Assembly (NCBI GenBank): GCA_963717505.1
Contig: OY970342.1
Coordinates: 544,001-608,000 of the forward strand
Length of the DNA: 64,000 bases
Direction: 5' to 3'
Source of the DNA: Candidatus Eiseniibacteriota bacterium
GTDB lineage: Bacteria; Eisenbacteria; RBG-16-71-46
Under the pieces are notes generated by a model that worked only from the letters and a program-made list of their open reading frames with translations, ran no database searches and was not told the origin of the DNA. Shown one piece after another: positions 1-64,000 of this stretch (position 1 is the first letter of the stretch; each line of letters opens with the position of its first letter). Both the position numbers and the translations under genes were made by a program.

Positions 1-1
1 G

Positions 2-487
2 GTGAACCACTACCGGATGGCCATCGGAACGTCCGCGGGTGGCGCGCAGGTAATGGCGTTCACCAATATCGGGAACGTCACGGTTTACACGAAGACCGGC
101 CTCAACCTGAGCAACGGCACGAGATACTTCGTCTCGATCCGCGCGGTGGACAATGCCGGTCGGGTCGGCGCGGTCCGGACCAGCGACGGCATCCGGGTGG
201 ACACCACTGCACCTACGGTTTCCGTCACCAAGCCGAACAACAACGCAACCGTGAAGGGAACCGCCGTGGCCGTCCAGGCAAGTGCATCGGACACCTATGG
301 GATCGCTTCGGTCCAGTTCACGCTGGACGGCGTGAATCTCGGATCCGTAGATACCTCATCTCCGTATTCGATCGTGTGGAACACCACGACGACCTCGAAC
401 GGCATCCACTACCTGAGAGCCGTCGCGACCGACCAGGCCGGAAACGTGAAGACCAGCAACCAGGTCAAGGTGACGGTGAACAACTAG
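2..487 (+). CDS. C-terminal part of a secreted protein with FN3-like and bacterial Ig-like (Big) domains (5' truncated by window edge)
   Basis: FN3-like end (TGLNLSNGTRYFVSIRAVDNAG) followed by a Big-type domain (DTTAPTVSVTKP...GIASVQFTLDG...PYSIVWNTT...LRAVATDQAGN...VKVTVNN). Confidence 0.8.
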   Translation: MNHYRMAIGTSAGGAQVMAFTNIGNVTVYTKTGLNLSNGTRYFVSIRAVDNAGRVGAVRTSDGIRVDTTAPTVSVTKPNNNATVKGTAVAVQASASDTYGIASVQFTLDGVNLGSVDTSSPYSIVWNTTTTSNGIHYLRAVATDQAGNVKTSNQVKVTVNN

Positions 488-669
488 AGACCGCCGCCGC
501 CGCGCCAGGACCAAGCGCGCGGACTTGCCGCGTTGAGAATTCCTGGTCCGGCACGGCGCCGGGAGGCCCCTTCAGGCGGCCTCCGCGCGGACATTCGGGG
601 ACGCTGGCGGCGGGCGAGCCGTCGCGCTACGCTGCGTTCCTACCCCCCCATCCTGAACAGGAGTGTTCG

Positions 670-3240
670 ATGACCCCGAAGAAACTGTTCCTCCTTGGCA
701 CACTGGTCGGCCTGTGCGCGGCACCGCTGGGCGCCGCGGTCGCCGCCGGTGCCGACGCCGATTCCACCGCTCAGGCCGAGTCCGCTCCCGCCCCACCGGA
801 CACCACGGCGCCGGTGATCGCGCCCAACACGAGCCCGGCGCAGGCCGCGGCGCCGTCGGCCGCGGCGGGGACTCAGGTGGCCACACCGGACCCCGCGGAT
901 CGCGATGGCGGTTGGCCCCGGATCACCGAGACCGTGACCGGCGCAACGCTCATCATGTACCAGCCGCAGGCCGTGTCGTGGGAACGCCAGCGCGAGCTGG
1001 TGGCCATGGCGGCGCTCTCCTACCTGGCCAAGAGCGCCACCACGCCCGACCTCGGAACGGTCACTCTCTCCGCCCAGACCTCGGTTTCCACGGAAGAGCG
1101 GATGGTGAAACTGGAACAGGTCAAGATCACCGATATGAAATTCTCCACGCTCGACAAGGCGGAGGCGCGCGAGGCCCTGGCCGAGATCCAGGAGGCGGTC
1201 CCGGTGACCGCGGTGTTCATGGGCCTCGACCGGCTGCTCGCGATGGTGGACAAGAGCCTGATTCGCGGCAGCAGCGTGCAGGTGCAGACCGACCCACCTC
1301 CGATCTTCTACAGCGAGAAGCCGGCGGTGCTGCTCCAATTCGACGGGCCGCCGATCATGGCCACGATCGAGAAGGGCACGCTCAAGTACGGACTCAACAC
1401 CAACTGGGACGTCCTGCAGGATCCCGAATCCAAGACCTATTACCTGCGCAACGGGACCGGCTGGTTCCAGGCCCCCGAACTCAAGGGTCCGTGGAAGGTC
1501 ACGGGGAAGCTCCCGAAGTCCTTCGAGCAGATCCCGGCCAACGACAACTGGAAAGAAACCAAGGACAACATCCCCGGGAAGAAGGCGAAAGACACGGAGG
1601 TGATCTACTCGGAGCGACCGGCGGAGCTGCTGATGCTCGAGGGCAAGCCCAAGTACGAGAAGCTCGAGGGCACCCGGACGAACGACAAGAAGGGCAGCGA
1701 GATCCTGTGGGTCAAGAACACGGAGAGCGACCTGTTCCGCGTGAAGGATGCCGAGTTCTACTACCTGGTTTCGGGTCGCTGGTTCAGTGCCGCCGAGCTC
1801 AAAGGTCCGTGGAAGTTCGCCACCCAGAACCTGCCGCCCGCGTTCCTCCAATTCCCCGTCGACCACGAGCGAGCGCGGGTGCGCAGCTCGATCCCGGGGA
1901 CCGATGAGGCCGCCGAAGCCGTGCTGCTGGCGCAGGTGCCGCAGACCGCGCGGGTGGATGCCAAGAACCTGAAGCCCGTCTCCGTGGCCTACGACGGCGA
2001 GCCCAAGTTCGAACCGATCGAGGGCGCTGCCGGCGTCACCTATGCGGTCAACACCGAGAGCGACGTGTTCGTGGTTTCTGGCACCTACTACCTGTGCCAG
2101 GCCGGCGTGTGGTTCAGCTCGAACAGTCCCAACGGACCGTGGAGCGTAGCGACCAACATCCCGGAGGCCATCTACCAGATCCCGCCCAGCTCATCCGCCC
2201 ATCACGTGACCTACGTGGTCGTGGTCGACGACGACGACGACTACCCGACGTACGGATACACGCCGGGCTACATGGGGGTCACTATTGCCTTCGGCTGCGC
2301 GATGTACGGGACCGGCTACTACTACCCGCCCTACTACGGTTACCCGGGCGGGTATCCCATCTACTATCCGCGCCCGGTGTGCTACGGCGGCGGCGCGATG
2401 TACAACCCACGTACCGGCGCCTACGGGCACTACCAGACGGCCTATGGGCCGTATGGCGGCGTGGCGCGCGGCGCGAGCTACAACCCGACCACCGGAACCT
2501 ACAAGCGCGGCGCGATGGCCTACGGACCCACCGGGGCCCAGGGCTACGCCCAGGCGTACAACCCGCGCACCGGCACCTACGCCTCGACGCGTCAGGGCAG
2601 CAACGCGTACGGAAGCTGGGGATCCACCAGTGTCCAGCGCGGCGACGACTGGGTGAACACGCAGCGCGTCACCGACTCCAATGGCAACAGCAAGTGGCAG
2701 GCGCAGGGTAGCGGCGGCGGCTCGGCCCAGGGAGTGCAAGGCAGTGGCGGCGGCAACGTGGTCAAGACCGGGAGTGGCGACGTCTACGCCGGCAAGGACG
2801 GCAACGTTTACCGCAAGACCGACAATGGCTGGCAGTCGTATGACAACGGGAACTGGAACAACGTCCAGGGCGGGGACGGCGCGCGGCCGGGCAACCAGCC
2901 CGCGGGCGGCGCGGGCAGTACGAAGCCGGGCGCTTCGCAGCTTCCCGCGGGTGGGGGAGCTGGTGCAGGTACGGGCGCGTCGCAGCTTCCGAGCGGAGGA
3001 GGCGCAGGAGCGTCGCAGCGTCCGTCCACCCAGCCTGGCGTCTCGCAGCAGCCGAGTACGCGGCAGAGCCCCAATTCCAGCACCATGGGGCAGCTCGATC
3101 GTGACTCCCAGGGGCGCAATCAGGGTGCACAGCGGACCCAAAGCAACTATGGCGGGGGCTCGGGGTCGCGCGGCGGTTCTAGCGGTGGCTCTCGCGGCGG
3201 CGGCGGCGGCAGGCGTGGAGGCGGTGGCGGCCGGCGGTGA
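670..3240 (+). CDS. Secreted conserved hypothetical protein with three YY-x-G-x-WF-x-GPW modules, YNPxTG repeats and a Gly/Ser/Arg-rich tail
   Basis: ATG at 670 after CAGGAG; signal peptide MTPKKLFLLGTLVGLCAAPLGA; good codon bias; internal repeats are visible in the translation. Confidence 0.8.
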   Translation: MTPKKLFLLGTLVGLCAAPLGAAVAAGADADSTAQAESAPAPPDTTAPVIAPNTSPAQAAAPSAAAGTQVATPDPADRDGGWPRITETVTGATLIMYQPQAVSWERQRELVAMAALSYLAKSATTPDLGTVTLSAQTSVSTEERMVKLEQVKITDMKFSTLDKAEAREALAEIQEAVPVTAVFMGLDRLLAMVDKSLIRGSSVQVQTDPPPIFYSEKPAVLLQFDGPPIMATIEKGTLKYGLNTNWDVLQDPESKTYYLRNGTGWFQAPELKGPWKVTGKLPKSFEQIPANDNWKETKDNIPGKKAKDTEVIYSERPAELLMLEGKPKYEKLEGTRTNDKKGSEILWVKNTESDLFRVKDAEFYYLVSGRWFSAAELKGPWKFATQNLPPAFLQFPVDHERARVRSSIPGTDEAAEAVLLAQVPQTARVDAKNLKPVSVAYDGEPKFEPIEGAAGVTYAVNTESDVFVVSGTYYLCQAGVWFSSNSPNGPWSVATNIPEAIYQIPPSSSAHHVTYVVVVDDDDDYPTYGYTPGYMGVTIAFGCAMYGTGYYYPPYYGYPGGYPIYYPRPVCYGGGAMYNPRTGAYGHYQTAYGPYGGVARGASYNPTTGTYKRGAMAYGPTGAQGYAQAYNPRTGTYASTRQGSNAYGSWGSTSVQRGDDWVNTQRVTDSNGNSKWQAQGSGGGSAQGVQGSGGGNVVKTGSGDVYAGKDGNVYRKTDNGWQSYDNGNWNNVQGGDGARPGNQPAGGAGSTKPGASQLPAGGGAGAGTGASQLPSGGGAGASQRPSTQPGVSQQPSTRQSPNSSTMGQLDRDSQGRNQGAQRTQSNYGGGSGSRGGSSGGSRGGGGGRRGGGGGRR

Positions 3241-3282
3241 AATCGGCCGGGCGGGTGTGGCAGAGACTCCAAGGCTGGCGGG

Positions 3283-3453
3283 TCATGACCCGATATCGGT
3301 AGGGTTCTTCTCGGGCCGGGAACGAGCGCCGGCGTCGCGGCGCTCGTCGCGTCTCCCCCGCCGATACGCGTACTGGTAGACCAGGTAGATCGCGACCACG
3401 TGGATCACCCACCAGCCGAGCTTGAGGAACTGCAGCCCTTCGGGCAGCGGCAC
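3283..3453 (-). CDS. Small single-pass membrane protein (56 aa)
   Basis: GTG at 3453 preceded by AAGGA, directly after the NUDIX stop; hydrophobic stretch LKLGWWVIHVVAIYLVYQYAY followed by basic RRGRR. Confidence 0.6.
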   Translation of the reverse strand: MPLPEGLQFLKLGWWVIHVVAIYLVYQYAYRRGRRDERRDAGARSRPEKNPTDIGS

Positions 3454-3455
3454 GG

Positions 3456-3860
3456 CTATCCTTCGCGCGCCAGTACTGCGAGGAACGCGCGATCGGCTTC
3501 GAGGACATCTTTGGGATCGACCTCGGCTGGCCGCACCCAGCGCAGCGCATGAACGCCGTGGCCGGCGCGCACTTCGCCGGGCTCCAATTCGCATGCGATG
3601 AAAGCGATTTCGACCGACAGGCCATGGTCGTAGTCGTGGCGCTCGAGGGTCAGCACCTCGCCGGCATGTGCACCGACTCCCAGCTCTTCATGCAATTCGC
3701 GCTCGACCGCGTCTCCAGGCGTCTCCCCCGGCTCGATCTTGCCACCGGGGAATTCCCAGAGCAGTCCGAGTGGGCCGCCCGGCGGGCGCTGAGTGAGCAG
3801 CACGCGACCGTCTCTTCGAATCACGGCGGCGGCAACTCGAACTCGAGTCATCAGGCTCAT
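3456..3860 (-). CDS. NUDIX hydrolase, MutT/NudG-like (d)NTP pyrophosphohydrolase
   Basis: Nudix box WEFPGGKIEPGETPGDAVERELHEELG; N-terminal VAAAVI..GRVLLTQR. Confidence 0.9.
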   Translation of the reverse strand: MSLMTRVRVAAAVIRRDGRVLLTQRPPGGPLGLLWEFPGGKIEPGETPGDAVERELHEELGVGAHAGEVLTLERHDYDHGLSVEIAFIACELEPGEVRAGHGVHALRWVRPAEVDPKDVLEADRAFLAVLAREG

Positions 3861-4477
3861 GCGGCCTCCGCGGCGTGCGACCGCGCCACCGCCTGCTCGA
3901 ACCGCAGCAAGTAGCGACGATCGCCGCGTTCGCGCGCGGCGATTGCCTCGATGGCCAGTCGATGGAGCAGCGCGGCATCGGCAGCAACCAACGCTCCGGT
4001 GCGCAGCCGGCGCGGCAACTTGAGGTAGCCGGGTGCACTATCGATGATCAGCGCGGAGCGCGCCAGCGCCCACAGGTCGCATGCGCGTTCGCCGCGCGGC
4101 ACCAGGTCGCGCGCCTGGAGCAGGTGCGTCATCTCGTGCGCGATGGTGAACAGCTCGAGCCGCCGCGGCCGCACCCAGATGCCCGGGTTCTCGGGATCGA
4201 GCGAGCCCCAACCGAGAACCCCGCGCTTTTGCGCGAGCCCGACGCGGACGGTGATTCCGGCCAGTTCCGGGAAGAATCCGCGAACGATCTCGATCCGCTC
4301 GCGAATCCGCTCGAAATGCGGCGAGCGCACGACCAGCCGGGAAAAGGTCCAGCGGGGCGGTCCGATATCGAAGGCGAGCGGGAGCTGCTCCAAGGCAATG
4401 GCCCGGCGGCGGCGGGGGCGCGGGTGCGTCCCTGACCCGGATTCTGCACTCGACCTGCGTCGCGCACGGCGCAGCAT
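3857..4477 (-). CDS. Hypothetical protein with HExxH zincin-like motif
   Basis: TIAHEMTHLLQ...GERACD; stop overlaps the NUDIX start (ATGA). Start position is uncertain. Confidence 0.6.
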   Translation of the reverse strand: MLRRARRRSSAESGSGTHPRPRRRRAIALEQLPLAFDIGPPRWTFSRLVVRSPHFERIRERIEIVRGFFPELAGITVRVGLAQKRGVLGWGSLDPENPGIWVRPRRLELFTIAHEMTHLLQARDLVPRGERACDLWALARSALIIDSAPGYLKLPRRLRTGALVAADAALLHRLAIEAIAARERGDRRYLLRFEQAVARSHAAEAA

Positions 4478-4674
4478 GCACGTGTGGATAGCACAGGGGC
4501 CGGCGGCGGCACAACGCTTGCAGTGCCCCCGCGTGCACCACGACCTTGTTCCATCGTCGTGAAGTCGGTGCCGGTGGCGCCCGCGGCCCCACTCCTCTTA
4601 TAGTGGCGCCCGCGCTCCCCGCGCCGACACCGGACGTCCACCCTCACGAGGAAGGATCCTCAGAGGAGCAGCCC

Positions 4675-5238
4675 ATGCGTCTTTCGCGTTTCACTCTCGC
4701 GCTGGCCGCGCTCGCGTTCGCCGCCACACCTCTCCACGCCCAGAACGTCGTCACTCCCGCCGGAACGCTGGTCGGCATCGAGGCCATGATGGCCACGGTC
4801 ATGCAGGAGGAGCAAAGCTCGTTCTCGGGGCTCGCCCTGCGTATTCGCCTCCAGCCACCGCAGCTGCTCAAGCAAATCGAGATCATGCCGACCATAGAGT
4901 ACTGGCGGAACAGCAACCATCTCGCCACCTACGACGTCAGCACCGAGCGCAAGGACGCGACCCTCGGGATCGACATGCGCTACAACTTCGAGGCCGGATC
5001 GTTCCGGCCGTACCTGGGCGCCGGCTGGGCACTCCACTTCCTGAGTTCCGAAGTGGAAGCGCCGGGGCTCGGGTTGCCCGCGTCCTCGAATTCGATCTCC
5101 AAGGGCGGATTGGCCGTACTCGGCGGTGTTTCGTTCCCGATCACCGAGCGTTTCGAGAACTTCCTCGACTTGAAGTACCACCACGTGACGGACTACCGCC
5201 AGCTCAAGTTCAACTGGGGGTTCACCTACAAGCCGTAG
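4675..5238 (+). CDS. Small outer-membrane beta-barrel protein (OmpA/OmpW-like 8-strand family)
   Basis: GAGGAG RBS; signal peptide ending TPLHA; RPYLGAG strand motif; C-terminal aromatic strand FNWGFTYKP. Confidence 0.8.
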   Translation: MRLSRFTLALAALAFAATPLHAQNVVTPAGTLVGIEAMMATVMQEEQSSFSGLALRIRLQPPQLLKQIEIMPTIEYWRNSNHLATYDVSTERKDATLGIDMRYNFEAGSFRPYLGAGWALHFLSSEVEAPGLGLPASSNSISKGGLAVLGGVSFPITERFENFLDLKYHHVTDYRQLKFNWGFTYKP

Positions 5239-5260
5239 TCCGCACCCGGAACGCGCGCGC

Positions 5261-6849
<1,589 letters not shown>

Positions 6850-6853
<4 letters not shown>

Positions 6854-8946
6854 TGACCCGGTTCCTTACGCAGCTCCGAGATACGAATGCGGATCGACTC
6901 GTGTGAGCGCAGCAGATCCGCGACCACTTCGCCCTTGCCGCGCTGGGTCGGCGTCCGGCGCGGGTCCTCCTCGAGGAACTCCCACAGCCGGTCGCGGATC
7001 GGCGGCGGCAGGACGCTCTCGAGGTACTCGAGACCCATGCCGCGCAGCATGCGATCGTCGCCGCTCAACCCACGAAAGGCAATCTGGAGTGGGCGTTGCG
7101 CGAGCACCAGCGACAACAGGTTGAACACGTGCTCGAGGCTTGCCGAAGCGCGCAGGCGCAGGAACTCACTGACCGGGTTGGTCCCGGTCTCGTCGCCGGC
7201 CGCGGACGCCGCCTGCACGACCCACACCTTGCGCTCGACGTCGACCTCGCGGTGGACCGCGGCGAACACCCGGTCGCGGTCGAAGGTCAGGTCGGGGGCC
7301 TCGGCGCGGATCCGGGCCAGCGCCACGCCGCAGGCGTGGCGCACGTCGAACGGCGCGTCTTCCAGCGCCAGCAACAAGGCGTCCATCGCGCGGCGCGATC
7401 CGGTGGTGCCGAGCAGGCGCGCGACGCGTCGTCGGACGACCGGCGGATGACGTGTGTCGAGCAATGCGTCGCCGAGTTGTCCCACGGCGGTCTTCGCCAC
7501 CGCTCGCAGGGCACGCATCGCTTCCCCGTCGTGCCGCTCATCGCCGAGTTGGAGGATGGTCTGCGCGATCTCGACGGGGTTCAGTGGCACACGATCCCCT
7601 GCCGGACGCTCGAGCATCACGGCTTGCGACTGGTTCATCGGGTCGGCGTTAGGGTGGGCGGCGAGCACCGCGCGCAGCGCGGGCGTAATGCGGATCGCCT
7701 GGGTCTTCAACACCACCGACCGCGTCGCGGCGTCGCCGACGTCTTCCACCGCGACCGCGCCCTGGAGCAGGTTGCGTTCGAGCGTCGCAACGTAGCCGCG
7801 GTGGAGCCGGAGCGCGATCCAGGTGCCGAGCGCGCCCAGAACGATGCAAGCCCACCACATGCCGGTGCGCGCGCCCGATCCGGCGACCGCCAGCAGCAAG
7901 GCGGCGAGTGCGCCGCCCACGACGTCGCCAACTCGCGAGCTGGCGACGTCGACCAGCGTCTTGGTCGCGCGCTTCTCGCGCGCCGGGATCGGCGTGAAGA
8001 ACAGCTCGTGCGCCGAGCGGAATGCCGAGTTGCGCAGCACGTGGTCGGCGGTCCACACCGCGGCAGCGGTGCCGAAGCCGGGAACCGCCACGCCCGCCAC
8101 ACCGCCGAGGCCGATCGCCGCCGGCAGCAGCGCCGAGGAGCGGGCGATGCCCAGGCGCTCGACCAGACGCTGGCCGAACAACGACTGGAACGCGAAGGTC
8201 AGGAGCGAGGAGCCCATGTGGAAGATCGAGAACACGCGGACCAGCGCTTCCTCGCTGCGATACAGATCGGACGCCGCCGCCTTGAACAGAAAGTCGAGCA
8301 TCGCCGCCGCCACCGCGCCGACGATCACCAGCGTGGCAAGCGTCACCAGATAGGGCGAGCCTGCGAGGATGCGGATTCCGGTGAACAGCCGCTCGGGCTC
8401 CGTCGACACTGGCTCGCGCGGAGACTCCGGAGACACTCGACGCGACGCCAGCGCGCACACCAACTGAATCACGGCGAGCGCCGGCAGGGTCGAGGCGACG
8501 CCGAACCCCGAGGTCAGTCGCTCGGCGATCACGCCGCCGGCCACACCCCCGAGCGTCGCGGTCGCGGCGATGCGCGCCACGGTGCGTTTCGCGGTCCGGG
8601 GATCGAACCGCTCGTTGATCAACGACCAGAAGCTCGAGATCAGGATCGGGCCCATCACCGCCACCAACCCGTAGGTGGCGATTGCGCCCACATGCGCGTT
8701 GGACAGCGTCAGCGGCCACAGGGCAAGGAACAGCGCGGCGCTCGCGACGAACGCCGCCGGCACCAGATGCGCGGGACCCCGCGTGCGCAACAGTCGTCCC
8801 CAGGCGAGCGCCACCGCCGCGGAGATCACCCCGGTGCCGACCAGCACCGCCGGCAGCGTGGTGACCGGGAACACCGAGAGGAACAGACCGTCGCGCGCGG
8901 CCTTGCCGGCGATCTGACTCGCGATTATGGCGGCAGCCGCCAGCAT
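6850..8946 (-). CDS. Npt/TLC (ATP/ADP translocase)-like MFS membrane domain fused to HEAT-repeat region
   Basis: KAARDGLFLS, SFWSLINERFDPRTAKR and ELFFTPIP..KRATKTLVD motifs; about 12 TM segments; C-terminal HEAT-like helices. An in-frame CTG at 9012 after GGAGG may be the true start. Confidence 0.75.
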
Positions 8947-9081
8947 CGCCGCTCGCGCGGCACGTTGATCGTGCGCGTCGCCCGCGGATCTCGGGTTCTG
9001 GAAATCGCTCAGGGCGCCTCCCCGCTCCGGGGCGCTGAAGTTAGCGGCGCGCCACCGGCGTCAGCATGAACTACCCAGGCG

Positions 9082-9420
9082 TCAGAACGAGAATCCCAGG
9101 AGCCCCGGATCGGGCATCAACTGCGGGCTCCAGGCATCCGGCATGATCTCCACTTCGCACGGCACGGGGACCACGCTCATCGTCGCCTGCTTGACGTCCT
9201 CCATCATCTGGGGAGCATAAGGGCAAAACGGGGTCGTGAGCATCATGCGGATGTGCGTGCGATCGGGAAAGACATGAACCTCGCGGATCAGGCCCAGGTC
9301 GATGACCGAAAGCCCGATCTCGGGGTCCATCACGGTTTCGAGGACCGAACGAATCGCCAGCTCCTGCTGCGAGGGAGCACTGGTGGTGTCCTTTGCTTCT
9401 TTGCTCTCTTCCTCACTCAT
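9082..9420 (-). CDS. sufT: DUF59 / SufT-like Fe-S cluster maturation protein
   Basis: VMDPEIGLSVIDLGLI and MLTTPFCPYAP motifs; last gene of the suf operon. Confidence 0.85.
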   Translation of the reverse strand: MSEEESKEAKDTTSAPSQQELAIRSVLETVMDPEIGLSVIDLGLIREVHVFPDRTHIRMMLTTPFCPYAPQMMEDVKQATMSVVPVPCEVEIMPDAWSPQLMPDPGLLGFSF

Positions 9421-9731
9421 GCCCACCCCACCTGGATCTCGTCGCCTGCGATGCGGACCGTGTAGGTCGGCACCGGTGCGGTCGCCGGCAGCCGCAACGG
9501 CTCGCCGGTCCGGATGTCGAAACGCGCCCCGTGGCGCGGACACTCGATCACGTCGCCCTCGATCGTCCCCTCGGCCAGCGGACCGCCGTCGTGGGTGCAC
9601 AGGTCGTCCATCGCGTAGTAGCCGCCGTCGATATGAAACACCGCCACCGGCTGGTCGTCCAGTCGCACCACTTTGACTCCGCCCTCGGGAATCTCGCCGA
9701 CCCGCGCCACGGTCACGAATCCGTCGCTCAC
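9417..9731 (-). CDS. Rieske-type [2Fe-2S] ferredoxin
   Basis: CTHDGGPL...ECPRHGARFD Rieske motifs; GTG start overlaps the upstream stop. Confidence 0.9.
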   Translation of the reverse strand: MSDGFVTVARVGEIPEGGVKVVRLDDQPVAVFHIDGGYYAMDDLCTHDGGPLAEGTIEGDVIECPRHGARFDIRTGEPLRLPATAPVPTYTVRIAGDEIQVGWA

Positions 9732-10135
9732 TCCTCCCCCTCCTCGCCCGGCCAGCGGGTCATTCCATAGAGGCCGGCCTTCATGGTCTTGAGCGCCAGC
9801 AGCGCGCATTTGAGCCGCACCGGCCCGAGTTCGATGCCGAGCATGTCGAGCACATCGTCGCGGGTGAGCCGGCGGGCGTCCTCGAGCGACTCGCCTTCGA
9901 TCCGCTCGCACAGCATCGACGCCGAGGCCTGGCTGATCGAGCATCCCTGTCCACTGAAGCGCACCTCGTCGATCCGGCCCTCGCGAATCCGGAAGTCCAT
10001 GCGCAGGCGGTCGCCGCACAGCGGGTTTGCGTCTTCGTAGGTAACGTCGGCGGGCTCGAGCGTGCCGCGGCAACGGGGATTCCGGTAGTGATCGAGGATG
10101 TTTTCGCGGAACAGGTCTTCCGCGCCCGACGTCAC
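9728..10135 (-). CDS. sufU: U-type Fe-S scaffold / sulfur-transfer protein (SufU/IscU family)
   Basis: ILDHYRNPR, NPLCGD, GCSISQASAS and RLKCA motifs. Confidence 0.88.
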   Translation of the reverse strand: MTSGAEDLFRENILDHYRNPRCRGTLEPADVTYEDANPLCGDRLRMDFRIREGRIDEVRFSGQGCSISQASASMLCERIEGESLEDARRLTRDDVLDMLGIELGPVRLKCALLALKTMKAGLYGMTRWPGEEGEE

Positions 10136-11403
10136 GCGAACACCTTGCGGGCGCGCTCGAGCCCCGCGATCAGCGCGTCGACGTCGGCCCGCGTGCTGTA
10201 GCAATGGAACGACGCGCGCGCCGACGCCGGAATGCCGAGTCGCGTATGGAGCGGCATGGCGCAGTGGTGCCCGGCGCGCACCGCCACGTTCGAAGCATCG
10301 AGTACGGTCGCGACGTCGTGGGCGTGGATCGTTCCCAGCGTGAATGCGACCGCCGCCCCGCGCTGATCCGGACCGGGTCCCAGGATCCGCAGTTCGGGCA
10401 CTTCGGCCAGACGCGCCATCGCGTAGGCGACCAGATCGCGATCGTGCGCCCAGATTGCGTCCATGCCCAGACTCTCGAGGAAGTCGACTGCAGCGCCGAG
10501 ACCGATGGCTTCGGCGATCGGCATGGTGCCGGCTTCGAACTTCCACGGCACTTCGTTCCATTGGGAGCCGGCCAGCGTGACCTCACGGATCATCTCGCCG
10601 CCGCCCATGAACGGCGGCATGGCTTCGAGCAGCGCGCGCCGCGCCCACAGCGCGCCGATCCCGGTCGGCCCGAGCATCTTGTGGCCGGTGAACGCGACGA
10701 AGTCCGCGCCCAGCGCACGCACGTCCATCGGCAGGTGGGGCACGCTCTGCGCGGCGTCGACCACGATCACGGCGCCGGCCGCGTGCGCACGCGCCGCGAT
10801 CTCGGAAATCGGGTTCACCGTCCCGAGCACGTTCGAGATGTGCGTGGTACCGACCAGCTTCACGCGGCCATCGGCGAGCAACCGGTCCATCGCGTCCAGA
10901 TCGAGGAAACCCTGGTCGGTCACCGGCACGTAGCGCAGCTCGACCCCGCGCTCGGCCGCCAGGATGTGCCAAGGCACCAGGTTCGCATGGTGCTCCATCT
11001 CGGTGAGCAGCACCGCGTCACCGGACCTCAGGTGTGTGCGGCCCCACGAATGCGCCACCAGGTTGATCGCCTCGGTGGCGTTGCGGGTGAACACGACTTC
11101 GGCGGGCGAGGCGGCACCGATGAAGTCGGCGACCCGCCGCCGGGCGTCTTCGTAGCGCGCCGTCGCCTCCTCGGCGATCCGGTAGACGCCACGATGGATG
11201 TTGGCGTTGCAGGTCCGGTAGTAGCGATCCATCGCGTCGAGCACCACGTCCGGCTTCTGCGAGGTGGCCGCACTATCGAGGTAGATGAGCGGCGCATCGG
11301 GTGCATTCAGGATCGGAAAGCGCGCGCGGATCGCCAGCGGATCGAAGGCGGCGGTTCGTTCCGCGGCGTCCGGCCGGGCGGGCGTCAGGGGGACGGTCGT
11401 CAT
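10132..11403 (-). CDS. sufS: Cysteine desulfurase, SufS type
   Basis: YLDSAATSQKP, EHHAN, TGHKMLGPTGIG and RAGHHCA motifs. Confidence 0.95.
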   Translation of the reverse strand: MTTVPLTPARPDAAERTAAFDPLAIRARFPILNAPDAPLIYLDSAATSQKPDVVLDAMDRYYRTCNANIHRGVYRIAEEATARYEDARRRVADFIGAASPAEVVFTRNATEAINLVAHSWGRTHLRSGDAVLLTEMEHHANLVPWHILAAERGVELRYVPVTDQGFLDLDAMDRLLADGRVKLVGTTHISNVLGTVNPISEIAARAHAAGAVIVVDAAQSVPHLPMDVRALGADFVAFTGHKMLGPTGIGALWARRALLEAMPPFMGGGEMIREVTLAGSQWNEVPWKFEAGTMPIAEAIGLGAAVDFLESLGMDAIWAHDRDLVAYAMARLAEVPELRILGPGPDQRGAAVAFTLGTIHAHDVATVLDASNVAVRAGHHCAMPLHTRLGIPASARASFHCYSTRADVDALIAGLERARKVFA

Positions 11404-11452
11404 GTCGTTGCGGGCGGCCGATGGGCCGCGCCCCGCGGGCGCGGCCACCCGT

Positions 11453-12796
11453 CTATCCGATCTTGCGCTCGATCTCGGCACGCAGGTGCTCGCGGACGTC
11501 GTCGAGCGGAATGCGGTCGAGCACCGGCGCGAAAAAGCCTTCGACGATCAATCGCTGGGCGTCCGAGCGCTGCAGCCCGCGGGACATCAGGTAGTAGAGC
11601 TGCTCGTCGTCGACATTGCCGATCGTCGCCCCGTGCGTGCAGCGGACGTCGTTGGCCAGGATCTCGAGGCCCGGAATGCTGTCGGCGCGCGCGGTGTCGG
11701 ACAAGAGCAGGTTGCGGTTGGCCTGGTACGCGTCGGTGCGCTGGGCACCCTCGCTGACCTGGATCAACCCCTGGTAGATGCTGCGCGCGCGATCCTTGAG
11801 GCAACCCTTGATCAGCAGGTCACTGGTCGTGTTCTCGACCAGATGCCGCTGCAGCGTGTGCAGGTGGAAGTGCTGGCGCTGGTCGCCGAACATGAAACCG
11901 TGGACGTACGCCCGAGCCCCCGGGCCCGCCAGATCGAAGTACGCGTTGACTTTGGCCATCCGTGAGCCGAGCAGCGTCTGGATCCACTGCAGCTCGGCGT
12001 CGCGGCCGATCCGCACCCGCTGGTTGGCGTAGTGGTAGACGTTGCGGCCCCAGTCCTGGAGCGAGCCATAGATCAGCTTCGAATCGTCACCGAGGAAGAC
12101 CTCGACACCGCCGGCGTGGAACGCGATGCCCGCGGCGGTTGCCGACCACTGTTCCTCGACCACCACCGCGCGCGCGCCACGGCCGAGCACCACCACCGAA
12201 CGGGGCGCCGCCAGCACGCCCGGCCGCGTCATGTAGTGGACGATGCGGATCGGCTCGGGAGCCTCGACGCCATCGGGCACATAGACGAAGGCGCCACCGG
12301 TGCGCAGGGCCGCGCCGAGTGCCGCGTACCAGTCGAAGTCGTCGGCGAGCAGGCTGCCATAGGCCGCCCGCACCCGGTCTGGATGCTCGCGCCATGCTCG
12401 CTCGAGCGAGCTGACCACGACGCCGCGGCTGGCGAGCGCCTCGGAGCTGCGCTCCGCGGCGACGCCGCCGTCGATCTGGACCACGATGTTGGCGCACAGG
12501 GCGTCCTCGCCCAGGCGAGCGACCAGCTCGGCCGGTAGGTCCTCGAACGTCGGCGCGGGACGGGGCGTGACGAATGGATCGAGTCCGGGAATCGCCTGCT
12601 GCAGGGTGCCGAAGTCGGTTCGGCGCCACAGCTCGTGCTCGCGCCGCGGGAACTCGAGGCCCTTCAGCGTTTCCGCCGCGGCGCGGCGGCGCTCCGCGGC
12701 CCACCCGCTCTCGCCACGGGCCGAGGCCTCGCGGGCCGCCCGGTTAGCCCACGCCACATCGAATCCGGTGTTCGGCGCCAGCTCGGTCGTCGTCAT
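11453..12796 (-). CDS. sufD: Fe-S cluster assembly protein SufD
   Basis: ELWRRTD, NRNLLLS...[28 protein letters not shown]; ATG overlaps the sufB stop. Confidence 0.92.
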
Positions 12797-14211
12797 CCGA
12801 CCGAGCCTTCCATCTGGAGCTGGATCAGGCGGTTCATCTCGACCGCGTACTCCATCGGCAGCTCCTTGACGATCGGCTCGATGAAGCCCGAGACGATCAT
12901 CGCCGCCGCTTCTTCCTTGCCGATGCCGCGGCTCTGCAGATAGAAGAGCTGCTCGTCGCCGATCTTGGAGACCGTGGCCTCGTGGCCGATCGTGACGCGA
13001 TCCTCCTCGATCTCCATGTACGGATAGGTGTCGGAGCGCGACGCCTCGTCGAGGATCAGCGCGTCGCAGTTGACGGTGCTCTTGCGAGTCGACCGCGCCC
13101 TTCTGCACCTTGATCAGCCCGCGGTAGCCGGCCCGGCCGCCGTCCTTGCTGATCGACTTGGAGATGATCTTGCTGGTGGTGTGCGGCGCGCAGTGGATGA
13201 CCTTGCCGCCCGCATCCTGGTGCTGGCCCTTGCCGGCGAACGCGATCGACAGGATCTCGCCATGCGCGCCCGGCTCCATCAGGTAGACGCTCGGGTACTT
13301 CTGGTGATCTTGGAGCCGAGATTTCCGTCGACCCACTCCATCGTGGCGTTGCGCGTAGGCGACCGCGCGCTTGGTCACCAGGTTGTAGACGTTGTTCGAC
13401 CAGTTCTGGATGGTCGTGTAGCGGCAGCGGCGCGCCGCGCTTGACGATGATCTCGACCACCGCCGAGTGCAGCGAGTCGCTCGAGTAGATCGGCGCCGTG
13501 CAGCCCTCGACGTAGTGCACGTACGCGCCCTCGTCGACGATGATCAGCGTGCGCTCGAACTGCCCCATGTTCTTGGTGTTGATGCGGAAGTAGGCCTGCA
13601 GCGGGACGTCGACGTGCACGCCCTTGGGCACGTAGATGAACGAGCCGCCCGACCACACCGCCGAGTTGAGCGCCGCGAACTTGTTGTCGGTCGACGGGAT
13701 GATGGTGCCGAAGTACTCGCGGAACAGATCCTCGTGGTCGCGCAGGCCGTGGTCGGCCGAGAGGAAGATGACGCCCTGCTTCTCGAGATGCTCCTTGATC
13801 TTGTGGTAGACGACCTCGGAGTCGTACTGGGCGCCGACGCCGGACAGGAACTTCTGCTCGGCCTCGGGAATCCCGAGCTTGTCGAACGTGCGCTTCATGT
13901 CGGCCGGCACGTCCTCCCAGGTCTTGGCCTCGGTCGTCGGTCGGCTTGACGTAGTAGAAGATGTTCTGGAAGTCGATGGTCGACAGATCCGGACCCCAGG
14001 TCGGCATCGGCTTCTTGTCGAAGATCTCGAGCGCCTTGAGCCGGAAGTCGCGCATCCACTTGGGCTCGCCCTTCATGTCCGAGATCTGGGCGACGATGTC
14101 GCGGTTCAGTCCGCGGAGCGCCTTGAACACCGGCTTCTCGTCGTCGTGGAAGCCGTACTTCTCCGCGTAGCCATCACGCATGTCGAGATTGGGAGTTTCG
14201 GTCGTGCTCAT
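12793..14211 (-). CDS. sufB: Fe-S cluster assembly protein SufB (about 5 single-base indels, probably sequencing errors)
   Basis: SufB motifs ([57 protein letters not shown]) lie in successive frames; breaks near 13935, 13430, 13352, 13303 and 13085. Confidence 0.9.
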
Positions 14212-15013
14212 TGGGCCGCCACCTCCTTGCCCTCGCGCACCCAGTCGTATCCGCGCTTCTCCAGCTCGAGCGCCAGCTCCGGGCCGCCGGAGCGCACGAT
14301 ACGACCGTCCACGATCACGTGGACATGGTGCGGCTTGATGTAGTTGAGGATGCGCTGGTAGTGCGTGATCACCAGCACGCCCACGTTCGGGCCCGGCCAG
14401 CGCGTTGACGCCGTCCGACACGATGCGCAGCGCGTCGATGTCGAGCCCGGAGTCGGTCTCGTCCATGATCGCGATCTCGGGCTTGAGCATCGCCATCTGG
14501 AGGATCTCGGCGCGCTTCTTCTCGCCGCCCGAGAAACCGTCGTTCAGGTAGCGGCTGGCGAACGAGTCGTCCATCTTGAGCAGCGCCATCTTCTCGCGGA
14601 GCAGGGTGCGGAACTCCTTGAGCGGGATGCCCTTGTGCTTGGGCATTGCACCGCTGCCGTTGGTCTCCGCCGGTACCAGGCGCGCGTTGAGCGCGGTGCG
14701 CAGGAAGTTGGCGACCGAGAGCCCGGGGATCGCGACCGGGTACTGGAACGCCATGAACAGGCCCTCGCGCGAGCGCTCGTCGGGCTCCATCTCGAGAATG
14801 CTCTCGCCCTTGAAGCAGGATGTCGCCCGCGGTGACCTCGTAGCGCGGATGACCCATGAGCGTGTTGGCGAACGTGCTCTTGCCCGAGCCGTTCGGCCCC
14901 ATGAGAGCGTGAATCTCGCCCTTGCGCACCTCGAGCGAGAGGCCCTTCAGGATCTCCTTGCCCTCCACCGAGACGTGAAGGTTGTCGACGATCAGTTCCG
15001 GCGTGTGGCTCAT
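14208..15013 (-). CDS. sufC: Fe-S cluster assembly ATPase SufC (2 indels)
   Basis: [34 protein letters not shown] and ITHYQR; extra bases near 14816 and 14394. Confidence 0.92.
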
Positions 15014-15074
15014 GGGGCTGCTTCTATCTCCCTGCGTGGCCGAACCGCTGGGGCCGGCACGCGCTGGTGGTCGA

Positions 15075-15439
15075 TTAGGCGGAGAAGCTTTCTCCGCACG
15101 CGCAGTTGTGGCGAACGTTCGGGTTGTTGAACTTGAAGCCCGAGCCCATCAGCCCGGTCGACGAAATCGATCTCGGTGCCGGCCGAGCAGCGCCATGCTG
15201 CGGGTGTCGACCACCAGCTGGACGCCGTTGCTGTCGAACGCTTCGTCGCCCGGCTCGGGGCCGGCGCAGAACTCCATGAAGTAGGAATTGCCCGAACAAC
15301 CGCCGCCGCGGACGCCGATGCGCAGGCCCTGCGTGGTTTCGCCCCGCTGCTGGATCAGCTCTTTGACCTTCTCGGCGGCCAACGCACTCAACGAAACACC
15401 CGTGCGCACTGGATTCTGATTCATGATCGGGAGATTCAT
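15075..15439 (-). CDS. sufA: A-type Fe-S carrier (SufA/IscA/HesB family) (2 indels)
   Basis: GVRGGGCSG...[14 protein letters not shown]; extra bases near 15182 and 15156. Confidence 0.88.
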
Positions 15440-15505
15440 GGGTTGCTTCGGACCTCCTGAGTTGCCGCGCTCCCGGCACGGTGCCGGATCACGCGGGTCT
15501 TCGGA

Positions 15506-16051
15506 CTATCGAACATCCTCGACACGCACGACCGCCGGCCGCGTCGGGACACCGAGCCGCGGTGCGGCGGTGATCCCGGCCACGAGCGCCGGTTCCTCGA
15601 GCATGCCGTGGTCTTGCGTACAATGAGCGCAGCCACCGACCGCCGCGGGTGTCGCGCACTCGCGGCACGTTTCCAGATAGGCGAGCCCTTCGAGCAGCTC
15701 ACGCTCGAGCTGCTGGTGCCGATCGATGGCCGCGCGCGTCTCGTCGAGCTTGCGCTCGAACAAGGTTCGCAGCTCACCCATCGCCCCCGGCCCCCGCTCG
15801 GCGGACCACCACGACCGCAACACCTCGCGCATCTCCTGGAGGGAGAAACCGAGGCCGTGCAGCAGGTCGATCCAGCGAACCCGCTCGATCGCCGACTCCT
15901 CGAAGAGCCGGAAGCCGCCGCTCGAGCGCGTGGCCGGTTTGAGCAGACCCAACTCTTCGTAGAGGTGAATCGCCCGTACCGACTTTCCGGTTTGCCGGGC
16001 GAGGTCCCCCACGCGGAGGAGGTGCTCTCGGGTCGAAGTCATCGTCGCCAT
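15506..16051 (-). CDS. MerR-family transcriptional regulator with C-terminal CxxC-x8-CxxC
   Basis: RVGDLARQTGKSVRAIHLYEELGLL.P..RSSGGFRLF HTH, coiled coil, then CRECATPAAVGGCAHC. Confidence 0.92.
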   Translation of the reverse strand: MATMTSTREHLLRVGDLARQTGKSVRAIHLYEELGLLKPATRSSGGFRLFEESAIERVRWIDLLHGLGFSLQEMREVLRSWWSAERGPGAMGELRTLFERKLDETRAAIDRHQQLERELLEGLAYLETCRECATPAAVGGCAHCTQDHGMLEEPALVAGITAAPRLGVPTRPAVVRVEDVR

Positions 16052-16054
16052 GGA

Positions 16055-16085
16055 ACCTTACCTGTACGTTAGATTACAGGTGGAA
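16055..16085 (-). promoter_or_regulatory. Putative MerR operator/promoter for the merR-suf operon
   Basis: Perfect inverted repeat ACCTGTA-N8-TACAGGT (16060-16081). On the minus strand it spans a 19-bp spacer between TTCCAC (-35-like) and TAAGGT (-10-like). Confidence 0.65.
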
Positions 16086-16156
16086 ACTACCGCTTCCATA
16101 TGTATTTGGCAACGGCCACAAGGTCGCGGATCTTGACCCGGGCCTGACAGACGATC

Positions 16157-16621
16157 TTGTCGGGGCGGACCCGGCAGGTCCGAAAACACCGGACCGGGTC
16201 GCCCTGCCAGGGGAGTATCAACGAGCCGCTTTGGAGCATGCTCCCTCCCACGGCCTTTTCGAGCCGCCTCTTGCGCTATGGCTATCGACTCGAGATCGAG
16301 GGCGAATCGGGTCGTGAAGCGTTCGGCGAGGTCTGGCTCGACGTCCCGGGTTCGACCCTGCTGGCTCCGCCCCGACCGGTCATGAATCCAGCCCACCGGG
16401 AGGTTCTGGTCACGTTCGCTTTGGAACGCGAAGAAGACGTCGCCCTGGAATTGCTCGACGACGCCGGCCGGCGGAGGAGCGTGACCCGGCTGGATCGAGC
16501 GTCGGCGGGACTTCACGTCGTGAACCTGAGCGACACGGGCAACCTCGAGCCCGGGATCTACTTCATTCGAATGGCGCGGACCGGAACGGTCGCCACGACC
16601 AAGGTGTGCGTGGTTCGTTGA
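16157..16621 (+). pseudogene. Orphan C-terminal sorting-like (T9SS-CTD/FlgD-Ig-like) domain, probably a gene remnant
   Basis: RYGYRL...GEVWLDVP...NPA...VTFAL.....LELLDDAGRR...GIYFIRM...TKVCVVR*; no signal peptide or convincing start. Confidence 0.5.
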
Positions 16622-16839
16622 CCGGGTCGGCTACCGGTCGGAGTGCGAACCGCTTCGCCGCCAGGGCGAGCAGGCCCAGCCCGGCGACTCCCGAGATCGC
16701 CTTCGCGAGCTGAGTTGAGCGCAGCACCCTCCGGAACCAGTCCATGAGTGTCCCCGCCACAGCTCGGCGTTCATGGCAAGCGTCCGCCGTGCAAACCCTG
16801 CGTTTTCGGGGCCTCCGGGAAAATTCTGGGCCATCCCAC

Positions 16840-16867
16840 TAAAGCGCGGCCGGCCTTCGACCGATAG
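16840..16867 (+). promoter_or_regulatory. Putative sigma-28 (FliA/SigD/WhiG-type) promoter of the DUF11 operon
   Basis: TAAA-N16-ACCGATAG compared with the consensus TAAA-N15/16-GCCGATA(A/T), about 100 bp upstream of the first gene. Confidence 0.5.
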
Positions 16868-16966
16868 GGCCTGACAGGCTGTTCTTCGGCTGGCTGGCCA
16901 TACGGACCGCTCTCCCGAGCGGCGCCGGTGCGGACTCATGCCGAAAACGTTTCCCGGAGGTTCTCT

Positions 16967-17476
16967 GTGAAACTTGGGCATCGGGGCCGCTTCGGAGCGG
17001 CCATCGTGGGCGTCCTGTTCGTCGCACTGACGGCGACCGCTCACGCCACGGTTCAGGTCCGGCTGACTGCACACCGGATCCTGAAGGACGCGAAGGGTGC
17101 GGAATCGTTCCAGATCGCCGAGCAGATCAAGCCCGGCGAGTCCGTCGAGTACCGCGCGGTCTATCAGAACGACGGCGACGCCGGCGTCGACAAGCTGGTC
17201 GCGACGCTGCCGATTCCCGCCGGAACCGAGTTCATCGCAGGCACGGCGTCGCCGGCCGGCGCGCAGGCCAGCCTCGACGGCAAGACCTTCGCCCCCATGC
17301 CGCTCAAGCGCAAGGTTCGACTCAGCGACGGCCGTGAGGTCGAGCGCGAAGTGCCGACCGCCGAGTACCGCTTTCTGCGCTGGTCGCTGGGCAGTCTCGG
17401 TTCGCGCAAGGAGCAGATCGTCCGCACACGGGTTCGCGTGACCGCGCTTTCCGCCGGCACCGCGAGCGAACGGTGA
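16967..17476 (+). CDS. Secreted single truncated DUF11-type domain protein (candidate fimbrial chaperone)
   Basis: GGAGG then GTG; signal peptide ending TAHA; KPGESVEYRAVYQN...LPIPAGTEF...LRWSLGSL...VRTRVRV; lacks the Lys and Asp seen in the other copies. Confidence 0.8.
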   Translation: MKLGHRGRFGAAIVGVLFVALTATAHATVQVRLTAHRILKDAKGAESFQIAEQIKPGESVEYRAVYQNDGDAGVDKLVATLPIPAGTEFIAGTASPAGAQASLDGKTFAPMPLKRKVRLSDGREVEREVPTAEYRFLRWSLGSLGSRKEQIVRTRVRVTALSAGTASER

Positions 17477-17481
17477 CCGCC

Positions 17482-20082
17482 ATGACCCACCTTCGACTCG
17501 ATACCCGACTTGGTTTCGCCCTGCGGGGAGCGTTGCTCCTCGCACTCGGAATCCTCGCGTTCGCGATTCCCGCGTCCGCTGCACCGCCCGCCGGCACCTC
17601 GATCGGCAACCAGGCGTCGGCCCAGTATCTCGACGCGACTTCGACGCTGCGCACCGCGACTTCGAACGTCGTCACCACCATCGTTCAGCAGGTCGCGAGC
17701 TTCACGTTGACCGCGAACGGCAGCGTCACGTCCTCGCCGGGCGGCCAGGTGATCTTCCCGCACACCCTGACCAACACCGGCAACGGCACCGACGACTTCC
17801 CGCTCACGCTGTCGAACGTGGTCGCGGATGACTTCGACCTGACCGGTCTCGCGATCTATCTGGACGCGAACGGCGACGGGGTGCCGGACAACTTCACCAA
17901 CCTGACGACCACGGGATCGGTCGCCGCCGGCGCCGCGTTCCGCTTCGTGGTGGTTGGAAGCGTGCCCGGAACCCAGGTCGGCGGGCAGATCGGCCGCATG
18001 CGGATCGATGCGTCCAGCACGTTCGACCCCGGCCAGGCCACGAACAATCTCGATCAGGTCACCGTCACCGGCAACGCAGTGGTCAGCGTGACCAAGGCGA
18101 TCAACCAGAACAACGGGGCTTCGCCGAGCGGTCCGCACACCTACACCCTGAGCTACAACAACTCGGGCAACAGCACCGCGACCGGCCTGCTGCTCACCGA
18201 CCTGGTTCCGGCTGGAATGACCTACGTGCCGGGCAGCGGTCGCTGGAGCGTCACCGGAGCCACGGTGCTGACCGACGGAAGCGCCGCCGACGCCCAGGGC
18301 GTCGTGCCGAACACCGTGATCTACGACTTCGGCGCGACCACCGGTGGCACGGTCACCGCCCGGATCGCGCAGGTGCCTCCGGGCGCCAGCGGGACCCTGA
18401 CGTTCGACGTCACCGTCAACGCGGGCCTCGGACCGCAGACCATCAGCAACAACGCGACCTACGCGTACAACGACGGTGCGGTCAACGTCGGTCCGTTCGC
18501 CACCAACTTCGCGCCGTTCACGGTCAACCAGGCGGTGTCGCTGACCTTCGCCGGTCAGACGATCCCGATCGCGGTCCAGGGCGCGACCATCTCGTACACC
18601 AACACGCTGACCAACACCGGCAACGGCACCGATCGCTTCGACATCGTGATCGGCGCTTCGACCTTCCCGGCCGGCACCAGCTACGCGCTATACCAGAGCG
18701 ACGGCGTGACGCCGCTGTCGGACACCAACGCCAACGGCACGCCGGACACCGGTCCGCTGGCCGCGGGCGCGGCCTACGATGTCGTTCTGCGACTGACGCT
18801 GCCGACGTCGGCTACCGGCGGTCCGTTCCAGGTCGACAAGACGGCGACCTCGATCTCGAACGTCGCGGTCAACGCCACGGCGACCGACGTCCTGACCACG
18901 ATCACGCCGAATGCCGTCGACCTGACCAACAACTCCCCCGGCGGCGCTGCGCCGGGCGCGGGCGCTGGTCCCGAACTTACGGCGGTGGTGACCAACGCCA
19001 CCAACCCGGCGACCACCACGCGCTTCACGCTGTACGTCAACAACTACAGCACGATCGCGGACAACTTCGATCTGGCGGCGAGCACGGACGGTTCGTTCGG
19101 CTCGATCACGCTGCCGGCGGGTTGGTCCGTGACCTTCTTCGACGCGTCGAACGCGATCATCACCAACACCGGCAGTATCGCCGGCAGCGGCAACGTGCTG
19201 GTCTACGCCGACGTCACGATTCCCGCGGGCTTTGCGGCGAGCACGAACAGCATCTACTTCCGCGCTCGCTCACCGGTTTCGCTGGCCGTCGATTACATCC
19301 ATGACGCGGTGACCGTCAACCCGGTTCGCACCCTGACGCTGGTGCCCAACAACTCCGGACAGCTGACGCCGGGCGGCGCGACCACCTACGCCCACATCCT
19401 GTCCAACACCGGCAACGTGCTGGAAGGTGACGGCGTGGCGAGCGTGGTTTCGCTGACCATGACCAACAACGCCGCCTCGTGGAGCTCGGCGCTGTACGTG
19501 GACAGCAACAACAACGGCTCGCTCGACGTCGGCGACGCCGCGATCGCCGATCTCGGCACCATCGGTGGGCTGGCCTCCGGCGCGAGCGTGCGTCTGTTCG
19601 TGCGTGTCTTCTCGCCGGCCGGTGCTCCACTCGGCGCCACCAACCTGACCACGCTGACCGCGACCACGACCAACGGCACCTACGTCTCGGCGCCGCCGGC
19701 GCTGGTGAACGCAACGGACCTGACCACGGTCCTCAACGGCCAGCTGCAGCTGGTCAAGCGACAGGCGCTCGATGCCGACTGTGACGGCCTTCCCGACGGA
19801 CCTTACTCGTTGGTGAACATCACGGCCGGTGCGATCCCTGACGCGTGCATCTGCTACGAGCTGGTGGTGACGAACGTCGGTACGGCGTCGGTGACCGCGG
19901 TGGTCGTCGACGACGCCACGCCCGCGAACACGACCTATTGGGATGCGGCGCCGGCGTCGAGCACCCAGGGCTTCGTCACCGCACCGCCGGGCAACACCGC
20001 CGGAACGATTTCCGCCGCGGTCGGCATCCTGGCGCCGGGTGCGTCGGCAACGATTCTGTTCGGAGTTCACATCGACCCCTAA
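17482..20082 (+). CDS. Secreted multi-Ig DUF11 protein (candidate major fimbrial shaft subunit), 866 aa
   Basis: Signal peptide ending PASA; N-terminal PAGTSIGNQA...SNVVTTIV; several TNTGN Ig domains with DxNxDG loops; one full DUF11 domain; C-terminal truncated DUF11. Alternative GTG start at 17473. Confidence 0.88.
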   Translation: MTHLRLDTRLGFALRGALLLALGILAFAIPASAAPPAGTSIGNQASAQYLDATSTLRTATSNVVTTIVQQVASFTLTANGSVTSSPGGQVIFPHTLTNTGNGTDDFPLTLSNVVADDFDLTGLAIYLDANGDGVPDNFTNLTTTGSVAAGAAFRFVVVGSVPGTQVGGQIGRMRIDASSTFDPGQATNNLDQVTVTGNAVVSVTKAINQNNGASPSGPHTYTLSYNNSGNSTATGLLLTDLVPAGMTYVPGSGRWSVTGATVLTDGSAADAQGVVPNTVIYDFGATTGGTVTARIAQVPPGASGTLTFDVTVNAGLGPQTISNNATYAYNDGAVNVGPFATNFAPFTVNQAVSLTFAGQTIPIAVQGATISYTNTLTNTGNGTDRFDIVIGASTFPAGTSYALYQSDGVTPLSDTNANGTPDTGPLAAGAAYDVVLRLTLPTSATGGPFQVDKTATSISNVAVNATATDVLTTITPNAVDLTNNSPGGAAPGAGAGPELTAVVTNATNPATTTRFTLYVNNYSTIADNFDLAASTDGSFGSITLPAGWSVTFFDASNAIITNTGSIAGSGNVLVYADVTIPAGFAASTNSIYFRARSPVSLAVDYIHDAVTVNPVRTLTLVPNNSGQLTPGGATTYAHILSNTGNVLEGDGVASVVSLTMTNNAASWSSALYVDSNNNGSLDVGDAAIADLGTIGGLASGASVRLFVRVFSPAGAPLGATNLTTLTATTTNGTYVSAPPALVNATDLTTVLNGQLQLVKRQALDADCDGLPDGPYSLVNITAGAIPDACICYELVVTNVGTASVTAVVVDDATPANTTYWDAAPASSTQGFVTAPPGNTAGTISAAVGILAPGASATILFGVHIDP

Positions 20083-20093
20083 CCCGGTATCCC

Positions 20094-23000
20094 ATGCAGA
20101 GTATCCGGGTTCATCCAGCACGACACGGGCGCCCCGCGGAGTTCCACTCCGCGACGGGCGCCGTCGTGCTGGTATGCGTATTGGCCGGCACTGCGTTTTT
20201 TTTCACGCGCGCGCACGCGATTCCATATACGCGCGGCACCGCATCCCCGCTGGCGACGGTTTCCGGGCCGCCGCCCGGCGCTCTCGTCGACAACACGGCG
20301 TTCGCGGCTGGACTCGACTCGGCAACCGCGACCCCGCTCAACGTCGCCTCGAACCCGGTGAGAACGATCGTCGGCACGTTCGAGCGGCTGGCATGGGACG
20401 GCCCGTTCGGAGCACAGGTTCCGCAGGGCACGAGAGCGACGTTTCGCCACCGACTGGCCAACACGGGCAACGTTTCCTCGGAAGTGCGCCTCGACGTCGC
20501 GAATTCGTTCGGCGACGGCTTCGATCTCGCGAACTTCTCGCTCGCCCGTGACGACGACGCCGACGGCGTCCCGAGCCCGGGCGACAGCTCGATCGCGCTC
20601 GGAGACGCGATTCTCGTGCCTGCCGACGCGGTCGTGGACCTGCTGGTCGGCTTCGACGTTCCGGCCGGCACTCCGGCGGCGGTCGCAGCCGAGTTCATGC
20701 TGTCGGCGACGACGCTCGACCAGGCGGTGGTCGCGGCCGTCGTCGACACCGTGCGCACTCCCGCCGGTCCGACGCTGGCGTTCTACCGCGACGGCACTTA
20801 TGCCGCAACCACGCAGATCGCCGCCGGCGGCGCGAACCTGTTCGTCGAGGCCGGCGCGGTCGGCTGCAACCTGCGGCCGTTTGCCGCCGATACGCTCGCG
20901 ATCACGCTCCGCTCGCTGCGCCTCGGCGACCTCGAGACGTTCACCGCCATCGAGACGGGACCGGCCACCGGGCGCTTCCGCATCGGCCCGTTCGTCGGCA
21001 CCGTGCTCACGCCGCCGGGCGTCACCCCCTACACCCTGGGTGTGCTCGAGACCGAAGCCAACGACGAGTTGGTCGCGAGCTTCGTCGGCTGTGGTGCGGT
21101 GCTCACCGAAGCGCGGCTGTGGATCGAGCCGGCCGGCGTCGCGTTCGATGCGCTCAGCAACTTCCCGGTGGCCGGCGTCCAGATCTCGCTGATCGACGTC
21201 ACCGGCCAGGGCAACGGCGGCTTCGCGGGCGGGCCGGCGCGCGTCTTCCAATCGGATGGCGTCACCCCGGCGCCCGACGCCGTCGTGACTGCATTCGATG
21301 GCCGCTATCTCTTCCCCTACGTGCTGGCCAGCACCTACCAGCTGAACGTGACGGCACCGGTCGACTACGCGTTTCCTTCGCAGGTCGCTCCCAGTGGGCT
21401 GCCCGTTGGCCACGTGATCGACGCTCAGGGCTCGTATGGCGCGCCGTTCGTGATCGCGACCGATGGCCCGCCGATCCGGCACGACGTTCCCCTCGATCCT
21501 CTCGGTGCGGCGGGTCTGCGCGTCGAGCTGACGGCGGCTCGGAACACGGCTGAGATCGGCGACGCCATCGATTTCACCGCGCGCGTGAGCAACGCTTCGG
21601 GCCGTCCGGTCGGGATGACTCAGCTGGCGATCGCATTGCCGCCGGGCTTTGCCTATCTGCCCGGCACGACCCGCCGCGACACGCTCTCTGCGCCCGATCC
21701 GGCCGGTGGGGCCGGCCCTTCGCTCGCGTTCGACGCCGGGGCCCTCGGCATCGGCGGTACCGCGACCGTTCGCTACCGGGTGCGCATCGGCGCCGGCGCC
21801 GAGCCCGGCGAGGCGCTGAGTCGCGCGAGTGCCACCGCGATCAACGCGACCTCGAACGTGGCCACGGCATCGGTGCTGATCGTGGACGGAGTGTTCGCCG
21901 ATGAAGCCGGCGTGCTCGGCACGGTGTTCGTGGACCTGAACGGCGATGGCCGCCGCAGTGCCGGCGACCCCGGACTTCCCGGCGTGCGCCTGGTGCTCGA
22001 CGACGGGACGTTTGCGGTCACCGACGGCGCCGGGCAGTACAGCCTCTACGGCCTGACGCCGCGCACGCACGGCCTGCGCGTCGATCCGTCGTCGCTCCCG
22101 GATGGCGCGGAAATGCTGGCCCTCGACCACCGCGATGCCGGAACGCCGGGGCTGCGCTTCGTCGATCTGCAGCGCGGCGACTTCCAGCGCGCGGACTTCG
22201 GCGTCGCGCCCGATTCGGCGACGCGCGTGGCGCCCGAGGAACGGCGCAAGGTGATCGCGTATTCCGGCGGCGAACTGGCCCCGACCGTTCGCCGTCCCCT
22301 GCCGGTCCAGGAGTTCGAGACCACGCCCGGCGATCCCCGGGCGCGGCCGACCTCAGGGGTCCTGGGCGAGTCGGGCCCGGCCCCGCTCGAACCACCGAAA
22401 CGCGGGGAATCCGCCGATCCGGCGACACCGACGATCTCGGCGCACGAAGGCGGAACGCGCGGGCGGCTTCCTCAGCCCGAGATGCCGGCTTTGCTGGCGT
22501 CGAACACCAGCGACCTCATCGATCCGGCGGACGGACTGTCCGGCACTCAGCCTTTCGGCTTCGTGGGCCGGCGGAACGGCGACACACTGAGCACCGACCA
22601 AATCACCGTGCGGGTTGCCGGACGCGCCGCCTTCGCGCTCGAGCTGCGCGTGAACGGCGACCTGGTGCCGCTGACCCGCGTCGGCACGCGACGCATCGAC
22701 GCCGACGCCGGGCTCCAGACCTGGGACTACATCGGCGTCCGCCTGCACCCGGGGCTCAACCAGCTCGAGCTGACCGAGCGCGCGACTGACGGCACCGCCG
22801 GCGCGCACGCCACGCTCGCGCTGGTGGCTCCGGACCGCCTGGGAACGCTCGAAATCACAGCACCCGAACGGGCCCCCGCCGACGGTCGCCGGCTCGCGTT
22901 CGTGCAAGTGCGAGCCGTCGATGAGCGCGGGGTGCCGATTGCCGGCCGCCTGGCGGTGACGCTGGTCGCCACGTTCGGCGAGTGGCAGATCGACGACGCT

Positions 23001-25586
23001 GATGGCTTCGCGCCGGGGGTTCAGACGGTGATCGAAGGCGGGGTCGCGGAGTTCGGACTCAGGACCCCGCGCGATCCGTGCCTGGCGACGATCACAGTCG
23101 CCGCCAGCGACCGACGCGCCGAGACTCAGATCGAATTCGTGCCCGACTTGCGGCCGCTGGTCGCGGTCGGCACCGCGGAATGGCAGGTGGGCTGGAACCA
23201 TCGCCTGAGCGGCTTCGCGACCTCGTATCGCGCGCGCACCGGATTCGAGCAGGCGTACTCGAGCATGGTCACCGAAGGCGTCGACGGCCGGCTGAGCGGC
23301 GGGGCGCGCGCGTCGCTGTTCGCCAAGGGTCGCGTCGGTCGCGATCTGCTGTTGACGCTGGGCTACGATTCCGATCGGCCGTCCGACCTCCGCCGCTTCC
23401 GCGACATCCAGCCCGACGCGTTCTACCCGCTCTATGGCGACGGTTCGGTGCGCGGCTACGACGCGCAGTCGTCGGGCAGCCTGTTCGCACGGCTCGACCG
23501 TCGCGGCGCGTCCCTGCTCTACGGCGACTTCATCACCGCCTCGTCGGGCAGTGCGCGCAGCCTGTCGACCTACAGCCGCAGCCTGACCGGAGTGCAGCAG
23601 CACTTCGAGAACCGGCGGACACGGGTGGACGCGTTCGCCAGCCGCGGCCGAGCGCGGCAGACGGTCGACGAGCTGCGCGGTCTCGGCGTCTCCGGCCCCT
23701 ACACTCTGTCGCGCACGCCGATCGTCGAGAACAGCGAACAGGTCGAGATCCTGGTGCGCGATCGCAACCAGCCGGGCGTCGTGCTGTCGGCGTCGGCGCG
23801 AACGCGATTCACCGACTACGAGGTCGACCCGTACACCGGCCGCCTGCTGTTCAAGCAACCGATTCCCAGCCACGACGGCGACCTGAATCCGGTGTCGATC
23901 CGCGTGGCCTACGAGACCCGTGACGGCGGCAATCCCTACTGGGTGGGCGGCGTCGAGACCCGCTTCAAGATCGATCCGCGGCTCGAAGTCGGCGGCAGCG
24001 TGGTCGCCGACGACGACGTCACGAACCCCTATCGACTCGGCAGCCTCTATGCCGGCGCGCGCATCGACGACGCGACCGAAGTCGAGGGCGAGTTCGCGCG
24101 CACCACCGCCGGCGGCAGTCCGGCGCTCGGCTGGCGGATGGAGGCGCGTCACGATCGCGTCGGGACCCAGGGCCGCTTCTGGGCGGCGAGCACTGACACC
24201 GGTTTCGCGAACCCGCACGCCGGCTACGCGCCCGGGCGCACGGAGCTGGGACTGCGCTGGTCGCATCGCCTCGACGAGCGCGCTCGTTTCCTGTCGGAGG
24301 GCATGTACACGGCCGAACCGGGGGGCGATCGCCGCGGCGGATTCCTGGTCGGCGTCGATCGCGGGCTCAGCTCGACGACGCGCGGCGAGTTCGGCATGCG
24401 TATCGCCGCCGAGCAGCGGGCGGTGGGCGAATCCGATCCGGCCAGCGTGGCACTGCGCGCGAAGCTCACGGCACAGGCCCCGGGCCACCCCGAACTCAGC
24501 GGCTTCGCCGAGCTCGAGCAGGACATGATCGAGTTCGACCGCCGACTGGCGGCGGTCGGCGGTGAATACCGCTTCAGCGCACGCGGCCGCCTGTACGCGC
24601 GCCACGAGCTGGCCTCGACCCTCACCGGCCCGTTCGCGCTGACTGCCGGGCAGCGCCGCCTGGCCACGGTGGTCGGAGTCGACGCCGACGTGACGCGCGG
24701 CGCCCATCTGTTCAGCGAATACCGCCTGGCCGACGCGTTCGCTGCCCGCGAGGCCGAGGCGGTGCTCGGCCTGCGGAATGCCTGGCAGGTCGGCGACTAC
24801 CGGATCAACACGTCGTTCGAGCGCGTGAGCCCGCTCGATGCGACCTCGACCGGGCCGACCACCGCGCTCGCCGGTGGCCTCGAAGCCATGGCCGACCCCG
24901 CGATCAAGATGGCTCTGCGCATGGAAGGTCGGACATCGCGGGCGAACGACGGCTACCTGACGACGATGGCCGCGGCGTTCCGGGTCGATCGCGCGTGGAG
25001 CGTGGTCGCGCGCACGCTCGCCGACCTCAACACCGGCCGTGACCGCGGCAACACGTTGCGGCTGCGGAACCAGATCGGCTTCTCGTTCCGTCATCCGGAC
25101 CTCGAGGTGCTCGATGCGCTCGGGCGCTACGAAATGCGCCTCGACCGCGAGCCGACCGACGCCACGCGCCGCACGCGCCACCTGGCGCACGTCCTTTCGT
25201 TCCACACCACCGGTCGCCTGTACGAGTCGTTCGAGACGTCGTTCGCCTGGGCGGCAAAGCTGGCCGACGAGAGCGCGGACGGCCTGGTCACGCACTCGAC
25301 CGCACAGTGGCTACACGGCCGCGTCGCGCGCGGATTCGCCAAGCACTGGGACGCGGGAGTTCACGGGAGCACGCTGATGGGCTCGGGATCGGAGCGCACC
25401 GGGCTCGGCGCCGAGATCGGCCGGCAGATGCAGCCGGGCGTCTGGATGTCGGCCGGCTGGAATCGCTTCGGCTACTTCGATCCCGATCTGCCCGACGAGG
25501 CCTACACGCGCGCCGGCTTCTACCTGCGGGTGCGCGCCCGCTTCGACGAATCGATCGTCGGCCGCATCGCCGGAGGTGGCCGATGA
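20094..25586 (+). CDS. Large secreted protein: Ig/DUF11/SdrD-B-like domains plus C-terminal outer-membrane beta-barrel (candidate anchor/translocon), 1830 aa
   Basis: Hydrophobic leader ending RAHA; GTVFVDLNGDG SdrD-B-like motif; about 800 aa of amphipathic strands from about 23150 ending GFYLRVRARF. Start position is uncertain. Confidence 0.82.
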   Translation: MQSIRVHPARHGRPAEFHSATGAVVLVCVLAGTAFFFTRAHAIPYTRGTASPLATVSGPPPGALVDNTAFAAGLDSATATPLNVASNPVRTIVGTFERLAWDGPFGAQVPQGTRATFRHRLANTGNVSSEVRLDVANSFGDGFDLANFSLARDDDADGVPSPGDSSIALGDAILVPADAVVDLLVGFDVPAGTPAAVAAEFMLSATTLDQAVVAAVVDTVRTPAGPTLAFYRDGTYAATTQIAAGGANLFVEAGAVGCNLRPFAADTLAITLRSLRLGDLETFTAIETGPATGRFRIGPFVGTVLTPPGVTPYTLGVLETEANDELVASFVGCGAVLTEARLWIEPAGVAFDALSNFPVAGVQISLIDVTGQGNGGFAGGPARVFQSDGVTPAPDAVVTAFDGRYLFPYVLASTYQLNVTAPVDYAFPSQVAPSGLPVGHVIDAQGSYGAPFVIATDGPPIRHDVPLDPLGAAGLRVELTAARNTAEIGDAIDFTARVSNASGRPVGMTQLAIALPPGFAYLPGTTRRDTLSAPDPAGGAGPSLAFDAGALGIGGTATVRYRVRIGAGAEPGEALSRASATAINATSNVATASVLIVDGVFADEAGVLGTVFVDLNGDGRRSAGDPGLPGVRLVLDDGTFAVTDGAGQYSLYGLTPRTHGLRVDPSSLPDGAEMLALDHRDAGTPGLRFVDLQRGDFQRADFGVAPDSATRVAPEERRKVIAYSGGELAPTVRRPLPVQEFETTPGDPRARPTSGVLGESGPAPLEPPKRGESADPATPTISAHEGGTRGRLPQPEMPALLASNTSDLIDPADGLSGTQPFGFVGRRNGDTLSTDQITVRVAGRAAFALELRVNGDLVPLTRVGTRRIDADAGLQTWDYIGVRLHPGLNQLELTERATDGTAGAHATLALVAPDRLGTLEITAPERAPADGRRLAFVQVRAVDERGVPIAGRLAVTLVATFGEWQIDDADGFAPGVQTVIEGGVAEFGLRTPRDPCLATITVAASDRRAETQIEFVPDLRPLVAVGTAEWQVGWNHRLSGFATSYRARTGFEQAYSSMVTEGVDGRLSGGARASLFAKGRVGRDLLLTLGYDSDRPSDLRRFRDIQPDAFYPLYGDGSVRGYDAQSSGSLFARLDRRGASLLYGDFITASSGSARSLSTYSRSLTGVQQHFENRRTRVDAFASRGRARQTVDELRGLGVSGPYTLSRTPIVENSEQVEILVRDRNQPGVVLSASARTRFTDYEVDPYTGRLLFKQPIPSHDGDLNPVSIRVAYETRDGGNPYWVGGVETRFKIDPRLEVGGSVVADDDVTNPYRLGSLYAGARIDDATEVEGEFARTTAGGSPALGWRMEARHDRVGTQGRFWAASTDTGFANPHAGYAPGRTELGLRWSHRLDERARFLSEGMYTAEPGGDRRGGFLVGVDRGLSSTTRGEFGMRIAAEQRAVGESDPASVALRAKLTAQAPGHPELSGFAELEQDMIEFDRRLAAVGGEYRFSARGRLYARHELASTLTGPFALTAGQRRLATVVGVDADVTRGAHLFSEYRLADAFAAREAEAVLGLRNAWQVGDYRINTSFERVSPLDATSTGPTTALAGGLEAMADPAIKMALRMEGRTSRANDGYLTTMAAAFRVDRAWSVVARTLADLNTGRDRGNTLRLRNQIGFSFRHPDLEVLDALGRYEMRLDREPTDATRRTRHLAHVLSFHTTGRLYESFETSFAWAAKLADESADGLVTHSTAQWLHGRVARGFAKHWDAGVHGSTLMGSGSERTGLGAEIGRQMQPGVWMSAGWNRFGYFDPDLPDEAYTRAGFYLRVRARFDESIVGRIAGGGR

Positions 25587-28500
25587 GCCGCGACCTCCTC
25601 CGCCGCATGGCGAGCGCGTGGGTCCGGATTCTCGGCGGGCTCGCGGTGGCCGGTTGCCTGTCGGCATCGCCCGCAGCGGCCCAGGTGTTCCGCAACTTCA
25701 CGCCGCGATTCACCACCAACACCACCGGCGACATCACCCTGGTCGGCAACACGATCATGAGCTGCAGCGCCGGCGGCGGCTGCACCACCGCACGCAACGG
25801 CGGCGGCGGCAACCAGAACAACAACGATTGGAACATGCAGTACGTGGACGTCGACGGCGACGGCACCACGTTCAGCTCGAGCCGCGCCACGCTCACGCTC
25901 CCGGTCGGCGCCACGGTGGTGTGGGCCGGACTCTACTGGGGCGGCAACTCCAACAACGCCAACCGCAACACGTGTCGGTTCGCGTCCCCGGCTGCGGCCT
26001 ACGCGACGCTGACCGCCGATCAGCTCGACAACACCGGGTCGGCATACTCGGCGTTCGAGGACGTCACGGCGCGCGTCCAGACCGGCGGCAGCGGCCAGTA
26101 CACAGTGGGCAACGTCTACTCGACCACTGGCACCAACAACTACGGCGGCTGGTCGCTGGTGGTCGTTTATCAGCTCGCGAGCGCGCCGGCTCGCAACCTG
26201 GTGGTGTTCGACGGCTACGCCGAAGTCGCCCCCGGAGCCTCGGTCAACATCGCGGTCAGCGGCTTCCTGACCCCGCCGGCCGGCGCGGTGAACACCACGC
26301 TGGGTGCGGTGACCTACGAAGGCGACCGCGGCTTCACCGGCGATGACTTCGACCTGAACGGCATCGTGCTCTCCGACGGCGACAATCCGGCCAACAACTT
26401 CTTCAACAGCTCGATCGCCCTCCTCGACGTCCAGTTCACCAACAAGAACCCGAACTACGTGAACCAGCTCGGCTTCGACGCCGACCTGGTGAACGCGAGC
26501 GGCATCCTGGCCAACGGCGCGACCAGCGCCACGATCCAGCTCAGCTCGACCGACGATCGCTTCTACCCGGCCGCGGTCACGTTCGCCACCGACCTCTACG
26601 TGCCGGTGTTGAGCGGCAACGGCTTCACCAAGCTGGTCGCCGATTTGAACGGGGCGCCGGCCCGTCCGGGCGACGTCCTCGAGTACACAGTGTTCCTGCG
26701 CAACACCGGCAACGACGCGTCGCTCAACACCGTCGCGCGCGACACGATCCCGGCGAACACCGCCTACGTGGCCGGTTCGATGACCGTGCTCAACGGTCCC
26801 AACGCCGGCGCCAAGAGCGACGGCGCTGGCGACGACCAGGCCGAGTTCGACGTCGCCGGCAACCGCGTGGTGTTCCGCCTCGGGACCGGAGCCAATGCGG
26901 CGAATGGCGGCCAGCTGAGCCCGGGGGTTCAGACCTCGTTCCGGTTCCGCGCGGTCGTCACCTCGCCGTCGCCGACCGGCACCGTGGTCTCGAATCAGGC
27001 GGTCGCCAACTTCAACGCCGCCCAGCTCGGCACGGCACTCGTTTCGATCAGCGATGCCGACACGATCACCGCCGGCACGCAACGCACCAACGTCACGGTG
27101 ACCGCGCCGACCCTGTCGGGCGTGGTCTTCGAAGATCCGAACTACGGCGGTGGGGCCGGCCGGAATCGCGTGACATCGTCGGGAGTCGTGCGGCCGGGCG
27201 CGCGCGTCGAGCTGTACAACGCGGCCGGCGCGTTCCAGTCGTTCAGCACCACCAATGCCTCGGGGGTCTACAGCTTCAACGGCTGGGGCCCGGGCGGCTA
27301 CACGGTACGCGTGGTCAACAGCACGGTGAGCTCGTCGCGCGCCGGCGCGGTGGCCGGGCTGCTCCCGGTGCAGACCTTCCGCACCAACGCCGCGACCGGG
27401 GTTGCGGTGGACGACGCGCAGCGCGTCGGCGGCGAGAGCCCCGGACTGCAGGACGCCGGATCCAACCTGACCAACGCGACTTTGGCGTCGCTGACCACCG
27501 CGTCCGCAACCCCGCAATCGATCGCACCGGTGACTCTGGGCACCGCCGATCTGTCGGGGGTCGAGTTCGGTTTCAACTTCAGCACCATCGTCAACGCCAA
27601 CGACAGCGGTTTCGGGAGCCTGCGCCAGTTCCTGATCAACGCCAACGCACTGGCGAACACCGGCCTGGCCCAGGCCGGACTTCCGGCCGGGATCGAGCAC
27701 GCGATCTTCATGGTCACCGACGGTGCGGCGCACCCGGGCCTGCGCGCCGGCCTGCCGAACCTGCTGACCGGCGGCGTGGTCGCGATCAACGTGCTCAGCA
27801 CGCTGCCGTCGATCACCGGTGCATCGACCACCATCGACGGCGGGCTCCAGACCGCGAACGTCGGCGACACCAACCCCGGCACGCTCGGGACCGGGGGCTC
27901 GGCCGGCGTCGACCTGCTGTCGCTGCCGGCGGTCGCCCGGCCCGAGGTCGAGATTCGCGACGGCGCCGCCCTGGCGCTCGGGCTCGACCTCATGGCGAGC
28001 GACATCACGCTCGCCCGTCTCGCGGCCTACGGCTTCGGCAACGCCCCGGGAAACAACAACAGCGCCGTGGTACGCGTCTGGACCAATGGCCTGCGCGCGA
28101 TCCTCGACGGCTGCGTCCTGGGCACCAGCGCCTCGAGCTTCACCGATCCCGGCGCCGGCGTGCGTTCGGGCGGCGACGTCGTGCGCTCGGCGGGGGGCGA
28201 CGACGGCATTGTGCGCAACAGCCTGATCGGATTCGGCGCCGGGTCGGGCATCGCACTCGCCGGCACCTCCAATGGCTGGCAGATCCTGACGAACGAGATT
28301 CGTGGCAACGCGATCGGCAACTCGACGCGCGACGGCATCAGCATCGAAGCCGGCGCCACCGAGTTGGTTCGCGGCAACCTGATCGCGAGCCACGAGGGCT
28401 GCGGCATCGACGCCGGAGCCAGTACCGGCGGCAACACCTTCGTGAACAACACGGTGACGCGCAGCGGCCTCGGTGCGGGTGCCGCCGAGACTCCCGGCGT

Positions 28501-30535
28501 GCGGGTCGGCGGCAGCACCAGCCTGGTGGATCGCTGCATTCTGTTCGACAACTACGGCGCGGGCGTGATGGTGGCCTCGGGCGGCACCGCGGTCACGATC
28601 ACCCGCAACTCGATCTACGGCAATGGAACGATCAATGGCGGCCTCGGTGGCCCGAGCGGCCAGGTCGGCATCGATCTGCTGACGGCGGCCGATACCCCGG
28701 CCCACGGCACGGCCCCATACTTCACGATCAACGACAACGGCGATGGCGACGGCGGCGGCAACGGTCTACTCAACTTCCCGGTGCTCGAGTCCGCGAGCAT
28801 CGCCGGCAGCAACGTCACGCTCACCGGCTGGGCGCGTCCGGGGTCAGCGATCGAGGTCTTCCTCGCGAATCCGGACCCCTCCAGCTTCGGCGAGGGTCAG
28901 ACTTATCTTCTGACCGTCACCGAAGGCTCGGGCGCGGACCTCGACGCGACGACCGGTCCCTATTCCGGACCGATCAACGGCGTGAATCAGGGCACAGACA
29001 ACACCAATCGCTTCCGCTTCACCGTACCGGCGCCGGGGGGCCTGACCTCGGGCGTGCGTCTGACCGCGACCGCGACGGTGGCGCTCGCGACTTCCGAGTT
29101 CTCCGGACTGGTGGTGGTCGGCGGAGGCTTCGCCGTCAGCGGGTTCGGTTACCAGGACCTCGACCACGACCTGCAACGCGACGCGGTCGAGAGCGGCATC
29201 GGCAGCGCGCTGTTCGTCAAGCTCGTGCCGGTGTCATCGCCGGGTTCGGCGCAGTCGGTGGCCAGTGTCGACCCCGGAACCGGTGTGTGGAGCATCGGCT
29301 TCGTTTCCTCGGGCAACTACACGCTGGTGCTCGATGACAACAGTCTTGTCTCCGACGTCACGCCCAATTACCCCGCCGGCTGGATCGGAACCGAAGCCCC
29401 GGCGGGAACGCGCCCCCTGACCGTGACCGCAGTCAACGTCTCCGACCAGGACTTCGGCCTCTGGCACGGCGGTCGAGTCGAGGGCGTGGTGTTCGACGAC
29501 GATGGCGCGGGCGGCGGCGCGGCGAACGACGGCGTGCGGCAGGGTGGCGAGGCCGCGATCGCCGGGGTTCGCATGCGGCTCGCGGCCGTTCCGTGCGCCG
29601 GAGGATTGTGCGACAGCACGCTGACCGACGGCGCCGGGTTCTATGCCCTGTGGATCCCGCATGCGGCTTCGGGCGCCACCACTGAAGTGCGCGAAGCCAA
29701 TCCGTCGGTGTGGATCTCGACCGGGGGCGGCGCCGGGACGACCGGGGGCAGCTACGTGCGCGCGGCCGACGCGGTCTCTTTCGTTCCCCTGAGCGGCAAC
29801 CTCTACACCGGCGCCGTCTTCGGCGACGTGGCGCCGAACCAGTTGGTGCCTCCCGGAATGCAGACCGGGACCGAAGGCTCCGTCGTGTTCCATCCCCACA
29901 CGTTCGTCGCCGGGAGCGCCGGCAGCGTGACCTTCGGGCTCGGGCAGGCCCCGGCGCCGGTGATCCCGGGCTGGGGGGCTCAGCTCTATCGCGACCTGGA
30001 CTGCGACGGCGCCATCGACGCCGGCGAGCCGGCGATCGTCGCGCCCCAGGCGGTCACCGGCGGCCAGACGATGTGCCTCGTACTACGGCACTCGATTCCG
30101 GCCGGAGCACCTCTTGGCGCGCTCGAGCAGGTCACGGTTTCGGCAAGCATGAGCTACACCGGGGCCGCACCGCCGCTCGTCACCGTCGTTCTGCTCGACG
30201 ATCGCACCACCGTGATGGACGCCGGCACGTTGCGGATCGTCAAGAGCGTCAGCTCGGGCACCGCGCTGCCGGGCGATCTGATCACCTACACGATCACCTA
30301 CACCAACCTGGGCCCGGCTCCGGTCTCGGCGATCGAGATCCAGGACATGGTGCCGGGCTACACGATGTTCCAGTCCGCGGGCTGCGGCGGGCTGGGCAGC
30401 GGACTCTCGGCGTGCGGGGTGACCACGCAGCCGCCGCTGAACGGAACCGGACCGTTGCGTTGGACCCTGACCGGCGCGCTCGATCCGGGCGCAACCGGCA
30501 GCGTCACGTTCCAGGTACAGGTCGAGACGCCCTAG
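25583..30535 (+). CDS. Large secreted adhesin-like protein: N-terminal putative adhesin domain, DUF11, SdrD-B-like, parallel beta-helix, C-terminal truncated DUF11 (candidate tip adhesin), 1650 aa
   Basis: ATGA overlap with the upstream stop; signal peptide ending PAAA; WAGLYWGG / GGWSLVVVY domain; GSLRQFLINAN then N-x-I beta-helix repeats; ends VTFQVQVETP. Confidence 0.85.
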   Translation: MSRDLLRRMASAWVRILGGLAVAGCLSASPAAAQVFRNFTPRFTTNTTGDITLVGNTIMSCSAGGGCTTARNGGGGNQNNNDWNMQYVDVDGDGTTFSSSRATLTLPVGATVVWAGLYWGGNSNNANRNTCRFASPAAAYATLTADQLDNTGSAYSAFEDVTARVQTGGSGQYTVGNVYSTTGTNNYGGWSLVVVYQLASAPARNLVVFDGYAEVAPGASVNIAVSGFLTPPAGAVNTTLGAVTYEGDRGFTGDDFDLNGIVLSDGDNPANNFFNSSIALLDVQFTNKNPNYVNQLGFDADLVNASGILANGATSATIQLSSTDDRFYPAAVTFATDLYVPVLSGNGFTKLVADLNGAPARPGDVLEYTVFLRNTGNDASLNTVARDTIPANTAYVAGSMTVLNGPNAGAKSDGAGDDQAEFDVAGNRVVFRLGTGANAANGGQLSPGVQTSFRFRAVVTSPSPTGTVVSNQAVANFNAAQLGTALVSISDADTITAGTQRTNVTVTAPTLSGVVFEDPNYGGGAGRNRVTSSGVVRPGARVELYNAAGAFQSFSTTNASGVYSFNGWGPGGYTVRVVNSTVSSSRAGAVAGLLPVQTFRTNAATGVAVDDAQRVGGESPGLQDAGSNLTNATLASLTTASATPQSIAPVTLGTADLSGVEFGFNFSTIVNANDSGFGSLRQFLINANALANTGLAQAGLPAGIEHAIFMVTDGAAHPGLRAGLPNLLTGGVVAINVLSTLPSITGASTTIDGGLQTANVGDTNPGTLGTGGSAGVDLLSLPAVARPEVEIRDGAALALGLDLMASDITLARLAAYGFGNAPGNNNSAVVRVWTNGLRAILDGCVLGTSASSFTDPGAGVRSGGDVVRSAGGDDGIVRNSLIGFGAGSGIALAGTSNGWQILTNEIRGNAIGNSTRDGISIEAGATELVRGNLIASHEGCGIDAGASTGGNTFVNNTVTRSGLGAGAAETPGVRVGGSTSLVDRCILFDNYGAGVMVASGGTAVTITRNSIYGNGTINGGLGGPSGQVGIDLLTAADTPAHGTAPYFTINDNGDGDGGGNGLLNFPVLESASIAGSNVTLTGWARPGSAIEVFLANPDPSSFGEGQTYLLTVTEGSGADLDATTGPYSGPINGVNQGTDNTNRFRFTVPAPGGLTSGVRLTATATVALATSEFSGLVVVGGGFAVSGFGYQDLDHDLQRDAVESGIGSALFVKLVPVSSPGSAQSVASVDPGTGVWSIGFVSSGNYTLVLDDNSLVSDVTPNYPAGWIGTEAPAGTRPLTVTAVNVSDQDFGLWHGGRVEGVVFDDDGAGGGAANDGVRQGGEAAIAGVRMRLAAVPCAGGLCDSTLTDGAGFYALWIPHAASGATTEVREANPSVWISTGGGAGTTGGSYVRAADAVSFVPLSGNLYTGAVFGDVAPNQLVPPGMQTGTEGSVVFHPHTFVAGSAGSVTFGLGQAPAPVIPGWGAQLYRDLDCDGAIDAGEPAIVAPQAVTGGQTMCLVLRHSIPAGAPLGALEQVTVSASMSYTGAAPPLVTVVLLDDRTTVMDAGTLRIVKSVSSGTALPGDLITYTITYTNLGPAPVSAIEIQDMVPGYTMFQSAGCGGLGSGLSACGVTTQPPLNGTGPLRWTLTGALDPGATGSVTFQVQVETP

Positions 30536-30539
30536 GCCG

Positions 30540-32324
30540 CTAGTTCCTGGCCTTGAACTCCGCGGCCGGTCGCAGCACGCCATCGCGCCCGACCCAGCGC
30601 AATCGCCGGAGGTTGGCGACGTCCTTCGTGGGATCCGCGCCGACGATGATCAAGTCCGCGAGGCGGCCGGGAGCGATCGTGCCGAGCGCCTCACCTCGGC
30701 CCATGGCGCGAATCGCGTTGCGGGTGGACGCCACGATCACGTCCATGGGCGACATGCCCGCGCGCTGCATCGCCTCCATCTCGGCGTAGACCGACGGCCC
30801 GTGGAGGGTGAGCGGATTGCCGGCGTCGGTGCCCATGGCCACGGGAATCCCGGCCTTGTGCACCTTCAACAGGTTGGCCGCCATGGTTCGGACCAGCGCC
30901 TTGCGCAGCGAATCCGGCGTGGTGCGACGGTTCGGGTCGCGGGCGCCGAGTTTTGCAGTACTGACCACGTGAGCGCGGGTCAGCGAATCGACCGCGCGAT
31001 GCGGATCGTCGACCGGCGGCTCGGTCGCCGAGCGCATTGCGTCGTCGAGGCGCCAGTAGCCCTCGATCACGGTGAGCGTTGGGCAATAGATCGTCCCAGC
31101 GGCACGCGCCAAGTCGAGGAACTCCTGGTCGACCGGAACGTCCCAGACGCTGTGAACCAGCAAATGCGGTCGCGCGCGCAAAGCCGCCTTGGCTTCACGC
31201 AGGCCGGTGGCGTGGACGATCAGGGGCAATCCGACGCGACGCGCCTCGTCGCCGGCGGCGGCGACCGCCTGGGCCATGGCGTCGAAGTCGCGGCCGGGCG
31301 TCATGATGAACCACACCTTGACCGCCGAGGCGCCGAGCGACTTCAGGTACTGCACTCCGGCGCGCGCGATCGAATCGCCGGTCAGATACATGAACTGCCG
31401 CTCGGCCGGCAGGTTCAGCCAATGGTCGAGCGTCGAGAGCAACGGGCCCGCGGCGACCACCCGTGGCGTTTCCGTGTCGAGCCGAGTGCGCTCCTGCAGA
31501 CCTACCGTCCATGCGAAGCCGCCGACATCGAACACCGACGTCACGCCACTCGCCAGCCAGCTGCGAAAGAACATCTCGGGATGCGAACGCAGGCGTTCGA
31601 CGGTCGCTTCGTAGGGATGCAGGTCGCGCAGGTCGAGGGCGTCCGGGCGGCCGTCGACCCAACCGGTCTGTGAGAAGTGCACGTGGGCGTCGGCGAGCCC
31701 GGGCAGGACCCAGGTGCCGCGCGCATCCAGCGTGTCGATACCGGCCGGAATCGGCGTCGAGCGCCGTGGTCCCGCGGCTTCGATCTTGCCGTCGCGCATG
31801 ATCACCACCGCGTCGCGCACCGGTGTGGCGCCGGTGCCGTCGATCAGGGTCGCGCCGACGATGGCGCGCGGCGGCGGCGGCGTGCCCGGCGGCGCGTCGA
31901 AAGCCGTGGTCATCGCCACCTTCCAGCCGGCGTGCGTGCGCACGAACAGGCGCTCGGAGATCCCGGCGTGCTCGACCTCGCCGAAGCGCACGCGATACCG
32001 ATAGGTGCCGTAGACCACGCCGTCGCGCACCGGCGTCAGCCGCAGATCGTGGGCCTCGTAGACCGTGGGCCACGAGCCGGCCGATTCCGCCAGCGACTTG
32101 TAGCCGAGCGTGAATCCGGTGGGGCCGGTTCGCACCAAGGTGTCGGTGGGCAGGTAGCAGCCCAGGTACGCCTCGAGATTCTGGTCGCGGATTGCGTCGA
32201 CGTTGCGCTGGAAGACGACGCGTGCGGAGTCGAGCGCGGTGGGCGCGGCGCTCGCCTGCCCCGCACCGACGGCCAACCCCATCAGCAACGCGACGAATCG
32301 ATGGATCGACGTCCGCGCGCTCAC
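30540..32324 (-). CDS. Exported metal-dependent amidohydrolase with N-terminal NTF2-like domain
   Basis: GTGA overlap with the preA stop; signal peptide ending QASA; LPGLADAHVH, LIVHA, VHS, GTDAG and GTIAPGRLADL motifs. Confidence 0.85.
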   Translation of the reverse strand: MSARTSIHRFVALLMGLAVGAGQASAAPTALDSARVVFQRNVDAIRDQNLEAYLGCYLPTDTLVRTGPTGFTLGYKSLAESAGSWPTVYEAHDLRLTPVRDGVVYGTYRYRVRFGEVEHAGISERLFVRTHAGWKVAMTTAFDAPPGTPPPPRAIVGATLIDGTGATPVRDAVVIMRDGKIEAAGPRRSTPIPAGIDTLDARGTWVLPGLADAHVHFSQTGWVDGRPDALDLRDLHPYEATVERLRSHPEMFFRSWLASGVTSVFDVGGFAWTVGLQERTRLDTETPRVVAAGPLLSTLDHWLNLPAERQFMYLTGDSIARAGVQYLKSLGASAVKVWFIMTPGRDFDAMAQAVAAAGDEARRVGLPLIVHATGLREAKAALRARPHLLVHSVWDVPVDQEFLDLARAAGTIYCPTLTVIEGYWRLDDAMRSATEPPVDDPHRAVDSLTRAHVVSTAKLGARDPNRRTTPDSLRKALVRTMAANLLKVHKAGIPVAMGTDAGNPLTLHGPSVYAEMEAMQRAGMSPMDVIVASTRNAIRAMGRGEALGTIAPGRLADLIIVGADPTKDVANLRRLRWVGRDGVLRPAAEFKARN

Positions 32325-33693
32325 GATCGTGACGGGTGGGTCTTGCGCCAGTCCACGAGGCCGCCGGGGACCGTCGCCGTGCCTTTCGCGATGCGGTCGT
32401 TCCACGACTCGAACGGGCGGCCGTTGGTGACATCGGTCATCGTGATGCAGCCCGGCACCGGGCACACCGCGGCGCACAGGTTGCAGCCGATGCACTCGGT
32501 CTCGTCGACCCACACGATGTGGGCACCGCGCTCGCGCGCGGCCAGCGATCGCGGCGTCGCGGGTCGGCGCCTCGTGGCCCGCGGCCAGCGGGTCGGCGGC
32601 GTTGTGGATGCAGGTCACCGAGGAGTCGCGGCAGGCGACGCAGCACAGGTTGCAGCCGATGCACTTGGCGGCGTCGACGTGGGCCACCACCTTGTAGTTG
32701 AGGTCGAGATCGCCCCACTCGGTGAACGCCGGGAGCGCCCGGCCGCGCAGCTCGCGCACCGACTTCATGCCCTTCTCGTCGAGGTAGTTCGACAAGCCCG
32801 TCGATCATGTCCTCGACGATGCGGAAGCCGTAGTGCATGACCGCGGTGCACACCTGGACGCTGGTCGCGCCGAGCGCGATGAACTCGGCCGCGTCGCGCC
32901 AGTTGGCGATGCCGCCGATGCCCGAGATCGGCACCGTGATGCGCGGGATCGCGCGCGAGTGCCGCCGACCATGTGCAGCGCGATCGGCTTGACCGCCGGG
33001 CCCGCAGTAGCCGCCGTTGGTCGAGCGACCGCCGACCACCGGGTAGCGGCACGAACCGGTCGAGGTCGACGCCGATCAGGCTCTTGATGGTGTTGATCAG
33101 CGAGAGGCCGTGCGACCCCGGCTTCGACCGCCGGCGACGCCCGGCTTCGAGGATGTCGCCGATGTTCGGCGTGAGCTTGATCAGCACCGGCACCGTCGAG
33201 TACTCGACCGCCCAGCCGGCGACCGTCTTCAGCACCTCGGGCTCCTGCCCGACCGCCGAGCCCATGCCGCGCTCGCACATGCCGTGCGGGCAGCCGAAGT
33301 TGAGCTCGAGGCCGTCGCACGCCGGTGTCGACCGCGGCTTTGATGATGTCGCGCCAGTCCTGCTTGGACTCGACCATCAGCGAGACGATGACCGCGTGCG
33401 TCGGGTACTTGCTTCTTGACCTCGCGGATCTCGCGCAGGTTGACCTCGAGCGGGCGGTCGGTGATCAGCTCGATGTTGTTGAACCCGACCATGCGCGTGC
33501 CGTTGACGTCGAGCGAGCCGAAGCGGCTCGAGGTGTCGACGATCGGGTCGCCGAGCGTCTTCCACACGGCGCCGCCCCAGCCGGCGTCGAACGCGCGCAT
33601 GATCTGGTCGCCGGTGTTGGTCGGCGGCGCGCTGGCGAGCCAGAACGGGTTCGGGCTCTTGATGCCTGCGAAGTCGATCGAGAGATCGGCCAT
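32321..33693 (-). CDS. preA: NAD-dependent dihydropyrimidine dehydrogenase subunit PreA (many single-base indels)
   Basis: NPFWLASAPPT, GWGGAVWKTLG, NNIELITDR, LNFGCPHGMCERGMG, KLTPN, GGYCGPAVKPIAL and CIGCNLC ferredoxin motifs across several frames. Confidence 0.9.
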
Positions 33694-33711
33694 GGATTGC
33701 CTCCGGCGCCG

Positions 33712-33720
33712 ATATTAGCA
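33712..33720 (-). promoter_or_regulatory. Putative extended -10 element for preA
   Basis: Minus strand reads TGCTAATAT (TGn-TAnnnT), followed by GGAGG and ATG. Confidence 0.45.
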
Positions 33721-33787
33721 CCGGCCGCGGCGCCGGTGGATGACTCTCGAACCGCGAGCGGTTGCGCCTCCCGCGGCACGAGGGCGC

Positions 33788-36046
33788 TCACCGGGATTCG
33801 GAACCCCCGGCTTCGACTCGCCGCGCCAAGTCGAGGAAACGGGGATCGCTCCGCAGCTCGTCGAGCCGCGGGTCGACGTTCAGGAACACCAGCCAGTGCG
33901 AGCGCTCTTGATAGGCGCGCTCGAGCAGCTCGATCGCACGGTCGGGGTCGTCCAGAGCGCTCCACACGAGTGCCACCAGGAACGGATCGAGATAGCCGTG
34001 TTCCGCGCCGACCTGGGCTTCCTCCATCAGGCGGTGGGCGGCAGCGGGTTCGCCGTTCTTCGCGTGCGCGCGCGCCAGGGACAACAGAAACACCGGCGGG
34101 CGGCCACCGAAGCGAATGGCCTCTTCGAACGCCTCGATCGCCTGCCCCGTGTCGCCCAGGCACTCGAGCGACCAGCCGGCGTAGATGCGGATCGGAGGCA
34201 AGCGAGGATCGAGTGCAATCGCCTCCCGGTAGTGTCCGAGGCCACGTTGGTATTCGCGTGCGTAGTATTCGATCCACACACCGGCGCCGACCATGATCGG
34301 CGAGAGCGGATCCAGCTCGCGCCCCCTGGCGATCGCGAGGCGTGCTTCGTCGAACCGGCCTCGTGCGGTCAGCAGATTCATGTACCACTGGTGAGCCAGG
34401 GCGTAGCCCGGGTTCAATTCGATCCCGCGACGGAAACCCGCTTCGGACGCGGTCCAGTTCCAGTCGTAATAAAGCTGGAGGTAGGCCAGCGACACGTGGG
34501 CTTCGCCGAGATTGGGGTCCAGCTCGAGGGCCCGCAGCGCCGCCGTCTTGGCCGCCGGGAACGCTTCCCGCGGCGACAGGTAGCTGAAGAATCCGAGCAG
34601 GTCGTAGGCGTCGGCGAGTCCTGCGTGCGCCAGTGCCCACTCCGGCTCGCGGTCGAGCGCGCGGCGCAGGTACTCGACCGCCCGGAACAGGCTTTCGGGC
34701 GTGCGCCGGTACCAGAACTGACGCCCCTTGAGGTAGGCGTCGTAGGCCACCGGATCGACGTTGCGCACCTCACCCAACCGCGCCGCCGCCTGGGGCGTGA
34801 GCGTCCCCTGAACCTGGATCGCGATGGTGCGCGCCAGCTCGCCCTGCAGCGCCAGAACGTCGTCGAGCGGACGCTCGTACGACTCCGCCCACATATGGTC
34901 GTCACTGGCGGCATGAATCAGCTGCGCCGTGACGCGGACGCGATTGCCGGAGCGCACCACCGCCCCTTCCAGCACGGCATCGACCCTGAGCTCGCGCGCG
35001 ATCTCGGGCAGCGACTTGCGCGTGCCTTTGTAGCGCATCGCCGAGGTCCGCGAGATCACGCGCAGGCCGCCGAGCTTGGCCAGCCCGGCGATCAGCGCCT
35101 CGGTCATCCCGTCGGCGAAAAACTCGTGTCCGGCATCGCCGGAGAGATTCTCGAGCGGCAGAACGGCGATCGATTCAATACGCTTCTCGACCGATCCCCC
35201 GCCGGGTGCGGAACCGGTGGTCAGCAGACGCTCGAGATCGGAGGCCAGCTCGCGCACGGACGCGTGGCGGCGCACAGGATCGCGGTCGATGGCCCGCAGG
35301 ATCGCAGCGTCGAGGGCCCGCGACAGCTTGGCGTTGAGCGACGAAGGCGCCACCGGCGTCTGGTTGAGAATGGCGTACATCAGACTGAGCGCCGTGGCGC
35401 CGGCGAACGGCGCCTTGCCGGTCGCCATCTCGTAGAGCACGACGCCGAGCGAGTAGAGATCGCTGCGCTCGTCGGCCGGCTGGCCTCCGAGCACCTCGGG
35501 AGCCAGATAGGCGAGCGTGCCCATCGCTCCCGCGGCCTCGGTCTGCGTCATGGCGATCGCGGGTGCCGCCTCGGGATGGATCGAGCGCGCCAGCCCGAAG
35601 TCGAGCACCTTGACCCGTCCGTCGGGCGTGACCACGAGATTGTGCGGCTTGAAGTCGCGGTGGATGACGCCACGGGCGTGCGCCGCTTCGAGGCCCGCGG
35701 CCGCCTGCAGCCCGATGCGCAGCAGCTCGCGCTCCTCGATCGGGCCGGTCGCGATCCGCCGGTCGAGTCCGGCCCCGGGGACGAACTCCATCACCAGGTA
35801 GTCCACGCCGTCGCGCGTGTCGAAGTCGTGGACGGTGGCGACGTTCGGATGATTGAGCTGCGACAGGGCCAACGCCTCCTTGCGGAAGCGCCGGCGTGCG
35901 GCGTCGTCGGCGAGGGAGCCGGCCGGCAGCACCTTGAGCGCGACGTCGCGCTCGAGATGCAGATCGCGCGCACGGTAGACCACGCCCATGCCGCCGGCGC
36001 CGATCTGCTCGACGATCTGGTAGCGGGCGAGAGTGGTGCCTTGCAT
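33788..36046 (-). CDS. Ser/Thr protein kinase with TolB-like and TPR C-terminal domains
   Basis: IGAGGMGVVY, HRDFKPHN, DFG and YLAPE; SIAVLPLENLS...FADGMTEALI; TPR helices. Confidence 0.92.
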   Translation of the reverse strand: MQGTTLARYQIVEQIGAGGMGVVYRARDLHLERDVALKVLPAGSLADDAARRRFRKEALALSQLNHPNVATVHDFDTRDGVDYLVMEFVPGAGLDRRIATGPIEERELLRIGLQAAAGLEAAHARGVIHRDFKPHNLVVTPDGRVKVLDFGLARSIHPEAAPAIAMTQTEAAGAMGTLAYLAPEVLGGQPADERSDLYSLGVVLYEMATGKAPFAGATALSLMYAILNQTPVAPSSLNAKLSRALDAAILRAIDRDPVRRHASVRELASDLERLLTTGSAPGGGSVEKRIESIAVLPLENLSGDAGHEFFADGMTEALIAGLAKLGGLRVISRTSAMRYKGTRKSLPEIARELRVDAVLEGAVVRSGNRVRVTAQLIHAASDDHMWAESYERPLDDVLALQGELARTIAIQVQGTLTPQAAARLGEVRNVDPVAYDAYLKGRQFWYRRTPESLFRAVEYLRRALDREPEWALAHAGLADAYDLLGFFSYLSPREAFPAAKTAALRALELDPNLGEAHVSLAYLQLYYDWNWTASEAGFRRGIELNPGYALAHQWYMNLLTARGRFDEARLAIARGRELDPLSPIMVGAGVWIEYYAREYQRGLGHYREAIALDPRLPPIRIYAGWSLECLGDTGQAIEAFEEAIRFGGRPPVFLLSLARAHAKNGEPAAAHRLMEEAQVGAEHGYLDPFLVALVWSALDDPDRAIELLERAYQERSHWLVFLNVDPRLDELRSDPRFLDLARRVEAGGSESR

Positions 36047-36106
36047 GTGAACTCCGTGGGCGCGGATTTGGGCTCCGTGGCGCGATCAGCCTATCATGCG
36101 CGCTTC

Positions 36107-37675
36107 ATGGATACGGACCGCACCGAAGTCGACCGGCCGACGTTCGCCTACCTGCCGCTCGCGCTGATCGCGATCGCGAAATTCGCGGTCCAGCTCTATG
36201 CGCTTCCGCACTACGGCTGGTTCCGCGACGAGTTCTACTACCAAGTCTGTGCGGCGAATCCGGCGCTGGGCTATGTCGACCACCCGCCGCTCTCGATCTG
36301 GATCCTGACTGGAGTGCGCTCACTGTTCGGCGAATCGCTCTTCGCGATGCGCCTGGTGCCGGCGCTGGCCGGCGTCGCCACCGTCTTCGCCACCGGTCAG
36401 CTCGCACGCGAGCTGGGCGGTGGTGCTCGCGCCCAGGCTCTGGCTGCACTGGCGATGCTGGTCGCCCCGGTCTACCTCGCGCTCAACCACTTCTATTCCA
36501 TGAACGCGTTCGACCTCATGTTGTGGCCGCTCGCGTTCCTGGCGCTGGCGCGCGGGCTCCGCCATGGCACCGACCCCACGCCGGGCGGCGTCGCCGCGTG
36601 GATTTGCCTCGGACTCGTGCTCGGATTCGGCCTGCTCAACAAGATCAGCGTGCTCTGGCTCTTGGGCGGGCTCGGGCTCGGGTTGCTGATCGCGCGCCGC
36701 GAGTTCCTGCCAACACCCGGTCCGTGGCTGGCGTTGGGGGTCGCAGCTCTGCTCTTTGCGCCTCACATCGCATGGCAGATGACCAACGACTGGCCGACCC
36801 TCGAGTTCATGCGCAACGCCACCGGCGAGAAGATGGCGCCGGTTTCGGCATCCGAGTTCATCTCCGACCAGATCGACTCGATGAATCCGGCGACGCTGCC
36901 CCTCTGGCTCGGCGGGCTCGTGTGGTGCCTGTTCGCGCGCCAGGGCCAGTGGCGTTGGATCAGCGTCGCCTACCTGGCGATCACGGCGTTGTTGATCGCC
37001 AGCGGCCGCAGCCGAACCTCGTACCTGTCGCCGGTCTACCCGGTGCTGTTCGCGGCGGGTGCCACGGCGTTCGGCAACTTGCTCGATCGAGCGCACGTCT
37101 ACGTGCGCGGGGCGGTGACTGCCGTCGTGTTCATCGCGATGCTCCTCGCTGGCGCGATCCTCGCCCCGCTGGCGATTCCCGTGCTCCCGGTCGAGCAATA
37201 CATCGCCCACGCGAAGAAGCTGGGGATCGAGCCGTCGACCGAGGAGATCAAGGAGGTCGGCCTCCTCTCCCAGCACTACGCCGACATGCACGGCTGGGAG
37301 GAATTGACCGCGGCCGTGGTCGCGGCACGCGACTCCCTGGGTCCGGAAGAGCGCGAGCGCGTGTGCATCTACGGCCAGAACTACGGCGAAGCCGGCGCCG
37401 TCACCGTGCTCGGTCGCGACCGCGGGCTCCCACCCGCGATCTCGGGCCACAACAACTACTGGCTGTGGGGGCCTGGTGACTGCGACGGCTCGGTGATGAT
37501 CATCATCGGCGGCGACTATGAGGACCACATCGAGGCGTTCGAGTCGGTCGAGGCCGCCGGGATCGCGACCTCAAAGTACGCGATGCCCTACGAACAGGAT
37601 CTGACGATCTGGGTGTGCCGCGGGCTCAAGCGAACGCCGCTCGAGATCTGGGACCGCGTCAAGCACTACGACTAG
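36107..37675 (+). CDS. GT-C fold glycosyltransferase (family 39/83, PMT_2-like)
   Basis: FRDEFYY...GYVDHPPL; multiple TM segments; NYGEAGA...ISGHNNYWLWGP. TATCAT lies 9 bp upstream. Confidence 0.85.
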   Translation: MDTDRTEVDRPTFAYLPLALIAIAKFAVQLYALPHYGWFRDEFYYQVCAANPALGYVDHPPLSIWILTGVRSLFGESLFAMRLVPALAGVATVFATGQLARELGGGARAQALAALAMLVAPVYLALNHFYSMNAFDLMLWPLAFLALARGLRHGTDPTPGGVAAWICLGLVLGFGLLNKISVLWLLGGLGLGLLIARREFLPTPGPWLALGVAALLFAPHIAWQMTNDWPTLEFMRNATGEKMAPVSASEFISDQIDSMNPATLPLWLGGLVWCLFARQGQWRWISVAYLAITALLIASGRSRTSYLSPVYPVLFAAGATAFGNLLDRAHVYVRGAVTAVVFIAMLLAGAILAPLAIPVLPVEQYIAHAKKLGIEPSTEEIKEVGLLSQHYADMHGWEELTAAVVAARDSLGPEERERVCIYGQNYGEAGAVTVLGRDRGLPPAISGHNNYWLWGPGDCDGSVMIIIGGDYEDHIEAFESVEAAGIATSKYAMPYEQDLTIWVCRGLKRTPLEIWDRVKHYD

Positions 37676-37688
37676 CGGGCGCGGCGCC

Positions 37689-39335
37689 TCAGAACCTCGA
37701 CGCCGCGATCTGGATGTCCGCATCCTTCCACGCCTTGTCGAACCGCGCCTTGGCCTCCGCCGCTTCCTTCGACTTCCCCTGGGCCTCGTAGCTCTTCATG
37801 AGTCCCATCAGCGACCAGCCGTTTTCCGGGTTCTCCTTGAGATCGGCGAGATAGACCTGCTCCGCATCTGCGGCGCGTCCGCCTTCGAGCAGCACGGCGC
37901 CCAGCGAATGTCGCACCGGGTAGAGCCAATCCACCGGCTCGTTGTACTTGAGCCCGCTCTCGAGCTTCACGGCTTCGGTCAGGCGCTGGACGCCGGATTC
38001 GAGGTTGCCCTGCTTGGCCGACAGCTCGCCGGACAGGACCGCCACCGCGATCGCCATGAGCTGCTTCATGGTGTTGATTTCCATGACGGTGATCTTCTCG
38101 AGCGTGTCCTTGGCCGCGATGGCGCCCAGTGCTTCGAGCTCGCGCGAGGCATCGTCGAGCTTGCCCTTGGCCACGAACGCGCGGCCACGCGCATAGTGCC
38201 AGACGCCGGTCGGGTACAGCAGATCGGCGGGCGGCTGCGGGGCCTCGAGGATGCGGTCCCACTTGCCGAAGCGCACGTCGCCGTACAGGCGGATGTAGGC
38301 GTACTGCTGGAGCGCGCCCAGACCCGGGTCGCGCATCATGTCGTGCATCGTGGTCGCGTAGGTGCGATCAGCGGCGTCGAACGCCGCGGAGCTCCACCCC
38401 ATCATCGAAGCGCCCGCCCACGCCATGTGGTGGTTGTGCGGAATGTAGCCGAGCGGATAGAGACCCTGGGCGTGGCACTGCTCGACGTAGCTCTTGTCGG
38501 CGTCGCCGGCCTTGAGGTTGAGCAGCACCACGTCGTGGTAGCGCCCGGTACGGATGTACGTGTGCGTCGGCATGTGCACCAGGTGGCCCGACCCCGGCAC
38601 CAGGGACGGCAGCTTCTCGGCGTAGCGTTCGGCGCGCTCCGGCGCGGTCGAGGCCTCGGTGCCGTGGATGTAGAGGTGGATCGCCAGCGGATTCGTCGGA
38701 TTGCGCTCGAGCACGGCCTCGAGCGTCGAGATGATCTCCGCGGTCCACGGCTGCGGGACGCGGCCTTCGCCGTAGTAGTTCCACGGGTTCAGGTCCATCA
38801 ACGACTCGGCGAACATGGCCGCGCTGTTGTCTTCCTTCGGGAATCGCTTCACCACCTCGCGCATGGCGTCGGAGTATGCCTGGTCCAGCGGCTTGCGATC
38901 CGCCGGAACCGGCATCGCGTAGCGCTTGGCCATCGCCTCGGCCATCGCGCGCTCCCAGTCGGTCGCAGCCTTGGGCTTTTTGGAAAGCTCCAATGCCTTT
39001 TGTGCCGCGCGGAATGCTTCTGGCGCGTTCACAGTGTCCATCGCCGCGTTGATGTTGGGACCGAGCACGTAGGCCACGCCCCACCAACCCATCACGCAAT
39101 TGGGATCCAGGTTCGTCACCTCGCGGAACGAGCGCACCGCCTCCCCGTGATTGAATCCGTACGACAGAATCAATCCCTGGTTGAAGTAGCGCTGGGCGAG
39201 CTGCGACTTGGTGCTGACCGGAACGTTGAGATTGCCGAGCCCCTCGAAGAACGGGGCGCGCGGCGACTTCTCCGCGGCTGGGGACGAAGCGGCGCTCAGC
39301 GCGAGCGTGAGTAGAACGCTGGCGAAGGTACGCAT
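37689..39335 (-). CDS. Secreted TPR-repeat protein with conserved His-rich motifs
   Basis: Signal peptide; AQRYFNQGL..YGFNH; HLYIH; GHLVHMPTH; PENGWSL. Confidence 0.82.
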   Translation of the reverse strand: MRTFASVLLTLALSAASSPAAEKSPRAPFFEGLGNLNVPVSTKSQLAQRYFNQGLILSYGFNHGEAVRSFREVTNLDPNCVMGWWGVAYVLGPNINAAMDTVNAPEAFRAAQKALELSKKPKAATDWERAMAEAMAKRYAMPVPADRKPLDQAYSDAMREVVKRFPKEDNSAAMFAESLMDLNPWNYYGEGRVPQPWTAEIISTLEAVLERNPTNPLAIHLYIHGTEASTAPERAERYAEKLPSLVPGSGHLVHMPTHTYIRTGRYHDVVLLNLKAGDADKSYVEQCHAQGLYPLGYIPHNHHMAWAGASMMGWSSAAFDAADRTYATTMHDMMRDPGLGALQQYAYIRLYGDVRFGKWDRILEAPQPPADLLYPTGVWHYARGRAFVAKGKLDDASRELEALGAIAAKDTLEKITVMEINTMKQLMAIAVAVLSGELSAKQGNLESGVQRLTEAVKLESGLKYNEPVDWLYPVRHSLGAVLLEGGRAADAEQVYLADLKENPENGWSLMGLMKSYEAQGKSKEAAEAKARFDKAWKDADIQIAASRF

Positions 39336-39365
39336 GCGGTTCTCCTGTGTTTCGGGGTGTTTTGG

Positions 39366-40613
39366 CTACCGCGCGGCGGCGACGCTTTCGATCTTGCTGC
39401 GCAGGCGCCGGGCGATCGCCGTGATGAATTCACCGGTGTCGGCATGGGACAACGGTCGCGGATTCGCGATCGCCGCCATGTCCTTGGTCATGACGCCGGA
39501 TTCGACGGTCTCGATCACCGAACGCTCGATCTTCTGCGCGAAGTCGACCAGCTCCGGCGTGCCGTCCAGCTCGCCGCGCTTGGCGATCGCACCAGTCCAC
39601 GCGAAGATCGTGGCCGTCGAGTTGGTCGAGGTCTTCTGTCCTTCCTGGTGCTGTCGATAGTGCTTGGTCACCGTGCCGTGCGCGGCTTCGAATTCGAACT
39701 GCCCGGTCGGCGACACCAGCACCGAGGTCATCAACCCCAGGCTGCCGAAGCCCGACGCCACCATGTCGCTCATCACGTCGCCGTCGTAGTTCATGCACGC
39801 CCACAGGAATCCGCCCGGACTCCTCACGGCGCGCGCCACGGCATCGTCGATCAACAGGTAGGTGTACGTGATGCCGGCAGCCTCCAGGTCGGCCTTCCGC
39901 GCCTCGGTCTCCTGGCGGAAGATCTCGCGGAACGCGCCGTGGTAGATCTTGGCGATCGTGTCCTTGCCGCTGAACCACATGTTCACGCGCTCGAAAAGCG
40001 CGTAGGCGATGCAGGCTTTCGCGAAACTGCGGATCGAGCCGTCGAGGTTGTGCGTGCCGCGGATGATCCCCGGGGTCTTGAACTCGTGGATGGTCAACCG
40101 CTGGACTTCGCTGCCGTCGTCGGGCGTGAACACGATCTCGGCACGGCCGGTCTTGCGGATGCGCATCTCGGCGCTCTTGTACATGTCGCCGTAGGCATGG
40201 CGGCCGATCACGATCGGCTTGACCCACGAGCGCACGGTCGGCGGCACGTTCTTGACCATGATCGGCTTCCGGAACACCGTGCCGTCGAGGATCGCGCGCA
40301 GCGTGCCGTTCGGGCTCGGCCACGCCTTCTTGAGCGAGTATTCCGTGACCCGGCCTTCGTCGGGGGTGATCGTGGCACACTTGACGCCGACGCCGTGTCG
40401 CTTGATGGCCTCCGCGGCTTCGACCGTGACGCGATCGTCGGTCTTGTCGCGATTTGGCAAGCCGAGGTCGTAGTACTCGAGCTTGAGGTCGGCGAACGGC
40501 TCGATCAGGTCCCGCTTCACCAGCTGCCAGATGATGCGGGTCATCTCGTCGCCATCGAGCTCGACGATGGTGTTTTTCGACTGGATGCGGGGTCCGTGGT
40601 GCCGCTCGGTCAT
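39366..40613 (-). CDS. icd: NADP-dependent isocitrate dehydrogenase (eukaryote-like subfamily II)
   Basis: [40 protein letters not shown] and EAAHGTVT; AAGGAG RBS. Confidence 0.95.
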
Positions 40614-40729
40614 GAATGGGCTCCTTGAGTGCGGTCGATCAACGAGGAAACGTAGCACGAGCCCCGGGGGGGCGCGAACCTGGGTCGCGGTCGGGGTCGC
40701 CGTCTACTGCGCGACTGTGGGCCGCTATG

Positions 40730-40735
40730 TATAAT
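40730..40735 (+). promoter_or_regulatory. Putative -10 element for the pnt operon
   Basis: Perfect TATAAT 11 bp upstream of the pntA ATG with no SD, so the transcript may be near-leaderless. Confidence 0.45.
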
Positions 40736-40746
40736 GCCCGCCGCTC

Positions 40747-41910
40747 ATGCTCACGATCGGCGTCCCTCGTGAAATCCTGCCCGGCGAACAGCGTGTCGCC
40801 GCGACCCCCGAAACCGTGGCCAAGCTCGCGGCGACCGGTACTGCGGTCGTGGTCGAAGCCGGCGCCGGCAGCGCGGCCGGCCACCTCGACGACGCCTACG
40901 CCAAGGCCGGGGCGCGCATCGCTCCCGACGCCGCCGCCGTGTATTCCGAGGCCCGGGTCCTGCTCAAGGTTCGCGAACCCGCCCCGCGAGGCGCCGGCCA
41001 CGAAGCCGACTCGTTTGCGCCGGGCAGCGCGCTGGTCAGCTTCCTGGCCTTGGAGCGCAACCCGGACCTGATCGATCGCTTGTGCGCGCGCAACGTCACC
41101 GCGTTCGCGATGGAGCGGATTCCGCGCACGACGCGCGCCCAGCGCATGGACGCGTTGTCGTCGATGAGCACGGTGGCCGGATACAAAGCCGTGCTGCTCG
41201 GGGCAAGTGCGCTCGGCCGCTTTTTCCCGCTGCTGATGACCGCGGCTGGAACCATCGCGCCCGCCAAGGTGTTCGTGCTCGGCGCCGGGGTCGCGGGCCT
41301 CCAGGCGATCGCCACAGCCCGCCGGCTGGGCGCGGTGGTCGAAGCCTTCGACGTCCGCCCCGCCGTGCGCGAAGAAGTGCAGAGCCTGGGCGCCACGTTC
41401 GTCGCCGCCGAGCTGACCGATGCCGCGAGTGTGGCCGCCGGCGGCTACGCCAAGGCTCAGTCGCAGGATCAGGAGCAACTCACCCGCGATCGCATCCGCC
41501 CGCATGTCGCTCAGGCCGACGTGGTGGTCGCGACCGCGAACGTGCCGGGCCGCCGAGCACCGGTGCTGGTCAGCGCCGACATGGTGCGTGAGATGAAACC
41601 CGGCTCGGTGATCGTCGACCTCGCCGCGGAAGGCGGCGGCAACTGCGAGCTGACCCGGCCCGGTGAAACCACGGTCGCGCACGGCGTGACGCTGCTGGGC
41701 CCGGTGAACCTGGCCGCCTCGCTGCCGTTCCACGCCAGCCAGATGTACGCGCGCAACGTGCTGGCGTTCGTCCAGCTCCTGATCAAGGACGGCGCCCTCA
41801 AGGTGGACTTCGCGGACGACATCCTCGCGGCCACCTGCGTCGCCCACGCCGGACAGTCGCGGCTCCCGGGGGCCGCCCCCGCGCTAGCCGTGTCCGAGGC
41901 GCGCTCATGA
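40747..41910 (+). CDS. pntA: NAD(P) transhydrogenase subunit alpha, domain I
   Basis: IGVPRE...RVAATP, RAQRMDALSS, GAGVAGLQAIATARRLGA and GGYAK. Confidence 0.95.
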   Translation: MLTIGVPREILPGEQRVAATPETVAKLAATGTAVVVEAGAGSAAGHLDDAYAKAGARIAPDAAAVYSEARVLLKVREPAPRGAGHEADSFAPGSALVSFLALERNPDLIDRLCARNVTAFAMERIPRTTRAQRMDALSSMSTVAGYKAVLLGASALGRFFPLLMTAAGTIAPAKVFVLGAGVAGLQAIATARRLGAVVEAFDVRPAVREEVQSLGATFVAAELTDAASVAAGGYAKAQSQDQEQLTRDRIRPHVAQADVVVATANVPGRRAPVLVSADMVREMKPGSVIVDLAAEGGGNCELTRPGETTVAHGVTLLGPVNLAASLPFHASQMYARNVLAFVQLLIKDGALKVDFADDILAATCVAHAGQSRLPGAAPALAVSEARS

Positions 41911-42251
41911 GCTTCGAGCTGCTGGCCCAGGTCTACGTGTTCGCACTGGCGATCTTCGTCGGCTTCGAGGTGATTTCGAAGGTGCCGGTGGTGCTGCACA
42001 CGCCGCTCATGTCCGGCACCAACGCGATTCACGGGATCGTCGTGATCGGCGGCATCCTGGTGCTCGGCACCGCCGGCAGCCCGATGGAGATGGTGCTGGG
42101 GGTGGTCGCGGTCGCATTCGGCGCGATGAACCTGGCGGGCGGATTCGTGGTGACCGACCGCATGCTCGAGATGTTCAAGGGCAGGCCGCGCCCGGGGTCG
42201 CGCCCGCCTGCGCAGGGCGCGAAAGGCTCCGGAGCCGCCGGGAAGTCATGA
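41907..42251 (+). CDS. NAD(P) transhydrogenase subunit alpha, membrane part
   Basis: LHTPLMSGTNAIHG and GGFVVTDRMLEMF. Confidence 0.93.
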   Translation: MSFELLAQVYVFALAIFVGFEVISKVPVVLHTPLMSGTNAIHGIVVIGGILVLGTAGSPMEMVLGVVAVAFGAMNLAGGFVVTDRMLEMFKGRPRPGSRPPAQGAKGSGAAGKS

Positions 42252-43684
42252 GTTCCCATCTCACGGTGCCGCTCGCCGTCCATCTCTCGTACCTGCTGGC
42301 TTCGGTTCTGTTCATCGTCGGACTCAAGTTGCTGAGCTCGCCGGCGTCCGCGCGATCGGGCAACCTGGTGGCGGCGGCCGGCATGACGCTCGCCGTGGTC
42401 GCCACGTTGTTCATCCCCGGGCTTCAGCTGTCGCCGCTCCTGTGGCTCGGCCTGGCGGCCGGCACCGTGGCCGGCGTCTGGGGTGCTCGCGCCGTGGCGA
42501 TCACCGACATGCCGCAGATGGTCGCCATGCTCAACGGCCTGGGTGGCGGTGCGGCGGCGCTGGTGTCGGTGACCGAGATCCTGCGCGCCCAGCGGCCGAC
42601 GGGCGTGAGCGCGATCCTCGAGGCACTCGGCGAGCGGGTCGGCGCCTCACCGATCGAGCTGTTCGGCGTCCTGATCGGCTCGGTCGCCTTCAGCGGCAGC
42701 ATCGTCGCCTACGCCAAGCTCCAGGGCCTGGTGTCCGAGAAGGCGATCGCGTCGGGCTGGACGCGCGTTGTCAATCTCTCCCTGGTGGCGCTCCTTCTCG
42801 TATCCGGCTTCCTGTGCATGCAGACGGCGGGCAGCGCGTCACTGATCGTGTTCACGCTGGCAGCACTCGCGTTTGGCGTGTTCATGGTGGTGCCGATCGG
42901 CGGCGCCGACATGCCGGTCGTGATCTCGATCCTCAATTCGTGCACCGGGCTCGCCGCCGCGGCTACCGGATTCGTGCTCGACAACCGGGCGCTGATCATT
43001 GCCGGCACGCTGGTCGGCGCGTCGGGTTCGCTGCTGACACGGCTCATGTGCAAGGCCATGAACCGCTCCCTGGCCAACGTGCTGTTTGGCGGCTTCGGCG
43101 CAGCGCCCGCTACCGGCGCCGGCGCTGCCGCCGCGGGCTCGGCCACCGGACGACCGGTTCGCGAAGTCGGCCCCGAGGATGCCGCCGTGCTCTTGTCCAA
43201 CATCCGTTCGCTGATCGTGGTTCCCGGCTACGGCATGGCGGTGGCACAGGCCCAACACGCAGTACGCGAGCTGGCCGAGCTGCTCGGCAAGCGCGGCGTC
43301 GAGGTGAAGTACGCGGTCCATCCTGTGGCGGGTCGCATGCCCGGGCACATGAACGTCCTGCTCGCCGAGGCCAACGTCCCCTACACGCAGCTCTTCGATC
43401 TCGAACAGATCAACAGCGAGTTCGAGCACACCGATGTCGCTCTGGTGATCGGCGCCAACGACGTGGTCAACCCCGCGGCGCGCACCGACACCCAGAGTCC
43501 GATCTACGGCATGCCGATCCTGGATGCCGACAAGGCTCAGCACTGCATCGTGATCAAGCGGAGCCTGAACCCGGGCTTTGCCGGGATCGACAACCCGCTC
43601 TACTACGAGCCACGCACACTGATGCTGTTCGGTGACGCTAAAGGCGCGGTGGTCAAGCTGGTCGAGGCGCTCAAAGCCGCGTAG
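42248..43684 (+). CDS. pntB: NAD(P) transhydrogenase subunit beta
   Basis: MPQMVA, IGGADMPVVIS, MCKAMNRS, HPVAGRMPGHMNV and GANDVVNP. Confidence 0.95.
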   Translation: MSSHLTVPLAVHLSYLLASVLFIVGLKLLSSPASARSGNLVAAAGMTLAVVATLFIPGLQLSPLLWLGLAAGTVAGVWGARAVAITDMPQMVAMLNGLGGGAAALVSVTEILRAQRPTGVSAILEALGERVGASPIELFGVLIGSVAFSGSIVAYAKLQGLVSEKAIASGWTRVVNLSLVALLLVSGFLCMQTAGSASLIVFTLAALAFGVFMVVPIGGADMPVVISILNSCTGLAAAATGFVLDNRALIIAGTLVGASGSLLTRLMCKAMNRSLANVLFGGFGAAPATGAGAAAAGSATGRPVREVGPEDAAVLLSNIRSLIVVPGYGMAVAQAQHAVRELAELLGKRGVEVKYAVHPVAGRMPGHMNVLLAEANVPYTQLFDLEQINSEFEHTDVALVIGANDVVNPAARTDTQSPIYGMPILDADKAQHCIVIKRSLNPGFAGIDNPLYYEPRTLMLFGDAKGAVVKLVEALKAA

Positions 43685-43728
43685 AAAACACTGGACGCTC
43701 GCCAACGTCCGGTGGAAAATGCGCCATC

Positions 43729-45567
43729 ATGTTCGGCCGCATCTTGCTCGACACCGGCGCGCGGGTTCCACGCGCGATCAGGGCCGTCCTGGCCTCGGCT
43801 TTTTTTGCTGGCGCCGCCGGGGTTGCCCGCGCCGACAATCCCATCATCGACGAGAACGCGTTGCCGGGAACCACCGCGTGGCAGCTCGTAGATGGCCTCC
43901 AAACCGGCGGCTGTCCGAACGACAGCTGCTCCTGGTTCCTGGGCGCCCGCCGCGGCGCCGAGGGGTACGCCTCGCCCGAGAGCGTCGACCACGGCGACAC
44001 GCTCCGAATCTTCGTGAGCTGCGACGAGCCGGAGTTCACGCTGCGTGTGTTTCGCATGGGCTGGTACGGGGGCGCCGGCGGACGTCAGGTGCTGGGTCCG
44101 GTCACGCTCCCCGGCCGGTATCAGATCGCGCCGGCCCCAGACCCCGCGAGCGGCAAGGTCGAGTGCCGGTGGACGGATCCGCTTTCGATCGCGATCCCCA
44201 ACGACTGGGTGAGCGGCGTCTATCTCGCCACCCTCACGACCTCGATCACGCACGAGCAGTCCTACGTGCCATTCGTGGTTCGCGATCATGAACGTGCGGC
44301 TGACCTGGCCGTCATGCTCCCGACCCTGACCTGGCAGGCCTACAACTGCTGGGGCGGCCGATCGCTCTACGGCTTCAACAGCATCGGCTGCCAGGCCGCG
44401 ACCGAAGTGTCGTTCGACCGCCCGCACTCGAATGGATTCGGCGCCGGCGACTTGTTCTTCTATTCGATCCAGACGATCCGCTGGCTCGAGCGCGAAGGCT
44501 ACGACGTCACCTATTGCACCAACGTCGACTTGCATGCCGACGCCGCCATGATGCGATCCCGGCGCGCCATCGTGTCGACGGCGCACGACGAGTACTGGAC
44601 CTGGGAAATGCGCACGAACCTCGAAGAGGTTCGCGACAGCGTGAGCATGGCGTTTCTCGGCGCCAACACGTGTTACTGGCAGGTGCGGCTCGGGCCCAAC
44701 GGCAACGGAATGCCCCTGCGCACCGTAGTCGGTTACAAGGAACGGGCGCTCACCGAGGATCCGTACCTGTACGACGGGGATCCGAGCAACGACCACCGGG
44801 TCACGACCCGGTGGCGAATCCTGCCCGTGAACTGGCCCGAAGGGGGGTTGGTGGGGGTCCAGTACGACTCCAACATGCAGGGGCTGATTCCCACGGATCT
44901 GGACATGATCGTGACCGGGAATCCGCCCTGGCTGTTCGCGAACACCGGTCTCGCCCCCGGCGACACGTTGCCCATGCTGTTGGGTCACGAGATGGACCGG
45001 CGGCATCCCTCTTCGGTCGAGTACGCGGTGGTCGCGGCCAGCTCACCGGTCTACATCTCGGACCCGGCCTACCCCGACCCCTTCCGCGGCATTGCCGAGA
45101 TGACCGTGTGCGAGACCACGAGCAACATCATCTTCGCCACCGGCACCCTGCAGTGGAGCTGGGGGCTCGACGACTGTCCGCTCGGGATCGGCCACATCCC
45201 GCGGGTCAGTCCCGCGGCCCAGCAGATGACGCGGAACGTCCTCGACCGCATGATTACCCTGGTGTTGCCGCCCCTCGACGTGCCCTCGGGAACCACGGCC
45301 AGACGCTCGATGTCCGCCTGGCCGCAGCCATTTCGCGGCGGCCGGCTGCAGCTCTCGCTCGAGGAGTTCGAGGGACCGGACCCGGTCCAAGTCACGGTTC
45401 ACGACGTGGCCGGGCGGCGCCTGCGGTCGTTCCCCGCGACCGGAGGGCGCGACGCCCAGTGGGACGGCCGCGACGACCAGGGACTCGAGGTCGCGAGCGG
45501 CCTGGTCTGGATCCGCGCGAGACGAGGCGATCAGGTTCGTGGCACACGGGTGCTGGTGATCCGTTAG
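43729..45567 (+). CDS. Secreted N,N-dimethylformamidase large-subunit-like domain protein with C-terminal FlgD-Ig/sorting-like domain
   Basis: NPIIDENALPG, TWQAYNCWGGRSLY, SFDRP, WLEREGYDV and HDEYW; tail AWPQPF...HDVAGRRLR...WDGRDDQG.EVASG. Confidence 0.8.
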   Translation: MFGRILLDTGARVPRAIRAVLASAFFAGAAGVARADNPIIDENALPGTTAWQLVDGLQTGGCPNDSCSWFLGARRGAEGYASPESVDHGDTLRIFVSCDEPEFTLRVFRMGWYGGAGGRQVLGPVTLPGRYQIAPAPDPASGKVECRWTDPLSIAIPNDWVSGVYLATLTTSITHEQSYVPFVVRDHERAADLAVMLPTLTWQAYNCWGGRSLYGFNSIGCQAATEVSFDRPHSNGFGAGDLFFYSIQTIRWLEREGYDVTYCTNVDLHADAAMMRSRRAIVSTAHDEYWTWEMRTNLEEVRDSVSMAFLGANTCYWQVRLGPNGNGMPLRTVVGYKERALTEDPYLYDGDPSNDHRVTTRWRILPVNWPEGGLVGVQYDSNMQGLIPTDLDMIVTGNPPWLFANTGLAPGDTLPMLLGHEMDRRHPSSVEYAVVAASSPVYISDPAYPDPFRGIAEMTVCETTSNIIFATGTLQWSWGLDDCPLGIGHIPRVSPAAQQMTRNVLDRMITLVLPPLDVPSGTTARRSMSAWPQPFRGGRLQLSLEEFEGPDPVQVTVHDVAGRRLRSFPATGGRDAQWDGRDDQGLEVASGLVWIRARRGDQVRGTRVLVIR

Positions 45568-45643
45568 ACTACCGGCCGCGGGCGCCGACCTCGCCGGCCC
45601 GCACGAACGGATTCGCGACCCGGGCCTCTTCTGGAGGTGAACC

Positions 45644-46204
45644 ATGGTTCCCGTTCCTTCGCTGTGGCTTCCGATTCTGCTCTCCGCGGTGATCGTGTTC
45701 CTGATCAGCTGGCTGATCCACATGTTCCTTCCCTATCACCGCAGCGACTTCGGCAAGGTGCCGTCCGAGGATCAGGTCATGGACGCCTTGCGTCCGTTCA
45801 ACATCCCGCCGGGCTCCTACATCCTCCCGAATCCGGGCGGCCCGGCCGGAATGCGCTCACCCGAGTACCAGGAGAAGTTCAAGCGCGGCCCGGTCGCGTT
45901 CATCACGGTCATGAAACCTGGCGTGAACACGATGGGGTCGAGCCTGCTCCAGTGGTTCCTGTTCTGCATCCTGGTCTCGGTATTCGCCGCGTACGTTGCC
46001 GGGCGCACGCTTCAGGCCGGCGCGCCCTATCTGCACGTCTTCCGTTTCGCCGGCACCACGGCGTTTTGCGGCTACGCCCTGGCGCTTTGGCAGAATTCGA
46101 TCTGGTACAAGCGGGCGTGGAGCGTGACCTTCAAACACACGTTCGACGGTCTCCTCTACGCACTGTTCACCGCCGGCACGTTCGGCTGGCTATGGCCGCG
46201 ATAG
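45644..46204 (+). CDS. Conserved hypothetical membrane protein
   Basis: GGAGG RBS; four hydrophobic segments; LWLPILLSAV...HMFLPYH...DGLLYALFTAGTFGWLWP. Confidence 0.8.
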   Translation: MVPVPSLWLPILLSAVIVFLISWLIHMFLPYHRSDFGKVPSEDQVMDALRPFNIPPGSYILPNPGGPAGMRSPEYQEKFKRGPVAFITVMKPGVNTMGSSLLQWFLFCILVSVFAAYVAGRTLQAGAPYLHVFRFAGTTAFCGYALALWQNSIWYKRAWSVTFKHTFDGLLYALFTAGTFGWLWPR

Positions 46205-46214
46205 GAGTCGAGTC

Positions 46215-47591
46215 ATGAACGATTTGCGCACACGCCTGCGCGGACCCGTGATCGAACCGGGGCAGCCGGGCTACGACGACATCCGTTCGGTTTGGAACGC
46301 CATGATCGACCGCCGTCCGGCGGCGATCGCCCGTTGCCTCGGCGTCGCGGACGTAATCGCCGGCGTCCAGTTCGCCCGCGAGCGTGGCCTGCCGCTGTGC
46401 ATCAAAGGTGGCGGCCACAACATCGCCGGGCTCGCGGTGTGCGACGGCGGGCTTCTGCTCGACCTGTCGCTGATGCGCGGTGTGTGGGTCGATCCGAAGG
46501 GCCGGGTGGCACGCGCGCAGGGTGGCTGCCTGCTCGGTGACGTCGACCGCGAGACCCAGCTCCACGGACTCGCCGCGGTGCTCGGTTTCGTCTCCAACAC
46601 CGGGATCGCGGGACTCACGCTCGGCGGCGGATTCGGATACACGACGCGGCGCTTCGGCTGGACCTCGGACAACGTGAACGCGATGGAAGTGGTCACCGCC
46701 GACAGCCGCCTGGTGCGAGCGAGCGCCGACGAGAACGCCGATCTCTTCTGGGGACTGCGCGGCGGCGGCGGCAATTTCGGCGTGGTCACCGGATTCGATT
46801 ATCAGCTGCATGCGTTCGGGCCCGAGATCTATGGCGGCGGCATCGCCTGGCGCGCCGAGGAAGCGCCGGCCGTGCTCGAGATGCTCAAGCGTCTGGACGC
46901 CGACGGGCCGCCCGAGCTGTCGTGCGCCATGGCCATGCGCATCGCGCCGCCCGCCCCTTGGATCGCGAAGGAAGCGCACGGCCAGCCGATCATCCTCCTG
47001 GTGATCTGTTACACGGGTGAGGTCGGGGCCGGCGAGAAGCTCCTGGCGCCGGTCAAGGCGCACGGCAAGCCGGTCGGCGACATCGTCCAGCGCCGGCCGT
47101 ACGTGACCCAACAGAGCCTGCTCGACGCCACGCAGCCCAAGGGCCGGCGTTACTACTGGAAGTCCGAGTACCTGCCGGGTTATTCGAAGGAGTTGTTCGC
47201 GAAGGTCATCGAGCACGCCGCGCGCATTCCGTCGCCGCACTCGGCGGTCATTCTGTTCCCGCTGGGCAAAGCGCTCGGCCGCCTGCCCAACGACCATTCG
47301 GCGGTCGGCAATCGCGACGCGCGCGCGGTGCTCAACATCGCCTCGTCGTGGGAGAAGCCGGAAGACGACAAGACCAACGTGGAGTGGACGCGCGCGACCT
47401 GGAGCGACATGCGCCGGTTCTCGACCGGCGGCACCTACGTCAACTTCCTGACCGAGGAAGACACCGGTGAACGCATTCAGGCCGCGTACGGCGCGAACCT
47501 GGATCGCCTCACCGAGATCAAGGCAGCTTGGGACCCGGACAATCTGTTCCGGACGAACAAGAACATCGCGCCGCAGGCGGCCAGGCGCTGA
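46215..47591 (+). CDS. FAD-binding oxidoreductase (VAO/berberine-bridge family)
   Basis: KGGGHN, GLTLGGG, LFWGLRGGGGNFGVVT and YVNF...K..WDPDNLF. Confidence 0.92.
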   Translation: MNDLRTRLRGPVIEPGQPGYDDIRSVWNAMIDRRPAAIARCLGVADVIAGVQFARERGLPLCIKGGGHNIAGLAVCDGGLLLDLSLMRGVWVDPKGRVARAQGGCLLGDVDRETQLHGLAAVLGFVSNTGIAGLTLGGGFGYTTRRFGWTSDNVNAMEVVTADSRLVRASADENADLFWGLRGGGGNFGVVTGFDYQLHAFGPEIYGGGIAWRAEEAPAVLEMLKRLDADGPPELSCAMAMRIAPPAPWIAKEAHGQPIILLVICYTGEVGAGEKLLAPVKAHGKPVGDIVQRRPYVTQQSLLDATQPKGRRYYWKSEYLPGYSKELFAKVIEHAARIPSPHSAVILFPLGKALGRLPNDHSAVGNRDARAVLNIASSWEKPEDDKTNVEWTRATWSDMRRFSTGGTYVNFLTEEDTGERIQAAYGANLDRLTEIKAAWDPDNLFRTNKNIAPQAARR

Positions 47592-47632
47592 ACGATTCGG
47601 CGCGCCGCTTGGGCGCCACAGGGAGGTGGCCC

Positions 47633-48184
47633 ATGAAGCACGGATTCGCAGTGGTCGGCCTGTTGGGAATGACGATCGCGCTCGCGTCCTGCTCCAGCAC
47701 CGGTGACGACGCCGCGACTGCCGAGTTGGCGCGCACCCAGGCCCAGGCGACGTGGAAGCTCGCGGTCGACGACGCCGGCGCCACGTCGGAGATGGCGCTC
47801 GAGCGCATGGATATCTATCTGACCGAAGACGAGTACCCCGAATACTTCGAGATCCAGGGCACGGGCGTGGTCCTGGTCGGCGAGATTCCGCAGGAACTGA
47901 AGGTGGGTTACGAGGAAGACTTCAAGAAGCTGGTCGGCAAGTCCATTCCGCTCCTCGCCCGCGGCGGCGACCCGCGCGAAGAGAAGGACGCGACCGTGAC
48001 GATCAACGGTCTCGCCTATCCGGTTTCCGGCGGGTCGTTCACCGTGCAGAAGGTGACCGGCAAGTGGGCGGGCAGCGAGGGCGACAAGACGCTGCACGGC
48101 ACGGTCGAGCTGAAATTGCCGGGGGCCAGCGGCGATCGCACGGTGACCGGGACGTTCGCGGTGAACGCCGTGACGTGGGGATGA
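47633..48184 (+). CDS. Hypothetical lipoprotein
   Basis: GGAGG RBS; lipobox IALAS-C. Confidence 0.75.
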   Translation: MKHGFAVVGLLGMTIALASCSSTGDDAATAELARTQAQATWKLAVDDAGATSEMALERMDIYLTEDEYPEYFEIQGTGVVLVGEIPQELKVGYEEDFKKLVGKSIPLLARGGDPREEKDATVTINGLAYPVSGGSFTVQKVTGKWAGSEGDKTLHGTVELKLPGASGDRTVTGTFAVNAVTWG

Positions 48185-48206
48185 TTCGAAGTCCCTTTCG
48201 AATGGA

Positions 48207-48341
48207 CAGGAGGCCCGCCTGCTCGCCAGCCTCAACCACCCGAACATCGGCGCGATCCACGGACTCGAGGAAGCAGGCGGGCACCGCTATCTGGTGCTGG
48301 AGTTCGTCGACGGCGAGACGCTGGCTCAGCGCCTGCGGCGC
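48207..48341 (+). pseudogene. Fragment of a Ser/Thr kinase gene
   Basis: QEARLLASLNHPNIGAIHGLEEAGGHRYLVLEFVDGETLAQRL (subdomains III-V only), with no start or catalytic loop. Confidence 0.75.
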
Positions 48342-48413
48342 CCTGCCTCGGAAATGGGAGCGGCCGGCCCCCGTGGGGGCCGGCCGCCAGATCATCCGTG
48401 CTCAGCTGCACAA

Positions 48414-51400
48414 CTAATTGCCAGGAGACGTGCTCCGGTTTCCACCGCCAGAGAGCGCCACGCTGTCGTTGTCTTCATCATCGTCATCAACGTCATTGTC
48501 ATTGCGGTGGTCATGATTTTTGTTGCACTTTCGCGCGAAGGCGAAGTCCACGTTTGTCTTCTGACCGTCCAGGATTTCGATCTCCAGCTTGCGGTCGGTG
48601 ACCGCGTAGAAGCCCCTTGGCCTCTTGGCCTCGAGCTTGTACTTGCCCGGATCAAGGTCATCGAAAGAATAGCTTCCATCGTGATCGGTCAAGCTGAAGC
48701 GGCAGAACTGGCAGTGCTTGTCATGCTTGGAGTTGCCGGTCTCCTTCGAGCAGATGTGCACCCGTACCCCGGGGATCCCGTCATCGCCCTCGTCGATCTC
48801 CCCGTTGCGGTTGTGATCATCGAATACGATGCCGTTTAGCGCGGTGGCCTCGCCGCCCTCGGTCTGATAGCCAAAGTTCACGTCAGCCTTGGACTCACCC
48901 TCGGCGAGTGTGAACGTCACCGCGGTCGGCGTGGTCGCCGTCATCCCCGTGATCGGGCTGCTGGTGACCGTGTACTCACCAGCGCCGGAAGCGAGGAAGG
49001 TGTAGGCGCCGCTTCCACCAACGGTCGTACCGGTACCGTGGAGGCCGTTGGGACCGATGATGTCAATGCCGGCGGCGCCGATCCCCGGCTCGCCCTTATC
49101 GCGAACACCATCACCGTCGGTGTCGTCGAACACCACACCCTGGATCAAGGCGGTTCCGCCGCCCTCGGTCTGATATCCAAAGTTCACGTCAGCCTTGGAC
49201 TCGCCCTCGGCGAGTGTGAACGTCACTGCGGTCGGCGTGGTCGCCGTCATCCCCGTGATCGGGCTGCTGGTGACCGTGTACTCACCAGCGCCGGAAGCGA
49301 GGAAGGTGTAGGCGCCGCTTCCACCAACGGTCGTACCGGTACCGTGGAGGCCGTTGGGACCGATGATGTCAATGCCGGCGGCGCCGATACCTGGCTCGCC
49401 CTTATCGCGAACACCATCACCGTCGGTGTCGTCGAACACCACACCCTGGATCAAGGCGGTTCCGCCGCCCTCGGTCTGATATCCAAAGTTCACGTCAGCC
49501 TTGGACTCGCCCTCGGCGAGTGTGAACGTCACTGCGGTTGGCGTGGTCGCCGTCATCCCCGTGATCGGGCTGCTGGTGACCGTGTACTCACCAGCGCCGG
49601 AAGCGAGGAAGGTGTAGGCGCCGCTTCCACCAACGGTCGTACCGGTACCGTGGAGGCCGTTGGGACCGATGATGTCAATGCCGGCGGCGCCGATCCCCGG
49701 CTCGCCCTTATCGCGAACACCATCACCGTCGGTGTCGTCGAACACCACACCGGTGATCAAGGCGGTTCCGCCGCCCTCGGTCTGATAGCCAAAGTTCACG
49801 TCAGCCTTGGACTCGCCCTCGGCGAGTGTGAACGTCACTGCGGTCGGCGTGGTCGCCGTCATCCCCGTGATCGGGCTGCTGGTGACCGTGTACTCACCAG
49901 CGCCGGAAGCGAGGAAGGTGTAGGCGCCGCTTCCTCCAACGGTCGTACCGGTACCGTGGAGGCCGTTGGGACCGATGATGTCAATGCCGGCGGCGCCGAT
50001 CCCTGGCTCGCCCTTATCGCGAACACCATCACCGTCGGTGTCGTCGAACACCACACCCTGGATCAAGGCGGTTCCGCCGCCCTCGGTCTGATATCCAAAG
50101 TTCACGTCAGCCTTGGACTCGCCCTCGGCGAGTGTGAACGTCACTGCGGTCGGCGTGGTCGCCGTCATCCCCGTGATCGGGCTGCTGGTGACCGTGTACT
50201 CACCAGCGCCGGAAGCGAGGAAGGTGTAGGCGCCGCTTCCACCAACGGTCGTACCGGTACCGTGGAGGCCGTTGGGACCGATGATGTCAATGCCGGCGGC
50301 GCCGATCCCCGGCTCGCCCTTATCGCGGACACCATCACCGTCGGTGTCGTCGAACACCACACCGGTGATCAAGGCGGTTCCGCCGCCCTCGGTCTGATAT
50401 CCAAAGTTCACGTCAGCCTTGGACTCGCCCTCGGCGAGTGTGAACGTCACTGCGGTCGGCGTGGTCGCCGTCATCCCCGTGATCGGGCTGCTGGTGACCG
50501 TGTACTCACCAGCGCCGGAAGCGAGGAAGGTGTAGGCGCCGCTTCCTCCAACGGTCGTACCGGTACCGTGGAGGCCGTTGGGACCGATGATGTCAATGCC
50601 GGCGGCGCCGATCCCCGGCTCGCCCTTATCGCGGACACCATCACCGTCGGTGTCGTCGAACACCACACCGGTGATCAAGGCGGTTCCGCCGCCCTCGGTC
50701 TGATATCCAAAGTTCACGTCAGCCTTGGACTCGCCCTCGGCGAGTGTGAACGTCACTGCGGTCGGCGTGGTCGCCGTCATCCCCGTGATCGGGCTGCTGG
50801 TGACCGTGTACTCACCAGCGCCGGAAGCGAGGAAGGTGTAGGCGCCGCTTCCTCCAACGGTCGTACCGGTACCGTGGAGGCCGTTGGGACCGATGATGTC
50901 AATGCCGGCGGCGCCGATCCCCGGCTCGCCCTTATCGCGGACACCATCACCGTCGGTGTCGTCGAACACCACACCCTGGATCAAGGCGGTTCCGCCGCCC
51001 TCGGACTTGCAGCCAAAGTTGGCAGCGAGGAACGAACTGACCACACCCTCAAATTCGATCAGAGTCACGTAGATCGGGTGTCCTGTCGTAACCTCGACCC
51101 CTTCTACGGCAATCTTGTCGACGGTGTAGAATCCGGTGTCGAGGCCGGTGAAGAGATAGCTTCCGTCGGCAGCCGAGGCCGTGACCATCTCGTCCAGGCC
51201 CTCTGCGTTCAGAGTGAGCATGGCGCCCTCGAGGCCAGCCTCGTTGGTATCCATGATGCCGTCGCCATCTGCGTCATCCCACACCATGCCGCCGATGGAA
51301 CCCTTTCCATCTTCACCATTACCGGCGCCCAGAATTGCCACGAAGGCAACTGCATTACCCTCTGGAACGACGAATCCGGTTGCGCGACTCAGGCTCTCTT

Positions 51401-51860
51401 CACCCGGCGTCCACATCGCGTCGTCGTTTTCGAACTGGAAGCTGATCATCGCACCAGGACCCGACTCCTTACCGTCGGGATCCAGGACGGTCACGCCGGT
51501 AGGTGCAATGCTGGCGAAGGTCAGCGAGACGGGCTCGTTGTAGGTGTTTGTGCCCAGGTTTGCGACAGTGAGGTCCACAAGCAACGCGCCATCTTCATAA
51601 CGGACGTTGCGGCCGCGGATGGCGAAGGGACCCTCGATCGGGTTCTCCGGATCGCCGTTGGTCGCAGAGATGTACTCGAAGTCCAATCCAGCATTCAGCT
51701 CGCCGCGGATCACGCCCCTATCATCGGCGCCGTCCTTGGCGGAGTTGCTCATGGGCAAGTCGCTGGAACAACCAGCAACCGCGAGCGCAATAGCCGACAC
51801 GAGGACCGGAACCGACCGGAGGAGTCTCTCCATACCGCGAGAATCGCGACGGGTACTCAT
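48414..51860 (-). CDS. Lipoprotein with tandem SdrD-B-like domains (7 near-identical plus 2 divergent), 1148 aa
   Basis: AAGGAG RBS; lipobox AVAG-C; repeated G.VFDDTDGDG..D.GEPG...NFG units. Confidence 0.88.
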   Translation of the reverse strand: MSTRRDSRGMERLLRSVPVLVSAIALAVAGCSSDLPMSNSAKDGADDRGVIRGELNAGLDFEYISATNGDPENPIEGPFAIRGRNVRYEDGALLVDLTVANLGTNTYNEPVSLTFASIAPTGVTVLDPDGKESGPGAMISFQFENDDAMWTPGEESLSRATGFVVPEGNAVAFVAILGAGNGEDGKGSIGGMVWDDADGDGIMDTNEAGLEGAMLTLNAEGLDEMVTASAADGSYLFTGLDTGFYTVDKIAVEGVEVTTGHPIYVTLIEFEGVVSSFLAANFGCKSEGGGTALIQGVVFDDTDGDGVRDKGEPGIGAAGIDIIGPNGLHGTGTTVGGSGAYTFLASGAGEYTVTSSPITGMTATTPTAVTFTLAEGESKADVNFGYQTEGGGTALITGVVFDDTDGDGVRDKGEPGIGAAGIDIIGPNGLHGTGTTVGGSGAYTFLASGAGEYTVTSSPITGMTATTPTAVTFTLAEGESKADVNFGYQTEGGGTALITGVVFDDTDGDGVRDKGEPGIGAAGIDIIGPNGLHGTGTTVGGSGAYTFLASGAGEYTVTSSPITGMTATTPTAVTFTLAEGESKADVNFGYQTEGGGTALIQGVVFDDTDGDGVRDKGEPGIGAAGIDIIGPNGLHGTGTTVGGSGAYTFLASGAGEYTVTSSPITGMTATTPTAVTFTLAEGESKADVNFGYQTEGGGTALITGVVFDDTDGDGVRDKGEPGIGAAGIDIIGPNGLHGTGTTVGGSGAYTFLASGAGEYTVTSSPITGMTATTPTAVTFTLAEGESKADVNFGYQTEGGGTALIQGVVFDDTDGDGVRDKGEPGIGAAGIDIIGPNGLHGTGTTVGGSGAYTFLASGAGEYTVTSSPITGMTATTPTAVTFTLAEGESKADVNFGYQTEGGGTALIQGVVFDDTDGDGVRDKGEPGIGAAGIDIIGPNGLHGTGTTVGGSGAYTFLASGAGEYTVTSSPITGMTATTPTAVTFTLAEGESKADVNFGYQTEGGEATALNGIVFDDHNRNGEIDEGDDGIPGVRVHICSKETGNSKHDKHCQFCRFSLTDHDGSYSFDDLDPGKYKLEAKRPRGFYAVTDRKLEIEILDGQKTNVDFAFARKCNKNHDHRNDNDVDDDDEDNDSVALSGGGNRSTSPGN
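48851..51004. repeat. Tandem array of seven 306-bp near-identical units (102 aa each)
   Basis: cgccgccctcgg recurs every 306 bp from 48851 to 50993; units differ by only a few SNPs. Confidence 0.95.
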
Positions 51861-52052
51861 GATGTGTCTCCTTGCGATAGAGGGCGACCAGACACCGACC
51901 AACATGGAGGTGCGATGCGAATAGTTGGGAGCATCGCGAGGCGCGCCGGGGCGCACCATAACGGTCGAAGTATCGCCCAAAGCAACGTCGGGAGTAACCG
52001 AATTCCGTGACCGCGAAGGTCAGGATTCAAGGAATCTATCGATTCAGTCCGT

Positions 52053-52075
52053 AGTGTTTAGGCGCGCTAAACACT
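52053..52075. promoter_or_regulatory. Perfect 9-bp inverted repeat upstream of the repeat lipoprotein gene (candidate operator)
   Basis: AGTGTTTAG-GCGCG-CTAAACACT in an AT-richer intergenic stretch. Confidence 0.45.
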
Positions 52076-52329
52076 GCAAGGGCGTGCGTTGCGACATCGT
52101 GGTCATCCCTTGAGAAGTCGGAGTTTGGCATGCTGGCTGTCCTTCCCACTTGTTCATGCGGCTACGGCTGACGCTCTCTGAACCGGCGAACGTCGAGTTG
52201 GCGGACGTCGAACTGCGACACAATTTGGCTTCGGAGAGCGCGGTTGTCGCGGTGAAACGTCGACCGACGGCGGACGGGGCAGACGGGTGCGCACGCGCAA
52301 CGTCTCCGTCAGCAGGTTTGCGGTCGGGA

Positions 52330-52461
52330 TTACGCTGCCAGGCGAATGTGCTGGTGATGTAGGCAGCCGAGAATCGGCAGCGCGACGAGCTCGCCTTGCT
52401 CCGGTCCTTCGACAGGCCGCGGCACCGGGCAATCCTTCTCGATCCCCAGGTGCGTCCGCTC
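52330..52461 (-). mobile_element. 3' remnant of a DDE integrase-core transposase
   Basis: Minus frame ERTHLGIEKDCPVPRPVEGPEQGELVALPILGCLHHQHIRLAA* resembles the R.H..L.KD.P...P.LGGLHH.Y.R.AA tail of rve-type transposases. Confidence 0.65.
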
Positions 52462-52536
52462 GGCCGACCACCCGCCCGGAGGCACTCGGGCACGAGCCGC
52501 TGGGGGCGCGTGATCACTGATGTCGCGGGGCCGCCG

Positions 52537-52701
52537 TCACTCCGGCGCCGCGGCCCACGGTCCGGCCCGCGCCTCGATCCCCCGGCGCTCGACATGCACC
52601 AGAATCCCGCGCACCGCCTGGGGCTCGGTGACGACCCCGACGATCACCATCACGCCGCCGCAGCGCGGGCACACCTCGATCTCAACCTTATACAAGCGCT
52701 G
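52537..52701 (-). mobile_element. 3' remnant of an IS91-like (Y2/HUH) transposase
   Basis: Minus frame RLYKVEIEVCPRCGGVMVIVGVVTEPQAVRGILVHV...ARAGP resembles the C-terminal CPxCGGxMxI...ILxH motif of IS91-like transposases. Confidence 0.65.
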
Positions 52702-52804
52702 CGGGCCCGGGTTGGTGCGCGCCCTCCATGCCCGGCAGTGGCGATCACGATCGGTGCCGGGGCCGTCCTCATCACGCCGCGTTGGGCCGAGGGGTAGCGG
52801 GGCT

Positions 52805-53482
52805 CTACTCCCAGCGAATCCACTCGACTTTCCTTGGTGTGTTCTTCATCGATTGCGGGCGTGGCGACAGGAGAACCGGTACCTGTGTCTCGTAGCACAT
52901 CTCGATCGGAATCCCGCGGAACGACAGGATCCCGAAGGTCGGCCCGGTTTCGCCCACGCGGTACTTTCGGATGAGGCGTGCGCTCGGCTCGCATAGAGTC
53001 GTGATTTCGAACTCGCCTTCGACGATGTTCGCGTCGCTGACCCTGATTCGGTAGCGCTTGAAGTAGGACCCGCTGATGACCGATTCGACGCTATCTTGCT
53101 TGGTCTCCCACAGGTAATGAAAGACGGTCGGCCCGGGAATCTCGACGAACGGCCGAAGACGAGTGCGAAGAGCGGCCAGGCGCGCGTTGAACAGCGAATC
53201 CGGGGGTTCGGAGCGCCCGTCACCCTTGCTCCACGCCGTTTGGATCGGTTGCTCGGGAGGCGTTCCCTTCATATCGAAGTAGATCACGAACGGGCCGCGA
53301 TCCGACTCCGACACGCAAGTGACGAGGAAGTACGCCTTCTGCTCCTTCTCGTCCCAGCCGAGCGGCTCGGCGTACTCCCAGCCGCCGTGAGTTGCCCTCC
53401 CTAGCGAGGGAAAGGCGAGGGCGGCCAGGATCAGAACCACCGCCATGCGGCGGCTTGCCGCCCATGATGCCACTGGGAACAT
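52805..53482 (-). CDS. Hypothetical exported protein
   Basis: Signal-like MAVVLILAALAFPSLGRA; begins 5 bp after the preT stop. Alternative start at 53446. Confidence 0.65.
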   Translation of the reverse strand: MFPVASWAASRRMAVVLILAALAFPSLGRATHGGWEYAEPLGWDEKEQKAYFLVTCVSESDRGPFVIYFDMKGTPPEQPIQTAWSKGDGRSEPPDSLFNARLAALRTRLRPFVEIPGPTVFHYLWETKQDSVESVISGSYFKRYRIRVSDANIVEGEFEITTLCEPSARLIRKYRVGETGPTFGILSFRGIPIEMCYETQVPVLLSPRPQSMKNTPRKVEWIRWE

Positions 53483-53487
53483 CGCTG

Positions 53488-54816
53488 CTACTGGTGCCCG
53501 GCCATCATCGGCGCGTCGGGCCGCACGGCAATTCCGAGCATCGCGCAGATCGCGCGTGCCGCGCGCTTCCCTTCCTGCGCCGCGTTCACGACTTCCTGCC
53601 CGCCGCTCACCGCGTCCCCGCCCGCGAAGACTTTGGGATTCCCGGTGCGGCCGGTGAGCGGGTCGGCCACGATGCGCCCTTTGGCGTCGACCTGAACCCC
53701 GGGGAAGGAGTTCGCGAGCGCGGGCAGGCGTGCCTGGCCGATCGCGAGCACGACAAGGTCGGCGGGCAGCTCGCGCCCGTCCACCAGCTTCAAAGCCGTC
53801 AGTTTGCGGTCGGCGCCGCGCAGGTACATGCGCGGTACCGCCTGTTCGAGCAGCACCACACCCTCGCGCCGTGCCAGGTCCATCTCGTGACGGTAACCGG
53901 GCATGTCGGCCGCGGTGCGGCGATAGATCAAGGTCACGTGCGGCACCCCGAGCTTGGCCAGCTCGCGCGCCACGTCGATCGCGGTGTTGCCGCCGCCGAT
54001 CACCAGCGCGTGCATCACGCCGGTCAAGCCGAAGCCGGGATCGAGCTTCATGCGCTCGATCCACGCGGTCGCTCCCATCACGCCCGGGCCGTCCTCGCCC
54101 TCGATCTCGAGCAGGGTGTCCGCGCCCAGGCCCGGCCCGAGGAACACGGCGTCGTAGTCGCGCATCAGCTCCGCACCCGGCGCGCCCGCCCCGACCTCGG
54201 TCCCGTAGCGGAGCTTGACGCCGAGCGACTCGATGAACCCGGTCTCGAGCAGCGAGCCCTCGGCGTGCATCTTGTACGGCGCGACCCCGGTGGTATTGAG
54301 CCCGCCCGGCATCGGCTTCTTTTCGAACACCGTCACCTCAACCCCTTCGAGCGCCAGGTAGCCCGCCGCCGCCAGCGACGCGGGACCGGCGCCGACGCAT
54401 GCCACCTTCTTACCGTTGCACGGCGCGGCCTTGAACAACCCCTGCGCGCCGCCGTTGGTCAACGCGGTCTCGACCGCGTAGCGCTGGAGCCGGCCAATCG
54501 GGATCGGCGGGTAACGCTCCCAGTCGTTGTAGACGCAAGCCCCGACGCACAGCACCTCGACCGGGCAGACTCGGGCGCACGAATATCCGAGCAGGTTGGC
54601 CGACAGGATCACGCGCGCCGAGCCGCGCACGTTGTCGGTCGCGATCTTGTGGATGAAGGTCGGGATGTCGATACCGGTCGGACAAGCCTCGATGCACGGC
54701 GCGTCGTGGCAATAGAGGCAGCGGTTGGCCTCGGCGACCGCTTCCCCGGGGCCATAGAGCGGCTTGGCGTCGGGCAGACGGCGTTCGAGACGTAGGGGCG
54801 ATAGCGGTCCGGTCAT
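53488..54816 (-). CDS. preT: Dihydropyrimidine dehydrogenase subunit PreT (GltD-like)
   Basis: EANRCLYCHDAPCIEACPTGIDIP, CARVCPVEVLC, VGAGPASL, IGGGNTAID and FAGGD; lies in a pyrimidine-catabolism context. Confidence 0.88.
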   Translation of the reverse strand: MTGPLSPLRLERRLPDAKPLYGPGEAVAEANRCLYCHDAPCIEACPTGIDIPTFIHKIATDNVRGSARVILSANLLGYSCARVCPVEVLCVGACVYNDWERYPPIPIGRLQRYAVETALTNGGAQGLFKAAPCNGKKVACVGAGPASLAAAGYLALEGVEVTVFEKKPMPGGLNTTGVAPYKMHAEGSLLETGFIESLGVKLRYGTEVGAGAPGAELMRDYDAVFLGPGLGADTLLEIEGEDGPGVMGATAWIERMKLDPGFGLTGVMHALVIGGGNTAIDVARELAKLGVPHVTLIYRRTAADMPGYRHEMDLARREGVVLLEQAVPRMYLRGADRKLTALKLVDGRELPADLVVLAIGQARLPALANSFPGVQVDAKGRIVADPLTGRTGNPKVFAGGDAVSGGQEVVNAAQEGKRAARAICAMLGIAVRPDAPMMAGHQ

Positions 54817-54835
54817 GGTGATTCCGCGGCTCCCA

Positions 54836-56161
54836 TCAGGCTCCGATCACGCCGAAGCTCTCGTCCAGCTTGCCGAGCGCTTCGTCGACCTCGGCGGTGG
54901 TCACGGTCAGGGGCGGCGAGATGCGCAGGCAATTGCCGTAGAGCCCGCCCTTGCCGATCAGCAGTCCGCGCCGCTTGGTCTCCTCGAACAGCGCCGAAAC
55001 CTTGGCCGGCGCCGGCGCTCGGTTCTTCCGGGTCTCGTCTTCGACCAACTCGACCCCTTGCATCAAGCCCATGCCGCGCACGTCCCCGATGGTGCGCGGA
55101 TACCTGCGCTTGAGCCCCTCGAGCCCGTCGCGCAGGCGGCGACCCTGGGACTCGGCGTTGTCGAGGAGGTTGCGGCGCTCGATCTCGCCGATCGTGGCGT
55201 TGGCGGCGGCGCACGAGATCGGGCTGCCGCCGAAGGTCGAGATCGTGAGCTTGGTCAGCGAATCGGCGATCGCCGGCGTGCAGATGGTCGCCGAGATCGG
55301 GTAGCCGTTCGCGATGCCTTTCGCCATGGTCATGATGTCGGGCTCGACCCCGTAGTGCTCGCAGCCCCACCACTTGCTGCCGGTGCGCCCGAAGCCGGTC
55401 TGGACTTCGTCGCAAATGAACACGCCGCCGTACTTGCGCACGATGTCGGTCGCGATCCGGAAGTACTCGGGCGGCGGGGTGACGAAGCCGCCGACGCCCT
55501 GGATCGGCTCGGCCAGGAATCCGGCGATCTGCCCGGTGGTCGTGGTGCGAATCAGCTCTTCGATGTCGCGCGCGCACTGGACCTCGCACGACGGGTACTC
55601 GAGCCCGAGCGGGCAGCGGTAGCAGTAGGGCGACAGCGCGTGCTTGACGCCCGCGACCTGGGTCGGCACCGAGCGCCAGCTCGCCTGCCCGGTCAGTGAC
55701 TGCGCCAGCATCGAGCGCCCCGAGTATCCGTGGCGCAGCGCGATGATCTCGGTTCGGCCGGTGTAGACCTGGGCCATCATCACCGCGGTCTCGTCGGCTT
55801 CGGTGCCGCTGGCGGTGAAGTAGCACTTGCGCAGCTTGCCGGGCGTGATGCCGGCGAGTTTCTCGGCCAGCTCGACGATCGGCAGCGTCGGGTAGAGCGT
55901 CGACACGTGGCCCAGACGATCGACTTGCGCATGGACTGCCGCATTGACCGCGTCGTTGGCGTGACCGACCGAGATCGTGAGGATGCCGCCGAAGAAGTCG
56001 AGGTACTCGCGACCCTCGACGTCGCGCACGCGCAGGCCCTTGCCCTCGCTCAACACCACCGACTGCTCGTAGTAGTTGGCGACCGCCGGGAACAGGAACT
56101 CCCGGTGTTTGGCGCGAATCTCGGCCGAAGTCGCGCCCTCGCCAGCCACTTTCGGGTTCAT
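54836..56161 (-). CDS. Class-III PLP aminotransferase (AGXT2/PydD-like, probable beta-alanine aminotransferase)
   Basis: YLDFFGGI, SGTEADE, AEPIQGVGG, DEVQTGFGRTG and MAKGIANG; adjacent to preT. Confidence 0.88.
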   Translation of the reverse strand: MNPKVAGEGATSAEIRAKHREFLFPAVANYYEQSVVLSEGKGLRVRDVEGREYLDFFGGILTISVGHANDAVNAAVHAQVDRLGHVSTLYPTLPIVELAEKLAGITPGKLRKCYFTASGTEADETAVMMAQVYTGRTEIIALRHGYSGRSMLAQSLTGQASWRSVPTQVAGVKHALSPYCYRCPLGLEYPSCEVQCARDIEELIRTTTTGQIAGFLAEPIQGVGGFVTPPPEYFRIATDIVRKYGGVFICDEVQTGFGRTGSKWWGCEHYGVEPDIMTMAKGIANGYPISATICTPAIADSLTKLTISTFGGSPISCAAANATIGEIERRNLLDNAESQGRRLRDGLEGLKRRYPRTIGDVRGMGLMQGVELVEDETRKNRAPAPAKVSALFEETKRRGLLIGKGGLYGNCLRISPPLTVTTAEVDEALGKLDESFGVIGA

Positions 56162-56218
56162 CGGCTGCTCCCTCCTCTGCGCCGGGCGCCATCGAACGCC
56201 GCGCGAGCGCGCGACCTC

Positions 56219-56255
56219 AGTCTAGCACGGCGTTGGACGGTCCCGGGTGTAGACT
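56219..56255. promoter_or_regulatory. Divergent -10-like pair
   Basis: Minus-strand TGCTAGACT (56219-56227) points to the aminotransferase; plus-strand TAGACT (56250-56255) points to the gene at 56323. Confidence 0.4.
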
Positions 56256-56322
56256 GTCCGCCGGTTTCGGCAGTAACGACCGGGAAGTCGCGTTGTTGCC
56301 AGTAGCCCACGGAGGGAAAACC

Positions 56323-56913
56323 ATGTGTCCCGAAGCGAGACGGGTGCGCCAAATTCCCGTCGTGATGTCGGTCGCATTGATCGCCGGCCTGCTCGTCGCA
56401 GGCGTCGCACTCGCTGCCAGCAACACTCAGAAGAAGGCCGAAGTTCGGCCCCAGACGTTCAAGCCCGGCCCCTGCGACAACGCCAAATGCCGGGAGTTCG
56501 ACTTCTGGATCGGCGAGTGGGACGTGTTCACGTCTGAAGGCGAGGTGGCGGGCACCAACACCATCGAGCGGATCCTGGGTGGCTGCGTGGTCCACGAAAC
56601 CTGGGAGGGAACCAAGGGGTCGCGCGGCGAGAGCTTCAACATCCATTCGGGTGGCCGCTGGCATCAGACCTGGGTCGACAACCAGGGCTCCCTCCTTCTG
56701 CTCGACGGCGGCATGCTCCAGGGTCGGATGATCCTCGAGGGCGATGCCCCGGGAGCGACCGGGGGCACGATCCGCAACCGCATCAGCTGGCAGCCGCTGG
56801 GTGACGGTCGCGTCCGCCAGCACTGGGAGATGTCCGCCGACGACGGCGAAACCTGGAATGACGTGTTCATGGGCTACTACGTGCGCAAGGCGAAGACCGC
56901 GGACGGCCGGTGA
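56323..56913 (+). CDS. Exported conserved hypothetical protein (DUF1579-like beta-barrel)
   Basis: GGAGG RBS; signal peptide; FDFWIGEWDV...GGCVVHETW...WHQTWVD...VRQHWEMSADDGETW. Confidence 0.75.
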   Translation: MCPEARRVRQIPVVMSVALIAGLLVAGVALAASNTQKKAEVRPQTFKPGPCDNAKCREFDFWIGEWDVFTSEGEVAGTNTIERILGGCVVHETWEGTKGSRGESFNIHSGGRWHQTWVDNQGSLLLLDGGMLQGRMILEGDAPGATGGTIRNRISWQPLGDGRVRQHWEMSADDGETWNDVFMGYYVRKAKTADGR

Positions 56914-57863
56914 AAAGACTCGGTCTCTGGATCGCGCTCGCGGTGGCGATCGCGGCCGCGGTCATGGTCGCCCGAGTTGCCAAGCGAAGTCAGGCGCCGG
57001 CGATCCCGGTGGCTGCCGCGGGTGCGCTCCACGAGCTGCTGGCGGCCGAGCGCTCGTTCGCCGGGACGTCGCTCAATCGCGGATACCGCGACGCCTTTCT
57101 CGAATGGCTGGCCGACGACGGCGTTATCTTCCGGCCGCTGCCGCGCAACGGGAAGGAGTTCATGTCGGCGGCCCCGCCAAATCCATCGACGTTGGCCTGG
57201 CAGCCGGCGTTCGCCGAAGTCTCGGCCGACGGCGATCTCGGGTACACGTTCGGTCCGTGGGAATTCCGGCCGCCGCCTGACAGCACCGGAGCGCCACCCG
57301 ATCCGGCGAGCATCGCGCACGGGACGTTCGTCTCGGTGTGGGCCAAGCAGCCGGACGGCGCCTGGCGCGTGGCGGTGGACATCGGCGCGACCCACGAGCC
57401 GCCCGACTCCGGCGGGCTCGGCAGCGACGTCCTCTCGACCGGGCCCGACCATGCGTGGGCGATGAAGACGAACGGCGGCGGACCGGCCGCCAATCTGGCC
57501 GCGATCGACGAAGCGTACGAGAGGGACGCGGTGCGCGACGGCGCAGGCGCGCTCGAAACCTGGGGCGCCGGCGACCTGCGTTTCGTGACCGAAGGCCGGC
57601 GGTTGGTCGCCGGCAACCCGCAAACCCGCGATGCGTTGTCGGGCCGCGGGGCGATCGTCGACTTCCACACTCAGGGCGCGCTCATTTCCAAGTCGGACGA
57701 CCTGGGCTGCACGTACGGCATCCTCGAGCGCGCGGGAGCCGCGGTGCGGCCGCGGACGGCGGCTCCGGACACGAGCGTCTACGTGCACGTGTGGCGGCGC
57801 GAGCAGGATACCGTCTGGCGCCTCGCATTGATCGTCGAGAATCCGCTGCGGCGCGGACCCTAG
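56910..57863 (+). CDS. Exported protein with two NTF2-like (DUF4440-type) domains
   Basis: AAERSFA...VSADGDLGYTFGPW...SVWAKQPDGAWRVAVDIG, and a second copy SKSDDLGCTYG...HVWRRE..WRL. Confidence 0.8.
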   Translation: MKRLGLWIALAVAIAAAVMVARVAKRSQAPAIPVAAAGALHELLAAERSFAGTSLNRGYRDAFLEWLADDGVIFRPLPRNGKEFMSAAPPNPSTLAWQPAFAEVSADGDLGYTFGPWEFRPPPDSTGAPPDPASIAHGTFVSVWAKQPDGAWRVAVDIGATHEPPDSGGLGSDVLSTGPDHAWAMKTNGGGPAANLAAIDEAYERDAVRDGAGALETWGAGDLRFVTEGRRLVAGNPQTRDALSGRGAIVDFHTQGALISKSDDLGCTYGILERAGAAVRPRTAAPDTSVYVHVWRREQDTVWRLALIVENPLRRGP

Positions 57864-57906
57864 ACAGCGTGCGGCGAGCCGCGGCCCCTACGCCCTACGC
57901 ACGTCT

Positions 57907-57996
57907 CCACTCACCGGCGCCACACCACCGTTCGCCGGTGATCGGCCGCCATCCGCCGAAAAGCGCAGGCCCCAACCCCAAGAGCCGCCGTAGATT
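57907..57996 (+). promoter_or_regulatory. LytTR-type operator: three direct repeats at 21-bp period plus -10-like TAGATT
   Basis: CCACTCACCG (57907), CCGTTCGCCG (57928) and CCATCCGCCG (57949); TAGATT at 57991. Confidence 0.65.
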
Positions 57997-58082
57997 ACAC
58001 GTGGGCCCGGGGAGTGTGGGCGCAGGGGCGAGTGGATCGAAACCAGCCCGCACCCCGCCGACGGGCCGAACGGAGGACCGCC

Positions 58083-58466
58083 ATGAGCGTCGAAGCTGAG
58101 CAGACTCTGATGCGCGAGGAGAAAAGGGGAAAGAAGCGCCCCCATCGCACGAGCGGTGTCCTGTGGGGATTGTTCATGGTCGCGACCGGCGCCGTGTTCC
58201 TCTATCAGCGCCTGACCGGCGCGGACATGCCGAGGGTCTGGGACTTGTGGCCGCTGGTGTTCGTGGTCATCGGCATGAACCAGCTCCTGGATCGCAGGCC
58301 GGGATCGGCGGCGACCTGGTTCGTGTTCGCGTTCGTCTTCATGGCGGTCAACTTCGACTGGCTCGGCATGACGTACGTCAATTCCTGGCCCCTGTTCCTG
58401 ATCGCCATCGGCCTGGGCATGGTGATCAAGTCGATCACGGGAGAAGAGCGAGGGCGGAAATGCTAG
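58083..58466 (+). CDS. LiaF/LiaI-like membrane protein (DUF5668-type)
   Basis: GGAGG RBS; G..L...G..FL...LWPL and SWPLFLIAIGL motifs. Confidence 0.8.
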   Translation: MSVEAEQTLMREEKRGKKRPHRTSGVLWGLFMVATGAVFLYQRLTGADMPRVWDLWPLVFVVIGMNQLLDRRPGSAATWFVFAFVFMAVNFDWLGMTYVNSWPLFLIAIGLGMVIKSITGEERGRKC

Positions 58467-58759
58467 GTCCTCTCATGATGACGCGTGAGCGCGCGGCGTG
58501 GGCGACGGTGGTGGCTCTGTTGGCCACGGTCTCTGCCTGGCTGTTCGCCGGGACCCTCGTGCTCGGGTACAACATGATCGCGGTGCACGCGCCCGAAGTC
58601 GCCACCGTGATTCGCCTCGGACTGCGTGCCGCAATGGTGGTGGCGCGCGCCGGTCTCCCGGGAGCGGTCGTGATCGGCCTCGGGGCGATCCTGGTCGCGG
58701 GTATCCTGTACGAGCGCCGGGAAGAGCCAGCCGAGTCCGTGGAGGTGCGTCGTGCCTGA
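58460..58759 (+). CDS. Small membrane protein
   Basis: Two or three hydrophobic segments; overlaps both neighbours within the operon. Confidence 0.6.
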   Translation: MLGPLMMTRERAAWATVVALLATVSAWLFAGTLVLGYNMIAVHAPEVATVIRLGLRAAMVVARAGLPGAVVIGLGAILVAGILYERREEPAESVEVRRA

Positions 58760-59489
58760 ATTCAAATTCGTCCATGACCCGACCGAAAAGCACGGAGCTG
58801 CCCGCTTCCGCTGGACCGGCCGCCTCATCTTCGGATTGGTGATCATCACCCTGGGGGTCCTGTTCACCCTCGACAATCTCGACCTGATCCAGTCGGGCGA
58901 CATCCTGCTCTGGTGGCCGCTGGCCCTCGTCGCGGTCGGCGTTGCCAAGACCATCGGCGCGGGAACGGTCCAGAAGCCCGTGTTCGGAATCATCCTCGGA
59001 CTGGTCGGCATCTGGTGGTTGCTCAGCAACCTCGGCTACGTCGAGATCGAGCCCTGGGATGTCTGGCCGGTGTTCCTGATCGCGGCCGGCATCATGATCG
59101 TGATCCGTTCGACGCGAGCCCACGTGCCTCAGGAGGGCTCGCTGGAACCCGATTCGCGTATCAGCGCGTTCGCGTTCATGTCGGGCACCGAGCGTAAGAT
59201 CTCGTCGCAGGAATTCCAGGGCGGCGACGTCACGGCCATCATGGGCGGCCACGACCTCGACCTGCGCCAGGCCAAACCGGCCGGCGGTACGTGCGTGATC
59301 GACTTGCTGGTGTGGTGGGGCGGCGTGGACCTGCTGGTTCCGGACGATTGGAAGGTCACGACTGACGGTCTGGCCATCATGGGCGCCATCGAGGACTCGA
59401 CTCGGGCGCCGAGCGGCGAAGCCCGTGGTCATCTGATCCTTCGCGGCCTCGTCGTCATGGGTGGCGTCGAGGTCAAGAACAAGAAGTAG
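58752..59489 (+). CDS. LiaF-like protein (TM domain plus toast-rack C-terminal domain)
   Basis: WWPL / VWPVFLI TM motifs; FQGGDVTAIMGG.DLDLRQA...GGVDLLVP.DW...MGGVEVKN. Confidence 0.85.
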   Translation: MPEFKFVHDPTEKHGAARFRWTGRLIFGLVIITLGVLFTLDNLDLIQSGDILLWWPLALVAVGVAKTIGAGTVQKPVFGIILGLVGIWWLLSNLGYVEIEPWDVWPVFLIAAGIMIVIRSTRAHVPQEGSLEPDSRISAFAFMSGTERKISSQEFQGGDVTAIMGGHDLDLRQAKPAGGTCVIDLLVWWGGVDLLVPDDWKVTTDGLAIMGAIEDSTRAPSGEARGHLILRGLVVMGGVEVKNKK

Positions 59490-59538
59490 TCCTCACCGAC
59501 TGAACTGAGGCCCTCATGACCGGCAAGGGACGATAGCC

Positions 59539-60690
59539 GTGCATCCTCTGCTCCAGGGACGACTCCGGCCGCTGCTCTACTCCGTGATCTGGGTCGGGAT
59601 CGGCGGAATGATGACCGCGCTCTTCCTGCTGGTGCGGCCGCGTCCGATTCCCGACGCGCTGATCTTCGCCGGCCCGCTCAGCCTGGTCTACGGCTCCGTG
59701 TGCCTATCCGCCTGGTGGGTGTGCAAGACAAATCCCATCGGCGAGGCGGCGCCGTGGCGCATCGTGGTCTCCGGATTCGGCGCCGCAGTCCAGGCGAGTG
59801 CCGTGTGGGTGGGGATGGGAACTCTGTGGGGGGTTCTGCTGTCGCGCGCCGGGATCGGCGATCGCGGCACCATCCTGGCCGACGTCGTCGTGCTCGGCAT
59901 CGCGGGCGTCGTGCTCTACGCCGAATCGCTCGCCGCCCACTACTTCCTGCAGGTGTTCGACGCCGTCAGCCAGGCGCAGCGCCGAGTGCTGGCGTCGCAA
60001 GTCGAGGCGCGCGAAGCCGAGTTGCGCGCGCTGCGAGCACAGATCAATCCGCACTTCCTGTTCAACAGCCTGAACTCGATCAGCGCGCTGACCGGCTCGG
60101 ACCCCGAAGCTGCGCGGCGCATGTGCCAACTACTCGGCGACTTCCTGCGCACCAGCCTGACCCTGGGTGGCCGCGAGCACGTCACGCTCGCCGAGGAGAT
60201 CGGCCTGGCCGAGCGTTACCTCGCGATCGAGCAGGTGCGTTTCGGCGAGCGGCTGCAGGTGCAGCGCGAGGTCGAGACGTCTGCGCTGCGCTGCATCGTG
60301 CCGCCGCTCCTGATCCAGCCGCTGATCGAGAATGCGGTCAAGCACGGGGTCGCGGATCGGGTCGAAGGCGGAACCATTCGCATTGCCGCACGCCGGCGCG
60401 ATAACCTGCTCGAGGTCGCGGTCGAGAACCCGCGCGATCCCGAGGCCCCGCCCCGCCGGGGCGCCGGCGTCGGACTCGACAACGTACGGCGTCGGCTCGA
60501 AACCCTCGACCCGCAGCACTCACGCGTCGACGTCACCAAGGAACCCGAGCGTTTTCAGGTCGTGATCACCATGTCCGCCCACGAAGACGAAACTCCGAGT
60601 CGTGTGACAGCCGCCCCGGACGACCGGCCGGGCGGGACCGCCACCGCGGTTCCCGTGGTTCCGCCGGTCGAGCAGGTGCGCCGTGCCTGA
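59539..60690 (+). CDS. LytS/YehU-family sensor histidine kinase
   Basis: LRAQINPHFLFNSLNSI, YLAIEQVRFG, QPLIENAVKHG and GVGLDNVRRRL. Confidence 0.92.
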   Translation: MHPLLQGRLRPLLYSVIWVGIGGMMTALFLLVRPRPIPDALIFAGPLSLVYGSVCLSAWWVCKTNPIGEAAPWRIVVSGFGAAVQASAVWVGMGTLWGVLLSRAGIGDRGTILADVVVLGIAGVVLYAESLAAHYFLQVFDAVSQAQRRVLASQVEAREAELRALRAQINPHFLFNSLNSISALTGSDPEAARRMCQLLGDFLRTSLTLGGREHVTLAEEIGLAERYLAIEQVRFGERLQVQREVETSALRCIVPPLLIQPLIENAVKHGVADRVEGGTIRIAARRRDNLLEVAVENPRDPEAPPRRGAGVGLDNVRRRLETLDPQHSRVDVTKEPERFQVVITMSAHEDETPSRVTAAPDDRPGGTATAVPVVPPVEQVRRA

Positions 60691-61477
60691 TCGCATCCGC
60701 GCGGTCATCGTGGACGACGAGGCCCCGGCACGCTCGTTGTTGCGCGAGTACCTGAGCGCCCACGACGACGTCGAGATTGTCTGCGAGTGTATGAACGGCT
60801 TCGAGGCGGTGAAGCGCATCGGCGAGGTGGAGCCCGACCTGGTGTTCCTCGACGTCCAGATGCCCAAGCTCGATGGCTTCGAAGTGCTCGAGCTGCTCGA
60901 TCGCCAGCCGGCGGTGGTGTTCGTCACCGCCTACGACGAGTACGCGCTCAAGGCCTTCGAAGTCCACGCGGTCGACTACGTCCTCAAACCGATCGGCCGC
61001 GAGCGGCTGGCCGAAGCGCTGGACCACGTGCGTGCGCGGCTCCAGGACGCCCGGGCCGAGTCGGGGAACCTGGTCCAGACCTCGGCGCCGGCGCCGCCGC
61101 GGACTTCGGCCACCGCGCTGGCCGCGGCCGCGCGGCCTCCCGGGCAATACCTGGAGCGGGTGCTGGTCAAGGACGGAACCAACGTGCACGTGATTCCGGT
61201 CGAGCGCGTGGATTGGATCGAGGCCCAGGACGACTACGTCGGCATCCATGCCGAAGGACGCACGCACTTGAAGTCACAGACGCTCGGCGACCTCGAGGTC
61301 GCCATGGATCCGGGCCGCTTCGTGCGCGTCCACCGGTCGTATCTGCTCAATGTCGACCGCCTGGCACGACTCGAATTGTATGCAAAGGACAGCCGAGTCG
61401 CGATTCTCAAGGACGGGAGCCAAATGCCGGTGAGCCGGGCCGGGTATACCAAGCTCAAGGAAATGCTGGACGCCTGA
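60683..61477 (+). CDS. LytTR-family response regulator
   Basis: IVDDE, FLDVQMP, FVTAYD, DYVLKP and FVRVHRSY. Confidence 0.93.
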   Translation: MPDRIRAVIVDDEAPARSLLREYLSAHDDVEIVCECMNGFEAVKRIGEVEPDLVFLDVQMPKLDGFEVLELLDRQPAVVFVTAYDEYALKAFEVHAVDYVLKPIGRERLAEALDHVRARLQDARAESGNLVQTSAPAPPRTSATALAAAARPPGQYLERVLVKDGTNVHVIPVERVDWIEAQDDYVGIHAEGRTHLKSQTLGDLEVAMDPGRFVRVHRSYLLNVDRLARLELYAKDSRVAILKDGSQMPVSRAGYTKLKEMLDA

Positions 61478-61513
61478 TCGGCCGCAGTTCGAACGCGGCC
61501 CGCCCCGCGAACG

Positions 61514-62946
61514 CTACGCCCGCACCGCCGCCGGCTGCTCGGCCGAAGGCGCACCGCCGCGTGACGGCTTGCGCGCGACGAACCGGCCCGCGCCTCGCTC
61601 GACATCGAGCCTGCCGTCGGCGTAGCGCACCTTCCCGTTGACGATCACGTGGGTCGGCTTGCCGCGCACCTTGAAGCCTTCGAAGATGCTGCGGTCGCAC
61701 CTGCGAGTGATGCGTCTTGGCGCTGCGCGTGCCGGCGGCACTCGGATCGTAGACCACGAGATCGGCGTCGGCGCCAACCGCGACCGTGCCCTTGCGCGGA
61801 TAGAGGCCGAAGATCTTGGCCGGGCTCGTGCTGCCGAGCGCCACCATGCGCTGCAGGTCGAAACGTCCCTCGCAAACGCCGTAGGTGTAGAGCAGCTGGA
61901 GGCGATCCTCGATGCCGGCGGCACCGTTGGGAATCTTGGTGAAGTCGTCGCGACCCGCCAGCTTCTGCTCGGTGGGTGAACGGGCAGTGATCGGTGCCCA
62001 CCGAGTCGAGCATCCCGTTCGTGAGTCCCGCGCCACAGCGCATCGTGATGGCCCAGGTGCCCGGGGCGGATCGGCGGGACTCATGACGTAGGCCGAGCCC
62101 CGAAGTCGGGCTTGGTGAACACCGTGTCGTCGAGCAGCAGGTACTGCGGGACAGGTTTCGCCGTAGCAACGCTGACCTTCGAGCTTGGCGCGGACCAGCG
62201 CCTCGACCGCTTCGCGGCAGGTCATGTGCACGATGTAGGCCGTCGTGCCGTGCATGCGCGCCATCATCAACGCGCGCCCCGTGGCCTCGCCCTCGACGCT
62301 GCTCGGTCGCGACACCGGGTGGAACTCGGGGCCGGTGTCGCCCTTCGCCACCAGCTCCTTCTGCAGGTGCCAGACGGCGTCGCCGTTCTCGGCGTGCACC
62401 GTGACCACGGCACCCAGCTTCGCCGCGTGCTTCATGACCTGATAGAGCTCGCCGTCATCGACCATGATCGCGCCCTTGTAGGCCATGAACACCTTGAACG
62501 AGGTGATGCCGTGCTCCTGGACCACGGCACGCATCTCGTCGGCGGTCTTGTCGCCCCAGCCGGTGATCGCCATGTGAAACGAATAGTCGGAAACCGCCTT
62601 CTTCGCGCGCTCCTTCCAGATCTCGAGACCTTCGAGCAGCGACTGGCCGCGGTTGGGGATGCACGAAGTCGATGATGCAGGTGGTGCCGCCGGCGATGCC
62701 CGAGGCGGTGCCCGACTCGAAGTCGTCGGCCGACACCGTGCCCATGAACGGCAGCTCCATGTGGACGTGCGGATCGATCATGCCGGGGAACACGAATTGC
62801 CCCGAGGCGTCGATCACCGTGTCCTTGGCGCCGCGCTTCTCCAGGTCCTTGCCGATCGCCGCGATGGTCCCGCCGTCGCAGTAGATGTCGGCGACGAAGC
62901 GGTCGCCGGCGGTCACGATGTCGCCATTCTTGATGAGCAGACCCAT
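61514..62946 (-). CDS. hydA: Dihydropyrimidinase / D-hydantoinase (several single-base indels)
   Basis: PGMIDPHVH, GGTT, SFKVFMAY, HAENG, ETCPQY, TDHCPF, IPNG and KGTVAVGADAD across frames. Confidence 0.9.
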
Positions 62947-62954
62947 GGTCGTCC

Positions 62955-63821
62955 TCAGAGTGCCGTCAAGTTCTCGTACGTCTCCGGCCGCCTGTCGCGG
63001 TAGAACTGCCAGATGCCGCGCACCTCGTCGATCATGTCGAGGTCCATTTCGGCGACCACCAACGCGTCTTCGTTCTCGCCGGCCTGCGCCAGGAAGTTGC
63101 CGCGCGGGTCGACGAAGTACGACGAACCGTAGAACTTGCCGATGTTCCATGGCGCTTCGGTGCCGACGCGGTTGATGCAGCCCATGAAGTAGCCGTTGGC
63201 GACGGCGTGCGCCGGTTGCTCGAGCTTCCACAGGTATTGCGACAGGCCGGCCACGGTCGCGCTCGGATTGAACACGATCTCGGCGCCGTTCAAGCCCAGG
63301 GCGCGCGCGCCTTCGGGGAAATGCCGGTCGTAGCAGATGTAGACGCCGACCTTGGCGTAGCGTGTCTGGAACACCGGGTAGCCCAGATTGCCGGGCTTGA
63401 AGAAGAACTTCTCCCAGAACCCCGAGGTGTGCGGAATGTGGTTCTTGCGGTACTTCCCGAGGTAGGTGCCGTCGGCGTCGTAGACCGCCGCGGTGTTGTA
63501 GAGCATGCCCGGCATGTCTTTCTCGTAGACCGGGACAACGACCGCCATCTTGTGTTTCGCCGCGAGTTTCGCGACCGCGTCGGTGGTTGGCCCGGGAACC
63601 GGTTCGGCGGCGTCGTACCAGCGGCGATCCTGTCCCGGACAGAAGTACGGGCCGTTGAAGATCTCCTGCAGGCAGAGGACCTGAACGCCCTTCTTCCCTG
63701 CCTCTTCGATGAACGGCACGTGGCGGTCGAACATCGCCTGCTTGATCTTCTCGATCGGCTGGGACTCGTCGTTGATCGGATTGGCGCACTGGATCAATCC
63801 GCCGATCAGCTTACGCGGCAT
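62955..63821 (-). CDS. Nitrilase-family beta-ureidopropionase (N-carbamoyl-beta-alanine amidohydrolase)
   Basis: Catalytic E-K-C motifs LQEIF, YRKNHIP and ICYDRHFPE; FWEKFFF; adjacent to hydA. Confidence 0.88.
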   Translation of the reverse strand: MPRKLIGGLIQCANPINDESQPIEKIKQAMFDRHVPFIEEAGKKGVQVLCLQEIFNGPYFCPGQDRRWYDAAEPVPGPTTDAVAKLAAKHKMAVVVPVYEKDMPGMLYNTAAVYDADGTYLGKYRKNHIPHTSGFWEKFFFKPGNLGYPVFQTRYAKVGVYICYDRHFPEGARALGLNGAEIVFNPSATVAGLSQYLWKLEQPAHAVANGYFMGCINRVGTEAPWNIGKFYGSSYFVDPRGNFLAQAGENEDALVVAEMDLDMIDEVRGIWQFYRDRRPETYENLTAL

Positions 63822-63999
63822 GGGCAGCTCCATGAGGTTGGCCGTGGGTGGCCAACTTACCGCCGAGCCACGCCGCGGGGAGAATCACCAGCAGACCCGC
63901 GATGGCGAACCACACGGGATGGGGAATCATGATCAGATTGGCCGCGGACGCCCCGAGAATGAGGAACCCGACGATCAACGCAGGCACGATGCGGCGAGA
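63811..63999 (-). CDS. C-terminal end of a membrane protein (truncated by window edge)
   Basis: SRRIVPALIVGFLILGASAANLIMIPHPVWFAIAGLLVILPAAWLGGKL...*; stop overlaps the next start region. Confidence 0.6.
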   Translation of the reverse strand, partial: SRRIVPALIVGFLILGASAANLIMIPHPVWFAIAGLLVILPAAWLGGKLATHGQPHGAAHAA

Positions 64000-64000
64000 A

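What the first reader, a model, noticed from the sequence alone, without database searches (positions are those of the whole stretch)
16840..30535. Candidate new fimbrial system: a split isopeptide (DUF11) domain distributed as tip / shaft / barrel-base / chaperone
Seen: complete DUF11 domains in this operon carry Lys, Asp and Asn (SVTK 18094 / TDLVP 18199 / TISNNA 18448; GFTK 26630 / RDTIP 26741 / PTGTVVSNQA 26993). The same domain is also split across termini. Gene 2 starts, right after its signal peptide, with only the Asn-bearing last strands (PAGTSIGNQA...SNVVTTIV) and ends with a Lys+Asp domain that stops before those strands. Gene 3 has the N-terminal Asn strands (PPGALVDNTA...SNPVRTIV) and a C-terminal OM barrel, but no terminal acceptor. 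Gene 4 has the C-terminal truncated Lys+Asp domain but no N-terminal donor. Gene 1 is a truncated domain lacking both Lys and Asp. Known: CnaA/CnaB-type Ig domains form autocatalytic Lys-Asn isopeptides using an acidic residue, and DUF11/TIGR01451 is related to such pilin domains. Donor-strand complementation builds chaperone-usher pili, and archaeal thread filaments combine it with isopeptide links. Inference: a covalent chain adhesin-(shaft)n-barrel that needs no sortase or classical usher, like a natural SpyTag/SpyCatcher polymer. I know of no description of this in diderm bacteria but cannot search the literature.
Basis: partly seen in the sequence, partly recalled or inferred. Interest (0 to 1): 0.93.

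Follow-up and report, generated by a model that had tools for sequence, protein, structure and literature searches.

The report
Split-domain, probably covalent pilus operon
Four neighbouring genes look like the parts list of an undescribed surface fibre of two-membrane bacteria, in which each protein supplies the missing strands of its neighbour's last domain and is probably locked to it by a self-made chemical bond.

Summary
Four co-oriented genes at 16928-30535 all carry DUF11/CLIPPER sequence.

- The shaft (g2) and tip (g4) end inside a DUF11 domain, after the Lys and Asp but before the Asn strands.
- The shaft and the barrel protein (g3) begin, right after their signal peptides, with just those Asn strands.
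- These are the only two donors and two terminal acceptors in the 4.16 Mb genome.

The pattern is conserved far beyond this phylum. The order small protein / shaft / barrel / tip recurs in Eisenbacteria, Geobacteraceae, Verrucomicrobia, Acidobacteria, Burkholderiales and Acinetobacter/Moraxella, among others. Acceptor Lys and Asp and shaft donor Asn are near-invariant there.

A complex prediction places the shaft's N-terminal strands into the shaft's C-terminal domain: ipSAE 0.87, best control 0.13.

g3's last 816 residues fold as a very large outer-membrane-type barrel with no Pfam family.

Seven literature searches found no description of this system. The closest precedents are archaeal threads and clostridial BsaA.

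Not shown: the covalent bond, polymer length, export route and g1's chaperone role.

The parts
16928..17476 (+). g1: small secreted protein (182 aa from the GTG; start codon uncertain). It has a signal peptide and one DUF11-like beta-sandwich that ends after the strand preceding the Asn strands and lacks the catalytic acid. Candidate periplasmic cap or chaperone for donor strands.
   Evidence: TIGR01451 24.8 bits. hhalign places it on DUF11 positions 21-96 of 128, weakly (E 0.074). A g1-like ORF lies directly upstream of the shaft gene in 45 of 47 operons, window included. The Asp-equivalent column is A39 P8 L3 V3 G1 T1, so none of the 55 residues tallied is acidic (one search printed only the six commonest residues; the 56th is not in the output). 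AF2 pLDDT 94.7. Structural neighbours are pilin/adhesin Ig folds including CLIPPER 9ifr (Z 7.2, rmsd 2.5, 88 aligned), all at middling Z.
17473..20082 (+). g2: shaft subunit, 869 aa. Signal peptide, donor strands, about six Ig-like domains including one complete DUF11 (K208/D243/N326), and a truncated C-terminal acceptor DUF11.
   Evidence: One search lists the best 120 of 2214 homologues (all 855-894 aa, 62-100% identity; 119 of them at 62-74%). Invariant residues in alignment A1.
17581..17688 (+). g2 donor segment (aa 37-72, two strands). It starts 1-2 residues after the predicted AxA signal-peptide cleavage site. The putative isopeptide Asn is N46 (codon 17608-17610).
   Evidence: N46, N65 and 11 other positions are invariant in 120 sequences. 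Donor Asn is 47 of 47 across phyla. Residues 36-38, 42, 44-57, 60 and 62-74 form the predicted interface.
18079..18522 (+). g2 internal complete DUF11 domain with the Lys208 / Asp243 / Asn326 triad. It serves as the intramolecular reference for the split copy.
   Evidence: Pfam DUF11, profile 2-98. K208, D243 and N326 are invariant.
19726..20079 (+). g2 acceptor: C-terminal DUF11 truncated before the Asn strands. Lys762 is codon 19756-19758 and Asp814 is codon 19912-19914. It holds a conserved Cys770/Cys792 pair.
   Evidence: It ends at canonical DUF11 position 95 of 128. K762, D814, C770 and C792 are invariant. K 44 of 47 and D 47 of 47 across phyla. Interface residues 754-764, 805-815 and 867-869.
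20094..25586 (+). g3: base/anchor protein, 1830 aa. Signal peptide, donor strands, Ig-like stalk (CarboxypepD_reg-like, a DUF11 without the Lys, SdrD_B), a Pro/Arg-rich linker, and a C-terminal giant beta-barrel. It has no terminal acceptor.
20265..20375 (+). g3 donor segment (aa 58-94). Asn67 is codon 20292-20294. It lies 17 residues after the predicted signal-peptide cleavage site.
   Evidence: Donor HMM E 2.4e-8. N67, A69, S86, N87, V89 and V93 are at least 90% conserved in 51 hand-picked barrel proteins of 31-57% identity. Asn 43 of 48 across loci.
23136..25583 (+). g3 C-terminal 816-residue barrel domain.
   Evidence: No Pfam or NCBIfam hit at E<=0.1. 2648 clusters at E<=1e-3 in the 50%-identity library. 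The AF2 model has pLDDT 74.8 and about 32 long antiparallel strands. Foldseek's best hits are large OM barrels (SlpA 7zgx, TonB-dependent receptors, MtrB, LptD, SprA) at TM no higher than 0.27 (query-normalised; up to 0.31 target-normalised).
25583..30535 (+). g4: tip adhesin, 1650 aa. Signal peptide, a roughly 310-aa head with no family, a complete DUF11 (K350/D387/N471), SdrD_B, a right-handed beta-helix, further Ig-like domains, and a truncated C-terminal acceptor DUF11. It has no donor.
   Evidence: No donor HMM hit. The same head is fused directly to the barrel in other organisms (P0155, P0207, P0250).
30221..30532 (+). g4 acceptor: truncated DUF11 ending 2 residues after the last strand. 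Lys1554 is codon 30242-30244 and Asp1588 is codon 30344-30346.
   Evidence: Pfam DUF11 profile 2-86 of 114, E 1.1e-11. In 29 tip proteins K is 28 of 29 and D is 29 of 29.

Best explanation
The operon encodes an outer-membrane-anchored surface fibre whose subunits are joined by completing a split DUF11/CLIPPER (CnaA-like) domain across chains.

How the joint works. Each acceptor is a C-terminal DUF11 that holds the Lys-bearing first strand and the catalytic Asp but lacks the last two strands. Each donor is the mature N-terminus of the next, more cell-proximal subunit and supplies those two strands with the Asn.

Order of parts. Tip adhesin g4 (acceptor only), then shaft g2 (donor plus acceptor, n>=1), then g3 (donor only), whose C-terminal giant beta-barrel sits in the outer membrane. 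The polarity is that of chaperone-usher pili, where an N-terminal extension inserts into the previously assembled, more distal subunit.

Likely lock. Once the strands are in place, the reconstituted Lys/Asp/Asn triad probably forms a Lys-Asn isopeptide by itself, as it does inside complete CLIPPER domains. That would make the chain covalent without a sortase.

g1. It is an acceptor-like domain without the acid. Most likely it binds free donor strands reversibly in the periplasm and so prevents premature, irreversible ligation.

Export. The barrel is probably both the export pore and the final anchor.

Shown here: the split architecture, its conservation and a confident complex model. Inferred: the covalent bond, chain length, export route and g1's role.
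For: 1. Complementary truncation. g2 and g4 end at canonical DUF11 position ~95 of 128 or Pfam 86 of 114. The donors align from position ~100, which holds the Asn at 103. Side by side, the g2 C-terminus plus g2 N-terminus reads like g2's own internal complete domain.

2. Closed set. There are exactly two donors (g2, g3) and two terminal acceptors (g2, g4) in the genome.

3. Complex prediction. g2[745-869] with g2[36-203] gave ipSAE 0.86, 0.87 and 0.87, against a best control of 0.13. The runs agree in at least 98% of contacts and the partner pLDDT is at least 93. The tool's calibration: the mark was reached by 58 of 80 solved complexes and 2 of 110 mismatched pairs, and holds only roughly because my own alignment was used. 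Donor residues 48-53 pair with the Asp-bearing strand 807-813. Donor residues 64-69 pair with the Lys strand 760-762. K762 touches A48, S64 and N65.

4. Conservation in 120 shaft homologues: N46, N65, K762 and D814 are invariant.

5. Conservation across phyla, in the best 80 of 595 related loci:
   - The barrel N-terminus lies inside the locus in 66 of 80, and 47 of those 66 have a donor HMM hit.
   - Of 58 loci with at least 3 kb upstream, 45 have a shaft gene with an N-terminal donor and an acceptor ending within 6 residues of the stop.
   - A tip gene (terminal acceptor, no donor) lies downstream in 28 of 80.
   - A g1-like gene lies just upstream of the shaft in 45 of 47.
   - Triad residues: shaft K 44 of 47 (3 gaps), shaft D 47 of 47, tip K 28 of 29, tip D 29 of 29, shaft donor N 47 of 47, barrel donor N 43 of 48.

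6. g1 family. None of the 55 residues tallied at the Asp position is acidic (one search lists only the six commonest; the 56th residue is not in the output).

7. Unsplit relatives. Some barrel-family proteins carry the g4-type head and complete tandem DUF11 repeats in one chain ahead of the same barrel (P0155, P0207, P0250). One such paralogue, 2724 aa with 13 of the genome's 17 Pfam DUF11 matches, lies in this genome. So head, DUF11 stalk and barrel belong to one physical object.

8. Known chemistry. CLIPPER/DUF11 forms an autocatalytic Lys-Asp-Asn isopeptide (Lys715/Asp748/Asn806 in 9IFR). The spacing matches the K12/D46/N103 spacing of the canonical repeats here (PMC12617251, passages).

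9. No other conserved gene accompanies the operon. No usher or PapD is in the genome.
Against: - No experiment. The isopeptide bond is inferred from residue identity and a model that gives contacts, not chemistry. N46 itself is not among the 25 listed lowest-error pairs; its neighbour A48 is.
- The complex pass may only reflect likeness of the two pieces to a complete DUF11 domain. That supports the split but not binding in the cell. Close cousins of a true partner also pass this test, so g2-on-g2 does not prove homopolymerisation.
- The donor versus DUF11 hhalign match is statistically weak (9 columns, E 0.2), and the donor peptides alone have no Pfam hit.
- 19 of 66 barrel N-termini had no donor HMM hit, and 5 of 48 barrel donors have Ala or Ser instead of Asn.
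- g1 folds confidently on its own (pLDDT 94.7) and has an extra hairpin that could fill its own groove. Its binding to donors was not tested.
- The barrel model is only moderately confident (pLDDT 74.8, pTM 0.59) and matches known barrels only generically.
Confidence: 0.64

Rival explanations
1. The same intermolecular strand complementation joins the subunits, but non-covalently, as in chaperone-usher pili. The conserved Lys, Asp and Asn are kept for folding or packing, not for a bond.
For: The complex model shows strand insertion only. Five of 48 barrel donors lack the Asn (A3, S2), so at least that joint can exist without it. The CLIPPER survey notes that some DUF11 domains lack the triad (PMC12617251).
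Against: Lys, Asp and Asn are near-invariant exactly at the triad positions in shafts and tips of distant phyla. The one acceptor-like protein expected to bind reversibly (g1) shows no acidic residue among the 55 tallied at the Asp position. Complete DUF11 domains in the same proteins keep the triad.
Confidence: 0.13
2. There is no fibre polymer. The parts form a fixed 1:1:1 covalent adhesin (tip-adaptor-anchor), or the shaft closes on itself in cis while tip and barrel protein pair directly.
For: Two distinct acceptor classes exist. Shaft acceptors have an extra N-terminal segment and a Cys pair, and the tip acceptor consensus differs. Two donor classes also exist: shaft donors are very conserved and barrel donors variable. 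This could encode strict pair specificity. The g2-g2 pass cannot separate true partners from close cousins.
Against: g2 carries both a donor and an acceptor, the hallmark of a repeating subunit. Gene order (shaft before barrel, tip last) resembles major-subunit-first pilus operons (recalled knowledge of fim/pap). Cis closure would require an ~830-residue chain of Ig-like domains to bend back on itself, and it would leave g3 and g4 as the only partners, making g2 pointless.
Confidence: 0.14
3. The genes are independent DUF11 surface proteins. The truncated ends and N-terminal motifs are ordinary domain-boundary variation, and the N-terminal strands belong to each protein's own first domain.
For: g1, a truncated domain, is predicted to fold confidently alone. 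NCBIfam choice_anch_T aligns across the end of the g2 donor into the next domain (aa 54-131, below cut-off).
Against: The exact complementarity of the break point. The closed set of 2 donors and 2 acceptors in the genome. Conservation of the four-role pattern across phyla. The donor strands were modelled into the other chain even though their own first domain was present.
Confidence: 0.04

Closest known systems
Chaperone-usher pili (type 1 / P pili, FimA-H, PapA-K)
   Same: An N-terminal extension of each subunit completes the incomplete Ig-like fold of the more distal subunit. The tip adhesin has a groove but no extension. There is a small periplasmic Ig-like accessory protein and an outer-membrane barrel. 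The operon has a major subunit, a barrel and the adhesin last. (General features taken from PMC13721041 passages, and recalled knowledge.)
   Different: No sequence relationship: Usher PF00577 and PapD_N PF00345 are absent from the operon proteins and from the genome. Subunits are 870-1830 aa multi-domain proteins, not ~150-aa pilins. Two strands are donated, not one. The joint is predicted to become covalent. The barrel is part of the last subunit itself. The accessory protein looks like an acceptor, not a strand donor.
Intramolecular isopeptide domains: DUF11 = CLIPPER (PDB 9IFR) and CnaA/CnaB domains of Gram-positive pilins
   Same: Same domain family (Pfam and NCBIfam hits) and the same Lys / Asp / Asn triad and spacing. 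Complete copies occur inside g2 and g4.
   Different: There the three residues lie in one chain and only stabilise the domain. Here one copy per subunit is cut between the third-last and the second-last strand and distributed over two polypeptides. The 2025 survey has 0 occurrences of 'truncated', 'split', 'barrel' or 'Catcher'; 'incomplete' (2) and 'polymer' (3) occur only in unrelated contexts. Its supplements were not seen.
Clostridium perfringens BsaA (TasA family) 'donor-strand exchange and lock'
   Same: An N-terminal strand inserts into the neighbour's sheet, followed by a proposed autocatalytic Asn-Lys isopeptide with an acidic catalyst. Mutants lose oligomers (PMC11580942, abstract and passages).
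   Different: Unrelated fold and family (no TasA/camelysin Pfam hit). It is a monoderm matrix fibre with a single small subunit type, no tip/base roles, no barrel, and secretion linked to type IV pilus genes.
Archaeal thread filaments (Sulfolobus Saci_0406)
   Same: Donor-strand complementation combined with an inter-subunit isopeptide in a thin adhesive fibre (PMC9715654, passages).
   Different: It is archaeal, with no outer membrane. [quoted passage not shown] It has a small single-domain subunit and no homology was detected.
SpyTag/SpyCatcher, DogTag/DogCatcher (engineered split isopeptide domains)
   Same: A peptide carrying one reactive residue completes a truncated Ig-like domain carrying the others and ligates spontaneously. 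(DogCatcher abstract seen in the listing; SpyCatcher recalled.)
   Different: Those are man-made splits of Gram-positive adhesin domains. This would be a natural split, of a different (CnaA-like DUF11) domain, donating two strands, and used for head-to-tail assembly.
Sortase-assembled pili; type V autotransporters
   Same: Like sortase pili, it would be a covalent Lys-linked pilus built of Ig-like domains. Like type Va autotransporters, it has an N-terminal passenger and a C-terminal barrel in one protein.
   Different: No sortase in the operon (the genome's only one is ~700 kb away), and no LPXTG or hydrophobic tail. The barrel domain is 816 aa with about 32 predicted strands, not 12, and no autotransporter Pfam hit.

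Membership tests
DUF11 / CLIPPER domain (PF01345, TIGR01451) | Profile match above the curated cut-off | tested here: met
   g2 44.3 bits and g4 43.8 bits against a Pfam cut-off of 24.6. TIGR01451: g2 49.8, g4 72.9, g1 24.8 against a cut-off of 24. g3 is below cut-off in both (20.5 and 17.1).
DUF11 / CLIPPER domain (PF01345, TIGR01451) | Lys (first strand) / Asp / Asn triad with the spacing of 9IFR (Lys715, Asp748, Asn806) | tested here: met
   Canonical repeats of this genome have K12, D46, N103, against spacings of 33 and 58 residues in 9IFR. The internal g2 domain has K208/D243/N326, all invariant. The split copy has K762/D814 on one terminus and N46 on the other. Bond formation itself was not tested.
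Chaperone-usher pilus | PapC/FimD-type usher (PF00577) | tested here: not met
   No hit in g1-g4 at E<=0.1. No match in the genome (86.7% complete by marker genes), while the E. coli control was positive.
Chaperone-usher pilus | PapD/FimC-type two-domain chaperone (PF00345) | tested here: not met
   No match in the genome. g1 is a single domain whose structural neighbours are adhesin/pilin Ig folds. The absence of a PapD-like chain from the top 50 is not decisive.
Chaperone-usher pilus | The N-terminal extension of one subunit completes the incomplete Ig fold of the neighbour | tested here: met
   In silico only: ipSAE 0.87 against a best control of 0.13. This concerns how it works, not homology.
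Sortase-assembled pilus | Pilin-specific sortase in the locus, and a C-terminal LPXTG sorting signal | tested here: not met
   Neighbouring genes are a MerR regulator, ABC ATPase pieces and an amidohydrolase. The single sortase gene is at G000:C1:1272607. The proteins end directly after a beta-strand with no LPXTG or hydrophobic tail.
TasA/BsaA exchange-and-lock fibres | TasA/camelysin-family fold with an N-E-K triad | tested here: not met
   No such Pfam family among the hits at E<=0.1. The catalytic acid here is Asp within a DUF11 fold.
Type V (auto)transporter | 12-16-strand autotransporter, intimin or TpsB barrel family | tested here: not met
   No Pfam hit on aa 1015-1830. The model shows about 32 long strands over about 560 residues plus further beta elements. 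Its nearest solved folds are 22-36-strand barrels at low TM.
Outer-membrane beta-barrel protein (generic) | All-beta, hairpin-connected amphipathic strands closing a barrel | tested here: inconclusive
   The secondary structure and the Foldseek neighbours are all OM barrels (155 matches at E<=1e-3). However, TM is no higher than 0.27 (query-normalised), pLDDT is 74.8, and no coordinates could be inspected for barrel closure.
Archaeal thread (Saci_0406 family) | Homology to Saci_0406 and an Asn to N-terminal-amine isopeptide | not tested
   Compared only from passages of the paper. No thread sequence was fetched.

The most novel reading that the evidence does not exclude
This is a new class of diderm pilus, widespread from Acinetobacter and Moraxella to Geobacter, Verrucomicrobia and Eisenbacteria. 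Its subunits ligate themselves head-to-tail through a naturally split isopeptide domain, a native Tag/Catcher pair. A new giant barrel acts first as the export pore and then, by donating its own N-terminal strands, as the covalently attached terminator and anchor: a self-terminating usher. A catalytically dead Catcher (g1) chaperones the Tags in the periplasm.
Probability: 0.4. Interest if true: 0.93.

Novelty: new variant of a known kind. Interest (0 to 1): 0.86.

Why it matters
If confirmed, it adds a pilus assembly route for two-membrane bacteria that shares no component with chaperone-usher, type IV, type V, curli or sortase systems.

- It would give a function to a very large set of proteins now labelled only 'DUF11 domain-containing' or 'hypothetical'. 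The barrel domain alone has 2648 clusters at 50% identity and no Pfam family.
- It would answer, for diderms, whether autocatalytic isopeptide chemistry is used between chains as well as within them.
- It would supply a library of natural, co-evolved, possibly orthogonal peptide/domain ligation pairs for protein engineering.
- It would define a new type of large outer-membrane barrel, possibly a combined secretion pore and anchor.
- The operon occurs in cultivable genera (Acinetobacter, Moraxella, Variovorax, Alkanindiges, Psychrobacter), so it is directly testable.

Tried and rejected
Steps that led nowhere:
- Pfam scan of the isolated donor peptides (42 and 44 aa): no family, because they are too short.
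- Sequence search of PDB with g2, with the A1 profile and with the g4 acceptor: nothing usable. 9ifr matched only a g3 internal domain (E 5.5e-4), and that alignment stops before the Asn region. The K/D/N equivalence was therefore taken from spacing and motif instead.
- Foldseek and VIA-align on the g1 model gave only middling matches to Ig-like adhesin/pilin folds (best Z 8.3). They cannot say whether g1 has an open groove.
- Foldseek on the barrel gave only generic barrel likeness.
- ESM Atlas on the g4 head gave 'cell surface protein' clusters without families. This is a lead only.
- An all-against-all search for further conserved operon genes found only g1 and the DUF11 proteins. The large minus-strand clusters are antisense or low-complexity shadows of GC-rich genes. 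A 20-locus cluster turned out to be response-regulator/histidine-kinase genes.
- The look-up of sequencing runs: no RNA holder listed. There are 10 DNA rows from 4 studies, all below half of the words. Nothing was laid, so there is no statement on expression or habitat.
- The promoter/terminator scan found nothing above shuffles.
The pairs g4-acceptor/g2-donor, g2-acceptor/g3-donor and g1/donor could not be run.

Considered and rejected:
- A classical usher/chaperone or a sortase as assembler.
- An autotransporter barrel.
- The tafi paper, which surfaced only because 'DUF11' matches 'DUF1102'.

Literature. The claim that the system is not in print rests on searches, and on passages of PMC12617251, PMC13721041, PMC9715654, PMC11580942 and PMC11821415. 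The library lacks most subscription journals. Supplements were closed, notably Tables S2/S3 and Fig. S4 of the CLIPPER survey, which may list proteins with partial domains.

Selection bias. The 50 barrel proteins of alignment A2 were picked by eye for having a donor-like N-terminus. The unbiased figures are those.
- of 150 representatives, 71 have a signal peptide plus an HMM donor, 55 are fragments or lack a signal peptide, and 24 have a signal peptide without an HMM donor.
- Of those 24, about 11 look like divergent donors by eye and about 10 are single-chain fusions.
- 47 of 66.

Full report
WHAT IS THERE

The window is 66-71% G+C. It lies in a single 4.16 Mb contig. Close homologues are named Candidatus Eisenbacteria / Eiseniibacteriota.

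Four + strand genes sit tightly together:
- g1: 16928-17476
- g2: 17473-20082
- g3: 20094-25586
- g4: 25583-30535

The flanks are unrelated and mostly on the other strand: a MerR regulator, pieces of an ABC ATPase and an amidohydrolase. All four proteins begin with a signal-peptide-like segment (read directly). All four hit DUF11 (PF01345 / TIGR01451).

CHECK OF THE OBSERVATION

The C-terminal domains of g4 and g2 match the DUF11 profile only up to position 86 and 80 of 114, and stop at the stop codon. I built an HMM from ten canonical DUF11 repeats of another protein in the same genome. In it the reactive residues are K12, D46 and N103. That is the spacing reported for the solved CLIPPER domain, Lys715/Asp748/Asn806 (PMC12617251, passages).

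By hhalign:
- The g2 C-terminal domain covers positions 21-95 and ends there (prob 88.7%).
- The N-terminal segments align to 100-108 around N103. This is weak on its own: 9 columns, E 0.2.
- The g1 family covers 21-96 (E 0.074).

So the break lies in the loop before the Asn strand, and the two halves are complementary.

In the whole genome the donor HMM finds only g2 and g3, and a terminal acceptor occurs only in g2 and g4. Chance does not produce this.

CONSERVATION IN CLOSE RELATIVES

The search gave 2214 hits; the best 120 listed are 855-894 aa. In alignment A1 (g2 plus 119 homologues at 61-74% identity) these residues are invariant:
- donor: A40, I44, G45, N46, A48, A50, D54, T63, S64, N65, V67, T69, V71;
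- acceptor: K762, D814 and the pair C770/C792;
- internal complete domain: K208, D243, N326.

All 16 homologues read in full end within three residues after the same strand.

CONSERVATION IN DISTANT RELATIVES

The 816-residue C-terminal domain of g3 has no Pfam or NCBIfam family. Yet it finds 2648 clusters at E<=1e-3 (1181 at E<=1e-30) among 1.84 billion 50%-identity representatives. Nearly all lie at the C-terminus of proteins of 1500-4600 aa.

Of the best 150:
- 71 have a signal peptide followed by an HMM-detectable donor.
- 55 are fragments or lack a signal peptide.
- 24 have a signal peptide but no HMM donor. By eye about 11 of these carry a divergent donor and about 10 are single-chain fusions.

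The best 80 loci come from Eisenbacteria, Geobacteraceae/Pelobacter/Desulfuromonas, Verrucomicrobia, Terriglobia, Abditibacteriaceae, Balneolaceae, Nitrospira, many Burkholderiales, Nevskia and Steroidobacter. They also include Acinetobacter, Moraxella, Psychrobacter and Alkanindiges.

On six-frame ORFs of these loci:
- The barrel N-terminus lies inside the locus in 66 of 80, and 47 of those carry the donor.
- Of 58 loci with at least 3 kb upstream, 45 have a roughly 900-aa shaft gene with an N-terminal donor and an acceptor ending within 6 residues of the stop.
- Eight more have an upstream terminal-acceptor ORF with no donor hit.
- 28 of 80 have a downstream tip gene, with a terminal acceptor, no donor and very variable size.

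A g1-like gene sits directly upstream of the shaft in 45 of 47 operons, window included.

Residue counts:

| Position | Count |
|---|---|
| Shaft acceptor Lys | 44 of 47 (3 gaps) |
| Shaft acceptor Asp | 47 of 47 |
| Tip acceptor Lys | 28 of 29 |
| Tip acceptor Asp | 29 of 29 |
| Shaft donor Asn | 47 of 47 |
| Barrel donor Asn | 43 of 48 (Ala 3, Ser 2) |
| g1 family, Asp-equivalent | none acidic among the 55 tallied of 56 (A39, P8, L3, V3, G1, T1) |
| g1 family, first-strand position | K30, R12, Q5, L3, A1, H1 (52 of 56 tallied) |

No other gene is conserved with the operon. A cluster seen in 20 loci consists of two-component regulators.

STRUCTURE PREDICTIONS

The single complex job paired g2[745-869] with g2[36-203], that is, the donor together with its own following domain. 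Each chain was given as a cut of alignment A1.

- Score: ipSAE 0.86, 0.87 and 0.87, against a best control of 0.13.
- The runs agree in at least 98% of contacts. The partner pLDDT is at least 93.
- Tool calibration: the mark was reached by 58 of 80 solved complexes and 2 of 110 mismatched pairs. This holds only roughly because my own alignment was used.

The interface is the donor (36-38, 42, 44-57, 60, 62-74) against the Lys strand (754-764), the Asp strand (805-815), 780-799 and the C-terminal residues 867-869. Donor 48-53 runs antiparallel to 807-813. Donor 64-69 lies against 760-762 and 783/793. K762 touches A48, S64 and N65.

This is what a reconstituted CnaA-like domain should look like, and it speaks against the strands packing into their own first domain. 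It may partly reflect the model's memory of complete DUF11 domains. That supports the split but not binding in vivo, and it cannot show chemistry.

The barrel domain folds as an all-beta structure with about 32 long hairpin-connected strands (pLDDT 74.8, pTM 0.59). Its Foldseek neighbours are exclusively large outer-membrane barrels (Deinococcus SlpA, TonB-dependent receptors, MtrB, LptD, SprA), with TM no higher than 0.27 (query-normalised).

g1 folds as a confident single beta-sandwich (pLDDT 94.7). Its neighbours are adhesin/pilin Ig folds including CLIPPER 9ifr (Z 7.2), at middling Z. Whether it has an open groove stays undecided.

UNSPLIT RELATIVES

Some barrel-family proteins carry, in one chain, a g4-like head, 8-23 HMM-detected DUF11 repeats (most of them complete) and the same proximal module and barrel. 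Examples are P0155, P0207 and P0250. The window's own genome has such a paralogue: 2724 aa, holding 13 of the genome's 17 Pfam DUF11 matches, at G000:C1:1360766-1368937 on the minus strand.

So the head, DUF11 stalk and barrel form one physical object. The operon studied here is the version in which the stalk is encoded in pieces that must be re-joined.

MECHANISM PROPOSED

Shown in silico:
- The tip (g4) offers an acceptor.
- The shaft (g2) inserts its N-terminal two strands into it and offers its own acceptor.
- g3 inserts its N-terminal strands into the last acceptor and ends the chain at its barrel.

Inferred:
- The reconstituted Lys/Asp/Asn triad forms a Lys-Asn isopeptide, as complete CLIPPER domains do.
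- The shaft repeats (n>1).
- Subunits pass through the g3 barrel and growth is from the base, as in chaperone-usher pili, with g3's own stalk following last.
- g1, an acceptor without the acid, reversibly caps donors in the periplasm.

My estimates:

| Claim | Probability |
|---|---|
| Inter-subunit strand complementation | about 0.8 |
| Covalent lock | about 0.6 |
| Homopolymer | about 0.5 |
| g1 as chaperone | about 0.4 |
| Barrel as export pore | about 0.4 |

COMPARISON WITH WHAT IS KNOWN

It works like a chaperone-usher pilus but is not a member of that family. No usher or PapD is found in the operon or the genome. Subunits, donor length and accessory protein all differ.

It uses the chemistry of Gram-positive pilin domains but has no sortase in the locus and no sorting signal.

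The idea of donor-strand insertion followed by an autocatalytic Asn-Lys bond has natural precedents. One is clostridial BsaA (PMC11580942). In another form it occurs in archaeal threads (PMC9715654). Both involve unrelated folds and envelopes.

A 2025 survey that characterised DUF11/CLIPPER treats only intramolecular bonds and does not mention split or truncated domains. A 2026 review of bacterial surfaces lists no such pilus.

Seven full-text searches found no description. In an annotated Acinetobacter haemolyticus plasmid the operon's genes are called only 'DUF11 domain-containing protein', 'hypothetical protein' or 'NEW3 domain-containing protein'. The library omits most subscription journals and supplements were closed, so priority cannot be excluded.

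VERDICT

- Observation: confirmed.
- Interpretation: supported as far as computation can go.
- Classification: a new variant of donor-strand, isopeptide-locked fibres. It is built from a domain family and a barrel family never linked to pilus assembly, and it is widespread in diderm bacteria.
- Interest: 0.86.

Noticed in passing
outside the window: G000:C1:1360766-1368937 (- strand): A 2724-aa ORF holding 13 of the genome's 17 Pfam DUF11 matches, followed by the same barrel type as g3 (barrel HMM 817 bits). It is the single-chain counterpart of the split system, in the same genome.
   Followed up: partly
window 19780-19848 (g2 aa 770-792) and tip acceptors of related loci: An invariant Cys770/Cys792 pair sits in an insertion between the Lys strand and the core of the shaft acceptor. 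Tip acceptors carry a differently placed conserved Cys pair. These may be disulfides that shape the groove, or specificity elements.
   Followed up: no
L-loci barrel donors: In 5 of 48 barrel proteins the donor Asn is Ala (3) or Ser (2). The base joint may be non-covalent, or use other chemistry, in some lineages.
   Followed up: no
window 13375-15013 (- strand): Two overlapping ORFs each hold a part of one ABC_tran domain (profile 1-53 and 57-135). This may be a frameshifted ABC ATPase gene or an assembly error.
   Followed up: no
upstream of g1 in about 20 related loci (e.g. L005:3056-5548, L041:4504-5529, L042:4779-5447); window 15506-16051 (-): Two-component sensor kinases and response regulators, one with a GGDEF output, often precede the operon on the same strand. 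In the window a divergently oriented MerR-family gene lies upstream instead. This hints at signal or c-di-GMP-linked control.
   Followed up: partly
L081 (CP085288.1, Acinetobacter haemolyticus plasmid p4, 190-204 kb): The operon is carried on a mobilizable 302-kb plasmid next to a transposase. An OmpA-family gene sits between the barrel and tip genes. The shaft region is annotated as four short CDS, so it is possibly disrupted.
   Followed up: no
outside the window: G000:C1:1272607-1272969 (+): This is the genome's single sortase-family match (97.7 bits), about 700 kb from the operon. Its substrate was not looked for.
   Followed up: no
window 22190-22520 (g3 aa ~700-810): A Pro/Arg/Glu-rich, probably disordered linker lies between the Ig-like stalk and the barrel-proximal domains of g3. 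It is a candidate segment for threading the barrel lumen or spanning the periplasm.
   Followed up: no
window 25646-25657 (g4 aa 22-25): The g4 signal peptide contains a lipobox-like V-A-G-C ahead of an AAA|Q cleavage-like site. Homologous heads begin near the latter, so signal peptidase I cleavage seems more likely, but lipidation is not excluded.
   Followed up: no
window 20079-28705 (- strand): Very long antisense ORFs (683, 980 and 1061 aa) lie opposite g3 and g4. They cluster with similar antisense ORFs in other loci. These are shadows of GC-rich coding sequence, not genes.
   Followed up: partly

What the first reader, a model, noticed from the sequence alone, without database searches (positions are those of the whole stretch)
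17581..20082. Shaft subunit is a circularly split domain with Ca-binding-like loops
Seen: donor at 17581-17685 (Asn 17608). The acceptor starts at 19741 (Lys 19756, Asp 19912) and ends ...ASATILFGVHIDP*, exactly where the internal full domain continues ...TLTFDVTVNAGLGPQTISNNA. About 690 aa of tandem Ig domains separate the two ends, so self-complementation is unlikely and head-to-tail polymerisation is favoured. DxNxDG-type loops (DANGDG, DTNANG, DSNNNG, DADCDG) and Cys residues in the acceptor suggest Ca2+ and disulfide stabilisation. The pair could be a new peptide-tag/catcher tool.
Basis: partly seen in the sequence, partly recalled or inferred. Interest (0 to 1): 0.78.

Follow-up and report, generated by a model that had tools for sequence, protein, structure and literature searches.

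The report
Self-locking split-domain pilus shaft protein
This secreted protein carries the last two strands of its own final domain at its opposite end, so copies probably plug into each other head to tail, and likely bond covalently, to build a surface fibre of a kind not yet described for bacteria with an outer membrane.

Summary
The 869-aa protein (17473..20082) ends in a DUF11/CLIPPER Ig domain that stops before its last hairpin. The mature N-terminus is that hairpin. Profile alignment to the protein's own complete internal domain puts the acceptor end (P869) at residue 317 and the donor start (P39) at residue 320. It also aligns K762/D814/N46 with the internal triad K208/D243/N326.

The three residues are kept in 124-125 of 126 distant representatives, where only 3% of columns are that conserved. 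Rare natural fusions place the hairpin directly after the acceptor in one chain.

The gene sits in a four-gene cassette, in the same order in all 41 loci that hold all four genes, across several diderm phyla:
- a small acceptor-like protein without the catalytic residues;
- the shaft, with donor and acceptor;
- a 1830-aa protein with a donor hairpin and a large outer-membrane barrel;
- a tip adhesin with an acceptor only.

This logic favours head-to-tail polymerisation. The covalent bond, Ca2+ binding and the export route are inferred. The complex prediction was never accepted by the tool.

Seven full-text searches found no description. Earlier notes of this scan report the same kind of locus on other DNA.

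The parts
16928..17476 (+). Small secreted DUF11-like protein (182 aa). It is acceptor-like but lacks the Lys and the catalytic Asp. Candidate periplasmic chaperone or cap for donor hairpins. Its stop overlaps the shaft start by 4 nt.
   Evidence: Weak DUF11/TIGR01451 match. hhalign to the shaft acceptor gives probability 95.9%, running to the acceptor's last residue; against the full domain the alignment ends at about residue 322, before the Asn hairpin. The motif ATLPIP replaces V-D-x-T-P. K+R make up 14.7% against 2.2% in the shaft. Present in 77 of 79 related loci.
17473..20082 (+). Shaft subunit gene, 869 aa: signal peptide, donor hairpin, five complete Ig-like domains, C-terminal acceptor domain.
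17473..17580 (+). Signal peptide (residues 1-36, ...AIPASA|APPAG).
   Evidence: Hydrophobic helix 11-29 in the AF2 model. In 121 homologues the conserved block APPAGTxIGN follows variable leaders. The cleavage site is inferred from the A-x-A rule (recalled).
17581..17685 (+). Donor hairpin (residues 37-71). Asn46 (17608-17610) is the proposed isopeptide Asn. Ser64 and Asn65 on the second strand are also conserved.
   Evidence: hhalign single hit to residues 320-356, with N46 on N326. N46 is kept in 125 of 126 representatives and 313 of 315 pooled sequences. pLDDT is 47-56 in the monomer model.
18073..18540 (+). Complete internal CLIPPER/DUF11 domain (residues about 201-356) with triad K208 (18094), D243 (18199), N326 (18448). 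It serves as the reference for the split domain.
   Evidence: Pfam DUF11 44.3 bits against a cut-off of 24.6. Triad kept in 310, 312 and 308 of 315. The best PDB sequence hit of its profile is the solved CLIPPER domain 9ifr_A, with a weak E of 0.053.
17863..17889 (+). DANGDGVPD loop (residues 131-139), a DxDxDG-type candidate Ca2+ site in domain 1.
   Evidence: Motif count of 4 against 0.006 expected. D131 kept in 124, G136 in 126 and D139 in 112 of 126.
18721..18747 (+). DTNANGTPD loop (residues 417-425), a candidate Ca2+ site in domain 3.
   Evidence: D417 in 113 and D425 in 119 of 126.
19501..19527 (+). DSNNNGSLD loop (residues 677-685), a candidate Ca2+ site in domain 5.
   Evidence: D677 in 126, G682 in 117 and D685 in 98 of 126.
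19741..20079 (+). Acceptor domain (residues 757-869), a CLIPPER domain without its last hairpin. Lys762 (19756) and Asp814 (19912) are the proposed reactive and catalytic residues. The DADCDGLPD loop (19771-19797) is an insertion after the Lys strand. Cys770 (19780) and Cys792 (19846) are a likely disulfide.
   Evidence: ends at the equivalent of residue 317; K762 in 124 and D814 in 125 of 126; 71 of 74 3'-complete shaft ORFs end in this domain; K in 70 of 71; D in 70 of 71; each Cys in 65 of 71.
20094..25586 (+). Anchor protein gene, 1830 aa: signal peptide, donor hairpin, Ig-like domains (DUF11-like, SdrD_B), large C-terminal beta-barrel.
20268..20372 (+). Donor hairpin of the anchor (residues 59-93, PPPGALVDNTAFAAG...SNPVRTIV; Asn67 at 20292).
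   Evidence: Read. The same motif at the N-terminus of anchors in other loci matched a donor regex in 47 of 64, against 8 of 802 other ORFs of 300 aa or more.
22944..25583 (+). C-terminal region of the anchor (residues 951-1830), all-beta, predicted to be a large outer-membrane barrel.
   Evidence: AF2 with 50 orthologues: mean pLDDT 76.7 and 49 strands, 32 of them consecutive and 8-18 residues long. Of the Foldseek matches shown, all but one (9ea7, ApoB100) are outer-membrane barrels: SlpA, MtrB, LptD, TonB-dependent receptors, FimD; TM only 0.11-0.24. Outer-membrane barrel Pfam families match in up to 11 of 50 orthologues, none in the window's own copy.
25583..30535 (+). Tip adhesin gene, 1650 aa: beta-helix, SdrD_B-like and other domains, with a C-terminal acceptor. 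Its start overlaps the anchor stop by 4 nt.
30230..30532 (+). Acceptor domain of the tip (residues 1550-1650). The Lys (..RIVK..) and Asp (..IQDMVP..) are kept, and the protein ends ..VTFQVQVETP*. There is no donor at its N-terminus.
   Evidence: The DUF11 profile matches positions 2-86 of 114 and then the protein ends. It is the only other acceptor-type domain in the genome. In related loci 30 of 32 complete tips end this way, with K in 29 of 30 and D in 29 of 30. The donor regex matched 1 of 42 tips.

Best explanation
The gene encodes the major subunit of a surface fibre that is built by hairpin complementation between chains.

The subunit. After signal-peptide removal, the subunit starts with a two-strand hairpin (residues 37-71, with Asn46). 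It ends with a CLIPPER/DUF11 Ig domain that lacks exactly that hairpin. This domain keeps the first-strand Lys762 and the catalytic Asp814.

The link. The hairpin of one subunit inserts into the open C-terminal domain of the next and completes its fold. Lys762 and Asn46 then most likely form a spontaneous isopeptide bond with loss of ammonia. Complete CLIPPER domains form this bond within one chain.

Polarity, fixed by the neighbouring genes:
- The tip adhesin has an acceptor only.
- The shaft has a donor and an acceptor.
- The 1830-aa anchor has a donor only, plus a large outer-membrane barrel that holds, and perhaps exports, the fibre.
- The small upstream protein is an acceptor-like domain without Lys or Asp. 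It is proposed to hold donor hairpins reversibly in the periplasm until assembly.

Extra features. Four conserved DxDxDG-type loops and a Cys770-Cys792 pair next to the Lys strand probably stiffen the rod through Ca2+ and a disulfide.

Shown here: the split-domain anatomy, its conservation and the cassette logic.
Inferred: the covalent bond, the order and place of assembly, the chaperone role, Ca2+ binding and the disulfide.
For: (1) Anatomy.
- The Pfam DUF11 match of the C-terminal piece stops at profile position 80 of 114, against 98 for the internal domain.
- hhalign puts the acceptor on residues 190-317 (96.8%, E 2.4e-10) and the donor on residues 320-356 (84.9%, E 6.4e-6, the only hit). 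K762/D814/N46 fall on K208/D243/N326.

(2) Conservation.
- N46, K762 and D814 are kept in 121 of 121 close homologues.
- They are kept in 125, 124 and 125 of 126 cluster representatives at 37-54% identity. There the mean top-residue frequency is 0.50 and only 3.0% of 833 columns reach 97%.
- No row has more than 6 residues after the acceptor.
- The mature protein has only three Lys, and two of them are the triad lysines.

(3) Natural fusions. P0126, P0125 and the 3437-aa ORF of L060 read ...FGVQI, a short linker, then ...V[GD]NQ[ST]SATY...TSNTV... So the hairpin follows the acceptor in cis.

(4) Cassette logic.
- Among 79 related loci from Eisenbacteria, Verrucomicrobiota, Acidobacteriota, Beta- and Gammaproteobacteria, Nitrospirota and Abditibacteria, the 41 that hold all four genes have them in one order.
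- The anchor follows the shaft in 63 of 65 loci with room for it.
- 71 of 74 shafts and 30 of 32 tips end in an acceptor.
- The donor motif matched 75 of 78 shafts, 47 of 64 anchors, 1 of 42 tips, 0 of 77 small proteins and 8 of 802 other ORFs.
- No fifth conserved gene was found in 24 diverse loci, so there is no sortase, ATPase or separate usher.

(5) The AF2 monomer leaves residues 31-70 at pLDDT 47-56. Domain 1 starts at about residue 77 with pLDDT of 73 or more.

(6) The anchor's C-terminal part is a predicted large outer-membrane barrel.

(7) Precedent for the chemistry. CLIPPER domains form Lys-Asn bonds catalysed by Asp (PMC12617251, passages read). BsaA shows a donor-strand Asn locking to a Lys of the next monomer (bioRxiv 10.1101/2024.11.04.621531, abstract and section 8 read).
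Against: - No structure of the donor-acceptor pair was obtained. The complex prediction was never accepted (18 hand-ins). The monomer model comes without coordinates, so where AF2 put the hairpin is unknown.
- The donor piece alone matches no Pfam family.
- The link to the solved CLIPPER structure 9ifr is weak (E 0.053), and that alignment stops before the Asn strand.
- A covariation test showed no donor-acceptor enrichment. Its positive control failed as well, so the test had no power.
- In 6 anchors the hairpin is kept but the Asn is replaced (L022 V, L056 A, L062 S, L070 S, L071 S, L081 S). Complementation can therefore exist without the bond, at least at the base.
- What fills or protects the open acceptor before assembly is not known. 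How subunits cross the outer membrane is not known either.
- Ca2+ binding rests on a motif only.
- No expression data were found.
Confidence: 0.7

Rival explanations
1. The subunits polymerise head to tail by hairpin complementation, but the link stays non-covalent, as in chaperone-usher or TasA fibres. On this reading the Lys/Asp/Asn residues are kept for packing or folding only.
For: Six anchors keep the hairpin but lack the Asn. No chemistry was tested. The match to the solved isopeptide domain is weak.
Against: N46, K762 and D814 are among the 3% most conserved columns. They align with the intact internal triad of a family that is shown to cross-link (PMC12617251). The mature shaft has only three Lys.
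Confidence: 0.13
2. The N-terminal hairpin completes the C-terminal domain of the same chain. The protein would then be a closed, monomeric or looped adhesin and not a polymer.
For: Sequence alone cannot tell cis from trans. AF2 draws beta strands at 44-69 in the monomer, at low confidence.
Against: The tip has an acceptor and no donor, and the anchor has a donor and no acceptor, in a conserved cassette. In natural fusions the hairpin after an acceptor leads on into the next unit's domain 1. About 685 residues of tandem Ig domains lie between the two ends.
Confidence: 0.07
3. The same complementation builds a sheet, sheath or matrix network and not a linear, tip-bearing pilus. The barrel protein would be only a porin-like anchor.
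For: No image or stoichiometry exists. The multi-unit fusions end in dockerin-like repeats, which suggests matrix or scaffold uses in some lineages.
Against: Each subunit has one donor and one acceptor, which gives linear chains. There is a dedicated acceptor-only tip and a donor-only base.
Confidence: 0.05
4. There is no complementation. The last domain would be a degenerate, shortened Ig domain, and residues 37-71 would belong to domain 1.
For: The donor fragment has no Pfam match of its own.
Against: hhalign gives abutting matches to one complete domain. The truncation point is exact in every one of 127 rows. The same truncation occurs in the tips. Natural fusions exist. The hairpin has low pLDDT while domain 1 is confident from about residue 77.
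Confidence: 0.03

Closest known systems
CLIPPER (DUF11, PF01345) intramolecular isopeptide domains of fibrillar adhesins; solved example 9IFR (PMC12617251)
   Same: The fold family is the same (Pfam match above the cut-off). The Lys / Asp / Asn arrangement is the same, and domain 2 of this protein is an intact copy.
   Different: In CLIPPER domains described so far the bond is within one chain. Here the terminal domain is split, so the Asn hairpin comes from another chain. The passages of the survey paper that I read do not mention split or intermolecular forms ('split' occurs 0 times in its text).
Clostridium perfringens BsaA (TasA family), 'exchange and lock' fibres (bioRxiv 10.1101/2024.11.04.621531)
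   Same: An N-terminal donor segment carries an Asn. It inserts into the next monomer and is locked to a Lys with an acidic catalytic residue. No enzyme is needed.
   Different: The fold is unrelated (TasA-like). BsaA donates a single strand. Its host is monoderm, and its genes are linked to SipW and type IV pilus genes. It has no outer-membrane barrel, no acceptor-only tip and no tandem Ig rod.
Archaeal thread filament, Saci_0406 (PMC9715654)
   Same: Head-to-tail donor strand complementation, with a proposed intermolecular isopeptide.
   Different: It occurs in archaea. The bond joins the N-terminal amine of Asp24 to Asn57 of subunit n+2. It has no Lys-Asp-Asn triad, no Pfam domain and no barrel anchor.
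Chaperone-usher pili (Fim, Pap)
   Same: The polarity logic is the same: an adhesin with a groove only, shaft subunits whose N-terminal extension completes the preceding subunit's incomplete Ig fold, and an outer-membrane barrel at the base.
   Different: No PapD-like chaperone or usher family matches here. A hairpin is donated instead of one strand. The link is probably covalent. The barrel is fused to the terminal donor subunit. The putative chaperone would bind donors, not grooves. Each subunit is a six-domain rod.
SpyTag/SpyCatcher, SnoopTag/SnoopCatcher and isopeptag/pilin-C (engineered split isopeptide domains; recalled, plus PMC6539128 seen in a search listing only)
   Same: One half of an isopeptide Ig domain carries the Lys, and a short peptide carries the partner residue. 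The two reconstitute and bond spontaneously.
   Different: Those pairs were made by cutting intact Gram-positive domains in the laboratory. Here the split is natural, it sits in a CnaA-like CLIPPER domain, and it is used for polymerisation.
Sortase-assembled pili of monoderm bacteria
   Same: Covalent, isopeptide-linked Ig-domain pilins with tip, shaft and base subunits.
   Different: The shaft has no LPXTG signal (it ends ...HIDP). The cassette has no sortase. The bond is proposed to be autocatalytic, between Lys and Asn side chains.

Membership tests
DUF11 / CLIPPER (PF01345) | Match to the Pfam profile above the gathering score | tested here: met
   44.3 bits against a cut-off of 24.6, E 2.5e-11. 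TIGR01451 gives 49.8 bits against a cut-off of 24. The C-terminal piece alone scores 26.9 bits.
DUF11 / CLIPPER (PF01345) | Lys (first strand), catalytic Asp and Asn (penultimate strand) in register | tested here: met
   K208/D243/N326 in domain 2 are kept in 310, 312 and 308 of 315 sequences. K762/D814/N46 align to them. The Lys and Asp motifs align to 9ifr_A at a weak E of 0.053.
DUF11 / CLIPPER (PF01345) | All three residues in one contiguous domain (intramolecular bond) | tested here: not met
   For the terminal domain the Asn hairpin is absent in cis. The protein ends at the equivalent of residue 317. This feature is met only by domain 2.
DUF11 / CLIPPER (PF01345) | The isopeptide bond actually forms | not testable with these tools
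   This needs mass spectrometry or a structure.
Chaperone-usher pili | PapD-like periplasmic chaperone and usher (Pfam families) | tested here: not met
   No such family appears among the Pfam hits of the small protein, the shaft or the anchor, or of 50 anchor C-terminal regions. FimD appears only as one of many barrels, at TM 0.20-0.24.
Chaperone-usher pili | [quoted passage not shown] | tested here: met
   Met at sequence level, with a hairpin in place of one strand. No structure was obtained.
Sortase-assembled pili | C-terminal LPXTG sorting signal and a pilus sortase gene | tested here: not met
   The shaft ends ...FGVHIDP with no LPXTG or hydrophobic tail. No further conserved gene was found in 24 loci.
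TasA/BsaA exchange-and-lock fibres | TasA-like fold | tested here: not met
   Only DUF11-type and other Ig-type families match.
TasA/BsaA exchange-and-lock fibres | N-terminal donor with Asn; Lys plus an acidic residue in the receiving subunit | tested here: met
   N46 lies on the donor, and K762 and D814 lie in the acceptor. All three are conserved.
Classical autotransporters (type Va) | 12-strand C-terminal barrel (Pfam Autotransporter) with an N-terminal passenger | tested here: not met
   The anchor has its passenger at the N-terminus and its barrel at the C-terminus. But there is no Autotransporter match, and the all-beta region has about 49 predicted strands.

The most novel reading that the evidence does not exclude
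The four-gene cassette is a self-contained, enzyme-free and ATP-free pilus pathway of diderm bacteria, and a new class beside chaperone-usher, type IV, type V and curli.
- Subunits are held in the periplasm by a catalytically dead pseudo-acceptor that caps their donor hairpins. This is the mirror image of the PapD principle.
- They are handed over at a giant barrel that serves as both usher and final anchor.
- They become irreversibly locked by a naturally split Lys-Asn isopeptide domain.
- The Ca2+ loops, together with the disulfide-stapled loop beside the reactive Lys, make the acceptor competent only outside the cytoplasm.
- The shaft, tip and anchor pairs would then give ready-made tag/catcher pairs, possibly orthogonal to one another.
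Probability: 0.35. Interest if true: 0.9.

Novelty: new variant of a known kind. Interest (0 to 1): 0.8.

Why it matters
Covalent pili are textbook knowledge only for Gram-positive bacteria, where sortases make the bonds. A 2026 review of bacterial surfaces lists isopeptide-linked pili under sortases and monoderms alone (PMC13721041, passages read; only the first 300,000 of 525,587 characters are held).

This locus points to a widespread fibre in bacteria with an outer membrane that would polymerise and lock by itself. At least 451 matching stretches were found among species-representative genomes. It would do so through a domain that nature has split in the way protein engineers split SpyCatcher.

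If that is true, three things follow:
- A pilus assembly route is added.
- Many 'DUF11 repeat' and giant barrel genes get an explanation.
- A family of natural peptide-protein ligation pairs becomes available.

Cultured carriers make it testable: Polaromonas aquatica 36b22, Thiobacillus denitrificans RG, Ramlibacter pallidus HM2 and Uliginosibacterium sp. H1.

Tried and rejected
- Complex prediction (acceptor 735-869 with donor plus domain 1, 37-205). There is no result of any kind.
- AF2 of a natural fusion junction. The mixed alignment A3 put the donor fragments onto the acceptor part, so it was not used. The second folding job went to the anchor barrel instead.
- Covariation (MI with APC; 315 sequences, effective number 206). 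The donor showed no enrichment with the acceptor over other domains. The positive control, the domain-2 hairpin against its own body, showed none either. The test had no power.
- Foldseek of the whole shaft model gave only generic tandem-Ig matches.
- Sequence searches of the PDB with the anchor C-terminal part found nothing usable. A single-sequence search with domain 2 found only a chance Fab hit.
- The 'longer' homologue search with the acceptor found 3 proteins among 2413 candidates. Fused forms are rare, and the search is weak for long proteins.
It was repeated on 24 loci.
- No RNA holder was listed for the gene.
- The paper on haloarchaeal 'tafi' (PMC11821415) came up for 'DUF11' only because the word-start search matched DUF1102. 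It describes donor-strand fimbriae without isopeptides.
- The weak NCBIfam 'choice-of-anchor T' match (33.5 bits against a cut-off of 70) was not taken as membership.
- Literature searches for a description of this system found none. No supplementary files were read.
Full report
THE GENE AND ITS NEIGHBOURS

The finding lies in one open reading frame, 17473..20082 on the + strand, 869 aa. It matches Pfam DUF11 (44.3 bits, cut-off 24.6; best stretch residues 205-332 on profile positions 3-98 of 114) and TIGR01451.

Three co-oriented genes flank it:
- A 182-aa weak DUF11 protein (16928..17476). Its stop overlaps the shaft start.
- A 1830-aa protein (20094..25586) with DUF11-like and SdrD_B matches.
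- A 1650-aa protein (25583..30535) with beta-helix, SdrD_B and DUF11 matches.

THE OBSERVATION

- Asn46 is the aac codon at 17608.
- Lys762 and Asp814 fall at 19756 and 19912.
- The protein ends ...ASATILFGVHIDP.
- The four D-x-[DN]-x-[DN]-G-x-x-[DE] loops are present. Two thousand composition-preserving shuffles gave a mean of 0.006 such motifs and never more than one.

IS THE TERMINAL DOMAIN REALLY SPLIT?

The C-terminal 135 residues match the DUF11 profile only over positions 19-80 of 114. The complete internal domain matches positions 2-98. The tip protein's last domain likewise matches positions 2-86, and then the protein stops.

I cut profiles from an alignment of 127 diverse family members and compared them with hhalign:
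- The acceptor (745-869) aligns to residues 190-317 of the same protein (probability 96.8%, E 2.4e-10). K762 falls on K208, D814 on D243 and P869 on A317.
- The donor (38-76), searched against residues 77-744, has one hit only: residues 320-356 (probability 84.9%, E 6.4e-6; the next hit has probability 0.4%). N46 falls on N326.

Donor and acceptor are therefore abutting, non-overlapping parts of one CLIPPER-type domain, and the donor is a two-strand hairpin.

CLIPPER is the name given to DUF11 by a 2025 survey. That survey solved one such domain (9IFR) with a Lys-Asp-Asn isopeptide (PMC12617251, passages read). A profile of domain 2 finds 9ifr_A as its best PDB sequence match. The match is weak (E 0.053), and the alignment stops before the Asn strand.

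CONSERVATION

- In 121 close homologues (62-100% identity, 846-894 aa), N46, K762, D814, C770 and C792 are invariant.
- Of the 150 best cluster representatives from a scan of 1.84 billion proteins, I kept the 126 of 820-1010 aa and dropped 24. In these, N46, K762 and D814 are kept in 125, 124 and 125. The mean top-residue frequency is 0.50, and only 3.0% of 833 columns reach 97%. No row has more than 6 residues beyond the acceptor.
- Pooled over 315 sequences, whose source sets may overlap, the counts are 313, 312 and 313.
- The mature protein has only three lysines: K208, K456 and K762.
- The Cys pair is less general: 83 and 86 of 126.

COMPLEMENTATION IN TRANS RATHER THAN IN CIS

First, rare natural fusions exist. 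They are P0126 (2023 aa), P0125 (3865 aa) and a 3437-aa ORF in locus L060. In them the acceptor strand ...FGVQI is followed after a few residues by the hairpin (...V[GD]NQ[ST]SATY...TSNTV...) and then by the next unit's domain 1. The fused arrangement is what a head-to-tail polymer would look like if it were written as one chain. A search for longer proteins with the acceptor found only 3, so fusions are uncommon.

Second, the cassette supplies matching ends. A scan of species-representative genomes matched 609 stretches, of which 451 encode a relative. The best 79 loci come from Eisenbacteria, Verrucomicrobiota, Acidobacteriota, Beta- and Gammaproteobacteria, Nitrospirota and Abditibacteria, and include cultured strains. 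In these loci:
- The small gene is present in 77 of the 79, the anchor in 64 and a tip similar to this one in 42.
- All 41 loci that have the four genes have them in the same order.
- The anchor follows the shaft in 63 of 65 loci with at least 1500 nt of room.
- A similar tip follows a complete anchor in 41 of 49.
- Of the 8 loci without a similar tip, at least L055 has an unrelated 918-aa ORF that ends in an acceptor.
- Counting the window as well, 71 of 74 3'-complete shafts end in an acceptor (K in 70 of 71, D in 70 of 71). So do 30 of 32 complete tips (K in 29 of 30, D in 29 of 30).
- A donor regex matched 75 of 78 shafts, 47 of 64 anchors, 1 of 42 tips, 0 of 77 small proteins and 8 of 802 other ORFs of 300 aa or more.
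- Among the 17 anchors that missed, by eye 5 still have the Asn, 6 keep the hairpin with the Asn replaced, and 6 are split or over-extended ORFs.

In the window's own genome the only acceptor-type domains are those of the shaft and the tip. No fifth gene is conserved in 24 diverse loci.

The parts therefore fit one linear order: tip (acceptor), then n copies of shaft (donor and acceptor), then anchor (donor).

STRUCTURE PREDICTIONS

The AF2 monomer (74-row alignment) has mean pLDDT 85.1. It shows six beta domains, but residues 31-70 have pLDDT of only 47-56, and domain 1 becomes confident from about residue 77. Coordinates are not returned, so the hairpin's placement is unknown.

The anchor's last 880 residues, folded with 50 orthologues, are all-beta (mean pLDDT 76.7). 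There are 49 strands, of which 32 are consecutive and 8-18 residues long.

Of the Foldseek matches shown, all but one (9ea7, ApoB100) are outer-membrane barrels: Deinococcus SlpA, MtrB, LptD, TonB-dependent receptors and the FimD usher. The TM-scores are only 0.11-0.24, so only the barrel class is supported. Outer-membrane barrel Pfam families match some orthologues (OMP_b-brl 11, YfaZ 8, DUF2490 6, Porin_4 5, Phenol_MetA_deg 5, each of 50) but not the window's own copy. An Atlas look-up gave barrel-type names at score 0.95, which is a lead only.

THE SMALL PROTEIN

Its family of 78 sequences aligns to the acceptor through the acceptor's last residue (probability 95.9%). It aligns to the full domain only up to about residue 322 (96.0%). 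So it also lacks the hairpin.

It has ATLPIP where the acceptors have V-D-x-T-P, and it has no first-strand Lys. It is rich in charged residues (K+R 14.7% against 2.2% in the shaft).

I read it as a catalytically dead pseudo-acceptor that binds donor hairpins reversibly. This role is inferred and untested.

MECHANISM

Shown: the split anatomy, the register of the triad, the conservation, and the complementary ends within the cassette.

Inferred:
- The hairpin of subunit n+1 completes the last domain of subunit n, and Lys762 attacks Asn46 with Asp814 as catalyst.
- The barrel protein anchors the fibre and perhaps exports it.
- Either the fibre grows at the base, as in usher pili, or it grows distally from a displayed anchor donor.
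- The four DxDxDG-type loops bind Ca2+, and Cys770-Cys792 staples the loop inserted just after the Lys strand. That the motif binds Ca2+ is recalled knowledge, not tested here.

COMPARISON WITH KNOWN SYSTEMS

The chemistry and logic are closest to BsaA of Clostridium perfringens. There a donor-strand Asn35 locks to Lys74, with Glu56 as catalyst (bioRxiv 10.1101/2024.11.04.621531, abstract and section 8 read).

They are also close to archaeal threads (PMC9715654, passages read). The polarity resembles that of chaperone-usher pili.

The fold family is CLIPPER. The described CLIPPER bond is intramolecular, and the survey's text never uses the word 'split'.

No chaperone, usher, sortase, TasA or autotransporter family matches.

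Seven full-text searches found no description of a split DUF11 pilus. A 2026 review places isopeptide pili under sortases and monoderms only (only part of that text is held). No supplements were read.

Two earlier notes of this scan describe the same kind of locus in a gammaproteobacterium and a cyanobacterium. They agree with this reading but are not independent evidence.

WHAT IS MISSING

- The complex prediction could not be run.
- A covariation test lacked power.
- No RNA data were found.
- The bond, the fibre and the export route need the experiments listed under next steps.

Noticed in passing
L022, L056, L062, L070, L071, L081 (anchor N-termini): Six anchor proteins keep the donor hairpin but have Val, Ala or Ser in place of the Asn. 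In these lineages the link between fibre and barrel may be non-covalent, and perhaps releasable.
   Followed up: partly
window 18838-18840 (Lys456): The third and last lysine of the mature shaft, in domain 3, is invariant in close homologues but kept in only 239 of 315 family members. It could mark a further cross-link in part of the family. No partner residue was identified.
   Followed up: partly
P0125, P0126; L060:7421-17734: Multi-unit fusions of two to five shaft units in one polypeptide end in non-shaft repeats and dockerin-like D-x-D-C-D-G-I-V segments. In L060 a separate 975-aa shaft-like gene with donor and acceptor lies upstream.
   Followed up: partly
P0246: A 2272-aa protein joins the first 600 or so residues of a shaft (donor, domains 1-3) to an anchor with its barrel. 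The shaft and anchor N-terminal regions appear to be interchangeable modules.
   Followed up: no
L009:2-3898 and L051:2-7756: A second anchor-like barrel gene lies upstream of the cassette, which suggests tandem cassettes in some genomes.
   Followed up: no
L055:18663-21419 and seven other loci (L021, L056, L075, L076, L078, L081, L082): No tip similar to this window's tip follows the anchor. In L055 an unrelated 918-aa ORF with a C-terminal acceptor takes its place. The adhesin part of the tip seems freely exchangeable while the acceptor is kept.
   Followed up: partly
window 17473-17476 and 25583-25586: Four-base overlaps occur between the small and shaft genes and between the anchor and tip genes. 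They suggest translational coupling within the cassette.
   Followed up: no
window about 29990-30020 (tip residue 1471 of the mature numbering used): The tip carries one DLDCDGAID loop, with Cys at the same motif position as the shaft acceptor's DADCDGLPD. It sits in the domain before its acceptor.
   Followed up: no
window 13375-16051, minus strand: By eye, the upstream ORFs look like Suf iron-sulfur assembly genes (a SufC-like ATPase and a HesB/IscA-like protein) and a MerR-type regulator. Two long overlapping frames at 13375-15013 were not resolved. These names are recalled from motifs and were not tested.
   Followed up: no
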